From Neoechinorhynchus agilis (Eukaryota > Animalia > Acanthocephala), in NCBI GenBank assembly GCA_051530055.1, contig CM121342.1, positions 6,509,489 through 6,573,488 on the forward strand: DNA of 64,000 nucleotides, given 5' to 3'. Positions 1 to 64,000 of this stretch are shown in pieces. Below the pieces are notes generated by a model that did not search any database, was not told the origin of the DNA, and was given only the letters and a program-made list of their open reading frames with translations. Position 1 is the stretch's first letter, and every line of letters starts with the position of its first letter. Made by a program: the position numbers and the translations under genes.

Positions 1-391
1 AATCGCCTTAGACAAAATGGTAAAAAGTTCGTTTAAAAAAATTAGAAATGAGTGGGTCGTTTATTAAATTTAGACTTTTTCCAGACCGTTCCGCTTTTTT
101 GTGGGCCTTTTTTTAAATGAGATCGATTCAATTGCCGATATTAGAATAAATCACCAATATACGTTCTTAGATTTACCAATTAAAAATCCAACGAATCAAC
201 GGAAGGAATGGATGAATTTGAAAGTTAGAATGGAACTTCACTTTTCAAAAAAAAGGATTTAAAATAATTTCTTTATTTTAATTGGCGATATTGATCCAAT
301 TAACCGATCGGGAGAGAACCTACACAGCGAAAGAAACTCTGAGAATCTCTACTCTTTTTCGCTCATTTCTCCTACCTTCTAACGAATTGAA

Positions 392-3300
392 ATGGTTTTG
401 GCGTGTAGATTCTACAAGCAAAAGTATCCTTTAGTGGACGAAGTGGTAATGGTCAGTGTAAAGTCCATTGCTCAAATGGGTGCCTATGTGGAACTTCTGG
501 AGTACAATGGAATCGAAGGTGAGTTTCCTTTTATTCCGCCCCAAGGAAACAGTTTTATCCTCTGCAGGGATGATCCTTCTTAGTGAACTTTCTCGGCGCC
601 GGATTCGATCAATAAACAAACTTATTCGAGTTGGTCGCAATGAATGCGTTCAAGTGATTCGAGTCGATCAGGATAAAGGATATATCGATTTGTCCAAACG
701 ACGAGTTGCTCCAGAGGAAATTCTCGCCTGTGAAGAGAAATTCGCCAGGGGTAAAACGGTATGCATCTTTCTGGTTAATTCTTTTCAAAGGGTGACTTGG
801 GGATTTTTGATAGATTTAAAAGGATTTAAACGCTAAACGATTTTTTAATCGTTTGAATTAAAGTTTTTTTATAGAAAATCGGGAAAGATTTCATTTTCAA
901 TGTTTTTCCGATATTTCGGATCCGTTGCAATGTGCGCAGAAATGGTTTTCTACTGAAAAAATCCTTTGAATTCGTGGATGATTTATTTTTTTTGCCAATT
1001 CGGGCATTTTTATTCAAAAAATATTTTTAAAAAGTTCACGATTTGAACGCTAAACGATTTTTTAATCGTTTGAATTAAGGTTTTTTTTATAGAAAATCAG
1101 GAAAGATTTCATTTTCAATGTTTTTCCGATATTTCGGATCCGTTGCAATGTGCGCAGGAAATGGTTTTCTACTAAAAAAATCCTTTTAATTCATGGAGAG
1201 TTTTTATTTTTTTTGCCAATTCGGGCATTTTTATTCAAATATATTTTTAAAAAGTTCACGATTTGAACGCTAAACGATTTTTTAATCGTTTGAATTAAAG
1301 TTTTTTATAGAAAATCAGGAAAGATTTTATTTTCAATGTTTTTCCGATATTTCGGATCCGTTGCAATGTGCGCAGGAAATGGTTTTCTACTAAAAAAATC
1401 CTTTTAATTCGTGGAGATTTATTTTTTGCCAATTCGGGCATTTTTATTCAAAAAATATTTTTAAAAAGTTCACGATTTGAACGCTAAACGATTTTTTAAT
1501 CGTTTGAATTAAGGTTTTTTTATAGAAAATCAGGAAAGATTTTATTTTCAATGTTTTTCCGATATTTCGGATCCGTTGCAATGTGCGCAGGAAATGGTTT
1601 TCTACTAAAAAAATCCTTTGAATTCGTGGATGATTTATTTTTTGCCAATTCGGGCATTTTTATTCAAAAAATATTTTTAAAAAGTTCAAGATTTGAACGC
1701 TAAACGATTATTTTAATCGTTTGAATTAAAGTTTTTTTATAGAAAATCAGGAAAGATTTTATTTTCAATGTTTTTCCGATATTTCGGATCCGTTGCAATG
1801 TGCGCAGGAAATGGTTTTCTACTGAAAAAATCCTTTGAATTCGTGGATGATTTATTTTTTTACCAATTCGGGCATTTTTATTCAAAAAATATTTTTAAAA
1901 AGTTCACGATTTGAACGCTAAACGATTTTTTAATCGTTTGAATTAATTTTTTTATAGAAAATCAGGAAAGATTTTATTTTCAATGTTTTTCCGATATTTC
2001 GGATCCGTTGCAATGTGCGCAGAAATGGTTTTCTACTGAAAAAATCCTTTGAATTCGTGGATGATTTATTTTTTTGCCAATTCGGGCATTTTTATTCAAA
2101 AAATATTTTTAAAAAGTTCACGATTTGAACGCTAAACGATTTTTTAATCGTTTGAATTAAAGTTTTTTTATAGAAAATCAGGAAAGATTTTATTTTCAAT
2201 GTTTTTCCGATATTTCGGATCCGTTGCAATGTGCGCAGAAATGGTTTTCTACTAAAAAAATCCTTTGAATTCGTGGATGATTTATTTTTTTGCCAATTCG
2301 GGCATTTTTATTCAAAAAATATTTTTAAAAAGTTCAAGATTTGAACGCTAAACGATTTTTTAATCGTTTGAATTAAAGTTTTTTTATAGAAAATCAGGAA
2401 AGATTTTATTTTCAATGTTTTTCCGATATTTCGGATCCGTTGCAATGTGCGAGGAAATGGTTTTCTACTAAAAAAATCCTTTGAATTCGTGGATGATTTA
2501 TTTTTTTACCAATTCGGGCATTTTTATTCAAAAAATATTTTTAAAAAGTTCAAGATTTGAACGCTAAACGATTTTTTAATCGTTTGAATTAAAGTTTTTT
2601 TATAGAAAATCAGGAAAGATTTTATTTTCAATGTTTTTCCGATATTTCGGATCCGTTGCAATGTGCGCAGGAAATGGTTTTCTACTAAAAAAATCCTTTG
2701 AATTCGTGGAGATTTATTTTTTTCCAATTCGGGCATTTTTATTCAAAAAATATTTTTAAAAAGTTCACGATTTGAACGCTAAACGATTTTTTAATCGTTT
2801 GAATTAAAGTTTTTTATAGAAAATCAGGAAAGATTTTATTTTCAATGTTTTTCCGATATTTCGGATCCGTTGCAATGTGCGCAGAAATGGTTTTCTACTG
2901 AAAAAACCTTTGAATTCGTGGATGATTTATTTTTTTGCCAATTCGGGCATTTTTATTCAAAAAATATTTTTAAAAAGTTCAAGATTTGAACGCTAAACGA
3001 TTTTTTAATCGTTTGAATTAAAGTTTTTTTATAGAAAATCAGGAAAGATTTTATTTTCAATGTTTTTCCGATATTTCGGATCCGTTGCAATGTGCGCAGA
3101 AATGGTTTTCTACTAAAAAAATCCTTTGAATTCGTGGATGATTTATTTTTTTGCCAATTCGGGCATTTTTATTCAAAAATATTTTTAAAAAGTTCAAGAT
3201 TTGAACGCTAAACGATTTTTTAATCGTTTGAATTAAAGTTTTTTTTATAGAAAATCAGGAAAGATTTTATTTTCAATGTTTTTCCGATATTTCGGATCCG

Positions 3301-5013
3301 TTGCAATGTGCGCAGAAATGGTTTTCTACTAAAAAAATCCTTTGAATTCGTGGATGATTTATTTTTTTGCCAATTCGGGCATTTTTATTCAAAAAATATT
3401 TTTAAAAAGTTCAAGATTTGAACGCTAAACGATTTTTTAATCGTTTGAATTAAAGTTTTTTTATAGAAAATCAGGAAAGATTTTATTTTCAATGTTTTTC
3501 CGATATTTCGGATCCGTTGCAATGTGCGCAGAAATGGTTTTCTACTAAAAAAATCCTTTGAATTCGTGGATGATTTATTTTTTTGCCAATTCGGGCATTT
3601 TTATTCAAAAATATTTTTAAAAAGTTCAAGATTTGAACGCTAAACGATTTTTTAATCGTTTGAATTAAAGTTTTTTTTATAGAAAATCAGGAAAGATTTT
3701 ATTTTCAATGTTTTTCCGATATTTCGGATCCGTTGCAATGTGCGCAGAACTGGTTTTCTACCAAAAAAATCCTTTGAATTCGTGGATGATTTATTTTTTT
3801 GCCAATTCGGGCATTTTTATTCAAAAAATATTTTTAAAAAGTTCAAGATTTGAACGCTAAACGATTATTTTAATCGTTTGAATTAAGGTTTTTTATAGAA
3901 AATCAGGAAAGATTTCATTTTCAATGTTTTTCCGATATTTCGGATCCGTTGCAATGTGCGCAAGAAATTGTTTTCTACTGAAAAAATCCTTTTAATTCGT
4001 GGATGATTTATTTTTTTGCGGATTGGGGCATTTTTATTCAAAGAATATTTTTAAAAAGTTTAAGTTTGTCCCCCTCTTTTTCTCGGCTGATAATTTTTCC
4101 TTGGACATAGAGGAAAGATTTTCCACCATGAAACAAGCATCCACACACAAAAAAACCCCAAATAAAACTTACTGGCTTGCCAGATTTCAAAAAAAATTCT
4201 TTTAATAGTCTGCATTAAAGTTTAACCGTGACGTCTTTTTCGGCTGCAACGACGTCGACTTTTCCAATCACAGGTCAACAGCATTATCCGGCACACAGCC
4301 GAGGTGCTTAAATTGGACAGCATAGAAGAAGTTGAGGCCCTGTTTGAAAAGACGGCTTGGTACTTCGACGAGAAACTTCAGAAACCGGGTGGTTCATATA
4401 ACATTTTTAAAATGTGTATAACCAAACCATCTCTTTTGGACGAATGTGACATTGACCTTCGAACAAAAGAAGTTCTTTTACAAAACATAAAAAGGAGATT
4501 ATCTCCGCAGCCAGTAAAGTGTAGGACAGATATTGAAGTTGCATGTTATGGATACGATGGCATAGATGCGATAAGAGACGCTCTCAAGTCAGCGATGTGT
4601 TTATCATGCGATTCGGTGCCAATAAAGGTTTGTTTCGCAAAATAAGAATGATTCTTATCGGGTTTTGTTTCGAATAGATTAGCCTTATAGCTCCGCCGAT
4701 CTTCGTTGTTACTGTAACTTCACTCGATCGCGCTAAAGGTCTCGAGCTTCTTCATCAGGTCAATGAAAGTGTACGGACTATTATTACTCAGAAGTATAAC
4801 GGGATATTTAAAGTCGCTTTAGAGCCTAAAGTTGTTACGGATCATGACGACACCGATCTAAGGAGAAGACTCGAAGAAGCAGAAGCCGAATTAAAGGAAG
4901 TTCCTGCAGATAGCGAAGGATCCGATGAAGATGATGATGAAGGTAGTGGCGATGGCGAAGAAAGTGGAGACGATACAGGATTAGCCGATGAAGATAAGGA
5001 GACTGTTGAGTAA
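392..5013 (+). CDS. EIF2S1: Translation initiation factor eIF2 alpha; exons 392-518, 568-758, 4274-4627, 4678-5013 (335 aa)
   Basis: Spliced translation gives [13 protein letters not shown]...[21 protein letters not shown] (Ser51 loop)...[14 protein letters not shown]...IKISLIAPP and an acidic tail. Three GT-AG introns (49, 3515, 50 nt); exon sum 1008 nt is in frame. Confidence 0.96.
826..4060. repeat. Tandem array, ~216-bp unit, ~15 copies, inside eIF2-alpha intron 2
   Basis: Anchor CGCTAAACGA recurs at ~831, 1048, 1268, 1482, 1698, 1917 ... 3855. Confidence 0.97.
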
Positions 5014-5289
5014 ACATTTTATAAAAAGGGCTTTTGTCGTTCCGTTTTATCGATGTTAATCATTTCGTCATTAATTTTTTTGTCCGATTTAGAAATAATT
5101 TTTATAGAAGGTCCAATGGAAACTTAGCAATATCTTTATCCTCCATTACTTCGAGGATTCGCCATTCTCTTTTCAATGGCGAGTTTATACAAAAAATGTA
5201 GAGCCATAGATCGAATTTTTTAAAATAATTTCATTTTTTTAATAACTCTCTCTATTATTAGAATTTACAAGTTTTGGAAGGTAATGTTC

Positions 5290-6900
5290 TGTGGAGCCGC
5301 GGTTTTCCTCACGCTGGCAGCATTCCCTCGTTGTACTGCCAGGGAAACGTTTTGTTAAAGGAATGCTGTCGCATACGGGTCCCTTTTCATTGATATCTCA
5401 AGTGCGGATTCACCGAGGGCCCTGAACGTTTCGATCCCCCAAAGACACGAAATGGAAGCTCTCCTTCAGCTCAAAGTATTTTGGCGCTTTCCGACGCTCT
5501 GCTGCGGGTCGGTGAAGGTTGCATCCCATAAGAGGCACTTCGCTCGGCTCCAAGGGAAGATGAACACATCATCTGGGCGCTTACCATCAGACCTACACAG
5601 ATTGCTCGGCTCCAAGATGTTTGGAATACTCAGGATCACGTTGATTCCGGCATGTTTAGGCGACCGTCCGGCTGACCGAATGCTCTTTTGGCGTCAACTT
5701 GCGAGCCGGAGCGACATTCGTATGGGAAGCAGACGGGGGCACCTAATCTCAAAGAGAAAGCTATCCGGAATGTTTCGTTGTCCAAAAGAGTCCCCAACTT
5801 TTCGGCCGGGATAGCTTCCAGCTCGAGCAAGCCATGAGTCTCGAACGTGACCTCTCGTCCAGTTGGTCTAGAAGTGATTTGTGAACCTTCTGCTCATATC
5901 GGTAAGTCCCACGATGACTGCTTTTGGTACTTCTAGAGTATTGTTGCTTGTTATACTTTAGAGGTCCAGAGCATTATTAAAATGTTCTTCGTTGGACTCC
6001 GAATAGATCTTAAGGGAGTTCTCTCGACTAGCCGAAATCGAAGAAAGGCCGGCAATGCGACGTCCTCCATGAGTCTGAGTCCTGAACCTCCGTAGTTGGA
6101 TGTTTCCACTAGGAATGGTCGAAATCGATATTGACGATTTGTCTGAGTTTATTCCGAAGAAGATTATCCAGATTCGATAGATCATCCTTGCGCGCGAAGG
6201 CGGGTGCGAGGCAGTTTTTTAATAAAAAAAACGGCTTCGTGAGACTTTAGATCTGAACATCTGTTACACAGTGGGGCGGCAAAGATATTCGCTACATCCT
6301 TCGAAGCGTTCTCCTTGAAAACGCATGAACCCAGGAGACTTAAGTCTCAAATATTGATTCGTTTGATGCCCGGAGCGACACTTTTGAATTGCTCGTGTAC
6401 TTGCGAGTTTTCTGTTTCGTCCATGTTCATTAGTAGCAGTTCACACTTTGAGCTGTTCAACTCGATTCCCATCTTGGAGGTGATTTCGATGATGCGGTTA
6501 GGATCACCCAGGGTTCCGTCGTCCAGGTACCACGCGTTGGAGTTCGATTTTAGTGACCTCACCAATGGATTGCAATGGAGAAGTTTATCGGACCGAGAGG
6601 CCGCGTTGGGACCTGATAATGTTCCGATTATAAATCAGGGGGTGAATGGGCGCCGTAGGTCCTCGTCAAGTAGGGCATTCCGTTCCAGGGAATTGAACTC
6701 GACGTTTCAACGAAGTTCCTTAAGGCGTGAACGATTTCTCCACAAGGAGAGCAACAGTCGAAGAAACCCTTTTCGATATTGGCGATGGGACGGGCGCCAC
6801 CCTCTCTTTTCGTTGATCCTAGATTGTGGTTAAGCAAGCGATCGAACAACTTTCGCAAGGCAAGTTGGAGATGCCACTCCCAGGTTATTTTCAAGTTTGT
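5290..6900 (-). mobile_element. Degenerate CRE-like non-LTR retrotransposon (RT, CCHC knuckle, REL endonuclease)
   Basis: Minus-strand frames give GGARPIA, WYLDDGTLG (RT), LRLGAPVCFPYECRSG (knuckle), DGKRPDDVFIFPWSRAKCLLWDAT (PD-D/E nuclease) and SLAVQRGNAASV. Many stops and frameshifts. Confidence 0.87.
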
Positions 6901-7379
6901 TTTCCCTTCATATTCAATAAAGACAAAAAATAAACAATGTTTTAACAAATATAAAGGTGAATGCTATTTAAGCAGTGGAAAACAACGGTCTCAAGGTAAA
7001 CAGGTTGAAGACGATATGCATGGGACCGGAAGCAAGTTGTGGATTTGACGATGAGAAGAACAGTGAAATGGCAGCGAAGTATCGCACGATTCAGCTTCTC
7101 GTCGGTAATAAGATCGGCAGTAAGGGCGGGTGAGAGTTGTTCGAGCGACTAAAGTAGAAGAGGAGGATTCGCAGCCCTCGAATGTCTCCGTTGAACGAGG
7201 TTAAGTTTCAATCTAAAAGCATCTACAAATTGCGCAGACGGAATTTCTATAAAGTTCCAATGGAAACTTGGGATGTCGGAGAACCGTGTTTTTTTATATT
7301 GATAATGAGATCAGTCAAATTGTTTGCCTTTTTAGCGCTTTAGAAAACTTCATTCGAAAGAGAGAATCCGCATTACCCG

Positions 7380-7665
7380 TACGTTATGATTGTTCGGCAG
7401 CTTCCTTGATGGCCGCGCTGATTCGCTGCAATAGGAAGCTGCTGGATCGCCTATCGCCGGTGGCATCTTTCTCAGTCGGGAAAAGGAAATAATCGGCTTC
7501 TTTTCCGAGGCATCCCAGTGTTTCCACCGCAATCGGGATGAATCGAGCGAGGAGTGTACTTCTGCAGCTTCTTTTAATCGCTGAAGCTGGCGACTGCTCC
7601 CGTTTTTGAGGTGGAATCCCGTAAGTGGGATGCTGCGAGCGTGTTTGGGCAGGTAAAATCCCAAA
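7380..7665 (-). mobile_element. CRE-like 3' fragment
   Basis: Frames give NTLAASHLRDSTSKTGAVA, IAVETLGCLG and ATGDRRSSSFLLQRISAAI. Confidence 0.7.
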
Positions 7666-7756
7666 CCAGTATTTTCCGTCGTTCCGGGAGAGTCCGGCCG
7701 TTGAGAGAAGAATTTATTATTTTTCTAACGTCTAAAGCACTAAAATATATTGGATT

Positions 7757-8215
7757 TTAAATCGCTACCTTTTCCTTCTTCATATTTTTCTTCTGATAAT
7801 CATCAATGGCTGCCTTTATGGCATCCTCTGCCAACATTGAACAATGAAGTTTAATCGGTGGCAGTCTCAATTCCTGAGCTATGACATTATTTCGAACACC
7901 TTTTGCCTGTTCCATTGATTTTCCTTTTATATATTCAGTTGCATATGAACTCGAAGCTATCGCTGATCCGCATCCAAATGTCTTAAATCTCGCATCCACG
8001 ATCTTTCCTTCATCGTTCACTTTGATTTGAAGCTTCATTACGTCTCCACACGCCGGAGCACCAACCATTCCAGTACCAACTGAAGGATCTTTAGGATCCA
8101 GGGAACCAACATTTCGAGGGTTCTCGTAATGATCAATCACTTTCTCATGGTATTGACGGCAATTGATCACTTGAAATACAAAACGAGTAGACGATCTTGA
8201 AGCTGAACGAATCAT
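7757..8215 (-). CDS. ISCU: Mitochondrial Fe-S scaffold IscU, intronless
   Basis: YHEKVIDHYENPRNVGS, GAPACGDVMKLQI, FKTFGCGSAIASSS and LPPIKLHCSMLAEDAIKAA; N-terminal Arg/Ser-rich presequence. Confidence 0.97.
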   Translation of the reverse strand: MIRSASRSSTRFVFQVINCRQYHEKVIDHYENPRNVGSLDPKDPSVGTGMVGAPACGDVMKLQIKVNDEGKIVDARFKTFGCGSAIASSSYATEYIKGKSMEQAKGVRNNVIAQELRLPPIKLHCSMLAEDAIKAAIDDYQKKNMKKEKVAI

Positions 8216-8309
8216 TTTTACGAAGAAAGGTAGTAGAAATTCTTAAGGGTTGGAAAGACGTTCTTTCTCGACGAACGACTCGTTGATTTTTTAATAACCG
8301 AATCTTAAC

Positions 8310-9390
8310 CTTTTAAAACGCGATCTTTTTGAAATTATCGGTTTAAAACAAACATTTTTAATCATTACACTCAATAATCAGATTATTTTACTTGCTGTCA
8401 TCATTGATTAATTTTATTTGTTTTTTTTCCTTTAAAATGGTTGTCGTATTTAATTTCTCCTTTAAAACCAATGTTTTAAATATTTATTAAAGAAAAATTA
8501 TCTTAAAATTAATACCGCGGAAAAGCCAAATCGATATTTAACGAATTTGCACACAAATTCTTTTAATATTTTAAAACGCGATCTTTTTGAAATTATTGTT
8601 TTCGCTCATCAAACAGATTATTTCACTTGCTGTCATCATTGATTAATTTTATTTGTTTTTTTTCCTTTAAAATGGTTGTCGTATTTAATTTCTCCTTTAA
8701 AACCAATGTTTTAAATATTTATTAAAGAAAAATTATCTTAAAATTAATAGCACGGAAACGCCAAATCGATATTTAACGAATTTGCACACAAATTCTTTTA
8801 ATATTTTAAAACGCGATCTTTTTGAAATTATTGTTTTCGCTCATCAAACAGATTATTTTACTTGCTGTCATCATTGATGAATTTTATTTGTTTTTTTCCT
8901 TTAAAATGGTTGTCGTATTTAATTTCTCCTTAAAACCAATGTTTTAAATATTTATTGAAAAAACTAAAATTAATACCGGAAAAGCCAAATCGATATTTAA
9001 CGAATTTGCCACAAATTCTTTTAATATTTTAAAACGCGATCTTTTTGAAATTATTGTTTTCGCTCATCAAACAGATTATTTTACTTGCTGTCATCATTGA
9101 TTAATTTTATTTGTTTTTTTCCTTTAAAATAGTTGGCATATTTAATTTCTCCTTTAAAACCAATGTTTTAAATATTTATTAAAGAAAAATTATCTTAAAA
9201 TTAATAGCACGGAAACGCCAAATCGATATTTAACGAATTTGCACACAAATTCTTTTAATATTTTAAAACGCGATCTTTTTGAAATTATTGTTTTCGCTCA
9301 TCAAACAGATTATTTTACTTAGTGTCATCATTGATGAATTTTATTTGTTTTTTTTCCTTTAAAATGGTTGGCATATTTAATTTCTCTTTT
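8310..9390. repeat. Tandem array, ~235-bp unit, ~4.5 copies
   Basis: AAAACGCGATCTTTTTGAAATT recurs at ~8315, 8575, 8809, 9032, 9265. Confidence 0.92.
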
Positions 9391-9534
9391 GAAATGTGAG
9401 CTCTTTTTTCAACCTGAAAAGATCTTCAGAGCAAAAATAAGCTAATTTTTTTGACTTGTTTTTCTATACATGTTTTCTAAGAAACTTTATTTGTATACAA
9501 TTTATCTATGCATTGTTTACAACCTCTCCGCTCC

Positions 9535-10000
9535 TATTCATCGGTGCCCCGTTGCACCGCAATGCTTATTTTTTGGGCTAGGAACGAAGCCGATCTTGGC
9601 TCTCCAGCCGCCGCATTGATTCGTTTCCCCAAGTCCTTCACGAGGGCCAGTGCCGACCCTCCCAAGGTACGTTTCCACACCGAAGGGGACTAAATAGTAA
9701 TTTCTTGTTAGCTCCCTGTATTTCGAGCATTTCAGCTCCTCTGCCGCCGTCGCCGCTCCTCCTGGACCTTTTTCGAGTGGCTGATGTTGGAGTTTGCCAA
9801 AACATTTTCCCTCCCGCCAAGGAATCCATCTAATCTACAAAGATTAGTGGGTTCTAGAACGTTTGAGAGGAAAAGAGTTTTTAGGGTCCTACTCAGAATG
9901 GCATTGATTTCAGCATGCCTTGGAAATAACTGACGTCTTGCATATGAGGCCGTGTCTCCCCGGAGCGTCCACTATAGTGCCGCAGCGGCAGCGATGCGGG
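9535..10000 (-). mobile_element. CRE-like 3' fragment (knuckle plus REL)
   Basis: IPHRCRCGTIVDAPGRHGLICK, AAEELKCSKYRELTRNYYLVPFGVETY and GEPRSASFLAQKISIAVQRG. Confidence 0.82.
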
Positions 10001-10516
10001 ATGATGCCAAAACTTTTTTTCTTATCCATTGCTAAAAATGAAAAAATCACATAATCGTCAAATAGACCGACGCCAAAGATTCTATCAACTCCTTTTTTCT
10101 TAAAGACATCAGTGACATTTCAAAATGTTCCTTGATCTTGCACTGAGATCTGTATTCGAACTTTAAATGTCCCAAGTTTCGGTAGTTCTCCGCAACAATA
10201 TTTGAGATCTCACAAAGCAACGAAATGGACTCAAGAGACAGAAACTATTGCTACTTTCGATAAATTTAAACGAACCGAGAAACTGATGTTGCAAACACAG
10301 AATCATTCGTACATCTAAGAATCTAAATTTGCGCGTTTGACATCGATTTTGACAACCACAAGTTAATCGAAAAACAGAAGATATAATTGATGAATTCAAT
10401 TAGTCGTATTTATCGATTTGTACACATTTGAGATTAAAACCAATATTGAAGAAACCACACACACTCGTTTTTTTTGTTAATGAACAGACCGCTCATAAAA
10501 TCCAAAAATATTTTTC

Positions 10517-13500
10517 TCACGAACCTGATGGTTCATCGGTTTGTACATTTTTTGTCACATTTAGTCGAGATTTCTCCATTGATGTATTTTTCTGTCTTTT
10601 AGCTTCTATTTTAGGCCAATAATCGTTGATAAAGGCTTCTCGTTGTTTATCGAATGCCTCCATAAGTTCTTCATAACCAAAAGACGTATTATCGGTTGTT
10701 GAAGCGGAACAAAACCAACAGACCGACAGTTGATCATAGAACTCCACGAGAGCAAATGCCAACGAAAGGGCTAAAGAGTCCACAAACCGACCTTTTGATG
10801 ACTCTTGATGTTTTTTAAGAGCTTCTTCAAAGTTCTGGAAATTATCTTCTCCTTTTATCCAGCTCTCAATTTTGGCGTGGTGTTCAATATCATTCTTGTT
10901 CAGAACGAGCAATATTGGTAGTTGCATTCGAAACATTATACTGCACGAATATAACATATTGGTCATGAATGTCATTGGATTTGAGCTCGATCGAGGGATA
11001 TCCGTTACGTATGCAATAATGGTAGGAAATGCTGATGCTAAGCATTCACATATTATTTGCCCCGAAGCGGACCATGTAAACGATTCTATTTGCCCCGGAG
11101 TATCTATTAAAACTATCGGACGAAATCCTCCTGTTGATACGCTGCATTTTTCACTTATAAAATCAATAACGGCACCGAAGTTCGTCGCAAACAGATTGAG
11201 CGAAGTCAATATAGCGCCGTTCGGACCGAGTTTGTATGTTTGCATCACTGTCTGATAGTTTATTTAGCAGTCATCGGAACTTCTCTAATCACAAGATTTT
11301 TAAAAACCACCCACTTCTCAAAAACTCTATCGTTCCAAATGGATTTTTAGTGATTTAAGACGAGATAAGAACGAGAAATAACCGTGAAAATCTTGCAATG
11401 ATTTCATTCGAATGGAAAAAGGAATTTATGAATTTTGTAAAATCTCAAAGGAAAACATTAAAGTAGAATTCAAATGCGAAGGAATTTTTAGGCGACAAGA
11501 ACGAGAAATAACCGTGAAAATCTTGCAATGATTTCATTCGAATGGAAAAAGGAATTTATGAATTTTTGTAAAATCTCAAAGGAAAACAATAAAGTAGAAT
11601 TCAAATGTGGAGGAATTTTTAGGCGACAAGAACGAGAAATAACCGTGAAAATCTTGCAAAGATTTCATTCGAATGGAAAAAAGGAGGAATTTATGAATTT
11701 TGTAAAATCTCAAAGGAAAACATTAAAGTAGAATTCAAATGTGAAGGAATTTTTAGGCGACAAGAACGAGAAATAACCGTGAAAATCTTGCAAAGATTTC
11801 ATTCGAATGGAAAAAGGAATTTATGAATTTTTGTAAAATCTCAAAGGAAAACATTAAAGTAGAATTCAAATGTGAAGGAATTTTTAGCGACAAGAACGAG
11901 AAATAACCGTGAAAATCTTGCAAAGATTTCATTCGAATGAAAAAAGGAGGAATTTATGAATTTTGTAAAATCTCAAAGGAAACATTAAAGTAGAATTCAA
12001 ATGTGAAGGAATTTTTAGGCGACAAGAACGAGAAATAACCGTGAAAATCTTGCAAAGATTTCATTCGAATGGAAAAAAGGAGGAATTTATGAATTTTGTA
12101 AAATCTCAAAGGAAAACAATAAAGTAGAATTCAAATGTGAAGGAATTTTTAGGCGACAAGAACGAGAAATAACCGTGAAAATCTTGCAATGATTTCATTC
12201 GAATGGAAAAAAGGAGGAATTTATGAATTTTTGTAAAATCTCAAAGGAAAACATTAAAGTAGAATTCAAATGTGAAGGAATTTTTAGGCGACAAGAACGA
12301 GAAATAACCGTGAAAATCTTGCAAAGATTTCATTCGAATGGAAAAAAGGAGGAATTTATGAATTTTTTAAAATCTCAAAGGAAAACATTAGTAGAATTCA
12401 AATGTGAAGGAATTTTTAGGCGACAAGAACGAGAAATAACCGTGAAAATCTTGCAATGATTTCATTCGAATGGAAAAAAGGAGGAATTTATGAATTTTTG
12501 TAAAATCTCAAAGGAAAACATTAAAGTAGAATTCAAATGTGAAGGAATTTTTAGGCGACAAGAACGAGAAATAACCGTGAAAATCTTGCAATGATTTCAT
12601 TCGAATGGAAAAAAGGAGGAATTTATGAATTTTGTAAAATCTAGGAAAACATTAAAGTAGAATTCAAATGTGAAGGAATTTTTAGGCGACAAGAACGAGA
12701 AATAACCGTGAAAATCTTGCAATGATTTCATTCGAATGGAAAAAAGGAGGAATTTATGAATTTTTGTAAAATCTCAAAGGAAAACAATAAAGTAGAATTC
12801 AAATGTGAAGGAATTTTTAGGCGACAAGAACGAGAAATAACCGTGAAAATCTTGCAATGATTTCATTCGAATGGAAAAAAGGAGGAATTTATGAATTTTT
12901 GTAAAATCTCAAAGGAAAACATTAAAGTAGAATTCAAATGTGAAGGAATTTTAGGCGACAAGAACGAGAAATAACCGTGAAAATCTTGCAAAGATTTCAT
13001 TCGAATGGAAAAAGGAATTTATGAATTTTTGTAAAATCTCAAAGGAAAACAATAAAGTAGAATTCAAATGTGAAGGAATTTTTAGGCGACAAGAACGAGA
13101 AATAACCGTGAAAATCTTGCAAAGATTTCATTCGAATGGAAAAAAGGAGGAATTTATGAATTTTTGTAAAATCTCAAAGGAAAACAATAAAGTAGAATTC
13201 AAATGTGAAGGAATTTTTAGGCGACAAGAACGAGAAATAACCCTCAAAATCTTGCAATGATTTCATTCGAATGGAAAAAAGGAGGAATTTATGAATTTTT
13301 GTAAAATCTCAAAGGAAAACATTAAAGTAGAATTCAAATGTGAAGGAATTTTTAGGCGACAAGAACGAGAAATAACCGTGAAAATCTTGCAAAGATTTCA
13401 TTCGAATGGAAAAAAGGAGGAATTTATGAATTTTTGTAAAATCTCAAAGGAAAACAATAAAGTAGAATTCAAATGTGAAGGAATTTTTAGGCGACAAGAA

Positions 13501-14359
13501 CGAGAAATAACCGTGAAAATCTTGCAAAGATTTCATTCGAATGGAAAAAAGGAGGAATTTATGAATTTTTTAAAATCTCAAAGGAAAACATTAAAGTAGA
13601 ATTCAAATGTGAAGGAATTTTTAGGCGACAAGAACGAGAAATAACCGTGAAAATCTTGCAAAGATTTCATTCGAATGGAAAAAGGAATTTATGAATTTTT
13701 GTAAAATCTCAAAGGAAAACATTAAAGTAGAATTCAAATGTGAAGGAAATGGTACCTCCCGAATACAATATATTCCAAATCTGTTACATTAGGGAGCGAA
13801 TGAATACGGTCGATCTTCAAACAAAACGTTCTTTATCGATCGAAGGGCAAAACAATAAATTTAATATTTTCTATCCAACGCTTAGCGGAAAAAATTAAAA
13901 AATAACTTTAGTTAAATCCGATTATTTTCGAAGAGGCATAAACAAGCAATTTAAGGAATGGTTAAAAAATCTTCAAATGAAGAAAAATACGATAAAATCA
14001 ACAAAATTGAATTCATATCGACAGAAAATCATTTTGACTTGTATGCGATGAAAAATAGTCGGCCAGTTAAAAATCGTTTTATTGTTTACGAATAATAAAA
14101 TGATTTTTAACCGGGCGAGTATGATGCATTCTCGTCCGAAGAATGCTTTTAAAGTATCCCGAATATCGAGATTAACATCGTATTGGAGCTGCAACACAGC
14201 CGGATCCAAGTTTATTGTAAAAACAGGCAATCCAAGTTCCTTTCGTTTTTTCCAAATCTTCCCAACAAAAGAAGTTTTTCCCGATCCAGCCATTCCGATC
14301 ACCACCACACACAACGGCGCTAAATTTATATCATTGGAATGTTCACTGTGATTGGACAT
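10517..14359 (-). CDS. GPN1: GPN-loop GTPase 1; exons 14359-14151 and 11261-10517 (317 aa) joined by a non-canonical intron
   Basis: GMAGSGKT, INLDPA, DIRDTL|NYQTVMQTYKLGPNGAILTSLNLF and DTPGQIESFTWSASG. Exon sum 954 nt is in frame. Confidence 0.92.
11262..14150 (-). other. Non-canonical intron AA...AT (2889 nt) with paired ends
   Basis: ACT TT|AAAAGCATTCTTCGGA...TCCGATGACTGCTAAAT|A AAC TAT restores DIRDTxNY. A TAAA repeat at the junction lets the boundary slide. AGCA/TGCT and TCGGA/TCCGA can pair. Confidence 0.72.
11365..13748. repeat. Tandem array, ~135-bp unit, ~17-18 copies, inside the GPN1 intron
   Basis: GAACGAGAAATAACCGTGAAAATCTTGC repeats; the ORF track shows a 45-codon periodicity. 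Confidence 0.97.
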
Positions 14360-14499
14360 TTCTAAAACAATGGGGTTTTTTAACAAAAAAATTGTGATTT
14401 ATATATATAGAGATTAAATCCTATATAAATATGGTTTTAATCTACATCAATAGTTTTTTTGAAAAAAGTATTTACCGATTAAAAGTCTAATTGGACTAA

Positions 14500-15420
14500 G
14501 AAGATTTAAAATCAAGAGATGAACAAGGAAAATCTTTTTTTAGTTTTAATTTTTCAAAATCGTGCCCCAATCTCAAAAATATTCGCGAAATTCGTTTCGC
14601 TAAATTGCAATTTTAGATTGTCTTTTTTTATACGGTAAAAAAAGATTTAAAATCAAGAGATGAACAAGGAAAATCTTTTTTTAGTTTTAATTTTTCAAAA
14701 TCGTGCCCCAATCTCAAAAATATTCGCGAAATTCGTTTCGTTAAATTCTAATTTTAGATTGTCTTTTTTTATACGGTAAAAAAAGATTTAAAATCAAGAG
14801 ATGAACAAGGAAAATCTTTTTTCAGTTTTAATTTTTCAAAATCGTGCCCCAATCTCAAAAATATTCGCGAAATTCGTTTCGCTAAATTGCAATTTTAGAT
14901 TGTCCTTTTTTTATACGGTAAAAAAAGATTTAAAATCAAGAGATGAACAAGGAAAATCTTTTTTCAGTTTTAATTTTTCAAAATCGCGCCCCAATCTCAA
15001 AAATATTCGCGAAATTCGTTTCGCTAAATTGCAATTTTAGATTGTCCTTTTTTATACGGTAAAAAAAGATTTAAAATCAAGAGATGAACAAGGAAAATCT
15101 TTTTTTAGTTTCAATTTTTCAAAATCGTGCCCCAATCTCAAAAATATTCGCGAAATTCGTTTCGTTAAATTCTAATTTTAGATTGTCTTTTTTTATACGG
15201 TAAAAAAAGATTTAAAATCAAGAGATGAACAAGGAAAATCTTTTTTCAGTTTTAATTTTTCAAAATCGTGCCCCAATCTCAAAAATATTCATGAAGTTCC
15301 GTTCGCTAAATTGCAATTTTAGATTGTCCTTTTTTTATACGGTAAAAAAAGATTTAAAATCAAGAGATGAACAAGGAAAATCTTTTTTAAGTTTTAATTT
15401 TTCAAAATCGTGCCCCAATC
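14500..15420. repeat. Tandem array, ~141-bp unit, ~6.5 copies
   Basis: AAATCAAGAGATGAACAAGGAAAATC repeats; 14801 to 15225 equals 3 units. Confidence 0.95.
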
Positions 15421-16494
15421 TCTCCCTCCCTTGCGCTGCGCCTCCAGAGATTTCGAGAGAGTAGGGAATGTTCAATTCATCAAGAGATGAACAAAGTCGA
15501 CAAAATCGTGCCATAATTTCCAAAATATTCATGTTCTTGAATGTGGCAAGTTCAAGCAAGATTACGAAAATGCAAAAAATACTACGAATTCACGACGAAA
15601 AGAATTAATCTCATTAACAAATGTCGCCATTGGTCAAAAGTAGCAAATCAGAGAAGAGCATCGATTGGAAAAAACGTAACTCGCGATAATTCTTCCAGAT
15701 TGATGATGTCATTTGGTTATTGGCTAACCCGAAAAGTACGAATCGGTCAGAGAAACGATTCGAAATATCTGGATAAAGTATTTTATATCCAACGGAAATT
15801 ATGATTACCACACATTACTTTCTTTTTCACCAAAAAAGTTTGTTGGAGAGGATGCTAAAAAACTTTTAAATTCAAAATTGGATCGAACGCGACCGGTAGA
15901 TTTACAACGTTTAGAGAAGACCGCCGGTTTTTAAAGTGCAAATAAAAATCTCTCGTTTGCGAGGCGCGTGATTCGTCGCTCACCAATTAAGTTGCTTTTT
16001 TTTCAAGCCACAAATTCAGGTTATTGGTTAAAGGTTCCTATTTTCGGTTTGCCCTCATCATCTACACAGGTTAAAGCTAACGAAACAGATTTGGACCTCC
16101 AACGAAAAAAAAATAATTTTCTATCTCCATTTTAGTTTAATGTTTCACTTGAGATTTCTATTTAAACGAATCTCGTTTTAAATCATCGCGCGATTTTGAA
16201 ATAATCGTTTATTTCAATTAAGAAAATTAATTATGATGGTGAACTGAATAAAAAAATTATGAATATATTAATCAGAATTTTCGACCAATGCGTTGGTCGA
16301 AGAGAAATGGATTTTGGGGAAAGACCCTTCAATTGAGCGAGATTATGACATTGGAGATGTATTTCAAGATTTTATTTGGAACCAAACTTTGTTTAAATTT
16401 GCCTACAATAAAGATATAAATATTTTCCGAACTTCCGAGCCTTACGAAATCACCTTTGTTTTTAATTGGAACTGCGATTCCAAGGGATAAAACT

Positions 16495-16620
16495 TCTTTT
16501 CGAAAATTGGCATTGAACTGAATGCTGCGAAATGCGAGATTTTAGTGATGAACATCGAAAAAATAACCATGAACCACTTTTAGAAACTGTACCCCGCGAT
16601 AACAGTACATTGAGGAGATT
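16495..16620 (+). mobile_element. Small CRE-like RT fragment
   Basis: [21 protein letters not shown] matches SKMGIELNSSKCELLLMNMDE of the element at 6347-6565. Confidence 0.65.
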
Positions 16621-16706
16621 CTCAATAAGAGGAAGTTGAGGAATAAATTTTTGTATGACTTTAGAAAATGCTTCAAAGACCGAATGATCGTACACAGAAC
16701 TTGAAA

Positions 16707-17582
16707 TATATTCATAATTTTTCCTTCAGTTCACCATCATAATTAATTCCTAAATAAATATCTACACCATAATTTTTCCTTCAGTTCACCATCATAATTA
16801 ATTCCTAAATAAATATCTACACAATTAAGAAAATCGATACTTTTATGTTCGTCTCTTTGATTGATAATTTTTCCTTCGTTCAATATAATTAATTCTAAAA
16901 AGTATATTTAAATTAAAAAATCGATACTTTTATGTTCTCCTTTCGATTGATAATTTTCTTCATTCCACCTATAATTAATTCCTAAATAAATATCTACACC
17001 ATAATTTTTCCTTCAGTTCACCATCATAATTAATTCCTAAATGAATATCTACACAATTAAGAAAATCGATACTTTATGTTCGTCTCTTTCGATTGATAAT
17101 TTTCCTTCAGTTCACCATCATAATTAATTCCTAAATAAATATCTACACCATAATTTTTCCTTCAGTTCACATTATAATTAATTCCTAAATGAATATCTAC
17201 ACAATTAAGAAAATCGATACTTTTATGTTCGTCTCTTTCGATTGATAATTTTTCCTCCAGTTCACCATCATAATTAATTCCTAAATAAATATCTACACCA
17301 TAATTTTTCCTTCAGTTCACCATCATAATTAATTCCTAAATAAATATCTACACAATTAAGAAAATCGATACTTTTATGTTCGTCTCTTTCGATTGATAAT
17401 TTTTCCTTCAGTTCACCACCATAATTAATTCCTAAATAAATATCTACACCATAATTTTTCCTTCAGTTCACCATCATAATTAATTCCTAAATGAATATCT
17501 ACACAATTAAGAAAATCGATACTTTTATGTTCGTCTCTTTCGATTGATAATTTTTCCTTCAGTTCACCATCATAATTAATTC
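16707..17582. repeat. Composite tandem array (~55-bp monomer alternating with a ~95-bp variant)
   Basis: ATAATTTTTCCTTCAGTTCACCATCATAATTAATTCC repeats; AATTAAGAAAATCGATAC appears in every second unit. Confidence 0.92.
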
Positions 17583-19150
17583 CCGAGATCATTTTTAAAC
17601 CAGAAAATCGAAACCGCTAAATTCTTTGTCTTTGAGAAAAGAAGGTTTTTTTTTTTAAAGAAAAAGAAAATCGAAACCGTTCAATTCTTTGTCTTTAAGA
17701 AAGAAAAGGTTTGAGATTATTTTCTAAAAGAAAAAGAAAATCGAAACCGCTAAATTCTTTGTCTTTAAGAAAAAAAAGGTTTGAGATCATTTTTTAAAAT
17801 AAAAGGAAAATCGAAACCGCTAAATTCTTTGTCTTTAACAAAAAAAAGGTTTGAGATCATTTTTAAACCAGAAAATCGAAACCGCTAAATTCTTTGTCTT
17901 TGAGAAAAGAAGGTTTTTTTTAAAGAAAAAGAAAATCGAAACCGTTCAATTCTTTGTCTTTAAGAAAGAAAAGGTTTGAGATTATTTTCTAAAAGAAAAA
18001 GAAAATCCAAACCGCTAAATTCTTTGCCTTTAAGAAAAAAGGTTTGAGATCATTTTTAAACCAGAAAATCGAAACCGCAAAATTCTTTGCCTTTAATAAT
18101 AAAAAAAGGTTTGAGATCATTTTCTAAAAGAAAAAGAAAATCGAAACCGCTAAATTCTTTGTCTTTAATAAAAAAAAGGTTTGAGATTATTTTTAAACCA
18201 GAAAATCGAAACCTCTTTGTCTTCAAAGAAAAAAAGGTTTGGTTTTTGCTAAATTCTTTGTCTTTAATAAAAAAAGGTTTGAGATTAACTTTTAAACCAG
18301 AAAATCGAAACCTCTTTGTCTTCAAAGAAAGAAAAGGTTTGAGATTATTTTCTAAAAGAAAAAGAAAATCGAAACCGCTAAATTCTTTGTCTTTAAGAAA
18401 AAAAGGTTTTTTTAAACAAAAAGAAAATCGAAACCGTTAAATTCTTTGTCTTTAAGAAAAGAAGGTTTGAGATTAACTTTTAAACCAGAAAATCGAAACC
18501 GCAAAATTCTTTGTCTTTAACAAAAGAAGGTTTGAGATTATTTTTAAAAAAGAAAATCGAAACCGCTAAATTCTTTGTCTTTAAGAAAAAAAAGGTTTGA
18601 GATCATTTTTAAACCAGAAAATCGAAACCGCTAAATTCTTTGTCTTTAAGAAAAGAAGGTTTGAGATTATTTTCTAAAAGAAAAAGAAAATCGAAACCGC
18701 ACAATTCTTTGCCTTTAATAATAAAAAAAGGTTTGAGATTAATTTTTAAAACAAAAAATCGAAACCGCTAAATTCTTTGTCTTTAAGAAAAAAAGGTTTG
18801 AGATTATTTTTTAAAACAGAAAATCGAAACCGTTCTTTGTCTTTAAAGAAAAAAAGGTTTGAGATTATTTTTAAAAAAAAGTGGCTAAATTCTTTGTCTT
18901 TAATAAAAAAAAGGTTTGAGATTAACTTTTAAACCAGAAAATCGAAACCTCTTTGTCTTCAAAGAAAAAAAGGTTTGAGATTATTTAAAAAAAAGCTAAA
19001 TTCTTTGTCTTTAATAAAAAAAAAGGTTTGAGATTAACTTTTAAACCAGAAAATCGAAACCTCTTTGTCTTCAAAGAAAAAAAGGTTTGAGATTATTTAA
19101 AAAAAAGCTAAATTCTTTGTCTTTAATAAAAAAAAGGTTTGAGATTATTT
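17583..19150. repeat. Heterogeneous tandem array, ~55-62-bp unit
   Basis: AGAAAATCGAAACCGCTAAATTCTTTGTCTTT...AAGGTTTGAGAT repeats more than 20 times. Confidence 0.92.
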
Positions 19151-19265
19151 TGCTAACAAAACCCAAATCGAACGCGTTCAATTGTTTGTTTTTCGACAAC
19201 GTTACGGAAGAACAACACCGGAACAAGTGTTTTACAAAAGATTCGATTTTGGTTTCCGTTTAAAG

Positions 19266-19820
19266 ATGAGCTCAGGTCAGCACGGTTATCGGATGCGAGC
19301 CACGAATGAAATAAGCGATCCGGTGGCCCGTCGGTCTACGGTCCTTTTACAGAAGCAACTGCGGGACTTGCTCAAAGACCCTGATGCCGGGTTCTCGGCT
19401 GGATTAGCGAACGATGACGACATTTACGTTTGGAATGTAGTTGTGATTGGTCCACCTCAGACACCTTACGAGGGTGGATTTTTTAAAGCAGTTCTCCATT
19501 TCCCAGTGGATTATCCAATGCGGCCGCCTAAAATGACGTTTACCAGTGAAATATGGCATCCGAATATTGGTACGGACGGTAAAGTGTGCATTAGCATCCT
19601 CCATGAACCCGGCGATGACCAATTTGGATACGAAACCGCTTGTGAACGATGGCTACCCGTTCATACCGTAGAAACGATTCTTGTTTCGGTGATCAGCATG
19701 CTCTCTGATCCAAATGACGAAAGTCCGGCCAATGTAGATGCTGCGAAACAATTCAGGGACGATTATCAGGGATTTAAACGAAGGGTTCATGAATGCGTTC
19801 GAAAATCACAAGACTTCTGA
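19266..19820 (+). CDS. UBE2G1: Ubiquitin-conjugating enzyme E2 G (Ubc7 family), intronless
   Basis: LLQKQLRDL...GFSAGL, WHPNIGTDGKVCISILHEPGDDQFGYE (acidic insertion) and ERWLPVHTVETIL...SPANVDAA. First ATG taken as start. Confidence 0.93.
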   Translation: MSSGQHGYRMRATNEISDPVARRSTVLLQKQLRDLLKDPDAGFSAGLANDDDIYVWNVVVIGPPQTPYEGGFFKAVLHFPVDYPMRPPKMTFTSEIWHPNIGTDGKVCISILHEPGDDQFGYETACERWLPVHTVETILVSVISMLSDPNDESPANVDAAKQFRDDYQGFKRRVHECVRKSQDF

Positions 19821-19825
19821 AAAAA

Positions 19826-20184
19826 TTCGAGTAGAATATTTTTTTAAAGATATTACGAGCGAATGGTTCTTTGATTCCCCAAAAGTCGCTTTTCTAAAAT
19901 CGAGTAGAATATTTTTTTAAAGATATTACGAGCGAATGGTTCTTTGATTCCCCAAAAGTCGCTTTTCTAAAATCGAGTAGAATATTTTTTTAAAGATATT
20001 ACGAGCGAATGGTTCTTTGATTCCCCAAAAGTCGCTTTTCTAAAATCGAGTAGAATATTTTTTTTAAAGATATTACGAGCGAATGGTTCTTTGATTCCCC
20101 AAAAGTCGCTTTTCTAAAATCGAGTAGAATATTTTTTTAAAGATATTACGAGCGAATGGTTCTTTGATTCCCCAAAAGTCGCTT
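19826..20184. repeat. Tandem array, ~73-bp unit, 5 copies, directly after the UBE2G stop
   Basis: CGAGTAGAATATTTTTT...CCCCAAAAGTCGCTT at 19828, 19901, 19974 and onward. Confidence 0.95.
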
Positions 20185-20240
20185 CTAATTTCGATTTATA
20201 TTGAGTTGGGTAAAATACTCCCGTTTTCTCTCTTCGACAG

Positions 20241-20806
20241 ATAACGGACGAAACTCTAGAGACGATCGGTAAAGTGGGCAAGAATATCGAATGGCTGGTA
20301 AGTTTGAATATAATTTTTGGGCATACATCGATGCTTTTAGAATCTCTCGAGATGTGACCAGATTACTGATTCTGGAATACAAGCTCTTTGCTTTCGGCAC
20401 GAATTGCAATGCAATTTACGAGTTTTAGAGCTTGATAACTGTTCTCATGTAGACTTATTGAGTTTGTGATCATCACGGAGGATCGGCTGAATCACAAGTT
20501 CAATTGATATCTGATGAATCCTTAAAGACTCTCTTGAAATGTTTGAATTTGTGTCGTTTAGAAATGTTCGATTGTAGTCGAGTATCTCAAAAGGCTATCG
20601 ATGAATTCCGGATGGAAAGGCCGGATGTTATGCTTCATTCTTATTTTGTGTTCAGGAGTGAAAACATCGAAGACGAACCGGAGCGTCGATTTCTTAGAAG
20701 AAGAAGGAGAAGGCGGCACAATAATGAGAACGGCGAGAGACGTTGGTTGCGAGATATCGTGTTTCGAAGAACTGAACGAGTCGTTCAATGCTGTGCTATT
20801 GCTTAA
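20241..20806 (+). CDS. FBXL2/FBXL20-like LRR protein, 3' part only; exons 20241-20297, 20341-20450, 20509-20806
   Basis: ITDETLETIGKVGKNIEWL|NLSRCDQITDSGIQAL...LRVLELDNCSHV|SDESLKTLLKCLNLCRLEMFDCSRVSQKAI...HSYF aligns with the FBXL2/20 C-terminal LRR-CC repeats. No start codon found. Confidence 0.78.
20451..20508 (+). other. Non-canonical intron AG...AT (58 nt) with a 14-bp stem
   Basis: CAT GT|AGACTT ATTGAGTTTGTGAT...ATCACAAGTTCAAT TGAT|A TCT. The stem has 12 Watson-Crick and 2 G-U pairs; splicing here keeps the LRR Cys of LELDNC. Confidence 0.78.
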
Positions 20807-20906
20807 ATTAAAACTTAGTGACGATTTTGTCGTTTAAAAAAAAGAAATTTCTACTTTTAATTCAAAATGATTTTGGGCCTTCGATTATATCAAAGTGATT
20901 TCGTTG

Positions 20907-23900
20907 TTAGATCAGCAACGGCTTTATCATTCTAAGGAACTCTTGTTGATTCTCGGCATCCATTGACATGAACATTTTCATGAGTTTTCTAGACGAAGCA
21001 CTTCGAACAAACGTCAATATCCACACGTACGTAAAAGTGAACATTGCGTATTGGCAATCAAATCGATCCATAAATCCGCCATGACCGGGAATGGTATCGG
21101 AAAAATCCTTAATCTTAAACGCTCGTTTGAATCCACTGGCAAAAAATCCACCAAATGGTCCAATCAATGAAGCAAACAATGATAAAGCGATGGCGTGCAC
21201 TTGAAACGGGTATAAATCCACATGAAACATGTTGAGATATTTAAATATTAAAGGAAGTTCATAAGTTTGAAGCTGGAATAATCGACCGGGAGTACATTCG
21301 TCGCTGGTTTGAACGTCTTGAACTGGACATACGAGATAGTTGTACTGAGCCAAATGTCCACTTACAAAGAAACCAAGAATTAAAGTAATCAACGCACCGC
21401 CTATGAATCCTTCCCATGTCTTTTTAAAGCAATGAATCCTGTTGAAAACTACAATAACGATTTGGAGCTTATTTGGTTCGAAGTTTCCTCTTTAAATATT
21501 AAAATAGGCATTTGATCATCTTTAAAAAAAAGGATAACGTGTAAAACAACCTTTTTTTTCGTACTCGCCATAAAAAAAGGTCGATTTTTTAGCTTAGAAA
21601 AAGAGAATTCTTGTAATGAAGCAACAGTGCTTTTTCGGTTAATTAACGGGAAAAGACCAGAGTTTGTGTTTGGTTGCGCTAAACTCAACAATTAAGACGA
21701 CCCAAACAACCACGGGAACCATGTATCTTTGGATTCGTTCTGTTTGAGACTGTAACAGAACCAGACCCACTACAGCGGAGATCCCGGCGACCATGGACAA
21801 TCCCGAGGCTATTCTCTTCCCGAAACGAATTCTAAGACTTTCCTCACGAGAATATAACTTTTTAGTGTTATAATTTTTTTGGGAACCAAAAAAAACCTTA
21901 GATTTGTTGTCAATTTTTACAGAATCGATTTCTTTTCGGATTCCCGAAACGAATTCTAAGACTTTCCTCACGAGAATATAACTTTTTAGTGTTATAATTT
22001 TTTTGGGCACCAGAAAAAACCTTAGATTTGTTGTCAATTTTTACAGAATCGATTTCTTTTCGGATTCCCGAAACGAATTCTAAGACTTTCCTCAGGAGAA
22101 TATAAATTTTTAGTGTTATAATTTTTTTGGGCACCAGAAAAAACCTTAGATTTGTTGTCAATTTTTACAGAATCGATTTCTTTTCGGATTCCCGAAACGA
22201 ATTCTAAGACTTTCCTCAGGAGAATATAAATTTTTAGTGTTATAATTTTTTTGGGCACCAGAAAAAACCTTAAATTTGTTGTCAATTTTTACAGAATCGA
22301 TTTCTTTTCGGATTTCCGAAACGAATTCTAAGACTTTCCTCAGGAGAATATAACTTTTTAGTGTTATAATTTTTTTGGGCACCAGAAAAAACCTTAGATT
22401 TGTTGTCAATTTTACAGAATCGATTTCTTTTCGGATTTCCGCAACGAATTCTAGACTTTCCTCACGAGAATATAACTTTTTGTTATAATTTTTTTGGGCA
22501 CCAGAAAAAACCTTAGATTTGTCAATTTTCAGAATCGATTTCTTTTCGGATTTCCGCAACGAATTCTAAGACTTTCCTCACGAGAATATAACTTTTTGGT
22601 GTTATAATTTTTGGGCACCGAAAAAACCTTAATTTGTTGTCAATTTTTACAGAATCGATTTCTTTTCGGATTCCCGAAACGAATTTAAACTTTCCTCAGG
22701 AGAATATAACTTTTTAGTGTTATAATTTTTTGGGCACCAGAAACCTTAGATTTGTTGTCAATTTTTACAGAATCGATTTCTTTTCGGATTCCCGAAACGA
22801 ATTCTAAGACTTTCCTCAGGAGAATATAACTTTTTAGTGTTATAATTTTTTTGGGCACCAGAAAAAACCTTAGATTTGTTGTCAATTTTTACAGAATCGA
22901 TTTCTTTTCGGATTTCCGAAACGAATTCTAAGACTTTCCTCACGAGAATATAACTTTTTAGTGTTATAATTTTTTTGGGCACCAGAAAAAACCTTAGATT
23001 TGTTGTCAATTTTTACAGAATCGATTTCTTTTCGGATTTCCGCAACGAATTCTAAGACTTTCCTCACGAGAATATAACTTTTTGGTGTTATAATTTTTTT
23101 GGGAACCAGAAAAAACCTTAGATTTGTTGTCAATTTTTACAGAATCGATTTCTTTTCGGATTCCCGAAACGAATTCTAAGACTTTCCTCAGGAGAATATA
23201 AATTTTTAGTGTTATAATTTTTTTGGGCACCAGAAAAAACCTTAGATTTGTTGTCAATTTTTACAGAATCGATTTCTTTTCGGATTCCCGAAACGAATTC
23301 TAAACTTTCCTCACGAGAATATAATTTTTGTGTTATAATTTTTTTGGGACCAAAAACTTAATTTGTTGTCTTTTGTTTTTTTGGTTGGTTTAAGACTTTC
23401 CTAGGAGAATATAACTTTTTGTGTTATAATTTTTTTGGACCGAAAAAACCTTAATTTGTTGTCAATTTTTACAGAATGATTTCTTTTCGGATTTCCGCAA
23501 CGAATTCTAAGACTTTCCTCACGAGAATATAACTTTTTGGTGTTATAATTTTTTTGGGCACCAGAAAAAACCTTAGATTTGTTGTCAATTTTTACAGAAT
23601 CGATTTCTTTTCGGATTCCCGAAACGAATTCTAAGACTTTCCTCAGGAGAATATAACTTTTTAGTGTTATAATTTTTTTGGGCACCAGAAAAAACCTTAA
23701 ATTTGTTGTCAATTTTTACAGAATCGATTTCTTTTCGGATTCCCGAAACGAATTCTAAGACTTTCCTCAGGAGAATATAACTTTTTGGTGTTATAATTTT
23801 TTTTTTTTGTGTTTTTTTGTTGTTCTAAGACTTTCCTCAGAGAATATAATTTTTAGTGTTATAATTTTTTGGGCACCAGAAAAAACCTTAGATTTGTTGT

Positions 23901-25220
23901 CAATTTTTACAGAATCGATTTCTTTTCGGATTCCCGAAACGAATTCTAAGACTTTCCTCACGAGAATATAACTTTTTAGTGTTATAATTTTTTTGGGCAC
24001 CAGAAAAAACCTTAAATTTGTTGTCAATTTTTACAGAATCGATTTCTTTTCGGATTCCCGAAACGAATTCTAAGACTTTCCTCAGGAGAATATAACTTTT
24101 TGGTGTTATAATTTTTTTGGGCACCAGAAAAAACCTTAGATTTGTTGTCAATTTTTACAGAATCGATTTCTTTTCGGATTCCCGAAACGAATTCTAAGAC
24201 TTTCCTCAGGAGAATATAAATTTTTAGTGTTATAATTTTTTTGGGCACCAGAAAAAACCTTAAATTTGTTGTCAATTTTTACAGAATCGATTTCTTTTCG
24301 GATTCCCGAAACGAATTCTAAGACTTTCCTCAGGAGAAGATATTTTCATAGAAGCGAATACAAAAATGATGTTTAGATTTGTGAGAAGAAAAGCGATGGT
24401 ACTTTTTTTGATGGAAATTCTAGCTTTTTTTTCATTTCGGGAATTAGAATTGTTTTGATAAAAGAAAAAAAGGAGACGATGAGATCAAATGGGTTCATTG
24501 CAGTTGGCGACAACTTGATGAGTGGCGTTCGTCCGAAGAAAGATCCGCAAAAGTAAGCGAAAACATCATTGGAGATGATCATAAGAGCAGGAATGAGTAG
24601 CCAAATGATACCTTCTAGAAGACATCTCATGCAAAGATTGGACTGAATAACGATTAACATGAGTGAGACATGAGTAAGACTGAACAGGGACAATTGTTTC
24701 ATATAGAATCGTCGTTTTAGTTGAAGGACGAAAGTGACGAATCCAGCAGCGTAGAGAATGTGATGAACTCTTCTCATTTAACGGAGAAGATTTAATGAGA
24801 CGGCTCAGTTTTAAACGAAATCAGAGTGTGATAAGTAAGAAATGACTGCCCAAAGTCAGTTCTTGCGAGTAAAACACTGAAATGTTCAGTGAAGCTCTCA
24901 CCGAAAAAATAAACATTTGAAGCGAACAGAAAGTACCAGGAGAGAATCCGAAACAAAGGGAAATTGTTCGCTTGATAGACCGAGTGACCGATAGAGATTA
25001 TCTCATGGTAACATTTGATTTGAACGATCATTATGGCGGCAGCCAGTGCTACGGGACCTGCTTTTACACAAAATGCGAATCCAGCCATCATCGTCAATCC
25101 AAGAATCAAACGAATCTTGTAATTGCTCCAGCGGGATACTTTTGGTTGGTGGTGATTCGGTTTTTGATTGGTCGCTTTGGACCGATGACGCAGACCGGAA
25201 TTCGATTCGTCGCGTTTCAT
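20907..25220 (-). CDS. Phosphatidate cytidylyltransferase (CDP-DAG synthase); exons 25220-24813, 24759-24506, 21426-20907 (393 aa)
   Basis: QIKCYHEII, YHTLISF|ILYAAGF, NDVFAYFCGSFFGRTPLIKLSP|KKTWEGFIGG and [31 protein letters not shown]. CDS1 versus CDS2 cannot be resolved. Exon sum 1182 nt is in frame. Confidence 0.93.
21427..24505 (-). other. Non-canonical intron AA...TT (or AC...TT, shifted 1 nt), 3079 nt, with paired ends
   Basis: TCG CC|AACTGCAATGAACCC...GGATTCATTGCTT|T AAA AAG ACA TGG is required for SPKKTWEG. GCAATGAACCC pairs with GGATTCATTGC at 10 of 11 positions. Confidence 0.8.
21810..24340. repeat. Tandem array, ~124-bp unit, ~20 copies, inside CDS intron 2
   Basis: CCCGAAACGAATTCTAAGACTTTCCTC...GGGCACCAGAAAAAACCTTAG repeats; ORF starts are spaced 124 nt apart. 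Confidence 0.97.
24760..24812 (-). other. Non-canonical intron AA...AC (53 nt) with hairpin
   Basis: TCG TTT|AAAAC TGAGC CG TCTCATT...AATGAGA AGA GTTCA TCAC|ATT CTC TAC. Gives ISF-ILY, matching YHRFISFTLY of vertebrate CDS with no extra residues. Confidence 0.68.
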
Positions 25221-25689
25221 TCCTCTGAAATATTAATTCTTCGATCAAAAGTAACAAAAAAAAACACGAACGGAAAATCGAAACTTGCCCGTCTTTTGTT
25301 CGGGAATTAAAATCTGACGATAAAGAGGGAGAAAACATGAGACAATTTTTTTTTCAAAATGACCGTCCAAATGATTCACCCGTTTTCCGATGACATTTAA
25401 TTGGGAAATACGGAAGAAATGCATTCGTTCAATTGACTGAAATTTGATTGGCTACTTACAAATTTTATTATCTCTTTTTTCGACATTCTGATTGGTTAGA
25501 AATTTAAAATTAGTTGAAATCTTGCTCATTTATTTGCTAACAAAATAAAGATTTATGGCGCGTAGTCGATGTGAGTCGAGGCTCTTGAAAGGACGATTTC
25601 TTCTGCTTTTGTACTTTCTTGAAGAATTTTTGTAATGGTCAATGGAAATAAGATTTGAACTTATCCTCCCAAGAGCTGAAGACCTTCTG

Positions 25690-28352
25690 TAAGAAATTTT
25701 TGATCAGATTTTTTCATTATGACAAATGGAAGATCTACGCTTTAAAAAAAACAATATTTTAAATCCATTTTAGAAATTTTTGGTCAGATTTTTTCATTTT
25801 GACAAGTGGAAGATCCACGCTTTAAAAAAAACAATATTTTAAATCCATTTTAGAAATTTTTGATCAGATTTTTTCATTATGACAAGTGGAAGATCTACGT
25901 TAAAAAACCAATATTTTAAATCCATTTAAGAAATTTTTGATCAGATTTTTTCATTATGACAATGGAAGATCACGCTTAAAAAACAATATTTAAATCGATC
26001 AATTTTTTATTTGACAAGTGGAAGATCCACATTTAAAAAACAATATTTTAAATCCATTTAAGAAATTTTTGATCAGATTTTTTCATTTTGACAAGTGGAA
26101 GATCCACATTTAAAAAAACAATATTTTAAATCCATTTTAGAAATTTTTGATCAGATTTTTTCATTTTGACAAGTGGAAGATCCACATTTAAAAACAATAT
26201 TTTAAATCCATTTAAGAAATTTTTGATCAGATTTTTTCATTTTGACAAGTGGAAGATCCACATTAAAAAAACAATATTTTAAATCCATTTAAGAAATTTT
26301 TGATCAGATTTTTTCATTATGACAAATGGAAGATCCACATTTAAAACAATATTTTAAATCCATTTAAGAAATTTTTGATCAGATTTTTTCATTTTGACAA
26401 GTGGAAGATCCACATTTAAAAAAACAATATTTTAAATCCATTTAAGAAATTTTTGATCAGATTTTTTCATTTTGACAAGTGGAAGATCCACATTTAAAAA
26501 CAATATTTTAAATCCATTTTAGAAATTTTTGATCAGATTTTTTCATTATGACAAGTGGAAGATCCACATTTAAAAACAATATTTTAAATCCATTTAGAAA
26601 TTTTGATCAGATTTTTCATTTTGACAAGTGGAAGATCCACATTTAAAAACAATATTTTAAATCCATTTAGAAATTTTTGATCAGATTTTTTCATTTTGAC
26701 AAGTGGAAGATCCACTTAAAAAACAATATTTTAAATCCATTTAAGAAATTTTTGATCAGATTTTTTCATTTTGACAAGTGGAAGATCCACATTTAAAAAC
26801 AATATTTTAAATCCATTTTAGAAATTTTTGATCAGATTTTTTCATTATGACAAGTGGAAGATCCACATTTAAAAACAATATTTTAAATCCATTTAAGAAA
26901 TTTTTGATCAGATTTTTTCATTATGACAAGTGGAAGATCCACATTTAAAAACAATATTTTAAATCCATTTAAGAAATTTTTGATCAGATTTTTTCATTAT
27001 GACAAATGGAAGATCCACATTAAAAAACAATATTTTAAATCCATTTAAGAAATTTTTGATCAGATTTTTTCATTTTGACAAGTGGAAGATCCACATTTAA
27101 AAACAATATTTTAAATCCATTTTAGAAATTTTTGATCAGATTTTTTCATTTTGACAAGTGGAAGATCCACGTTTAAAAAACAATATTTTAAATCATTTAG
27201 AAATTTTTGATCAATTTTTTCATTATGACAATGGAAGATCCACATTAAAACAATATTTTAAATCCATTTAGAAATTTTTGATCAGATTTTTTCATTTTGA
27301 CAAGTGGAAGATCCACTTTAAAAAAACAATATTTTAAATCCATTTTAGAAATTTTTGATCAGATTTTTTCATTATGACAAATGGAAGATCCACATTTAAA
27401 AAAACAATATTTTAAATCCATTTTAGAAATTTTTGATCAGATTTTTTCATTTTGACAAGTGGAAGATCCACATTAAAAAAACAATATTTTAAATCCATTT
27501 TAGAAATTTTTGATCAGATTTTTTCATTATGACAAATGGAAGATCCACATTTAAAAAAACAATATTTTAAATCCATTTTAGAAATTTTTGATCAGATTTT
27601 TTCATTATGACAAGTGGAAGATCCACTTTAAAAAAACAATATTTTAAATCCATTTAAGAAATTTTTGATCAGATTTTTTCATTATGACAAATGGAAGATC
27701 CACATTTAAAAACAATATTTTAAATCCATTTAGAAATTTTTGATCAGATTTTTTCATTATGACAAGTGGAAGATCCACGTTTAAAAAAACAATATTTTAA
27801 ATCCATTTTAGAAATTTTTGATCAGATTTTTTCATTATGACAAGTGGAAGATCCACGCTTTAAAAAAACAATATTTTAAATCCATTTTAGAAATTTTTGA
27901 TCAGATTTTTTCATTTTGACAAGTGGAAGATCCACGTTTAAAAAAACAATATTTTAAATCCATTTAGAAATTTTTGATCAGATTTTTTCATTTGACAAAT
28001 GGAAGATCCACATTTAAAAAACAATATTTTAAATCCATTTGAGAAATTTTTGATCAGATTTTTTCATTTTGACAAGTGGAAGATCACGTTTAAAAAAACA
28101 ATATTTTAAATCCATTTTAGAAATTTTTGATCAGATTTTTTCATTATGACAAATGGAAGATCCACGCTTTAAAAAAACAATATTTTAAATCCATTTTAGA
28201 AATTTTTGATCAGATTTTTTCATTTTGACAAGTGGAAGATCTACGCTTTAAAAAAAACAATATTTTAAATCCATTTTAGAAATTTTTGATGAGATTTTTT
28301 CATTATGACAAGTGGAAGATCCACGCTTTAAAAAAACAATAATTTAAATCCA
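25690..28352. repeat. Tandem array, ~78-bp unit, ~34 copies
   Basis: AGAAATTTTTGATCAGATTTTTTCATT(A/T)TGACAAGTGGAAGATCCAC repeats. Confidence 0.97.
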
Positions 28353-29772
28353 TTGGATCTTAAATTAACCAATCTCTAAAAATAATAATAAGACTTTTTA
28401 TTCGGCCTACATTTCCGCAATGTTGAAAATGGCTCATTCGTCGTCATTTTCTGCCTCGTATTGCTGGCATCGAAAAGAAAAACACTGCCATTCTCCGTTT
28501 TTATTGTAAAAGTGAGTCAGAATTCCTCAATGTTTTCTCAGTAAATCCATTTTCGGAGTTGTTTTATGGAACCTTTAACTTATAAAATACAATCAAATCA
28601 CCGTCGCAGTTATTCTTTGACCGACAGCATTTCCTCACTGGATTGCGATGCTAATATTCTTGAATCCATAAAAAAAAGAATTGTTTTTCAACAAAAGTTC
28701 ATTAGTTGTAAATATCAAAAGCTTCTTCTCACGCATTTTCTAACTCTCTCGAGAACTTATTCTGTTTTGTAAATATCTAAACTATAAAATATATTTGGAA
28801 ATAGCACCAAAATTGTAAAATTAACGGTTAAAGCGACTTTTGTGGTCTACGAAAAATTCGATAAAAAATCATTGACTCCTACAAAGATAAGAAGACATTT
28901 TGAGAATTGAGTTATTGGCAATACCAATTTTTTTGTCGATATTGATTATCCGTTCAAATATGGATTTGTGAAACGTTTAGTTACTATTCCAGGAATTATG
29001 TTTCAATTGAGAAAACGCCGTTGACCGATAAATTTACCAAAATATTATCACAAAAAATGGAAATCATTTACTCGCCGAAAATCTCACAGCTAATATCAAA
29101 CTTCTTTAAATAGTTTTTTCTGTGCAGAATTTTAGAAATTTTAATCACCTTTCAGCGGTTAGCAATGCGATTCGCTCATGACTAAAAATCAAACTTACGA
29201 CATTCAAAGACAAAATCCACACCAAAAATTTATCCTTTTAATAAAAAAAATTACCGAAAATCTACAAATTTTTTTTAACAATATTAATAAATCTGATTCT
29301 TCAAAAATGTGAACGGCGAAACATCTTTAATGAAACCAAAAACGAAACAATGTTCGAAATCTGAACATGAACAAAACAATGAGCGAAAATCTGAAGATCC
29401 AAAGACGAAAACGTTTAAATGCGAACAACATTGAACCACGATGATTTTGATTGATTTTAATATAAAAAACCCATGAATTCCGAGTTAATAATAAAAAAAT
29501 TGCCGAATCACAGAAATGTGCACGTATTGACGAATTGTAAATTTTTAAAAAACATTTTCTTACAAAGCAACAAAAACCTTATTTGTGATTGAGATTTACT
29601 TTACGCCCAAAAACCTTACAAGACGCATTTTCCCATTTTCAGAAAAGATTAAAATCATCAATCCTTTTTTTGCTCAAAATAATCGACTGCTTCAACGAAA
29701 AAAAAACTAATGATTTTTTTGTGTTCTAAAAAAAATCAAGAAATGAACACTTTCAAAACAAGGCGAGCTCGT

Positions 29773-30339
29773 TCATTTGCTGCCCATTCGATTGATGAGC
29801 TTTACAGCATCATCAAGAATGTTTCTAAGTTCTTGAACTTCAATATAAAGTTGATCAATGATCATGTGAAGCCGTTCATTTTCTTCGAGTGTCTTTTCAA
29901 GAGCGATTCGTCTTTGTTCTGCCATTTGAGCCCAATATTCATGGCTCGCTTCATTGCAGGTGAGCATATCGAAAACTTCTTCTTTTGACATTTCGGACAC
30001 TCGTTTCCGTTCCCGGACGCTGACCAGAGTCTGGACCGACTTTTCCTCGGTCTCATTCACTTCATCGATGATTGGTTTGAACACTTTATCATTTTCCAAT
30101 GATGATTGTTGTTGACGAAGATGATCGCAGTTATCGACGCCGGAGAAAATCCGAGTGACACTCCGGCGAAGATGTTTGCTTCTCCATTTAGACGAAGCCG
30201 CCGTCGAATGATTCGAAGGGGCCAAGTTCTCTTTATCGAATCCACTTTTTTGAACAGCATCCAGAAGATCGACCCCAACGGAATGAGATCTACTCGAAGA
30301 AAGACGCTTGAATATATTAAAACGGCGTTGAGATGGCAT
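29773..30339 (-). CDS. GMNN: Geminin-family coiled-coil protein, copy A
   Basis: ASHEYWAQMAEQRRIALEKTLEENERLH matches the geminin coiled coil (YWKEVAEKRRKAL..AL.ENEKLH). The symbol is family-level; MCIDAS/GMNC are not excluded. Confidence 0.78.
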   Translation of the reverse strand: MPSQRRFNIFKRLSSSRSHSVGVDLLDAVQKSGFDKENLAPSNHSTAASSKWRSKHLRRSVTRIFSGVDNCDHLRQQQSSLENDKVFKPIIDEVNETEEKSVQTLVSVRERKRVSEMSKEEVFDMLTCNEASHEYWAQMAEQRRIALEKTLEENERLHMIIDQLYIEVQELRNILDDAVKLINRMGSK

Positions 30340-30928
30340 ATCTGGAAAAGGAGATGTGGAGCCGTTGCCGTTGCTCGGTTAAAGGAGGTGCGGGCGCGCG
30401 CGGTCACGTGCGGTAACGCGACCAAAACGCGTGACGTCAAACGCGATCACGCGCTGCAAATGGCCAAAACGATTTGAATCGCTGTGTCAGTTTAAAGTTC
30501 CAATTTTGAGTCGAAATTTAAATTAAAGGACGATTTAAAATTTAAAAGAGGAAGGGTTTAAAACTCTGGCAATACTGCAAGCATTCGGGCGACAATTAAG
30601 GACGACGAAACAAAAAAATTGATCGATTGTTCAAAATTGAAGTTTAAAAACGATAGGCCCGCGATTGAACACTCGTCTTACGATTCTTGCTTCACGGATT
30701 ATCAATCGATCAATTATTTCCAGAGTTTTAAACCCTTCCTCTTTCATCCATTGATTGGAAATTGCTTTTTAATCAAAGTAAAAGACTTAAAATAATCGTT
30801 TTGGCCATTTGCAGCGCGTGATCGCGTTTGACGTCACGCGTTTTGGTCGCGTTACCGCACGTGACCGCGCGCGCCCGCACCTCCTTTAACCGAGCAACGG
30901 CAACGGCTCCACATCTCCTTTTCCAGAT

Positions 30929-31495
30929 ATGCCATCTCAACGCCGTTTTAATATATTCAAGCGTCTTTCTTCGAGTAGATCTCATTCCGTTGGGGTCGAT
31001 CTTCTGGATGCTGTTCAAAAAAGTGGATTCGATAAAGAGAACTTGGCCCCTTCGAATCATTCGACGGCGGCTTCGTCTAAATGGAGAAGCAAACATCTTC
31101 GCCGGAGTGTCACTCGGATTTTCTCCGGCGTCGATAACTGCGATCATCTTCGTCAACAACAATCATCATTGGAAAATGATAAAGTGTTCAAACCAATCAT
31201 CGATGAAGTGAATGAGACCGAGGAAAAGTCGGTCCAGACTCTGGTCAGCGTCCGGGAACGGAAACGAGTGTCCGAAATGTCAAAAGAAGAAGTTTTCGAT
31301 ATGCTCACCTGCAATGAAGCGAGCCATGAATATTGGGCTCAAATGGCAGAACAAAGACGAATCGCTCTTGAAAAGACACTCGAAGAAAATGAACGGCTTC
31401 ACATGATCATTGATCAACTTTATATTGAAGTTCAAGAACTTAGAAACATTCTTGATGATGCTGTAAAGCTCATCAATCGAATGGGCAGCAAATGA
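30929..31495 (+). CDS. GMNN: Geminin-family coiled-coil protein, copy B (same 188-aa translation)
   Basis: Translation identical to copy A; divergent orientation. Confidence 0.78.
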   Translation: MPSQRRFNIFKRLSSSRSHSVGVDLLDAVQKSGFDKENLAPSNHSTAASSKWRSKHLRRSVTRIFSGVDNCDHLRQQQSSLENDKVFKPIIDEVNETEEKSVQTLVSVRERKRVSEMSKEEVFDMLTCNEASHEYWAQMAEQRRIALEKTLEENERLHMIIDQLYIEVQELRNILDDAVKLINRMGSK

Positions 31496-33084
31496 ACGAG
31501 CTCGCCTTGTTTTGAAAGTGTTCATTTCTTGATTTTTTTAGAACACAAAAAAATCATTAGTTTTTTTTTCGTTGAAGCAGTCGATTATTTTGAGCAAAAA
31601 ATTTTGCCGCAACTGCCGATCAAATTATTAAATTTGTGAGAATAATTAATATTTGCAAGATATTGCGAGTAATAATCGTCAAATTCGTTTTTTATCTCCA
31701 TAAATTTGAGCTTTTTAAGTTGCATCTAAAAAATAATCTGCCCAGATTTATTTCGGTATTTAAAGCGTTTTAAGATTCATTGCTCATTTTATTCTTCTGA
31801 ATTAAAAAAAATTTCCGAAATAAAATGGCAGATAATATTACAGAAGCAGCGAGTTTATAGATAACGCTGATTTTTTTATCGAATGATTTGTCCGAAAAAA
31901 TTGTTCAATTTGAAATAATATATACACAAAAGCTAAATAAACTAATTGTTCATATAAAAAATACCAGATTTTAAATTATTTGCAATACAAGAGACAAATG
32001 GCGATTTCTTAACAAAATGCTCGAAAAACCCTTTTTTTTGACGTATTCCAAATTCACGGTTTAAAAATCATCAAGTATAAAGAATAAAAAGAAAGTTCGA
32101 ATCTTTTAATTTGACACAAAGAACGAGCAATTATATTCTCGTATTTCTAAGAACTCGATTTTTAAATGCTTCAAATAAAAGTATCCGATAATAAAAATCA
32201 AGTATTATTTTGAGCGAAAGAAAATCGAATTATTTAAATATAATTTTGCGCACATTTTTATTTTTGGCGGTTTGATTTTTAATTCACATTTTTGTCTCAT
32301 TCTGTCATCAAATTTTTCTCATTTAATTGTAGACGTAGTTTGCACATTGAACGGTGGATCCTCTATTTCTCGCTTCTCGTTTTTATTGAACATTTTTAAA
32401 ATTTATTGTTATAAGATTCAAAGAATTGCCATTTAGAACCACAACGTTCCTAATGGGCACGAGTCTTTCATTAGCCGCCTCTATAATAAAAATCCATTTC
32501 ATTTTTCAGATGAACCGCGAAGAAACGATTCATTGTGGTCGATATCGATAAAATGATCGTTCGGCTAAATCAACGTCCTCGGCATTCACGAAAAAAAATC
32601 GTCCGGGCAACTTTTAAAACTCAAAAAACTCGCCATTGGATGCTTTTATTAATGTGATCAAAGAAATGAGAGATATTTTGATAGAAATACTCCATGGAAA
32701 CGTTATCCTATCAGTAATCCAAAATCCGTAAATTTTTGGTCTCATTGTGCTCATTGGAATTATTATTAATGTTGCAAAATCCGCGTATCGAATCTTATAT
32801 TTTATTCTTGCCATCATGAGGAGATTTCAATGGTTCAGTCGTATTGCACTTTTTATCATTGGGTCTAAATCGAATCTTAAAAACCAATCAACCTTCCTAA
32901 TAATATCCATAAATAAAAAAATCAAATACGATAGATCATTCGGCAGTTAATATGTATCATTTCATTCCCAAGAAGACAATACGTCTTTTTCCAAACGCTC
33001 GATCAATTCGCAATTTCAAATAACGTTATTTTTCAAGCTTTTTATTAAACTGCGTAATTGGAAATAAAATTGTTGTTTTGACAG

Positions 33085-33459
33085 TCAGCCATCTTTTGTG
33101 CTCAAATCTATAATATTTGATGTCCTTCCTTCAGGCATCGCAAAGTTCTCGGCAGCGACTAATTCTGATATCGTTCGGATGTTCGCATCTGAGCGATTTC
33201 CAACGAAGTACAGACAATTTGGAGTTGCGGTCAATTGTAGTCGAATATTTTGAAAAATCAACTGACTTATCAAAGACTCGAAACTATGCTCTCGATTGGA
33301 GGATTTGCACTTTTTGTTGCCATATTGATAATTTATTTACCTGAGACAAAACTCCATACAATTTCTGAAGTTTCTGATATGAAGGGGCTCGGACAATGTG
33401 CAAGAGAAACGTTTTGTAGGATCCGGAGGAAGCCAAAAGATAAGCCGGCAATGGAATGA
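33085..33459 (+). CDS. SLC22/MFS-like transporter, C-terminal fragment; upstream exons not resolved
   Basis: GIAKFSAATNSDIVRMFASERFPTKYRQFGVAV (E.FPT..R..G.G motif) and, in another frame, IIYLPETK. The two parts need an intron or frameshift near 33239-33282. Confidence 0.55.
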
Positions 33460-34775
33460 AGGTAATCGTGGAGAAATATTAAAAAAAAGTGACATCATTT
33501 ATATATTTTACGAATTCTGTTAACGCTTTTAAATTCAAAAAAACAAATAATGAAACAATTTTTTGAGGTTTTGAGCGAAAATTTATTGTTTTCAACAACA
33601 ACGGATTCTTATTTTAAACAAAAAAAACCTTCAAAAATCCGAGAATGAGTGCAAATCTCACTTTTAAATCTTTACTTCCATTTAAAATTTAATTTATTCG
33701 AATATCTGCTGATACCAACAATTTTCGTCTAATAATAAAATCAATCTTTTTATTCAATTTTTTTGATTCTGAAAGCAACTAGAATGCTAATATGGCACTC
33801 GCACGATAAATTTTTCCATTAAAATGATCAAGAATATTTTTTAGGTCCAGCTTCTTCATTATTATTTTCTTTCTATGTTTGTTTCTTCATTTGATCGCAC
33901 AGGAATAATTTTTTTTAATATTTAAACGAACTTTTCAAATTTAAAAAAATTTAATGCGATATAATGGCACAAAGTTTGTTTATTAGATTTTTGTCAATAA
34001 ATTCAATTTTTTACGCCATATAAATGTATAAAAATAAATGCTTTTTTTAAAGTTCGTTGAAATATTTAAAAAAAATTAAGTTTCCACTATCAAATGAAGA
34101 AAAAAATGCTTTTGGTGATTTTAATGGAAGATTTTACATCTACATTCAATTTCTTAAATTTCACTTTTGCTGTCGGTTTAAAAAAAGAAGATCGTTTTCA
34201 AACAAAAAACGCGAAGTTTCAATGTTTTATAAAACGAACGAAGATTTTTTTAAAGAAAGTCTAACTCGATTTCTTAATTAAAAATCATCATATTGATAGT
34301 CGAACCTTTAATGCAATTTCCTTCAGTATTTTAAAAACGTTCAAGTTCTCCAGAGGAAAATTGATTTTTAAGGTGCTCAAAGCGGCATTAAGAATTGCGA
34401 AAGAATGGAAAGTTGCTTATCAAATGCTCAATTCGACTCAGAATTCTCTAGTGTAATAATTCTTAGATTCAGTTTCATTTAAAAGTTTGAGTTTTGGAGT
34501 TTTTTCAAAATGAATTATATTTCCGATTGATTTTTGATCGATGGTCGAAACGGTTCAAGGCGCTAAATACTCTCCGATTAAATGGCTCATTATTTTCAAT
34601 TTAAAAAATGTCGAAGAATTTAAAGACTGGACTGCAATTCGTCTTTATTGATAAAAATCGACAAAGTCACGGTTTTATTAGACGTGTGCCCATTTCTCAT
34701 TTTCTAAATAAAAATATTGGCAATTTTTCATTACAAAATTTTTTGGACACAAAAGCGTTTCGACCAATCAAAATC

Positions 34776-35172
<397 letters not shown>

Positions 35173-35311
35173 ATTGTTATCGTTGTTGTTAGCATTATTA
35201 TTACATGCACAACAATAATGATTTCGACCAATCAAAATCATTATTGTTGTGCATGTAATTTTTTTGGACGAATCAAAATAATTCGTTTCCTTCAAATGTC
35301 CACAACTTTAG

Positions 35312-36163
35312 ATGGCGTACTCTAAGTTCATAGAAACGTTCATATGGTTCAAAGTGTACTATGTTTTGTTTATGATATTAGTTGGATTAATATGCCACCA
35401 AAGCCGAACACGGTCGTTCGTGATGTTCCACGTTAAGATGTTCTTCTACTTATTCTTCACAGCTTCTATTTCACCTTTCTTAGTGCTTTTATCACTCAGA
35501 AATATAGGCGACCCGATGAACATTGAAAGTGTAAGTCGGATTCTTCGTGTATTCTACCGTCAGTTTTTTGGATTACGAGTGAACGTAACGGGATCAGACG
35601 AAGGCCGGGATCTTCTTCTTGGTCCAAACAAGAAACCATTCATCGTTGCAGCCAATCACCAGTCGGGCATTGATTTCATTACAATGAACGAAGTGCATCC
35701 ACTGAACTGTACAGCACTTGTTAAAAAGTCATTAATGTACACGACTGGTCCTTTCGGAATCTTGGGTTATGTTTGTGGAGTTCAGTTTATTTCGAGAGGC
35801 GATTACAAGGCTGTAAAAAGCCGAATGGCGAAAATCACGAAGAATATTCGGGAAAAGGGATGGAGAATTTGGATATTTCCAGAAGGCAGCAGAAATGTCG
35901 ATGGAGGAATGATGTCGTTTAAAATTGGAGCGTTTCGATTGGCCGTTGAAGCTGACGTGCCCATCATTCCAGTTGTGATTTCTAACCTTAATGGTATATT
36001 TAATTACAATGAAAAGTATTGGGTTCCGGGTGAATTAGAAGTTCGAATTCTTGATCCTATTCAACCAAACGAATGTGGCTCAGATGCTGCGATTCTAGCG
36101 GAGGAGACCAGGAAGAGGATGATGGACGTATTTAACACTCTGAAAACGAATCCAGATCTCTAA
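35312..36163 (+). CDS. 1-acyl-sn-glycerol-3-phosphate acyltransferase (AGPAT1/2-like), intronless
   Basis: PlsC motifs ANHQSGID, FISR, IFPEGSR and VPIIPV; FKIGAFRLAVEADVP. Confidence 0.92.
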   Translation: MAYSKFIETFIWFKVYYVLFMILVGLICHQSRTRSFVMFHVKMFFYLFFTASISPFLVLLSLRNIGDPMNIESVSRILRVFYRQFFGLRVNVTGSDEGRDLLLGPNKKPFIVAANHQSGIDFITMNEVHPLNCTALVKKSLMYTTGPFGILGYVCGVQFISRGDYKAVKSRMAKITKNIREKGWRIWIFPEGSRNVDGGMMSFKIGAFRLAVEADVPIIPVVISNLNGIFNYNEKYWVPGELEVRILDPIQPNECGSDAAILAEETRKRMMDVFNTLKTNPDL

Positions 36164-36309
36164 GGTCACCACGGTAAACCTACAAAAATTATCGGCTATT
36201 TTTTTAATGTTGATGGGTGCTTTCTCTAGTCTTATGGAATTCTTTTACTGCTTTATGAATGGTATAGGAAAGAGTGATTTTAGAGGGAGAAAAATGTGTG
36301 GGGCAATGA

Positions 36310-36865
36310 GTCAATGTGCCTCATTCTCGCTTCCAAGGGAAGAAGAGAATTTTTTTGAAATTCTGACGCCGCCATAAATTTCATGACACATTTGCTCACG
36401 AGCCCAAGTTTTCACTTCCCGACGATATTGTCGCATTTCTCACTTTAAAATCGTGATCTCTCTCATAAACAAAATTTTTACAATTTTCTTACATAAATCC
36501 TGAAGCTGGAGGAATGGTCTACTTTTCACAAAACTTTAAAGATTAAAGCACGATATCGTTATAGTTTTTTATCAACAAAGATTTGGAGGATTATTAGTCA
36601 ATGTGCTTTACGCTCGTTTCTAAGGGAAGAAAATTCTTTTTTTGAAATTCTGACCGAACAATAAATTCTTGGATTTTTACAATGAGCTCAAGTTTTCACT
36701 TCCCGACGATATTGTTGCATTTCTCACTTTAAAATCGTGATCTCTCTCATAAACAAAATTTTTACAATTTTCTTACATAAATCCTGAGGCTGGAGGAATG
36801 GTCTACTTTTCACAAAACTTTAAAGATTAAAGCACGATATCGTTATAGTTTTTTTTTATCAACAA
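36310..36865. repeat. Direct duplication of ~290 bp (2 copies)
   Basis: CAAGTTTTCACTTCCCGACGATATTGT...GCACGATATCGTTATAG occurs at ~36405 and ~36688. Confidence 0.85.
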
Positions 36866-36882
36866 CACCTTAAAATTAGAAA

Positions 36883-37667
36883 CTATTCGGACTCTACTGT
36901 AGTGAGAGCCGGCGTCTCTTTTTGGACGACATTGAACCGTCGTCTTTTACGTTTAAGTTGAGACCTTCCTGATTTGGCTGCCACAACAGTGGGTGTTTGT
37001 GGGAGTCTTCTGGTCAATCGTTGGAAATTCCTTAGTTCGGTTTTCCTGATAGCCATTCGGATCTTGGACATTTTCAATCGTAAATGAAACACAATCACGG
37101 ACATGGCTGTTAGAGTCACGATAATGACTGCGCTGGCAACAATGGCTGCCGCAGTGCTAACAATTTGAAATTTGATCCAACATACAAGAGCGAGATCAAT
37201 CAGAAACAGAAATAATCCCAGGAAAGTGCTTAGAATCCAAGCAATGTCCACATAGACATCGGCAGCCTCGAACGCTTTATCCGACATGAATTCAATTCGT
37301 TCAGTCGAAGTTTCATCGGATGGAATGAAATCGACGGATGCTAGAACCATTGTGGATATCATTAAAGCGACTACGTGGACTCCTACGAGAAGAGCAGTTA
37401 GGAATGAATGTGGACCGTGAGTCTAAATTAGAAAAACGCTTCCTAGTAGGTTCACGGTCTTGGTTAGGCGATAAAAACAGGTTGGTAAGAAGGAGACTTT
37501 TTATCGGTTTCGTAGGAATCGAGGGACATTTCAACCATTGTAACCATCGCGAACCCGGCCAAAAGAGCTGATGTCCGGTTAACCGCTTTTAGTTTTGACC
37601 GTTTTAGGAAAAATTTCCTCAATAAGACATCCACGGTCGGATCATGCGGATTTGAAGGTGATTCCAT
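36883..37667 (-). CDS. ORAI: Orai CRAC channel subunit; exons 37667-37466 and 37409-36883 (242 aa)
   Basis: [25 protein letters not shown] (TM1 with pore Glu), FIAY|[19 protein letters not shown] (TM2), [25 protein letters not shown] (TM3) and a TM4. Exon sum 729 nt is in frame. Confidence 0.92.
37410..37465 (-). other. Non-canonical intron AA...AC (56 nt) with a perfect 8-bp terminal stem
   Basis: GCC T|AACCAA GACCGTGA...TCACGGTC CAC|AT TCA. Retention leaves an in-frame TAA and a frameshift. Confidence 0.8.
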
Positions 37668-38069
37668 GGCCTATTAAAACGATGATCAACAAAAATGGGA
37701 GTACGCCTTCAAACTAATCTGTTTTACGCGATTAATACGCGTGAAAGTCAAAGAAGTTTCTTTGAATCGAAGTTTTGCGATGAATTGCGATGAGCATTAA
37801 GAAATGCTCATGTTTGCGATGTAATGGAGTTTAGAAATACGATTGTTTTCGGACGCACAATCTCGTACGGCTTTTTTATTGGGTTGCTTTTAAGGTTTTT
37901 TGAACGTAAAGGCGTTCAAGATTGTGTAGATTAAAACAATCGTTTTAATTTTTCACCGCCGTTAACAAGGTGATTGATCGAGTTTTGTTTTCGAAAATGG
38001 ACAATTGGGAAATTTGCTGTTCAATATGGATAAAGTTTTGTCATTACAACAGAAAAAATCTACCAAGTG

Positions 38070-39135
38070 TCCATTTTCGAAACAACGATTACAATTTATT
38101 CCTGTGAACTTCTTGACGTTGCCAGTATACTGGCAGCGTTCCCTCGCTCGTTGACCGAGGAAATTTCTCGAGCGCGGTTCCCCCGTCAACCTTTTCGTCC
38201 CAAATCGTTGAGGAGAGTGAGCGCTGATGGTCCCAGGGCTCCATACGTTTCCACGGCAAAAGGGACGAAATGGTAATTCCTTTGGAGCGCTCTATATTTT
38301 GAACGCTTTCGTTCCTCAGCTACGACCGCTGAACCTCCAGGGCTCTTTTTTGAAATCGGAAAATTACTGAGTCGCATCCCATAAAAGCGGTTTTCCCTCC
38401 CGCCATGGAAAAACCGTGACACCGTCAGGTCGCTTGCTTTATAGGCGGCATAAATTACTCGGCTCTAGAATATTGGACACGTGAACGGAATCTAGGGCTC
38501 TACTCAAAATTGGGAGTTCAATTCTTAGTTTCTTGGAAACTTCCCGCTGGGCATTTTACAACAGAGGCCGTGTCTGAAATTAGCGTCAACTATAAAGCCG
38601 CAGCGACAGCGATGCGGGATACAAATATCCTGGCCCAATCTTAAAGAAACTGCGACCCTTAACGTAGAATCCTCTAGAAGAGTTCCGATTGTCGGGGTGG
38701 GGAGAGCATTTAGCCAGGCTCCGATTCCTTTGTAGAGAACGCCGTAAGACGAACTTGGGGAACCTCGTAGAGAAGATCGTTAAAGGATTTGTGAATCTTC
38801 TTTATGAGGGGAAGGTCCCAGGCCGACTGCCTGTGGTCATTTTCCGGAAGGTGCGGGATCTCTGTCCGGGATTGCCAGATCGATAAACCGTCCAAATAAT
38901 GTTGGGAGTTTTGTTTCATGTTGCAAAGTCCGCGTACGTTTTGCTGGCTCGGTAATGGGCGAGGAACGCTGGAAGGGCTAAATCAGACACTGCGCGGATG
39001 CCGAGGCGGCCAAAAGAGGTTGGGAACGTAGCCTGCCGCCAGCCCGTATCCGTAATATTTATATTAAAAAGTTTCTTTAAAAAAGAACGTAAAACCCCGT
39101 CGAGATCCGATAAAACTCTTTTCTCCCGAAACACG
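38070..39135 (-). mobile_element. Cluster of CRE-like fragments (REL, knuckle, RT thumb), plus one plus-strand piece at 38689-38886
   Basis: AEERKRSKYRALQRNYHFVPFAVETYGALGPSAL, IPHRCRCGFIVDANFRHGLCC and WRQATFPTSFGRLGIRAVSDLALPAFLA; plus strand FVNLLYEGKVP. Confidence 0.82.
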
Positions 39136-39443
39136 GAGCAGCTCTCAACTTATACATCAATTTGGGGAGTATCAGAATCCGAAGAAAAAATATCAGTAAC
39201 GTTTCTTGTGAGCATTTTACCAAAAAATCTCTAAAACCAAAAAAAGATATAAATACTTAACATTTTTTATCTCTTTTAACTTTAAAGAAACACAATGATT
39301 ATAATATTAGCACATTTTATTGCTCAAAGCCGAGGACCCAAAATGAATGTGGCTATTAATTTCGGACTGGATTACGAGTCCGGTCTGATTGGAAGTCGGT
39401 TCTTATGGGAAATTGTAAAGAAATTAATCATTATTGTTTCAAT

Positions 39444-39647
39444 TTCACTTAGCGATATTCACTCAGAAAATTGATTTATATTGAAAATTTTCGGCCTTTT
39501 CGTTGGCCTTCTTCAGTCAGATCTACAATGTAAATTAATCTAGTCGATTAGATTAATTTACATTGTAGATCTGACTGAAGAAGGCCAACGAAAAGGCCGA
39601 AAATTTTCAATATAAATCAAGTTTCTGAGTGAATATCGCTAAGTGAA
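39444..39647. mobile_element. Near-perfect 204-bp palindrome (foldback/MITE-like)
   Basis: TTCACTTAGCGATATTCACTCAG...AAATTAATCTA-gtcgat-TAGATTAATTT...CTGAGTGAATATCGCTAAGTGAA, with 1 mismatch seen. Confidence 0.85.
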
Positions 39648-39659
39648 GTCTTATGAGAA

Positions 39660-39970
39660 AGTTGGTGGTTATTGTTTGTAGGAGAGTTTGTAAGGATAGG
39701 AACTTTCCTCGGGATCATTTCGATATCCGAGAGGATTGGGCAGTATGGAAAAAGGAGCGGAGGTTGAGGGCAGATGAAATGAATTGGGATTATAATAAGT
39801 TTTATTGTTCAAAGTGGAGGAACCATCTAAATCTGAGTCCTCGTGAACACTTCGATGAAACGATAGGTTAAATGGATGTGAAAGTTGGTGGTTATCGTAC
39901 GAAGGAGAGTTTGTGAGGATAGGAACTTTCCTCGGGTTCATTTCGATATCCGAGAGAAGATTGGGCACTT
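39660..39970. repeat. Diverged direct duplication of ~85 bp
   Basis: AGTTGGTGGTTAT...GGATAGGAACTTTCCTCGGG...TTCGATATCCGAGAG occurs at ~39660 and ~39884. Confidence 0.7.
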
Positions 39971-40419
39971 ATGAATCCATTGAGAACAACTTGATCGCCA
40001 TCAGTTGTATTCATTTGCTAAATGAAATATCGTTTAAATCGACTTTGAAAGCTGATTTTGTGAAGATGTTATCCATAGAATGTTTTGGTCAAGGCGAAAT
40101 AAAGAAAAATAATTTGATGCTCTCAGAATTGCTTCTATGTTTTTTATGAAATCGAAAAAAGTGTGATACATTTTCAAAAACGTAGAGAAGGTCTTTCGTC
40201 TCTTCCTTGTGTTGCGTCTCACTTCAGTTTCTCTATAACTTTCATTGCTATCTCGACTTCTCCGAAGCTCACAATTTTATGGCGCTCCTCGTTGACTGGC
40301 TCGGATTCGAGGATTTGTCAAGGTTTTGTTGTTTTCACGGAGTGAGCAATCAATTAGATTTGATTCTTTATATCACTTTTCATCATTGAAAAGCTGAAAA
40401 TTAGGATTCTAAGCCCTCG

Positions 40420-41785
40420 AGATTCGGTCCCCTAATCCCGGATCTCGGCCCCATGGCAAAACTGGAAGTTCGAAAGATGGTGGAGATTGACGGTTGCGGT
40501 GGTCCCAATCTCGGTGGATTCTGGATCACCGTTGAGGACTACCACCAAAGTTCCCCTTTTTTCGCTTACTAAAGTTCAGGGCGTAAGGAATCTCGAAATC
40601 CCAACTGGCATGTTAGCTATTTTAGAGTTTTCCACAACGGGAAAGTCTATTTAAATCGCTGACATTGACCGCCTCGGATTCGTCTGGATGAGGACCCCTT
40701 CGAGTGTTACCGACGAGATTCGGTCCCCTAATCCCGGATCTCGGCCCCATGGCAAAACTGGAAGTTCGAAAGATGGTGGAGATTGACGGTTGCGGTGGTC
40801 CCAATCTCGGTGGATTCTGGATCAACGTTGAGGACTACCACCAAAGTTCCCCTTTTTTCGCTTACTAAAGTTCAGGGCGTAAGGAATCTCCAAATCCCAA
40901 CTGGCATGTTAGCTATTTTAGAGTTTTCCACAACGGGAAAGTTGATTTAAATCGCTGACATTGACCGCCTCGGATTCGTCTGGATGAGGACCCCTTCGAG
41001 TGTTACCGACGAGATCCTGTCGCCTAATCTCAGATCTCGGCCCCGTGGCAAAACTGGAAGTTCGAAAGATGGTGGAGATTGACGGTTGCGGTGGTCCCAA
41101 TCTCGGTGGATTCTGGATCACCGTTGAGGACTACCACCAAAGTTCCCCTTTTTTCGCTTACTAAAGTTCAGGGCGTAAGGAATCTCCAAATCCCAACTGG
41201 CATGTTAGCTATTTTAGAGTTTTCCACAACGGGAAAGTTGATTTAAATCGCTGACATTGACCGCCTCGGATTCGTCTGGATGAGGACCCCTTCGAGTGTT
41301 ACCGACGAGATTCGGTCGCCTAATCTCAGATCTCGGCCCCGTGGCTAAACTGGAAGTTCGAAAGATGGTGGAGATTGACGGTTGCGGTGGTCCCAATCTC
41401 GGTGGATTCTGGATCACCGTTGAGGACTACCACCAAAGTTCCCTTTTTTTCGCTTACTAAAGTTCAGGGCGTAAGGAATCTCGAAATCCCAACTGGCATG
41501 TTAGCTATTTTAGAGTTTTCCACAACAGGAAAGTTGATTTAAATCGCTGACATTGACCGCCTCGGATTCGTCTGGATGAGGACCCCTTCGAGTGTTACCG
41601 ACGAGATCCTGTCGCCTAATCTCAGATCTCGGCCCCGTGGCTAAACTGGAAGTTCGAAAGATGGTGGAGATTGACGGTTGCGGTGGTCCTAATCTCGGTG
41701 GATTCTGGATCAACGTTGAGGACTACCACCAAAGTTCCCTTTTTTTCGCTTACTAAAGTTCAGGGCGTAAGGAATCTCCAAATCT
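40420..41785. repeat. GC-richer tandem array, 296-bp unit, ~4.6 copies
   Basis: Identical minus-strand ORF starts are spaced 296 nt apart (40825, 41121, 41417, 41713). Confidence 0.97.
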
Positions 41786-42096
41786 CAGTGATTCATTCTT
41801 TTAATCGAAACGTCTTGGACTTTATGTTTTTACGATTGGAAATATTGCTTAAAAGTGAATTACAAAGGTTCTAACTTTTGTTCGATCTTCCTCATGGAAT
41901 CCACTTGGTTTCCGTTTTCCCTTGCAACCTCTTTATATGTTAAAAAAGATCCGGACTCTTCGTTCATTGGGGGGATTTTCTTCTATTTATTCCACTAAAG
42001 AAATCCCCGATTGTAGAAAGCGAGCACAAAGTTTTTAAGTTTAATTGTCGACATCTCAGCCTCCATCGTCTCCACCTTTTTTAGAAGAAGAATAAA

Positions 42097-43413
42097 ATGG
42101 CATCTCTACAATACAAAGTGGCGGACTTGAGCCTCGCCGAGTGGGGTCGATCCGAGATTGATCAAGCCGAAAAAGAGATGCCTGGTTTAATGGAACTTCG
42201 TCGTAGATACGAATCCAGCCGTCCTTTAATAGGAGCCAGAATTGCTGGTTGTGTTCACATGACCATTCAAACGGCCGTTCTTATCCGGACTCTTCGTTCA
42301 TTGGGGGCTCAGGTTAGATGGTGTAGTTGCAATATCTTCTCGACCCAAGACCATGCTGCCGCTGCTATTGCAAGTGAAGGTGTTCCAGTATTTGCATGGA
42401 AAGGAGAAACTGATGAGGAATATAATTGGTGTTTAGAAAAAGTGATAATGTTTGACGATGATGTTGACAATCCACAACCTTTGAATATGATGATAGATGA
42501 CGGTGGCGACCTGACTCACTTGATCCACACAAAGTATCCCAATCTCTTAAAGGGTATTTATGGCGTTTCGGAACAAACCACAACTGGTGTTCATCGCCTC
42601 TATGAGATGGAAAAAATAGGCGATTTGAAGATACCCGCATTTAATGTGAACGATTCTGTTACAAAGTCTAAATTCGACAATTTATATGGATGCCGAGAAT
42701 CGTTGATCGACGGTCTCAAACGGGCTACTGATCTGATGTTGGCTGGTAAGACGGCTATTGTGTGTGGATATGGAGATGTGGGGAAAGGTTGCGTCCGTGC
42801 TCTAAATGCATTTGGAGCTCATGTTCTCGTAACTGAAATCGATCCTATAAATGCTCTTCAGGCTTCTATGGAAGGATATGAGGTTGTCCGCCTTGAAGAC
42901 GTTCTTGATCGTGTTCACATTGTCGTAACTGCAACCGGATGTTGCGATGTGGTCCGGGATGAGCATATGTTGAACATGAAAGATAACGTAGTTCTTTGCA
43001 ATATTGGCCATTTTGATATTGAAATCGATGTAGCTTGGCTAAAGAAAAATGCTACTCATCATCACCAAATTAAACCTCAGGTCGATAAATATACACTTGC
43101 GAATGGACGAAACATCGTGTTGTTAGCTCAAGGAAGGCTTGTGAATCTCGGATGTGCTCATGGACATCCGTCGTTTGTTATGAGCAACACATTTTCTAAC
43201 CAAGTCTTAGCACAGATTGAACTTTTTACCAAACGAAATGGAGGTTATCCCGTTGGGGTTCATAGAATACCTAAGAAGTTAGACGAGGAAGTCGCTGAAG
43301 CACACTTGGCACATTTAGGTGCCAAATTAACAACGCTCACCGATGAACAGGTTAAATATCTTAATTTGGAACAGAAAAATGGACCTTTCAAGTCGGACTT
43401 ATACCGGTATTAG
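42097..43413 (+). CDS. AHCY: S-adenosylhomocysteine hydrolase, intronless
   Basis: [70 protein letters not shown] and GPFK..YRY. Confidence 0.97.
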
Positions 43414-43481
43414 TCTTGAAGTGGATCGTCAAAAAAATTGATTCTCTCTTAATGTACACAAAATATTAAATGTGTTCTTTC

Positions 43482-43655
43482 CTGATGAGAGAAATATAGA
43501 TATATCGATTTTTATTAATTCAAAAATATTTCCTTCTTCTCGTTGGACTTCAGGTTACTTCAAAGTATTTTAATGAGCAACCTGAAGATGTCCGATGAGA
43601 CGGACGAAATATTTTTGAATCAATAAAAATCAATATATCTATTTTTATCCAATCA
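43482..43655. mobile_element. Degenerate foldback with ~80-bp arms
   Basis: ATAGATATATCGATTTTTATTAATTCAAAAATATTTC...TTCAGGTT is mirrored by AACCTGAA...GAAATATTTTTGAATCAATAAAAATCAATATATCTAT. Confidence 0.7.
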
Positions 43656-43790
43656 GAAAAGAACATAGATAAAAAATGAACAAATATTAAATGTGAATCG
43701 AATTACGATTATCCAGAAAGTCTAGGTAATCGCTTTCCTTTTCCAATAAGGAATAAATTACGCGTCGTTTTCCATGGAATAAAGTTTATT

Positions 43791-44086
43791 AAATGTTTTT
43801 ACTGGCAAGCCGGGTCTTTTGAATCAGGTTATTACATCCCTTCCTCGGCTTTATGGTATGAAACCACACCGATCTAACTCTGATGAAGGGAGGAAACTCA
43901 CTGATGAGTCCCGCCTCATCGAGAGGTATCTGAGAATCCGGAGAAATGTACAAGAAGTAATTCAATCACCTCTCTGATGTAAGAGATCGGTTCGTCTGTA
44001 TTTCCAAAAAGAAAAAACTTAAAAACCGAGGGGGGGGAGAAGTAATAATCAGAATCAATAGAACCGGCTTGCCATTAAAAACATTT
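43791..44086. mobile_element. ~296-bp MITE-like element with 23-bp TIRs
   Basis: AAATGTTTTTACTGGCAAGCCGG / CCGGCTTGCCATTAAAAACATTT match at 22 of 23 positions; both ends overlap TTAA. Confidence 0.65.
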
Positions 44087-44119
44087 AAGAAGTTAAGGAT
44101 TATATTGCAATTTTAGACC

Positions 44120-46340
44120 TTTTGGAGTGGAGACTCTTGGTGCGCTCGGTAGCTAGGCACTTAGTTTTACGAAGGAGTTATCGAGTAGACTCCAGGCCAA
44201 GACAGGAAAGTGGAGACTCTTGGTGCACTCGGTAGCTCGGCACTTCGATTTACGAAGGAGTTATCGAGTAGACTCCAGACCAAGACAGGAAAGTGGAGAC
44301 TCTTGGTGCACTCGGTAGCTCGGCACTTAGATTTACGAAGGAGTTATCGAGTAGACTCCAGGCCCAAACAGGAAAGTGGAGACTCTTGGTGCACTCGGTA
44401 GCTCGGCGCTTGGATTTACAAAGGAGTTATCGAGTAAACTCCAGGCGAAGCCAAGGAAAGTGGAGACTCTTGGTGCACTCTGTAGCTCGGCACTTAGATT
44501 TACGAAGGAGTTATCGAGTAGACTCCAAGCCAAGAAAGTGGAGATTCTCGGTAGCTCGGCACTTAGATTTACGAAGGAGTTATCGAGTAGACTCCAGACC
44601 AAGACAGGAAAGTGGAGACTCTTGGTGCGCTCGGTAGCTCGGCACTTAGATTTACGAAGGAGTTATCGAGTAGACTCCCGACCAAGAACGGAAAGTGGAG
44701 ACTCTTGGTGCACTCAGTAGCTCGGCACTTCGATTTACGAAGGAGTTATCGAGTAGACTCCAGGCCCAAACAGGAAAGTGGAGACTCTTGGTGCACTCGG
44801 TAGCTCGGCGCTTGGATTTACGAAGGAGTTATCGAGTAAACTCCAGGCGAAGCCAAGAAAGTGGAGACTCTTGGTGCACTCTGTAGCTCGGCACTTAGAT
44901 TTACGAAGGAGTTATCGAGTAGACTCCAGACCAAGACAGGAAAATTGAGACTCTTGGTGCACTCGGTAGCTCGGCACTTAGATTTACGAAGGAGTTATCG
45001 AGTAGACTCCAGACCAAGACAGGAAAGTGGAGACTCTTGGTGCACTCGGTAGCTCGGCACTTAGATTTACGAAGGAGTTATCGAGTAGACTCCCGACCAA
45101 GACAGGAAAGTTGAGACTCTTGGTGCACTCGGTAGCTCGGCACTTAGATTTACGAAGGAGTTATCGAGTAGACTCCCGACCAAGAACGGAAAGTTGAGAC
45201 TCTTGGTGCGCTCGGTAGCTCGGCACTTAGATTTACGAAGTTATCGAGTAGACTCCAGGCCCAAACAGGAAAGTGGAGACTCTTGGTGCACTCGGTAGCT
45301 CGGCGCTTAGATTTACGAAGGAGTTATCGAGTAGACTCCCGACCAAGAACGGAAAGTGGAGACTCTTGGTGCGCTCGGTAGCTCGGCACTTAGATTTACG
45401 AGTGAGCAATCGAGAATACTCCAGGCCAAGACAGGAAAGTTGAGACTCTTGGTGCACTCAGTAGCTCGGCGCTTGGATTTACAAAGGAGTTATCGAGTAG
45501 ATTCCAAGCCAAGAAAGTGGAGATTCTCGGTAGCTCGGCACTTAGATTTACAAAGGAGTTATCGAGTAGATTCAAGACCAAGACAGGAAAGTTGAGACTC
45601 TTGGTGCGCTCGGTAGCTCGGCACTTGGATTTACGAAGGAGTTATCGAGTAGACTCCAGGCCAAGACAGGAAAGTGGAGACTCTTGGTGCGCTCGGTAGC
45701 TCGGCACTTCGATTTACGAAGGAGTTATCGAGTAGACTCCAGACCAAGACAGGAAAGTTGAGACTCTTGGTGCACTCGGTAGCTCGGCACTTGGATTTAC
45801 GAAGGAGTTATCGAGTAGACTCCAGGCCAAGACAGGAAAGTGGAGACTCTTGGTGCACTCGGTAGCTCGGCGCTTGGATTTACAAAGGAGTTATCGAGTA
45901 AACTCCAGGCGAAGCCAAGAAAGTGGAGACTCTTGGTGCGCTCGGTAGCTCGGCACTTCGATTTACGAAGGAGTTATCGAGTAGACTCCAGACCAAGACA
46001 GGAAAGTGGAGACTCTTGGTGCACTCGGTAGCTCGGCACTTAGATTTACGAAGGAGTTATCGAGTAGACTCCAGGCCAAGAACGGAAAGTGGAGACTCTT
46101 GGTGCGCTCGGTAGCTCGGCACTTCGATTTACGAAGGAGTTATCGAGTAGACTCCAGACCAAGACAGGAAAGTAGAGACTCTTGGTGCACTTGGTAGCTC
46201 GGCACTTAGATTTACGAAGGAGTTATCGAGTAGACTTTAGGCCAAGACAGGAAATACAAGAGCGGGTGCCTTCCTGCGCTAAAACATTGTGTGGTCGCGA
46301 TCCAAAGAGGAAACGCAGTGAGTGTGGTCGCGGCCACTGA
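44120..46340 (+). repeat. 83-bp tandem array (~25 copies) amplified from within a CRE-like 3' end
   Basis: The unit encodes VETLGALGSSALRFTKELSSRLQAKTG. It is preceded by PFG (PFGVETLG) and followed by GNTRAGAFL and VAIQRGNAVSV. Confidence 0.93.
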
Positions 46341-47334
46341 GGGTAGAGCGGTGCCTCTTCTCCGTTGACGGTGGTGATTGTTGAAACGTTTTGTTGTTGT
46401 GTGTAAATGAAAGAGTTGCTATCAAAAAAATTTAAAACTATTTTTAGTTTATGGAATAGCCGCATTAAACGATGCGGCGCGAAGTACTTTAGAAGCAAGT
46501 TTTTTTTGGAATATCCATAAGCCGATAGGTGAGATGTCTTATTTCATTTCGCACTATGCTCCAAATGGAAAATATTCCGAAAAACGACATCATCTTCCTC
46601 CGAAATCATTGCTGTGTAAGAAACATCAATTATTTTGGGAGTATTATTTAGAAGTCTTCATCCGCAATAAATAAATTAATTGAAGACGTTTTGAAGTTCG
46701 TTGGGTTCATCATTTCAAGAACTGATGATGAACCCGACGAAGTACGACGTCCTCGAAAAAAATCGTTACCTTGGTGAAGACCTTAATAATCCCTGTATTT
46801 GTTTAACTCATTGAAGTCGAAAATAGTCTTTACACTTTTTTCTTAAAAATGTCTATATGTGAGATGCTGGGCAGTGTTAGTTTATTAAATTAGACGTTAT
46901 GTTTTAATAGCTTAAATATCTTTCATGAAAAGATTTTTTACCGGTCGAAGATCAAACCAGGAATTTTGTTGGTTTTCACATCATTAGAACGGAAAAATGT
47001 TCAAGTTATTGTTTAGGTCGAATTAAATTGCCTACACGGTGGAAAAGGAACAAAGCAAAAGCTTCCCCTTTAATTACCTTTTGTTGGCTTAAATGCACCC
47101 TCCGGCAATCTCCCGCGAGTTAAAACGAAAACAATCATTTTGTGTATGTGTTGGGTAATAATTCCCCTGCAAGTTTTTTATATTTATTAGATAACTCCGA
47201 TTCGATAAGTTAACAATAACAACGCTGCACAAGAGAAACCACGTACTTTTGGTCCTCATAAACATTTGAATTCTGATTGGATATTCTTCTTTAATGCGAT
47301 CCAGCCAGCCGAATGCAATCCGCAATATAGAAAA

Positions 47335-48955
47335 ATGTTTAGGCGGACAATGCGAAGGAGATGTTCATCATTTTTACTTTTTATAGCGAATTATCCAATA
47401 ATTGATTTATTTGATAATTTTAGGCCTTCGCGTCACTGGATAAACGAAATTGAGTGCTTCTGGGGTGCATTTTAGATAGACCGAAAAAGGCCTACGCGAA
47501 ACCCGAAAATTATCAAATAAATCAATCAATTATTTGATAATTCGCTATAAAAAAGTTACAATGATGAACACTCAATCGGCGGATACCACCGGATAAACGA
47601 AATTGATTTTGCTTCCATTTTAGATAGACCGAAGAATGGCAACGCGAAAGCCGAAAATTATCAAATCAATCAATTATTAGAATTGGCTATAAAAAAGCTA
47701 AAATGATGAACATTCAATCTTCGGATATTACCGGATAAACGAAATTGATTTTGCTTCCATTTTAGATAGACCGAAGAATGCCAACGCGAAAGCCGAGAAT
47801 TATCAATAAATAAATTAATTATTTGATAATTTGCTAGAAAAAAGTTAACATGATGAACGCCCAATCTGCGGATACCACCGGATAAACGAAATTGAGTGCT
47901 TCTGGGGTGCATTTTAGATAGACCGAAAAAGGCCTACGCGAAACCCGAAAATTATCAAATAAATCAATTATTTGACAATTCGCTATAAAAAAGTTAAAAT
48001 GATGAACACTCAATCGGCGGATACCACCGGATAAACGAAATTGATTTTGCTTCCATTTTAGATAGACCGAAGAATGCCAACGCGAAAGCCGAAAATTATC
48101 AAAAATAAATCAATTATTAGAATTGGCTATAAAAAAGTTAAAATGATGAACATTCAATCTTCGGATATTACCGGATAAACGAAATTGATTTTGCTTCCAT
48201 TTTAGATAGACCGAAGAATGCCAACGCGAAAGCCAAAAATTATCAAATAAATCAATTATTTGATAATTCGCTATAAAAAAGCTAAAATGATGAACACTCA
48301 ATCTGCGGATACCACCGGATAAACAAAATTGAGTGCTTCCATTTTAGATAGACCGACGAATGCCAACGCGAAAGCCGAAAATGATCAAAAATAAATCAAT
48401 TATTTGATAATTCGCTATAAAAAAGTTAAAATGATGAACACTCAATCTTCGGATACCACCGGATAAACAAAATTGATTTTGCTTCCATTTTAGATAGACC
48501 GAAGAATGCCAACGCGAAAGCCGAAAATTATCAAAAATAAATCAATTATTTGATAATTCGCTATAAAAAAGTTAAAATGATGAACACTCAATCTGCGGAT
48601 ACCACCGGATAAACAAAATTGAGTGCTTCCATTTTAGATAGACCGAAGAATGCCAACGCGAAAGCCGAAAATTATCAAAAATAAATCAATTATTTGATAA
48701 TTCGCTATAAAAAAGTTAAAATGATGAACACTCAATCTTCGGATACCACCGGATAAACAAAATTGATTTTGCTTCCATTTTAGATAGACCGAGAATGCCA
48801 ACGCGAAAGCCGAAAATTATAAAAAATAAATCAATTATTTGATAATTCGCTATAAAAAAGTTAAAATGATGAACACTCAATCTGCGGATACCACCGGATA
48901 AACAAAATTGAGTGCTTCCATTTTAGATAGATTAAAGAAGGCCTACGCGAAAGCC
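47335..48955. repeat. Tandem array, ~145-bp unit, ~11 copies
   Basis: TTTAGATAGACCGA at ~47471, 47618, 47761, 47913, 48057 and onward. Confidence 0.95.
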
Positions 48956-49252
48956 GAAAATTCACAATAAAATCTACAGTGATATTAGTTCACGAGATTA
49001 TGTGAACTTAATAAGAAAACAACGTCTTCCATCATTGAATTATGCCTTCTCTTTTAAATTCTGGAGAGCTAGACACAATGTGGGGCAATTATTTCTTTGC
49101 TTAATCCGCTCCTCCGCCTCGTGTTTTCCATGATCCGTCGAAGCACATATCCTTGCTGTTTTCCACATTTCTGTAAAGATGATTTCTAATAAAAAATAAT
49201 GCGTGCCGAATGGACGGACCCTACAAAAAAGGGCATAGATTTATTAGGATTT

Positions 49253-51490
49253 TCACGTGGACGTATTATGAGAAGAGCTCGAATAAGTTGTTTCACTTGA
49301 TTGACTTTCTGAATCCCTGATTAAGATTTTCAACATATATCCCAGTTGTCTTAACCACCACACGGCCAGCCAAACGAAACTAGCGATCACTGTGACCCAA
49401 AAGGTTTCACGTGTCCGTCCGAATCGATCCACGGAAACGGGACTTAGCCAGTTGGTGAGAACCATCATCACATAGAGCGATGCAAGGGCAAAACAAGTAT
49501 GAAAAAAAGCATAATTTGGCATGTTGGACTGGATGAGTGTTTGAGCTTCTAAATCAATATCCCAAAACATTGTTCGTGCAGAGTGTAAACGGCCAGCGTT
49601 TGCTCTATACGGAGTAGTGAGTAGAAATAAAATCGCGCTGAACAATCGGGAATAGTTTATATTTGATGATTTAGATTGAACTTCTTTTTGTTCACCTTTA
49701 ATCACTTCAACGATCAAAGAAGTCACATTTGCATTACATGAACCAAGAGGAATTCCATTGAGTACAATCATCGTATTAAATGCAGCCATTAGGGAGAAAA
49801 GGGACGCTTGTAAGAGACGTGATTGGATGTTTTTCCAGAAACCAACAGTTGCAACTTTGGGGGTTGAAAATAGTGCACAAGCACACGTTAGCGAACATTT
49901 AGAACTGCCCTTCAACACACTTAAATTATTAAAATCCTACAGAAAAAAAAACCCGGACGGAAAATGTCTCTTCATTCGCGGTAAACTTTTTTCGATTAAA
50001 ACAAGTTCATCGTCATCAAAGGGTCGCAGAACGTCTTTTTAATCGAAAAATCAAATTTACCGCAGGTGTAGACTTCTAAACGAGCTTGAATAATCAACTC
50101 CAAAATCAACAACTACAAATCTGAACTGTGGTGTTGAAAGACAGTTTACTCTAGAATGAATATTGTTAACAAGTATTGAAAATTGAATAGACAGCGCCGT
50201 TTGCTGGGAACGTAGAATTTGTACATTACAACGTTTAGATCTCGACTTTTTTTGGAAAAAAATCTTAGTCTTTTAATCTTGTACAAAATTAAACTTTTCT
50301 AGATTTATGTCTTGGATTTTTCTTAGTTTTGCCAAACTCCTCTTGGGCAATTTAAATTTTTACTAATTTATTTCCCCGATATTTCATGTCGTCGGATAAT
50401 TCCGGCATTTCCTCAAGGTTTGTCATTGTTTCGCAGGTTTTTACCTTCCGAAAATGTCGGAATTATCCGACGACGTGAAATATCGGGGAAATAAATTAGT
50501 AAAAATTTAAATTGTCCAAGAGGAGGGGGTTGCAAAGCTAAGAAAAAGAAATTAAATTTATTAATTTAATTAGCAATGATGCCCATATTGCTGACGGCTT
50601 TTTTCTCACCTAATTTAATACTGATTTTCTCCTTTAATTCATTTTTATTAAAAACGCCAATTTTCGAGAAAAACGAGTAGAAAAATCTTCTAAAACATCT
50701 CTTTAGCGATGTACTAAAACTCCAAGATGTAATCCAAATCTAAAACACTCAAATCACCTACAATCGAAAATTAGTTGTCAACTTGTCCGGGTTTTTTTAA
50801 AAAAGAAATAGTCTGTCGAGATCTTACGCGATTTACAAAGAACCAAATCCCTGCAGCAGTCAATATCAATAACGAAATAAGACAAACGAACAATGCAAAG
50901 AAAACGTATCGAATTCCATAAGTGCATAAATCGGAGTTATATACGCAAGTGTACTTTAGACTGGCACATTGACTAACCGAAGAGATTCTATGAACTCCAA
51001 GGAAGCTTTGTAGGATGAGATATAAAGCGCCTCCAACGAGGCCAATGTATCCAAATGTAAAAATGAGTTGGTGGCTATCGTTAGTTCTGAGTATTCCGTA
51101 ATATGATCCAGCGAAAATGGACAGTTTAAGAATCCAAAAATGCCCTTGAATGAAATCAATAGCGATTTTGGAAGCGGTGAATTGCATGATTTTACTGATT
51201 ATAGCCATCGTGGCATAAAAAAGGAAAGAAGTAAAGCACAGTTTGTACACTAGAATGTGACCGTAGAACTCATCGTTCGTTAAAACAGTAAGCATCGATC
51301 TTTTTGGATCGTAAGACCCAATTGAACGTGTGCTCTTTGAATTGTTCACTTCGACTGTCGTTGAGAAGCTGTATGAAGCGGCTAAGATTGCTATTGCTCC
51401 AAACATTAAAACGTAAAAGAACCCAACACAGATTTTTGGTCCTCGATTGCAAAATGCAACACAACGCCTTTCTCGTTCTTCACTGGACAT
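49253..51490 (-). CDS. Serine incorporator (SERINC/TDE) family; exons 51490-50828 and 49936-49253 (448 aa)
   Basis: IQGHFWILK, GYIGLVGGALYLILQ, SRLLQASL and NYAFFHTCFALASLYVMMVLTNW. Canonical GTAAGA...TGTAG intron, in frame. Confidence 0.82.
50320..50548. mobile_element. Foldback/MITE-like element inside the SERINC intron
   Basis: CTTGGGCAATTTAAATTTTTACTAATTTATTTCCCCGATATTTCA...CGGATAATTCCG is mirrored at 50457-50521. Confidence 0.8.
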
Positions 51491-52674
51491 TTTTAAATCA
51501 AGAAAACCAATTTTATTTTAATTATCCATTGTTACCGTAGCAACTTCCATACTTCTTTGGAAATCAGAGAATTATTTAGAAAATGTTTTGTCTAATGACA
51601 CTGCCAAGAATTTACATTGAAACGTTATCGTTTTTGTAGCTAAATTTTAGTTTGCTGAACATTTTTAACTCGTTTGTGCCTGATTTGCTGCTTTTGCAAT
51701 TTATTGTGAAGTTGCTTTGGACTCGCTATCGAATTAAATCGCGCGCAGTATTTTCTCTACAATTAACAAAAATATTCCAATAAAACGATCAATAAATTTT
51801 TTTTTCAATCAATCTTCATTTCTCGACAATTAACACACTCACCACCTCCCGCCGAATTCCAGCTTTTGTCCTTCCTCGACCGTCGCCATCACGCTGGCAG
51901 CACAAATTGATCTCCGAATTTTTGTGTTAAAGTTTTAGACCTTTCACGACTACAAGTTCAGGAAATTCGTCGTGCTGAATGCTTTAAATCGAATCTGTGA
52001 GTTTAGTGATTTTTTTGCAAATTTCTATAGGTTGCGATTTTTGATCAGAATTGAAATTTTTGGTTTTAAAATGTTCGTGGGTGTCTAGAATCGAATAATA
52101 GTGACTTATTTTTATAATAAATGAAACGTAATGACAGCCAGGAGTTCGAGAATTTCAGTGTTCCAATAAGATAAATTCTGTACATTTTAATACATTGCAT
52201 TGATGATGAATACAAATCTGAGGGGCGATTAAAGACGAGATAATAATGTAGAATGTTTTCAAGTAGCAAAATGAGTTATTGGCGTTATGAACGGGTTTTT
52301 CACTAAAATAAGATTTATTATGATCTTCTCTCATCTTCAGGCTCAAAACCTTAAAATTAAAAACGCAAAGGTTTCATTTTCACATATTTTAATCAACAAA
52401 TGAAGGACCATTTAACGAGAAGCGCTTGGAGCAACGAAAATACGTCAATTCGCTAAAATCAATCACCATTTTTATTTTGTTTACTTCAATATGTTCAAGG
52501 GTACGAGATCAATAATAAAAATCTTTTAAGTTTGGACCAATATTTCGGTGTTTTACTCCTTCTTCAGGGTTCCGTAAACTACAACTTTAAAACTTTTTTT
52601 CTAAATATTCGGCGTCCTTTCCATTAAACCTTCGTCATTTTTGTCGTTTATTCTTTTTAAAAACTCTTATGCGA

Positions 52675-53403
52675 TCATTCTTTAAGCCATGGAAATAATC
52701 GGATCGTATGTTTTCTCCTATCGCCATAGTCCATGAACAACTCTTCTCCGTTTCGTATAACTCTGTTTGCTACATAAGCGACTCGAGGACGACCTTGAAG
52801 CTCGATTATCTTTGGTTTGACGTTTGCGGATTTGCGAGAATGACTTACAAGCCGACCCAACCGATCAGTCTCTTTTGTAGAATCAATACTGAAGTGAAAG
52901 GGAGGATCGACATTAAGATTTTTTTTGTAATATTCGACCTAACGTTCGAATAAATCACGTTTAAAACTATTACTGTTATTCGTAGTGGCACACTTCGAAA
53001 CGCTAAAGAAATTCCCTACTAACCAATAGGATCTCTCGTGATGGCGAAAATAAAACATGAAGCATTTCTTGTTTCCGGTCTTGGTATACGCTTCCTCCTT
53101 CTCCTTAGCGATTTTTAACGTTAATAGCTCTCCAGTGCATTCCATTACAAATTCATCTCGCTGGAAATCTCTGGTTGCGAAAACAGACCGACCTCTACCT
53201 TTAACGTTCCTCAATTCCACTCCATCATCCTTGTCTAGCAACAGTCTTTGTATCACATTGTCTAAATGAACAGTCTAAAAGGCGAAAATCAAGTCTTTGC
53301 TTGAATTAAAAAACTCGAGGACCTTTAATTTTTTCGAACTGGTTCTCTTTGATTTTCTTAAGATGTTTCCTGCACTCTGAGAACAAGTAGAACCGCTCTT
53401 CAT
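52675..53403 (-). CDS. KMT5A: H4K20 monomethyltransferase SET8/PR-Set7; exons 53403-53323, 53274-53024, 52888-52675; 5' end uncertain
   Basis: GRGRSVFATRDF, CFMFYF...SYC|IDSTKETDRLGRLVSHSRK and GEELFMDYGDR...PWLK. Two GT-AG introns. Confidence 0.88.
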
Positions 53404-54409
53404 TAAATGACAATATTGTGGGTGAATCGATCTTCTAAAACGTCGAGGCTTCTCAGAAGGGTTTTCTTACATTTCCATTTAAATGAATTTTAGCTCAAAA
53501 TTAAATGCGATCGCAATTTCATTACAAGCTACGATTTAAATTTCGTCGCGATCTCAAGTCGATTTTAAGTGATTTACAAAATTATTTTAAAAACCAAACG
53601 GCGAAAAGCGCTTTTGCCGAGTGTCGATTTCTTGCTCTCTTGAGTTTCTCCAACGAGGACTCTAGTCGTCTTCTCAGTTGTCGAAATGGGCGACTTCGTG
53701 TTTCTCACTAAACGACAGTAGCAATCTTTTACAAGCTAAGAATTAGCAGGATTGAGTGTATTCATTGACGTCCGTGAATTTTGGTCCGCTAATATCGACC
53801 ATTTTACAGAACGATATTTTATATGACCCTACCAAACGGTGATTGTTTGATTTCTAAAGATAATTTATATCATTTGCCTCGTTAAACATTCGAGATCTTG
53901 ATTTTTGCATCTAGCGCCACTAAATGCGTTAGTGCGCAAAACTTGCTTGTATTCTAAAGTTCAATTTGCGGATATTTTAGCGATTTATCAATAAATTCAT
54001 TTTAATGAATACGAAGACATTAATCAATAAATTTTGGATTTTGACCTAAACTTTAATTATTCAATAAAAGCTACAATTTGATGGATTCATATCTTTTTAC
54101 TATTGATCACATCGACTGCAAACTTTTGCTACTTTAGTCGATTCGGATATTCAAAGCTCCATCTCTTTAAAAACCAATGTCTTCTATAAAAATTTCACAA
54201 CTTAAAACAGTTTAAAAAATCGATTTGCCGTCAAAATAAAGTTTTAAAAAAAGGTGCGTTACATGTAAAAACGCAAAGCAAAAAAACAAATTTTGTGTGT
54301 TTTTATTCTAAAAAAACAATTCTTGATTGGAAACCAAATTAAAAGCAGCATTCTTTTAATCTTGATTCAAGTGCATGTTTATGAACATTTGTCTCTTTAT
54401 TTTGATCGC

Positions 54410-55279
54410 CTAAAATCGTGGACCAAATCTAGGAGCGATTGGAACGCCTGGTCTTCCAATAGGTGGATAACCGATTCTTGGTCTCAGTGGAGTATTCCGT
54501 CTAGTTCTGGTCTAAAATCGATATTTTAAGCTAATCGCTTTGAATAAACTCCGCTCGCCCGTCTTACCCTGTAATTGGTGCAATATCCTGCAAACGCCAA
54601 TGCAATAAGTAAAGCGCAGCATAAGATTAAAGTTGCGATCAATCCAACAGCAATTAAGACCGAATTAAATACGTAGATATTGTTCCCAGCATTATTCTTA
54701 AAAAACAAAATAGAAATTTCTCAGCCTAAACTCTTTAACTAACCCGATCAGCGAACGTATCGGTTGCATTGTTTCCATTTAGAAATGAAAGCGGAATTAT
54801 AGAAGTGATCATTAAATAGAACGAAAATATTAACGATATGGCTGTCAGAACAAGAAATGCTTTAAGCTAAAAATAAGTAGAGTTAGATTCATATTTAAAC
54901 GTATAACTGACCGCAGCCAGAGTTCCATCAGCGAATGAAACACAACCCATTATTCCGGTCACTAATAACTAAAACGATTAATGGATAAAAGTGAAAGGGC
55001 AAAAAAAAGCGAGGGTATGCATACGAGTAGTCCAACCCAAATCCCTTTACCGGCACTTGGCCAAAACGGATTCCCGGTCCATGTTCCGATAAGCTGAGGA
55101 AATGAATTGCTGGGAAGTGTAAGATCCATTGTAGCTCGTCCACGAACGAGATTTGTGATTGAAAAAGCAATTGCGATTACTCCAAGTGATGCGATTATGC
55201 ATCCTAACGCTGGCCCCGCTGGTGAACGAACCCACGAAGGCACCGTCTTTGTCCTGTAAGCACTATCCAATCCGTACAT
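54410..55279 (-). CDS. Four-TM MS4A/CD20-like membrane protein, 5 exons with GT-AG introns
   Basis: Spliced translation gives four hydrophobic segments, a GKGIWVGLL|LLVTGIMG motif resembling CD20-family TM2, and a Pro/Arg-rich tail ending GPRF*. The family call is by motif only. Confidence 0.55.
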
Positions 55280-55729
55280 TCTCTAAAGTTTGACTATTCG
55301 ATAAAAACCGTTGGTTACGACGGCACACCATTTTGACTTACTACTTTGATTCAGTAATGAGCGAGAGAGATCTTTAGCTCTTTAGAAAAAACAGTCTAAG
55401 AGTCGACAACCGAGATGCTTTGAATGAACACATACATTTTGAACGTTGATGTGAGTAATACTGTCGAAAAAGGAAGGCAACCGGGATGGTAAAACTCGTT
55501 TTGTGAACCACTTTGAAACCCAGTGTGACTAATTGTTAATGCGGAACATTCGAAAAAAAAGTTGACACAAATTCCGGAAACCGAAGCTTTATAAATGTCG
55601 TCAAAACAAAGTCCATTGTATCAAAATCATTCAAAATTAAATTGTAGCATTTCATACCTTTTTTGAATTCATTGTTGATCCGATTATTGAATATGTTATC
55701 TGAGTATTCCTTCAGATTTGTTAAATTTC

Positions 55730-58448
55730 CTTCATGTATCAATCTTGTTTGTTTAATAACAAAATTTTATGGTATCAAATGGAAACAACTTTTATAAAGA
55801 TTCATTTGGAAGAGAAAGTCGAATACCGAGTTTTTTAAGATTTAATAAATTTCCTTCATGTATCAATCTTGTTTTTTTAAGAACAGAATTTTATGGTATC
55901 AAACGGAAACAACTTTTATAAAGACTCATTTGGAAGAGAAAGTCGAATACCGAGTTTTTTTAAGATTTAATAAATTTCCGTGATGTATTAATCTTGTTTG
56001 TTTAAGAACAGAATTTTATGGTATCAAACGGAAACAACTTTTATGAAATTAATTTGGAAGAGAAAATCGAATACCGAGTTTTTTAAGATTTAATAAATTT
56101 CCTTCATGTATCAATCTTGTTTGTTTAAGAACAGAATTTTATGGTATCAAACGGAAACAACTTTTATAAAATTCATTTGAAAGAGAAAGTCGAATACCGA
56201 GTTTTTTAAGATTTAATAAATTTCCTTAATGTATTAATCTTGTTTGTTTAAGAACAAAATTTTATGGTATCAAACGGAAACAACTTTTTAAAATTCATTT
56301 GGAAGAGAAAGTCGAATACCGAGTTTTTTAAGATTTAATAAATTTCCTTAATGTATTAATCTTGTTTGTTTAAGAACAGAATTTTATGGTATCAAACGGA
56401 AACAACTTTTATAAAATTAATTTGGAAGAGAAAGTCGAATACCGAGTTTTTTAAGATTTAATAAATTTCCTTAATGTATCAATCTTGTTTGTTTAAGAAC
56501 AAAATTTTATGGTATCAAACGGAAACAATTTTTTAAAGATTCATTTGGAAGAGAAAGTCGAATACCGAGTTTTTTAAGATTTAATAAATTTCCTTCATGT
56601 ATCAATCTTGTTTGTTTAAGAACAAAATTTTATGGTATCAAACGGAAACAACTTTTATAAAATTCATTTGGAAGAGAAAGTCGAATACCGAGTTTTTTAA
56701 GATTTAATAAATTTCCTTAATGTATCAATCTTGTTTGTTTAAGAACAAAATTTTATGGTATCAAACGGAAACAATTTTTTAAAGATTCATTTGGAAGAGA
56801 AAGTCGAATACCGAGTTTTTTAAGATTTAATAAATTTCCGTAATGTATTAATCTTGTTTGTTTAAGAACAAAATTTTATGGTATCAAACGGAAACAATTT
56901 TTTAAAGATTCATTTGGAAGAGAAAGTCGAATACCGAGTCTTTTTAAGATTTAATAAATTTCCTTCATGTATTAATCTTGTTTGTTTAAGAACAAAATTT
57001 TATGGTATCAAACGGAAACAACTTTTATAAAATTCATTTGGAAGAGAAAGTCGAATACCGAGTTTTTTAAGATTTAATAAATTTCCTTAATGTATCAATC
57101 TTGTTTGTTTAAGAACAAAATTTTAATGGTATCAAACGGAAACACTTTTTAAAGATTCATTTGGAAGAGAAAGTCGAATACCGAGTTTTTTTAAGATTTA
57201 ATAAATTTCCGTAATGTATTAATCTTGTTTGTTAAAACCGAATTTTTATGGTATCAAACGGAAACAATTTTTTAAAATTCATTTGGAAGAGAAAGTCGAA
57301 TACCGAGTTTTTTAAGATTTAATAAATTTCCTTAATGTATTAATCTTGTTTGTTTAAGAACAAAATTTTATGGTATCAAACGGAAACAATTTTTTAAAGA
57401 TTCATTTGGAAGAGAAAGTCGAATACCGAGTTTTTTAAGATTTAATAAATTTCCTTAATGTATCAATCTTGTTTGTTTAAGAACAAAATTTTATGATATC
57501 AAACGGAAACACTTTTTAAAGATTCATTTGAAAGAGAAAGTCGAATACCGAGTTTTTTAAGATTTAATAAATTTCCTTATGTATTAATCTTGTTTGTTAA
57601 AACCGAATTTTATGGTATCAAACGGAAACAACTTTTATAAAATTCATTTGGAAGAGAAAGTCGAATACCGAGTTTTTTAAGATTTAATAAATTTCCTTAA
57701 TGTATTAATCTTGTTTGTTTAAGAACAAAATTTTATGGTATCAAACGGAAACAACTTTTTAAAATTCATTTGGAAGAGAAAGTCGAATACCGAGTTTTTT
57801 TAAGATTTAATAAATTTCCTTCATGTATCAATCTTGTTTGTTTAAGAACAAAATTTTATGGTATCAAACGGAAACAACTTTTATAAAATTCATTTGGAAG
57901 AGAAAGTCGAATACCGAGTTTTTTAAGATTTAATAAATTTCCTTAATGTATCAATCTTGTTTGTTTAAGAACAAAATTTTAATGATATCAAACGGAAACA
58001 CTTTTTAAAGATTCATTTGAAAGAGAAAGTCGAATACCGAGTTTTTTTAAGATTTAATAAATTTCCGTAATGTATTAATCTTGTTTGTCAAAACCGAACT
58101 TTTTATGGTATCAAACGGCAACAACTTTTATAAAATTCATTTGAAAGAGAAAGTCGAATACCGAGTTTTTTAAGATTTAATGAATTTCCTTAATGTATCA
58201 ATCTTGTTTGTTTAAGAACAAAATTTTATGGTATCAAACGGAAACAACTTTTATAAAATTCATTTGGAAGAGAAAGTCGAATACCGAGTTTTTTTAAGAT
58301 TTAATAAATTTCCTTCATGTATCAATCTTGTTTGTTTAAGAACAAAATTTTATGGTATCAAACGGAAACAACTTTTATAAAATTCATTTGGAAGAGAAAG
58401 TCGAATACCGAGTTTTTTAAGATTTAATAAATTTCCTTAATGTATCAA
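55730..58448. repeat. Tandem array, ~122-bp unit, ~22 copies
   Basis: GGAAGAGAAAGTCGAATACCGAGTTTTTTAAGATTTAATAAATTTCC repeats. Confidence 0.97.
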
Positions 58449-59039
58449 TTCCACATATTAAAGTTTTTTCTTTTTTGCGAGTCCCTTTTTTTTAATTTTC
58501 CTATTAATCACTTATTTTTAATTGACCAAGTTTGCTTTTTCAACAATCTATATTATTTTTGAAAATCGGTCAGACGCAAGCGAAACTATAACTATAAAAG
58601 TTTCATTGCGAGATTTTTGACTAAATGCTTTTTTCTTAAATTTGCACTTTTAGAAGATAATACAAACCAAATTTTGAAAATAATCGAGCAAAATGCATTT
58701 CTTAAATTGTATGACTATAATGCGATTTTACTTTTCAATTCCCGAAGAGATGTCGACTGTTTTTTTGCAAAAAACACGAGCTAAGACTACAATTATCCCT
58801 AAATAGCTAGAAAAAGATTTTGAACATCGTGAAGTTGAAAATCAAAAATCGACGTTTATTAACGAAGTCTATTCGATTTATGAAACCAACAAAAAAAAGA
58901 ATGATGTTCAGTCGAGTGAAGAATGTCCGTTTTCTTAGAATAAAAAGTGCGCTTGGCAACCACTTCGTTCATCACCGTTTATCGTCTCGAAAATCGAAAA
59001 AACCCCTTGGACCGAATGTATCCATAATTGTTTCTATAA

Positions 59040-59245
59040 CAAACCCTCGATGTGATTTATTGTTTAAAAGTCTTCATTCGCGGAAAATAAGTTCCTTTTT
59101 GTGTGTACTAAAAACAGTTTGAACCATGTCAGGTTCCATGATTATTTTGTTAGTTATTAAAATACGAGAACCCGACGAGGTTCAAAACGTCTTTAGGGCA
59201 AAACAAAGAAGTTATTTACCGCGTATGAAGACATCTAAATTATCC
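59040..59245. mobile_element. Degenerate ~200-bp foldback
   Basis: GTCTTCATTCGCGGAAAATAA mirrors TTATTTACCGCGTATGAAGAC; TTTGAACC mirrors GGTTCAAA. Confidence 0.6.
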
Positions 59246-59526
59246 AGAAACCATCGATAGGTTCATTTTATTGAGATATGAAACTGCTCATGATTGTTGT
59301 GTAGTTGTGACAAAATTATATAAATTTATTAAATCGATATTTCAGCTCAATCAAGAGCCTTTATCAAGATTGCTTGTCAAATATTCAAAAACTTACAAGC
59401 AATCTTGATGAAGGCGCTGGATTGGGTTGGTTTTAGTTAGGTGAGTATGAAAGCGTTACCAATAGCAACCTCTATTTTAAAAAACGTTCAAATAATCACT
59501 GAGATGTGAATTGATAAGTTCCGATA

Positions 59527-59922
59527 ATGCATGCCAATGAGATTTCGAACGCGTTGCACGTACCAAAACTGAGTTACAAATACCAACTTCAATTTGGAAC
59601 CGATGAGGAAAATAGGAAAGCATCGCTTAGATTGATCTACAGAAACCATAGAACGCCAATGGATAGATTAAAGAGGATTTCCGTAAGATTAATGGACTGT
59701 TTATCATGTACTGATGACCACAATCAAAACTCTGATTCGTTCATTGAAACCGATGATTTGTATGCGTTACATTTGAAAATGTGCAATGAGCACAGAAATA
59801 GATTTCCGAGCATTGTGCCGACCAGAAAGGATAAAACGTCGTTTATGAATTCCACTGAAACTGATACAATGGAGATTGCACAAATACCGATAATATCTTG
59901 CATCTCAATGAGTGAAACATGA
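59527..59922 (+). CDS. Hypothetical protein or exon (131 aa)
   Basis: ATG-started ORF with complex, non-repetitive composition; no family recognised. Confidence 0.3.
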   Translation: MHANEISNALHVPKLSYKYQLQFGTDEENRKASLRLIYRNHRTPMDRLKRISVRLMDCLSCTDDHNQNSDSFIETDDLYALHLKMCNEHRNRFPSIVPTRKDKTSFMNSTETDTMEIAQIPIISCISMSET

Positions 59923-60952
59923 AAAAATAGAATTAATTTTGTGTTAAGAGCGGTTAAAAATCATTTTATTATTCGCGAAATATTTCGAAAGCGACGAAAT
60001 CTTTTCTCCAATGATTTTTTCTTAAAGATCAATATCAGAATAATTATAGTTTTATTATTTTTAAAGTTTAAATAAGGGGATTGTGATCACCACACACAAA
60101 TCTCCAAGGATTTTCTCTTAGAAATCAATATCAGAATTACTTGTGGTGAAGAATACTCACCCGGTTATAAATCATTTTATTATTCGCGAAATATTTCGAC
60201 AGAGAGGAAATCTTTTCGTCTTATCAATTATTGTAAATTAATCTCCAAGGATTTTCTCTCAGAAATCAATATCAGAATTACTTGTGGTGAAGAATAATCG
60301 GCCGGTTAAAAATCATTTTATTGTTCTGAAATATTTCGAAAGAGAGGAAATCTTTTCGTCTTATCAATCATTGTAAATTAATCTCCAAGGATTTTCTGTT
60401 AAAGATCAATATCAGAATGGCTATAGTTTTATTATTTTTACAGTTTAAACAATGCTGCATTTTTTGGAAAAATTTCAACTCATGATGAATTGATAAACAA
60501 AGAAAAAGCTCGAATTCTCGTAATCGTCTTATTTATTAATCAAAGTTTAAAAAGGAAACTGTTAGAGTGCCGCAATATTCTAAACGTGCGCTTAAAAATA
60601 GAACTTAGGACAATTGAATACCGAGACGGCATATTTATTTCATCACCAGAAATTTTCAGTTCAACCGAATATTTTTGCTTTAACATTTTTTAAACCTTTT
60701 TTATAGAGCGAGAAATTTAGTGACGAACAATTATCCGGTCAATCTCTTTTCCGGAGCATCAATAATCATCTTTCAAAGCTATCATCTAATCTTGGTGGAG
60801 CCATCGTAACCTTCTCGAAATCCACAAATCAGTCTATCTATTTCATTATCATCTCGATCTCCCTTTTTTCATTTTGATGTTCATTTCATACGCCAGTCAA
60901 TGATCTTAGAGATACTAACTTTCAAGCCAGTAGTGACCATCAATGCTACAAA

Positions 60953-61100
60953 TGGATATGTGGCGGTTGGGAAAAAACTATGTCAAAGAATGACTTTAAT
61001 TGAAATATTTCGTCCTGAAGAAGTCCATTGTGATTGGACGAAATATTTCAATTAAAGTCATTCTTTGACATAGTTTTTTTTCCCACCGCTACATACTCAT
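60953..61100. mobile_element. Foldback with a 44-bp perfect core
   Basis: AAAAAACTATGTCAAAGAATGACTTTAATTGAAATATTTCGTCC (60972-61015) is mirrored at 61036-61079. Confidence 0.8.
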
Positions 61101-61689
61101 GGATTTTATCTTTAACTACAAATGGATTTAATTAGCATGGATTAAGGAGACCTAATGAGTATGATGCCAGATTAACGATTAGAATGTTACCAACTCCAAC
61201 AAAACCCATTCACGTCCATCGTCCCTTCCAAACGATATAGAACCAGATATTTCCCGTACGAGAAGTTCCTAAATACTATCGGGCCACTCTCTACTAGTCC
61301 TTTCCAACATATCACAATGAGACATCAACGAATTAATAGCTCCATAAAAAACTTAATGAGACACGTCTCTTAGAATAGTTTTCACACCATTTTTAGAATC
61401 CACAAAAACCGTGCAAAATCCATCAAACAAACTTGAATCGAAAACGATATCATCAGTTATGCCAGAATCGACGATAATTATTATCTCTCCAACATATTTA
61501 TAAACATTGAAGCATGTTTGGTTGCGAAAAAAACAATGAAAGATAAACAGAGGATTTTGTATGTTTTATAGAAAATTGGAAAGGATCCGTTTATCGACAG
61601 GTAATATCATTTCTGTCATTTTCCCAGGTCGGAGTGAAGGGCATGAATCATAGAATTTCATATATCATTGTCCTCAGGGTGAATTTGAC

Positions 61690-61793
61690 TGTACGTTGGC
61701 GAATCCTGTCCCCGGTGCTATAGATATTCATTTTTAAACCTTGGCGAAAAACGAGTAACGACAACACCGGAGACAGGATTCGCCAACGTACAA
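61690..61793. mobile_element. ~105-bp MITE-like element with 28-bp TIRs
   Basis: TGTACGTTGGCGAATCCTGTCCCCGGTG / CACCGGAGACAGGATTCGCCAACGTACA. Confidence 0.75.
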
Positions 61794-61799
61794 TCATAT

Positions 61800-63270
61800 A
61801 ATTGAACAATTTTATTAAATTGTAGATGTGATGATCACGTTTATCCGAGACCGGAAAACGGGGAAGTCAGGGCAGAGGTTCTGATTGATGTAGTCTAGAA
61901 CCAGTTTTAATTCAGAAGAGGTCAAATTAGGGAAGGAATCAGCGTTGCGTAGACCAACAGAGTCCCTGACGGCCCGCCGCCATGTTAAATTGCCACCCGA
62001 ACGAATTTCGTAGGAAGGAAAGCTTTTGCGGACGATAAGTATTTTGTTAGTTAAAGCTATTTGTAAACGAGGAAAGTCTGGAGAGTTATTTCGATGGCCT
62101 TTAGAAGCTTGCTTTTGAAGAAGTTTCAAGATGGGGGTTATCCATGGTAGTTCACGGTTGAAGATTCGAATGAATTTCTGGGAAATTGACGAAGTTAGAG
62201 AATATTTTGTGATTGAAGTTAGGGAGGACATGGCAAGGAAGAGTAATTTGTGTTGTCAGAGTGGAATATGTGAATCATAGAATTGAACAATTTTATAAAA
62301 TTGTGGATGTGATGATCACGTTTATCATAGACGGATAAACGGGGAAGTCAGGGCAGAGGTTCTGATTGATGTAGTCTAGAACCTGTTTTAATTCAGAAGA
62401 GGTCAAATAGGGAAGGAATCAGCGTCGTTGAATTACCACCCGAACGAATTTCGGAGCTAGGAAAGTTTTTTGCGGACGATAAGTATTTTGTTAGTTAAAG
62501 CTATTTGTAAACGAGGAAAGCCTTCAGAGTTATTTCAATGGCCTTTAGAAGCTTGCTTTTGAAGAAGTTTCAAGATGGGGGTTATCCATGGTAGTTCACG
62601 GTTGAAGATTCGAATGAATTTCTGGGAAATTGACGAAGTTAGAGAATATTTTGTGATTGTAGCTAGGGAGGGCATGGTCAAGGAAGAGTCATTTGTGTTG
62701 TCAGAGTGGAACGTGTGAATCATTGAATTGAACAATTTTATAAAATTGTAGATGTGATGATCACGTTTATCCGAGACGGGAAAACGGGGAGATTTTATAC
62801 GCTGAAGTAGGGTGGCGGGAGTAACAAGGGCAGAAGAGCGATCAGAGTTCGCAAGGGAAGGAGAGAGTTTAGAGGCGGATGAGTAGGTATGGATATTGTT
62901 GAACACATTGTCGAGGTGAACATCAAGACGAGTTGGGAAGTCAATAAGTTGACGCAACTCGGAGAAGGGCCAAATAGGAAATAGTTTATTGAATTCCCCT
63001 GCAATTAAGAAATGGTGTGAGTTTGTGAGTTCCATCATAGAATAAAGTTGTAGCAAGGAGGGCGATAGACGCCAGCAATGATGAATTCACGGCCGCAGAG
63101 AATCTACGAGAGGGTAAGAGTATGGTAGCGATTACCATACGTAAATTGAGACCCCGGAAGGAAGAGTACTCGGGAAGGATGGCTGAATTGCTGTGTTTCT
63201 GTTAAGATGACTACGTCGGCTTTTGGGGTAGATGAAATGAGTGATATTAATAAAGCACAAAACGTGCAAT
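61800..63270 (-). mobile_element. APE-endonuclease LINE fragment (CR1/L2-like) with partial internal direct duplications
   Basis: DVVILTET, LIAGEFN, LRQLIDFPTRLDVHLDNVF and LANSD match APE motifs. The ITKYSLTSSISQKFIRIFNRELPW block occurs twice and flanking DNA three times. Confidence 0.7.
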
Positions 63271-63272
63271 CA

Positions 63273-63960
63273 CTACCGTCCACAAAATCTTAGCTTCTCT
63301 CCTTCTTCAACTGTCGCTATCACGTTAGCAGCATTGCCGCGTTGTACTGCGAGATATTTTGTCGCAGGGATACACCTTCTCGTCCGTCGCCGGTCGTTTC
63401 TCTGAATTTCCTCGAGAGATCCTGGAGCAGAGTGCTGAGCTGCCAAGCGCTTTATACGTCTCTGCTCCGAAAGGGACAAAATATTGGGCCCTTGCTAATT
63501 CCCTATATTTTCGTACCTTCCTCCCTTGCGCTGCACTGGCGGCACCTCCATCGATTTCGAGAAAGTAGGAAATGTTGCTTACTGCGATGAACGTTGCGTC
63601 CAAGAGAAGGCGTTCGCCCTCCCGCAACGGAAAGGTCGGAATTCAGTCAGGTCGACGACCGTCTAGTCGACAAAGATTTCCGGGTTCCAAGATGTTGTAG
63701 AAGTTCGCCGTTCTCAACGCCCGAGAAATTGATCTCAGAATGGCATGGGAACCTTCCTCCTGACTTTCTGCAGACGAGACCGTGTCGCCCGAAAGCATCA
63801 ACCAAAGACCCACATCGACAGCGATGGGGCGTGCATATCGGGAGACCAAGCCATATCCTCATTACCTCATCAGTGAAAAGAGTTCCCACAGCTGGCAAAG
63901 ACGCTATAGAAATTATGCTGTTTTTTTTCCAAGAAACTTGTACAATTGAGAAATTGTTTT
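63273..63960 (-). mobile_element. CRE-like 3' portion
   Basis: LGLPICTPHRCRCGSLVDAFGRHGLVC, LDGRRPD, LLLDAT, KYRELARAQYFVPFGAETYKALGSSAL and AVQRGNAANV. Confidence 0.85.
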
Positions 63961-64000
63961 TTTTTAAAAGAAAACTCCAATGAGATTATCCTCGCTCTCA

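Follow-up and report, generated by a model that had tools for sequence, protein, structure and literature searches.

Putative introns without GT-AG termini and with base-paired ends in the acanthocephalan Neoechinorhynchus agilis

Beside canonical introns, the acanthocephalan Neoechinorhynchus agilis harbors inserts in coding exons that lack GT-AG termini and a polypyrimidine tract and whose two ends pair with each other. Approximately 13 introns were recognized in the window, the whole 64-kb stretch of DNA that was analyzed, and four or five of them, about a third, lack every standard splicing signal. The non-GT-AG inserts amount to five cases in four genes, namely GPN1, an FBXL gene, CDS (CDP-diacylglycerol synthase, two sites) and Orai, and those in GPN1, CDS and Orai range from 53 to 3079 nt. 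All five were confirmed at the positions first given for them. The coexistence of a canonical and a second intron class, as proposed in the first-pass annotation, is supported. We assign a probability of about 0.5 to the joint reading that the five inserts are real intervening sequences of this second class, that they derive from lineage-specific insertion of foldback DNA and that they are removed by a spliceosome tolerant of non-GT-AG termini. The sequences themselves show that the genes are interrupted, that the inserts have non-canonical, paired ends and no polypyrimidine tract, and that P. laevis orthologues do not have them; that the inserts are removed from RNA, where exactly the junctions fall, which machinery acts and whether the helix plays a part are what we infer from sequence comparison.

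Conserved coding regions interrupted by non-canonical inserts

In GPN1 (minus strand) an insert of 2889 nt with the ends AA..AT (11262-14150) separates the P-loop exon from the rest of the gene. Exon 1 (14151-14359) extends from the Met to DIRDTL and includes the GMAGSGKT P-loop, and exon 2 (10517-11261) begins with AAC TAT CAG (NYQ) immediately after an in-frame TAA. When the two are joined, DIRDTLN|YQTVM aligns to homologues without gaps and retains an invariant Tyr, which would be lost with the GC-AG options that are also present. The junction slides over AAA. The 5' stem arm AGCATTCTTCGGA (14135-14147; +4 to +16) pairs with 11266-11278 (-17 to -5) at 11 of 13 positions, and the terminal helix extends into both exon flanks. 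The insert also contains a 135-bp tandem array (11367-13748) and an internal palindrome with a further copy at 59951-60326 of the window.

The CDS gene, likewise on the minus strand, is interrupted twice. Intron 1 (24760-24812; 53 nt, AA..AC) is bounded by arms at 24795-24807 and 24764-24777, and intron 2 (21426-24504; 3079 nt, AC..TT or AA..TT), with arms at 24492-24501 and 21429-21439, carries a 124-bp tandem array at 21817-24342 and splits the invariant SP|KKTWEG motif. Exons 1 and 2 (25220-24813 and 24759-24505) encode 221 conserved residues, and exon 3 (20907-21425) runs from KKTWEGFIGG to the stop codon. In comparison with seven metazoan CDS proteins no gap occurs at LISF|ILY or SP|KKTWEG. 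In-frame GT-AG options of 44 or 47 nt exist for intron 1 and would add 2-3 residues where eight metazoan sequences carry no indel, and the GC-AG options for intron 2 cost the invariant Lys-Lys or Ser-Pro.

In Orai (minus strand) the insert comprises 56 nt with the ends AA..AC (37410-37465) and a perfect stem of 8 bp (37452-37459/37413-37420, GACCGTGA/TCACGGTC). Exon 1 (37466-37667) encodes TM1 and the start of TM2 as far as PVFIA and the first base of a Tyr codon; exon 2 (36883-37409) completes the junction VFIA|YS, which fits the hydrophobic LLIAFS at the start of TM2 in 10 homologues. A GT-AG alternative of the same length, 56 nt, leads to THGPHS, converting five hydrophobic TM2 residues to THGPH.

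The fifth case, in FBXL (plus strand; 20451-20508; 58 nt, AG..AT), is a candidate with arms at 20457-20470 and 20491-20504 that form 14 pairs, two of them G-U. With the candidate intron removed, 103 residues align to human FBXL2 without gaps. It is the weakest of the five, because the window contains only a C-terminal gene fragment that lacks the F-box and most repeats, and because a GT-AG option of the same length (58 nt, 20441-20498) is available in frame, in addition to one of 37 nt. Thus the earlier claim that five introns in four genes need non-GT-AG ends holds by homology for GPN1, both CDS sites and Orai, and is weaker for FBXL. None of the three short inserts (FBXL 58, CDS intron 1 53 and Orai 56 nt) is a multiple of three in length, and each has an in-frame stop codon at the junction or within about six codons of it. 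For GPN1, CDS and Orai, all in-frame GT/GC-AG or AT-AC alternatives delete invariant residues or insert residues at indel-free sites, which argues for a second class.

If there were no special class, the short cases would use nearby GT-AG or GC-AG sites and yield divergent proteins, or some of the genes would be pseudogenes or carry assembly artefacts. In-frame GT-AG pairs for Orai, CDS intron 1 and FBXL and GC-AG pairs for GPN1 and CDS intron 2 speak for this explanation, as do the incomplete FBXL gene, the public FBXL-UBE2G model, which has to span the candidate region via a canonical intron, and near-perfect palindromes in the assembly, which are possible artefacts. However, besides the cost in conserved residues, the G at +5 that all seven canonical introns compared have in common is missing from the most suitable GT donors for Orai and CDS intron 1 and from that of the 58-nt option in FBXL, and the RNA-seq-guided public annotation makes no use of nearby GT-AG options for Orai or CDS. 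Moreover, conserved frames are intact in the exons on either side, no intact GPN1 or CDS paralogue is found among the annotated N. agilis proteins, and the stems differ from artefacts of fold-back reads in their imperfect pairing and unique loops. We consider this explanation quite improbable.

Lineage specificity and effects on the public annotation

The GPN1 and CDS genes of Pomphorhynchus laevis are intronless, and therefore the N. agilis inserts in these genes are lineage-specific. At every one of the non-canonical introns, adjoining conserved exons are cut short or missing in the public N. agilis annotation: GPN1 exon 1, Orai exon 1 and CDS exons 1 and 2 are absent, CDS is represented by its last 107 codons only, and the Orai model is a 159-aa ORF that starts at an internal Met. 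Because of such truncations, some of the core-gene loss reported for acanthocephalans may be an annotation artefact, and claims on their gene loss and on drug targets would have to be examined again. According to the N. agilis genome paper, BUSCO completeness of the transcriptome exceeds that of the genome, with 71.0 vs 58.4% for the eukaryota set and 54.9 vs 47.1% for the metazoa set; the higher transcriptome values are in line with the favored reading. The RNA-seq data (PRJNA1223661) and the transcriptome of N. agilis are public.

Base pairing of the intron ends

Terminal pairing was assessed as the duplex energy of the 22-nt intron ends. Seven GT-AG introns of the window served as comparators: three in eIF2-alpha (plus strand; 519-567, 759-4273 and 4628-4677, the second being 3.5 kb long with a 216-bp tandem array), FBXL intron 1 (plus strand; 20298-20340; 43 nt, GTAAGT..TTTTAG), and, on the minus strand, those of SERINC (50827-49937) and SET8 (53023-52889) and intron 2 of an MS4A-like gene (54743-54697). 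Energies of -13.4 to -16.0 kcal/mol were obtained for the five non-canonical introns, compared to -2.7 to -8.3 kcal/mol for the canonical ones, without overlap. This bears out the earlier observation by eye that canonical introns show no such pairing. Against random, length-matched genomic segments taken from the window all five lie above background (p = 0.0185, 0.0165, 0.0063, 0.0055 and 0.0027; approximately 5e-7 in our own Fisher combination). The five also separate from the seven in polypyrimidine content, again without overlap, and a polypyrimidine tract is absent from each of them.

The stems begin at +4 to +7 and finish at -4 to -5, close to the splice sites as first described, so that the helix is flanked by a 5' spacer of 3-6 nt and a nearly constant 3' spacer of 3-4 nt. 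The stem sequences of all five are mutually unrelated, and thus, as had been noted, only structure is shared. The 5' ends read AAAAGC (GPN1), AGACTT (FBXL), AAAACT (CDS intron 1), ACTGCA (CDS intron 2) and AACCAA (Orai), the 3' exon begins with A in every case, and the proposed pattern T|AR..AY|A recurs in four of the five. Beyond A at +1 and a pyrimidine at -1 no common sequence motif was found among them, and the placement of the junctions slides by 1-4 nt.

The first-pass annotation went further and proposed that the choice of splice sites depends on RNA structure. This is not borne out, as the pairing of the five showed no sense/antisense asymmetry and unrelated palindromes are abundant in the 64-kb window. 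For the same reasons the stems may be relics of inserted foldback DNA instead of a splice-site selector. Neither other copies of the intron ends nor a repeat family or clear target-site duplication that would tie the five to a transposon was found in the window; the genome elsewhere may hold such copies.

Possible origin and removal of the inserts

In the favored scenario, DNA lacking GT, AG and a polypyrimidine tract, probably of palindromic (foldback or MITE-like) origin, would have been inserted into coding exons in the lineage of N. agilis. The two intron ends would form a helix, and the inserts would be removed from pre-mRNA at Y|A...Y|A junctions located 3-6 nt before and 3-4 nt after this helix, most likely by a spliceosome that tolerates non-GT-AG termini, as in Fritillaria; the terminal helix would keep both splice sites together over 50 nt or 3 kb. 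A relaxed spliceosome is favored because the introns begin with A and end with C or U, with AR..AY in four of the five, as in the AG/AC and AG/AT introns of Fritillaria. Points against it are that all five cases come from one window and one of them from a gene fragment, that their junctions slide and share no motif, that the stems lack strand bias and that no transposon family links them. Recognition by ordinary U1/U2AF is also hard to picture without GT, AG and a polypyrimidine tract. No snRNA gene is located in the 64-kb window. U12-type AT-AC splicing was rejected, since a 5' ATATCC and a branch site TCCTTAAC are expected and none of the five 5' ends match.

Alternatively, the inserts could be TA-bounded, transposon-like sequences that are cut precisely from somatic DNA in the manner of ciliates, leaving the transcribed copies uninterrupted. 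If the register is moved by one base, TA closes the upstream exon in four of the five cases, and the last two bases of the insert are TA in three and CA in two, and inverted-repeat ends and lineage-specific positions would fit such an origin. However, exact TA...TA boundaries occur in only two cases, the other three having one mismatch, the inverted repeats begin 2-5 nt inward of the TA, and the haplotype with the inserts is the sole one seen here in an assembly that was made from whole worms. Precise elimination of short intragenic sequences is not known from any animal, and we regard this explanation as extremely unlikely.

Comparison with known intron systems

Non-GT-AG introns with hairpin ends are known from Euglena and one tunicate and are unreported for Acanthocephala in the literature searched; no earlier description was found for Acanthocephala or Syndermata, including the N. 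agilis genome paper. As the host is an acanthocephalan and not a fritillariid, the system is therefore independent and, as anticipated, probably undescribed.

Introner elements of Micromonas, Aureococcus and dinoflagellates such as Amoebophrya and Polarella also create introns at lineage-specific positions by inserting short sequences whose ends are inverted repeats. In classical introners the GT/GC-AG sites come with the element or are co-opted, the element or the target-site duplication supplying them; these duplications are clear, and near-identical copies are numerous. None of these hallmarks (near-identical copies, a consistent target-site duplication, GT-AG) was seen for the five introns in the 64-kb window.

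Splicing guided by the helix and independent of the spliceosome would resemble the situation in euglenids. An endonuclease would cut both strands of an internal loop adjoining the terminal helix at Y|A, and an RtcB-type ligase would join the exons and circularize the intron. In the five folds, read by eye, a single internal loop of 3-6 by 3-4 nt holds both splice sites; the cleavage point would be U|A or C|A. A bulge-helix-bulge consists of two 3-nt bulges 4 bp apart, and IRE1-type cleavage occurs after G in two 7-nt loops; neither motif can be drawn in the folds inspected, and tRNA-type and IRE1-type (XBP1/HAC1) splicing were rejected. No cut-and-ligate route that removes comparable introns from mRNA is known in animals. 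For euglenid nonconventional introns, which leave the transcript as full-length circles once conventional introns have been spliced out, an endonuclease and ligase route is proposed, and unproven. Like these, the N. agilis introns combine non-GT-AG borders with paired ends that place the splice sites next to each other, short unpaired stretches on either side of the helix, sliding junctions, a purine as first base of the 3' exon (five of five), a size range of tens to thousands of nt (53 nt to 3 kb in N. agilis) and no polypyrimidine tract, and they occur alongside conventional introns. The near-constant 3' spacer and the unrelated stems, with structure alone in common, would also fit a helix-guided route. 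However, the euglenid signature 5'-N3-CDG...CH'G-N5-6|R(exon) (Milanowski et al.; PMC12501133; PMC11282704) is present in none of the five, each having its own stem sequence and none a CDG at +4 to +6 (AGC, CTT, ACT, GCA, CAA). In addition, the 3' spacers measure 3-4 instead of 5-6 nt, the 5' spacers vary from 3 to 6 nt instead of being 3 nt, the pairing lacks strand asymmetry and the host is an animal. A helix-guided route is the chief competitor of the tolerant spliceosome but a doubtful, if conceivable, explanation, and it is slightly more doubtful still that in N. agilis, and perhaps other eoacanthocephalans, about a third of the introns are removed in this way. If true, this would be a case of convergence on the nonconventional splicing of euglenids, and the first pathway of its type to act on ordinary mRNA introns of an animal.

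The closest counterpart of the tolerant spliceosome that we favor is found in the tunicate Fritillaria borealis, in which 95% of introns are non-canonical, the AG/AC and AG/AT introns are assigned to the U2-type spliceosome and a YAY triplet flanks the introns as target-site duplication (Henriet et al. 2019; PMC13326754; PMC11282704). Both animals have a compact genome and introns that carry inverted repeats at their ends, occupy lineage-specific positions and coexist with GT-AG introns. A start with A and a purine and an end with A and a pyrimidine, as in Fritillaria, occur in four of the five N. agilis introns; A...C and A...U termini are the main Fritillaria classes. Introns of the Fritillaria AC class have a weak or interrupted polypyrimidine tract, and the five N. 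agilis introns have none. Differences concern the 5' dinucleotide, which is AG in Fritillaria and mostly AA in N. agilis (AA..AT, AG..AT and twice AA..AC, with CDS intron 2 ending in TT), the share of non-canonical introns, which is about a third in the window, and the YAY triplet, which is mostly missing: it occurs upstream of the 5' site in none of the five (TTT, TGT, TTT, CCA/GCC, CCT) and as the last three intron bases in two (AAT, GAT, CAC, TTT, CAC). No repeat family was detected for the N. agilis introns, and the phyla are unrelated (Spiralia vs Chordata). If confirmed by RNA data, abundant non-GT-AG introns would have arisen independently in N. agilis, a protostome parasite whose genome measures 46 Mb, and the species would join Fritillaria as a second animal in which to study how splice sites are recognized when GT, AG and a polypyrimidine tract are lacking.

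Predicted junctions of the non-canonical introns

Five introns with non-canonical ends are predicted in four conserved genes. Based on alignments with homologous proteins, the cases in GPN1, in the CDP-diacylglycerol synthase gene (CDS, introns 1 and 2) and in Orai appear solid, and the FBXL case is ambiguous. In GPN1 (14150..11262, minus strand), exon 1 ends with ...GAT ACT TT and exon 2 starts with AAC TAT CAG, immediately preceded by an in-frame TAA. Joining of the exons at the predicted junction (CTCGATATTCGGGATACTTTAAACTATCAGACAGTGATGC, 40-mer) yields LDIRDTLN|YQTVMQTYKLGPNG, which aligns gap-free with five homologues and retains an invariant Tyr that the best canonical alternative (GC..AG) removes. 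CDS intron 2 (24504..21426, minus strand; predicted junction 40-mer CACTCATCAAGTTGTCGCCAAAAAAGACATGGGAAGGATT) interrupts the invariant SP|KKTWEG motif, whose conservation extends to the bacterial CdsA structure, and with canonical options either KK or SP is lost. The 53-nt CDS intron 1 (24812..24760, minus strand; predicted 40-mer ATCACACTCTGATTTCGTTTATTCTCTACGCTGCTGGATT) gives the junction LISF|ILYAAGF, gap-free with respect to seven metazoan CDS proteins; with GT-AG options, whose predicted product reads ...LISRVHHILY..., 2-3 residues are gained and a conserved aromatic one is lost. Exon 1 of Orai (intron 37465..37410, minus strand) terminates with ...PVFIA and the first base of a Tyr codon, and reading on in frame leads to a stop. 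The non-canonical model (predicted 40-mer CCAACCTGTTTTTATCGCCTATTCATTCCTAACTGCTCTT) agrees in every column with the pattern (L/V)L(I/V)(A/I)(F/Y)S of 10 diverse homologues, whereas the same-length GT-AG alternative places THGPHS at this position, within a predicted product ...YQPTHGPHSF... Canonical splicing into divergent proteins is considered less likely.

For FBXL (20451..20508, plus strand; predicted 40-mer CTTGATAACTGTTCTCATGTATCTGATGAATCCTTAAAGA), the AG..AT junction produces LELDNCSHVSDESL within a 103-residue alignment to human FBXL2 without gaps, and a rival GT-AG intron of 58 nt (20441-20498) produces LELDNFQLISDESL with unchanged spacing. In a search with an approximate FBXL20 query, which makes this result a lead only, the FBXL2/20-like sequence (19266-20806) comprises only the last three leucine-rich repeats and a CaaX-like end, and an F-box was not detected anywhere in the window. 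The public record fuses this fragment and the upstream UBE2G-like gene into one 313-aa protein, a model that eight canonical solutions fit and whose exact structure is therefore ambiguous. None of the short inserts in FBXL, CDS intron 1 and Orai (58, 53 and 56 nt) has a length divisible by three.

Terminal pairing in the two intron classes

The five introns were compared with seven GT-AG introns of the same 64-kb window, which were chosen because they are fixed by homology or strong consensus (three in eIF2-alpha, FBXL intron 1, SET8, SERINC and MS4A intron 2). Duplexes between the first and last 22 nt have energies of -13.4 to -16.0 kcal/mol in the five (p = 0.001-0.007 against shuffled ends) but only -2.7 to -8.3 kcal/mol in the seven canonical introns (p = 0.15-0.92), in which the first-pass annotation had seen no such terminal pairing by eye. 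The pyrimidine fraction at positions -20..-3 is 0.33-0.56 versus 0.61-0.83, and neither measure overlaps between the classes. With equally long random segments of this window, itself rich in palindromes, as background, the duplexes of the five gave p values of 0.0185, 0.0165, 0.0063, 0.0055 and 0.0027, which our own Fisher combination reduces to ~5e-7. All seven canonical donors carry a G at +5, which is missing from the GT alternatives in Orai (GTTTTT), CDS intron 1 (GTTTAA) and the same-length FBXL intron (GTTCTC). As the 3.5-kb eIF2-alpha intron, plainly GT-AG and with unpaired ends, also harbors a tandem array, such arrays do not define the class.

The paired arms are located at +4..+16 and -17..-5 in GPN1 (11/13 paired), +7..+20 and -18..-5 in FBXL (14 pairs, two of them G-U), +6..+18 and -18..-5 in CDS intron 1 (interrupted), +4..+13 and -14..-4 in CDS intron 2, and +7..+14 and -11..-4 in Orai (perfect 8 bp), leaving spacers of 3-6 nt at the 5' and 3-4 nt at the 3' end. 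The helix of GPN1 runs past both splice sites into the exons, whereas those of Orai and CDS intron 1 do not. Comparison of the five core stems confirmed the earlier statement that they are unrelated in sequence, and the proposed consensus T|AR...AY|A fits four of the five introns in its original register, in which every 3' exon begins with A. The junctions can slide by 1-4 nt. After a shift of one base, TA closes the upstream exon in 4/5 cases, and TA (3/5) or CA (2/5) closes the insert; this is suggestive of a TA target, though not significant.

An ORF inventory of the window revealed no further conserved split gene. Intron 1 of the MS4A-like gene (54880-54990, minus strand) is ambiguous: its strong acceptor TTATTTTTAG is in phase with non-GT donors only, e.g. 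T|AGTTAT, and GT options lack the +5 G and require a weaker acceptor. It may be a hybrid or an additional non-canonical intron. Two SET8 ORFs (53275-53325, minus strand) are split by a single in-frame TAG, removable by just one GT-AG intron (48 nt, weak donor GTCCTC), and the SET8 upstream intron is ambiguous.

Transcripts and public gene models

We infer that the five inserts are removed from RNA, as supported by four observations. The flanking exons have intact conserved frames on either side, and no intact GPN1 or CDS paralogue was found among the annotated N. agilis proteins; the reading as pseudogenes or assembly artefacts is less likely. Third, the RNA-seq-guided BRAKER annotation has gaps at these genes: the GPN1 model begins downstream of the intron and has no P-loop, the Orai model takes an internal Met as its start (159 aa, without TM1), and the CDS model covers the last 107 residues only, with exons 1-2 uncalled. 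Such gaps in RNA-seq-guided models indicate that the nearby GT-AG options are too weakly supported for use. Fourth, the genome paper, in which introns are unmentioned, reports a higher BUSCO completeness for transcriptome than for genome (71.0 vs 58.4% with the eukaryota set, 54.9 vs 47.1% with the metazoa set), which fits transcripts that are more intact than the gene models. Elimination of the inserts at the DNA level is a less likely route to intact messages. The protein collection contained no transcript-derived N. agilis protein; RNA-seq reads (PRJNA1223661) and a Trinity transcriptome (Zenodo 10.5281/zenodo.17199078) of the species are public.

Other public models are also irregular. The eIF2-alpha model (383-5010) consists of two genes divided at the 3.5-kb canonical intron, those of GPN1 (10517-11245) and ISCU (7384-8215) extend into retrotransposon-derived sequence, and that of SAHH (40453-43413, 642 aa) appears to include an upstream 296-bp tandem array.

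Genomic setting and origin of the inserts

The second-exon ORF of GPN1 matches 'hypothetical protein ACOME3_006179 [Neoechinorhynchus agilis]' with 100% identity, and the locus maps to ~6.51-6.57 Mb of CM121342.1 (GCA_051530055.1). Thus the host is an eoacanthocephalan (Syndermata) and not a fritillariid, a point that the first-pass annotation had put conditionally. The window is AT-rich and compact, and harbors eIF2-alpha, ISCU, GPN1, a UBE2G-like E2, the C-terminal FBXL2/20-like fragment, CDS, two copies of geminin, AGPAT, Orai, SAHH, SERINC, SET8, the MS4A-like gene and decayed retrotransposon fragments. About 13 introns were counted, and the majority of genes have none. Look-ups of the AGPAT, SAHH and CDS exon ORFs gave no record.

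An inverted duplication (29666-31601; arms of 809 bp, 99.9% identical, spacer of 319 bp) bears two identical geminin genes of 188 aa each and may be genuine or a fold-back of the assembly. A remnant of the C-terminus of an SLC22/MFS-type transporter (33068-33456) changes frame near 33245, and exons upstream of it were not found; it probably reflects a pseudogene or an assembly error in a homopolymer. Decayed pieces of one non-LTR retrotransposon family (5300-7400, 9500-10000, 38150-39250, 61800-64000) share the C-terminal motif ...HRCRCG...HGL.C...; a protein query built from them had no match in the protein collection and added no N. agilis loci. Fifteen tandem arrays of 0.1-3 kb, each with its own unit (55-460 bp), occupy intergenic DNA and long introns, both canonical and non-canonical (823-4068, 11367-13748, 21817-24342, 25692-28354, 44126-46254, 55714-58449 and others). 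Non-coding DNA contains numerous unrelated palindromes, or foldback elements, 60-200 nt in size (39444-39647, 50337-50525, 43466-43672, 60972-61079, 35200-35259 and others), with a count of 106 inverted-repeat pairs within 90 nt. An Rfam scan of the window gave nothing at gathering thresholds and, at permissive ones, only two sub-threshold hairpin-like miRNA look-alikes; palindrome 50367-50495 has such a miRNA-precursor match.

GPN1 and CDS of Pomphorhynchus laevis are each one uninterrupted ORF, so the GPN1 intron and both CDS introns are lineage-specific. The end duplexes have no consistent strand bias, being stronger in sense in three of five and in antisense in two, and the Orai antisense strand uncovered a longer, decayed palindrome. 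The lack of a sense-strand excess together with the many non-coding palindromes points to an origin of the five introns by insertion of foldback-type DNA, and their end pairing could be inherited from the inserted DNA and not selected. None of the five has a clean target-site duplication, and a BLAST search of the window with the intron ends as queries returned self-matches only. The sole repeat link found for any non-canonical intron is an 82-nt palindrome in GPN1 (14048-14129), which shares a unit of ~35-70 nt with a 140-bp tandem array at ~60.1-60.4 kb (59951-60326).

Mechanism and comparison with known introns

U12-type splicing was rejected, as U12 motifs do not fit the five, and so was splicing of the tRNA or IRE1 type, whose bulge-helix-bulge motif and loops they lack. 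Translational bypassing was dismissed on account of nuclear genes, two 3-kb inserts and no matching take-off and landing codons.

The favoured machinery is a spliceosome with relaxed terminal requirements, for which the terminal helix would hold the two splice sites together. The introns begin and end with A...C (two) or A...U (three), with AR..AY termini in 4/5, and the same combinations occur in the two dominant intron classes of Fritillaria borealis, AG/AC and AG/AT, which are assigned to the U2-type spliceosome (PMC13326754; PMC11282704). The main rival is helix-guided removal without a spliceosome, as proposed for euglenid nonconventional introns (PMC12501133; PMC11282704). This route would fit the lack of a polypyrimidine tract and the order of spacer, helix, spacer and purine, but the defining CAG/CTG signature is absent from the five and a bulge-helix-bulge or IRE1 motif cannot be drawn.

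The YAY triplet of Fritillaria is missing upstream of all five 5' sites and occurs at two of the five 3' ends. The N. agilis introns are outside the defining signature of both the Fritillaria and the euglenid class, and a full-text literature search for non-canonical introns in Acanthocephala, Rotifera or Syndermata yielded no earlier description. Thus, they represent a new form of an already known kind of intron, in a new phylum.
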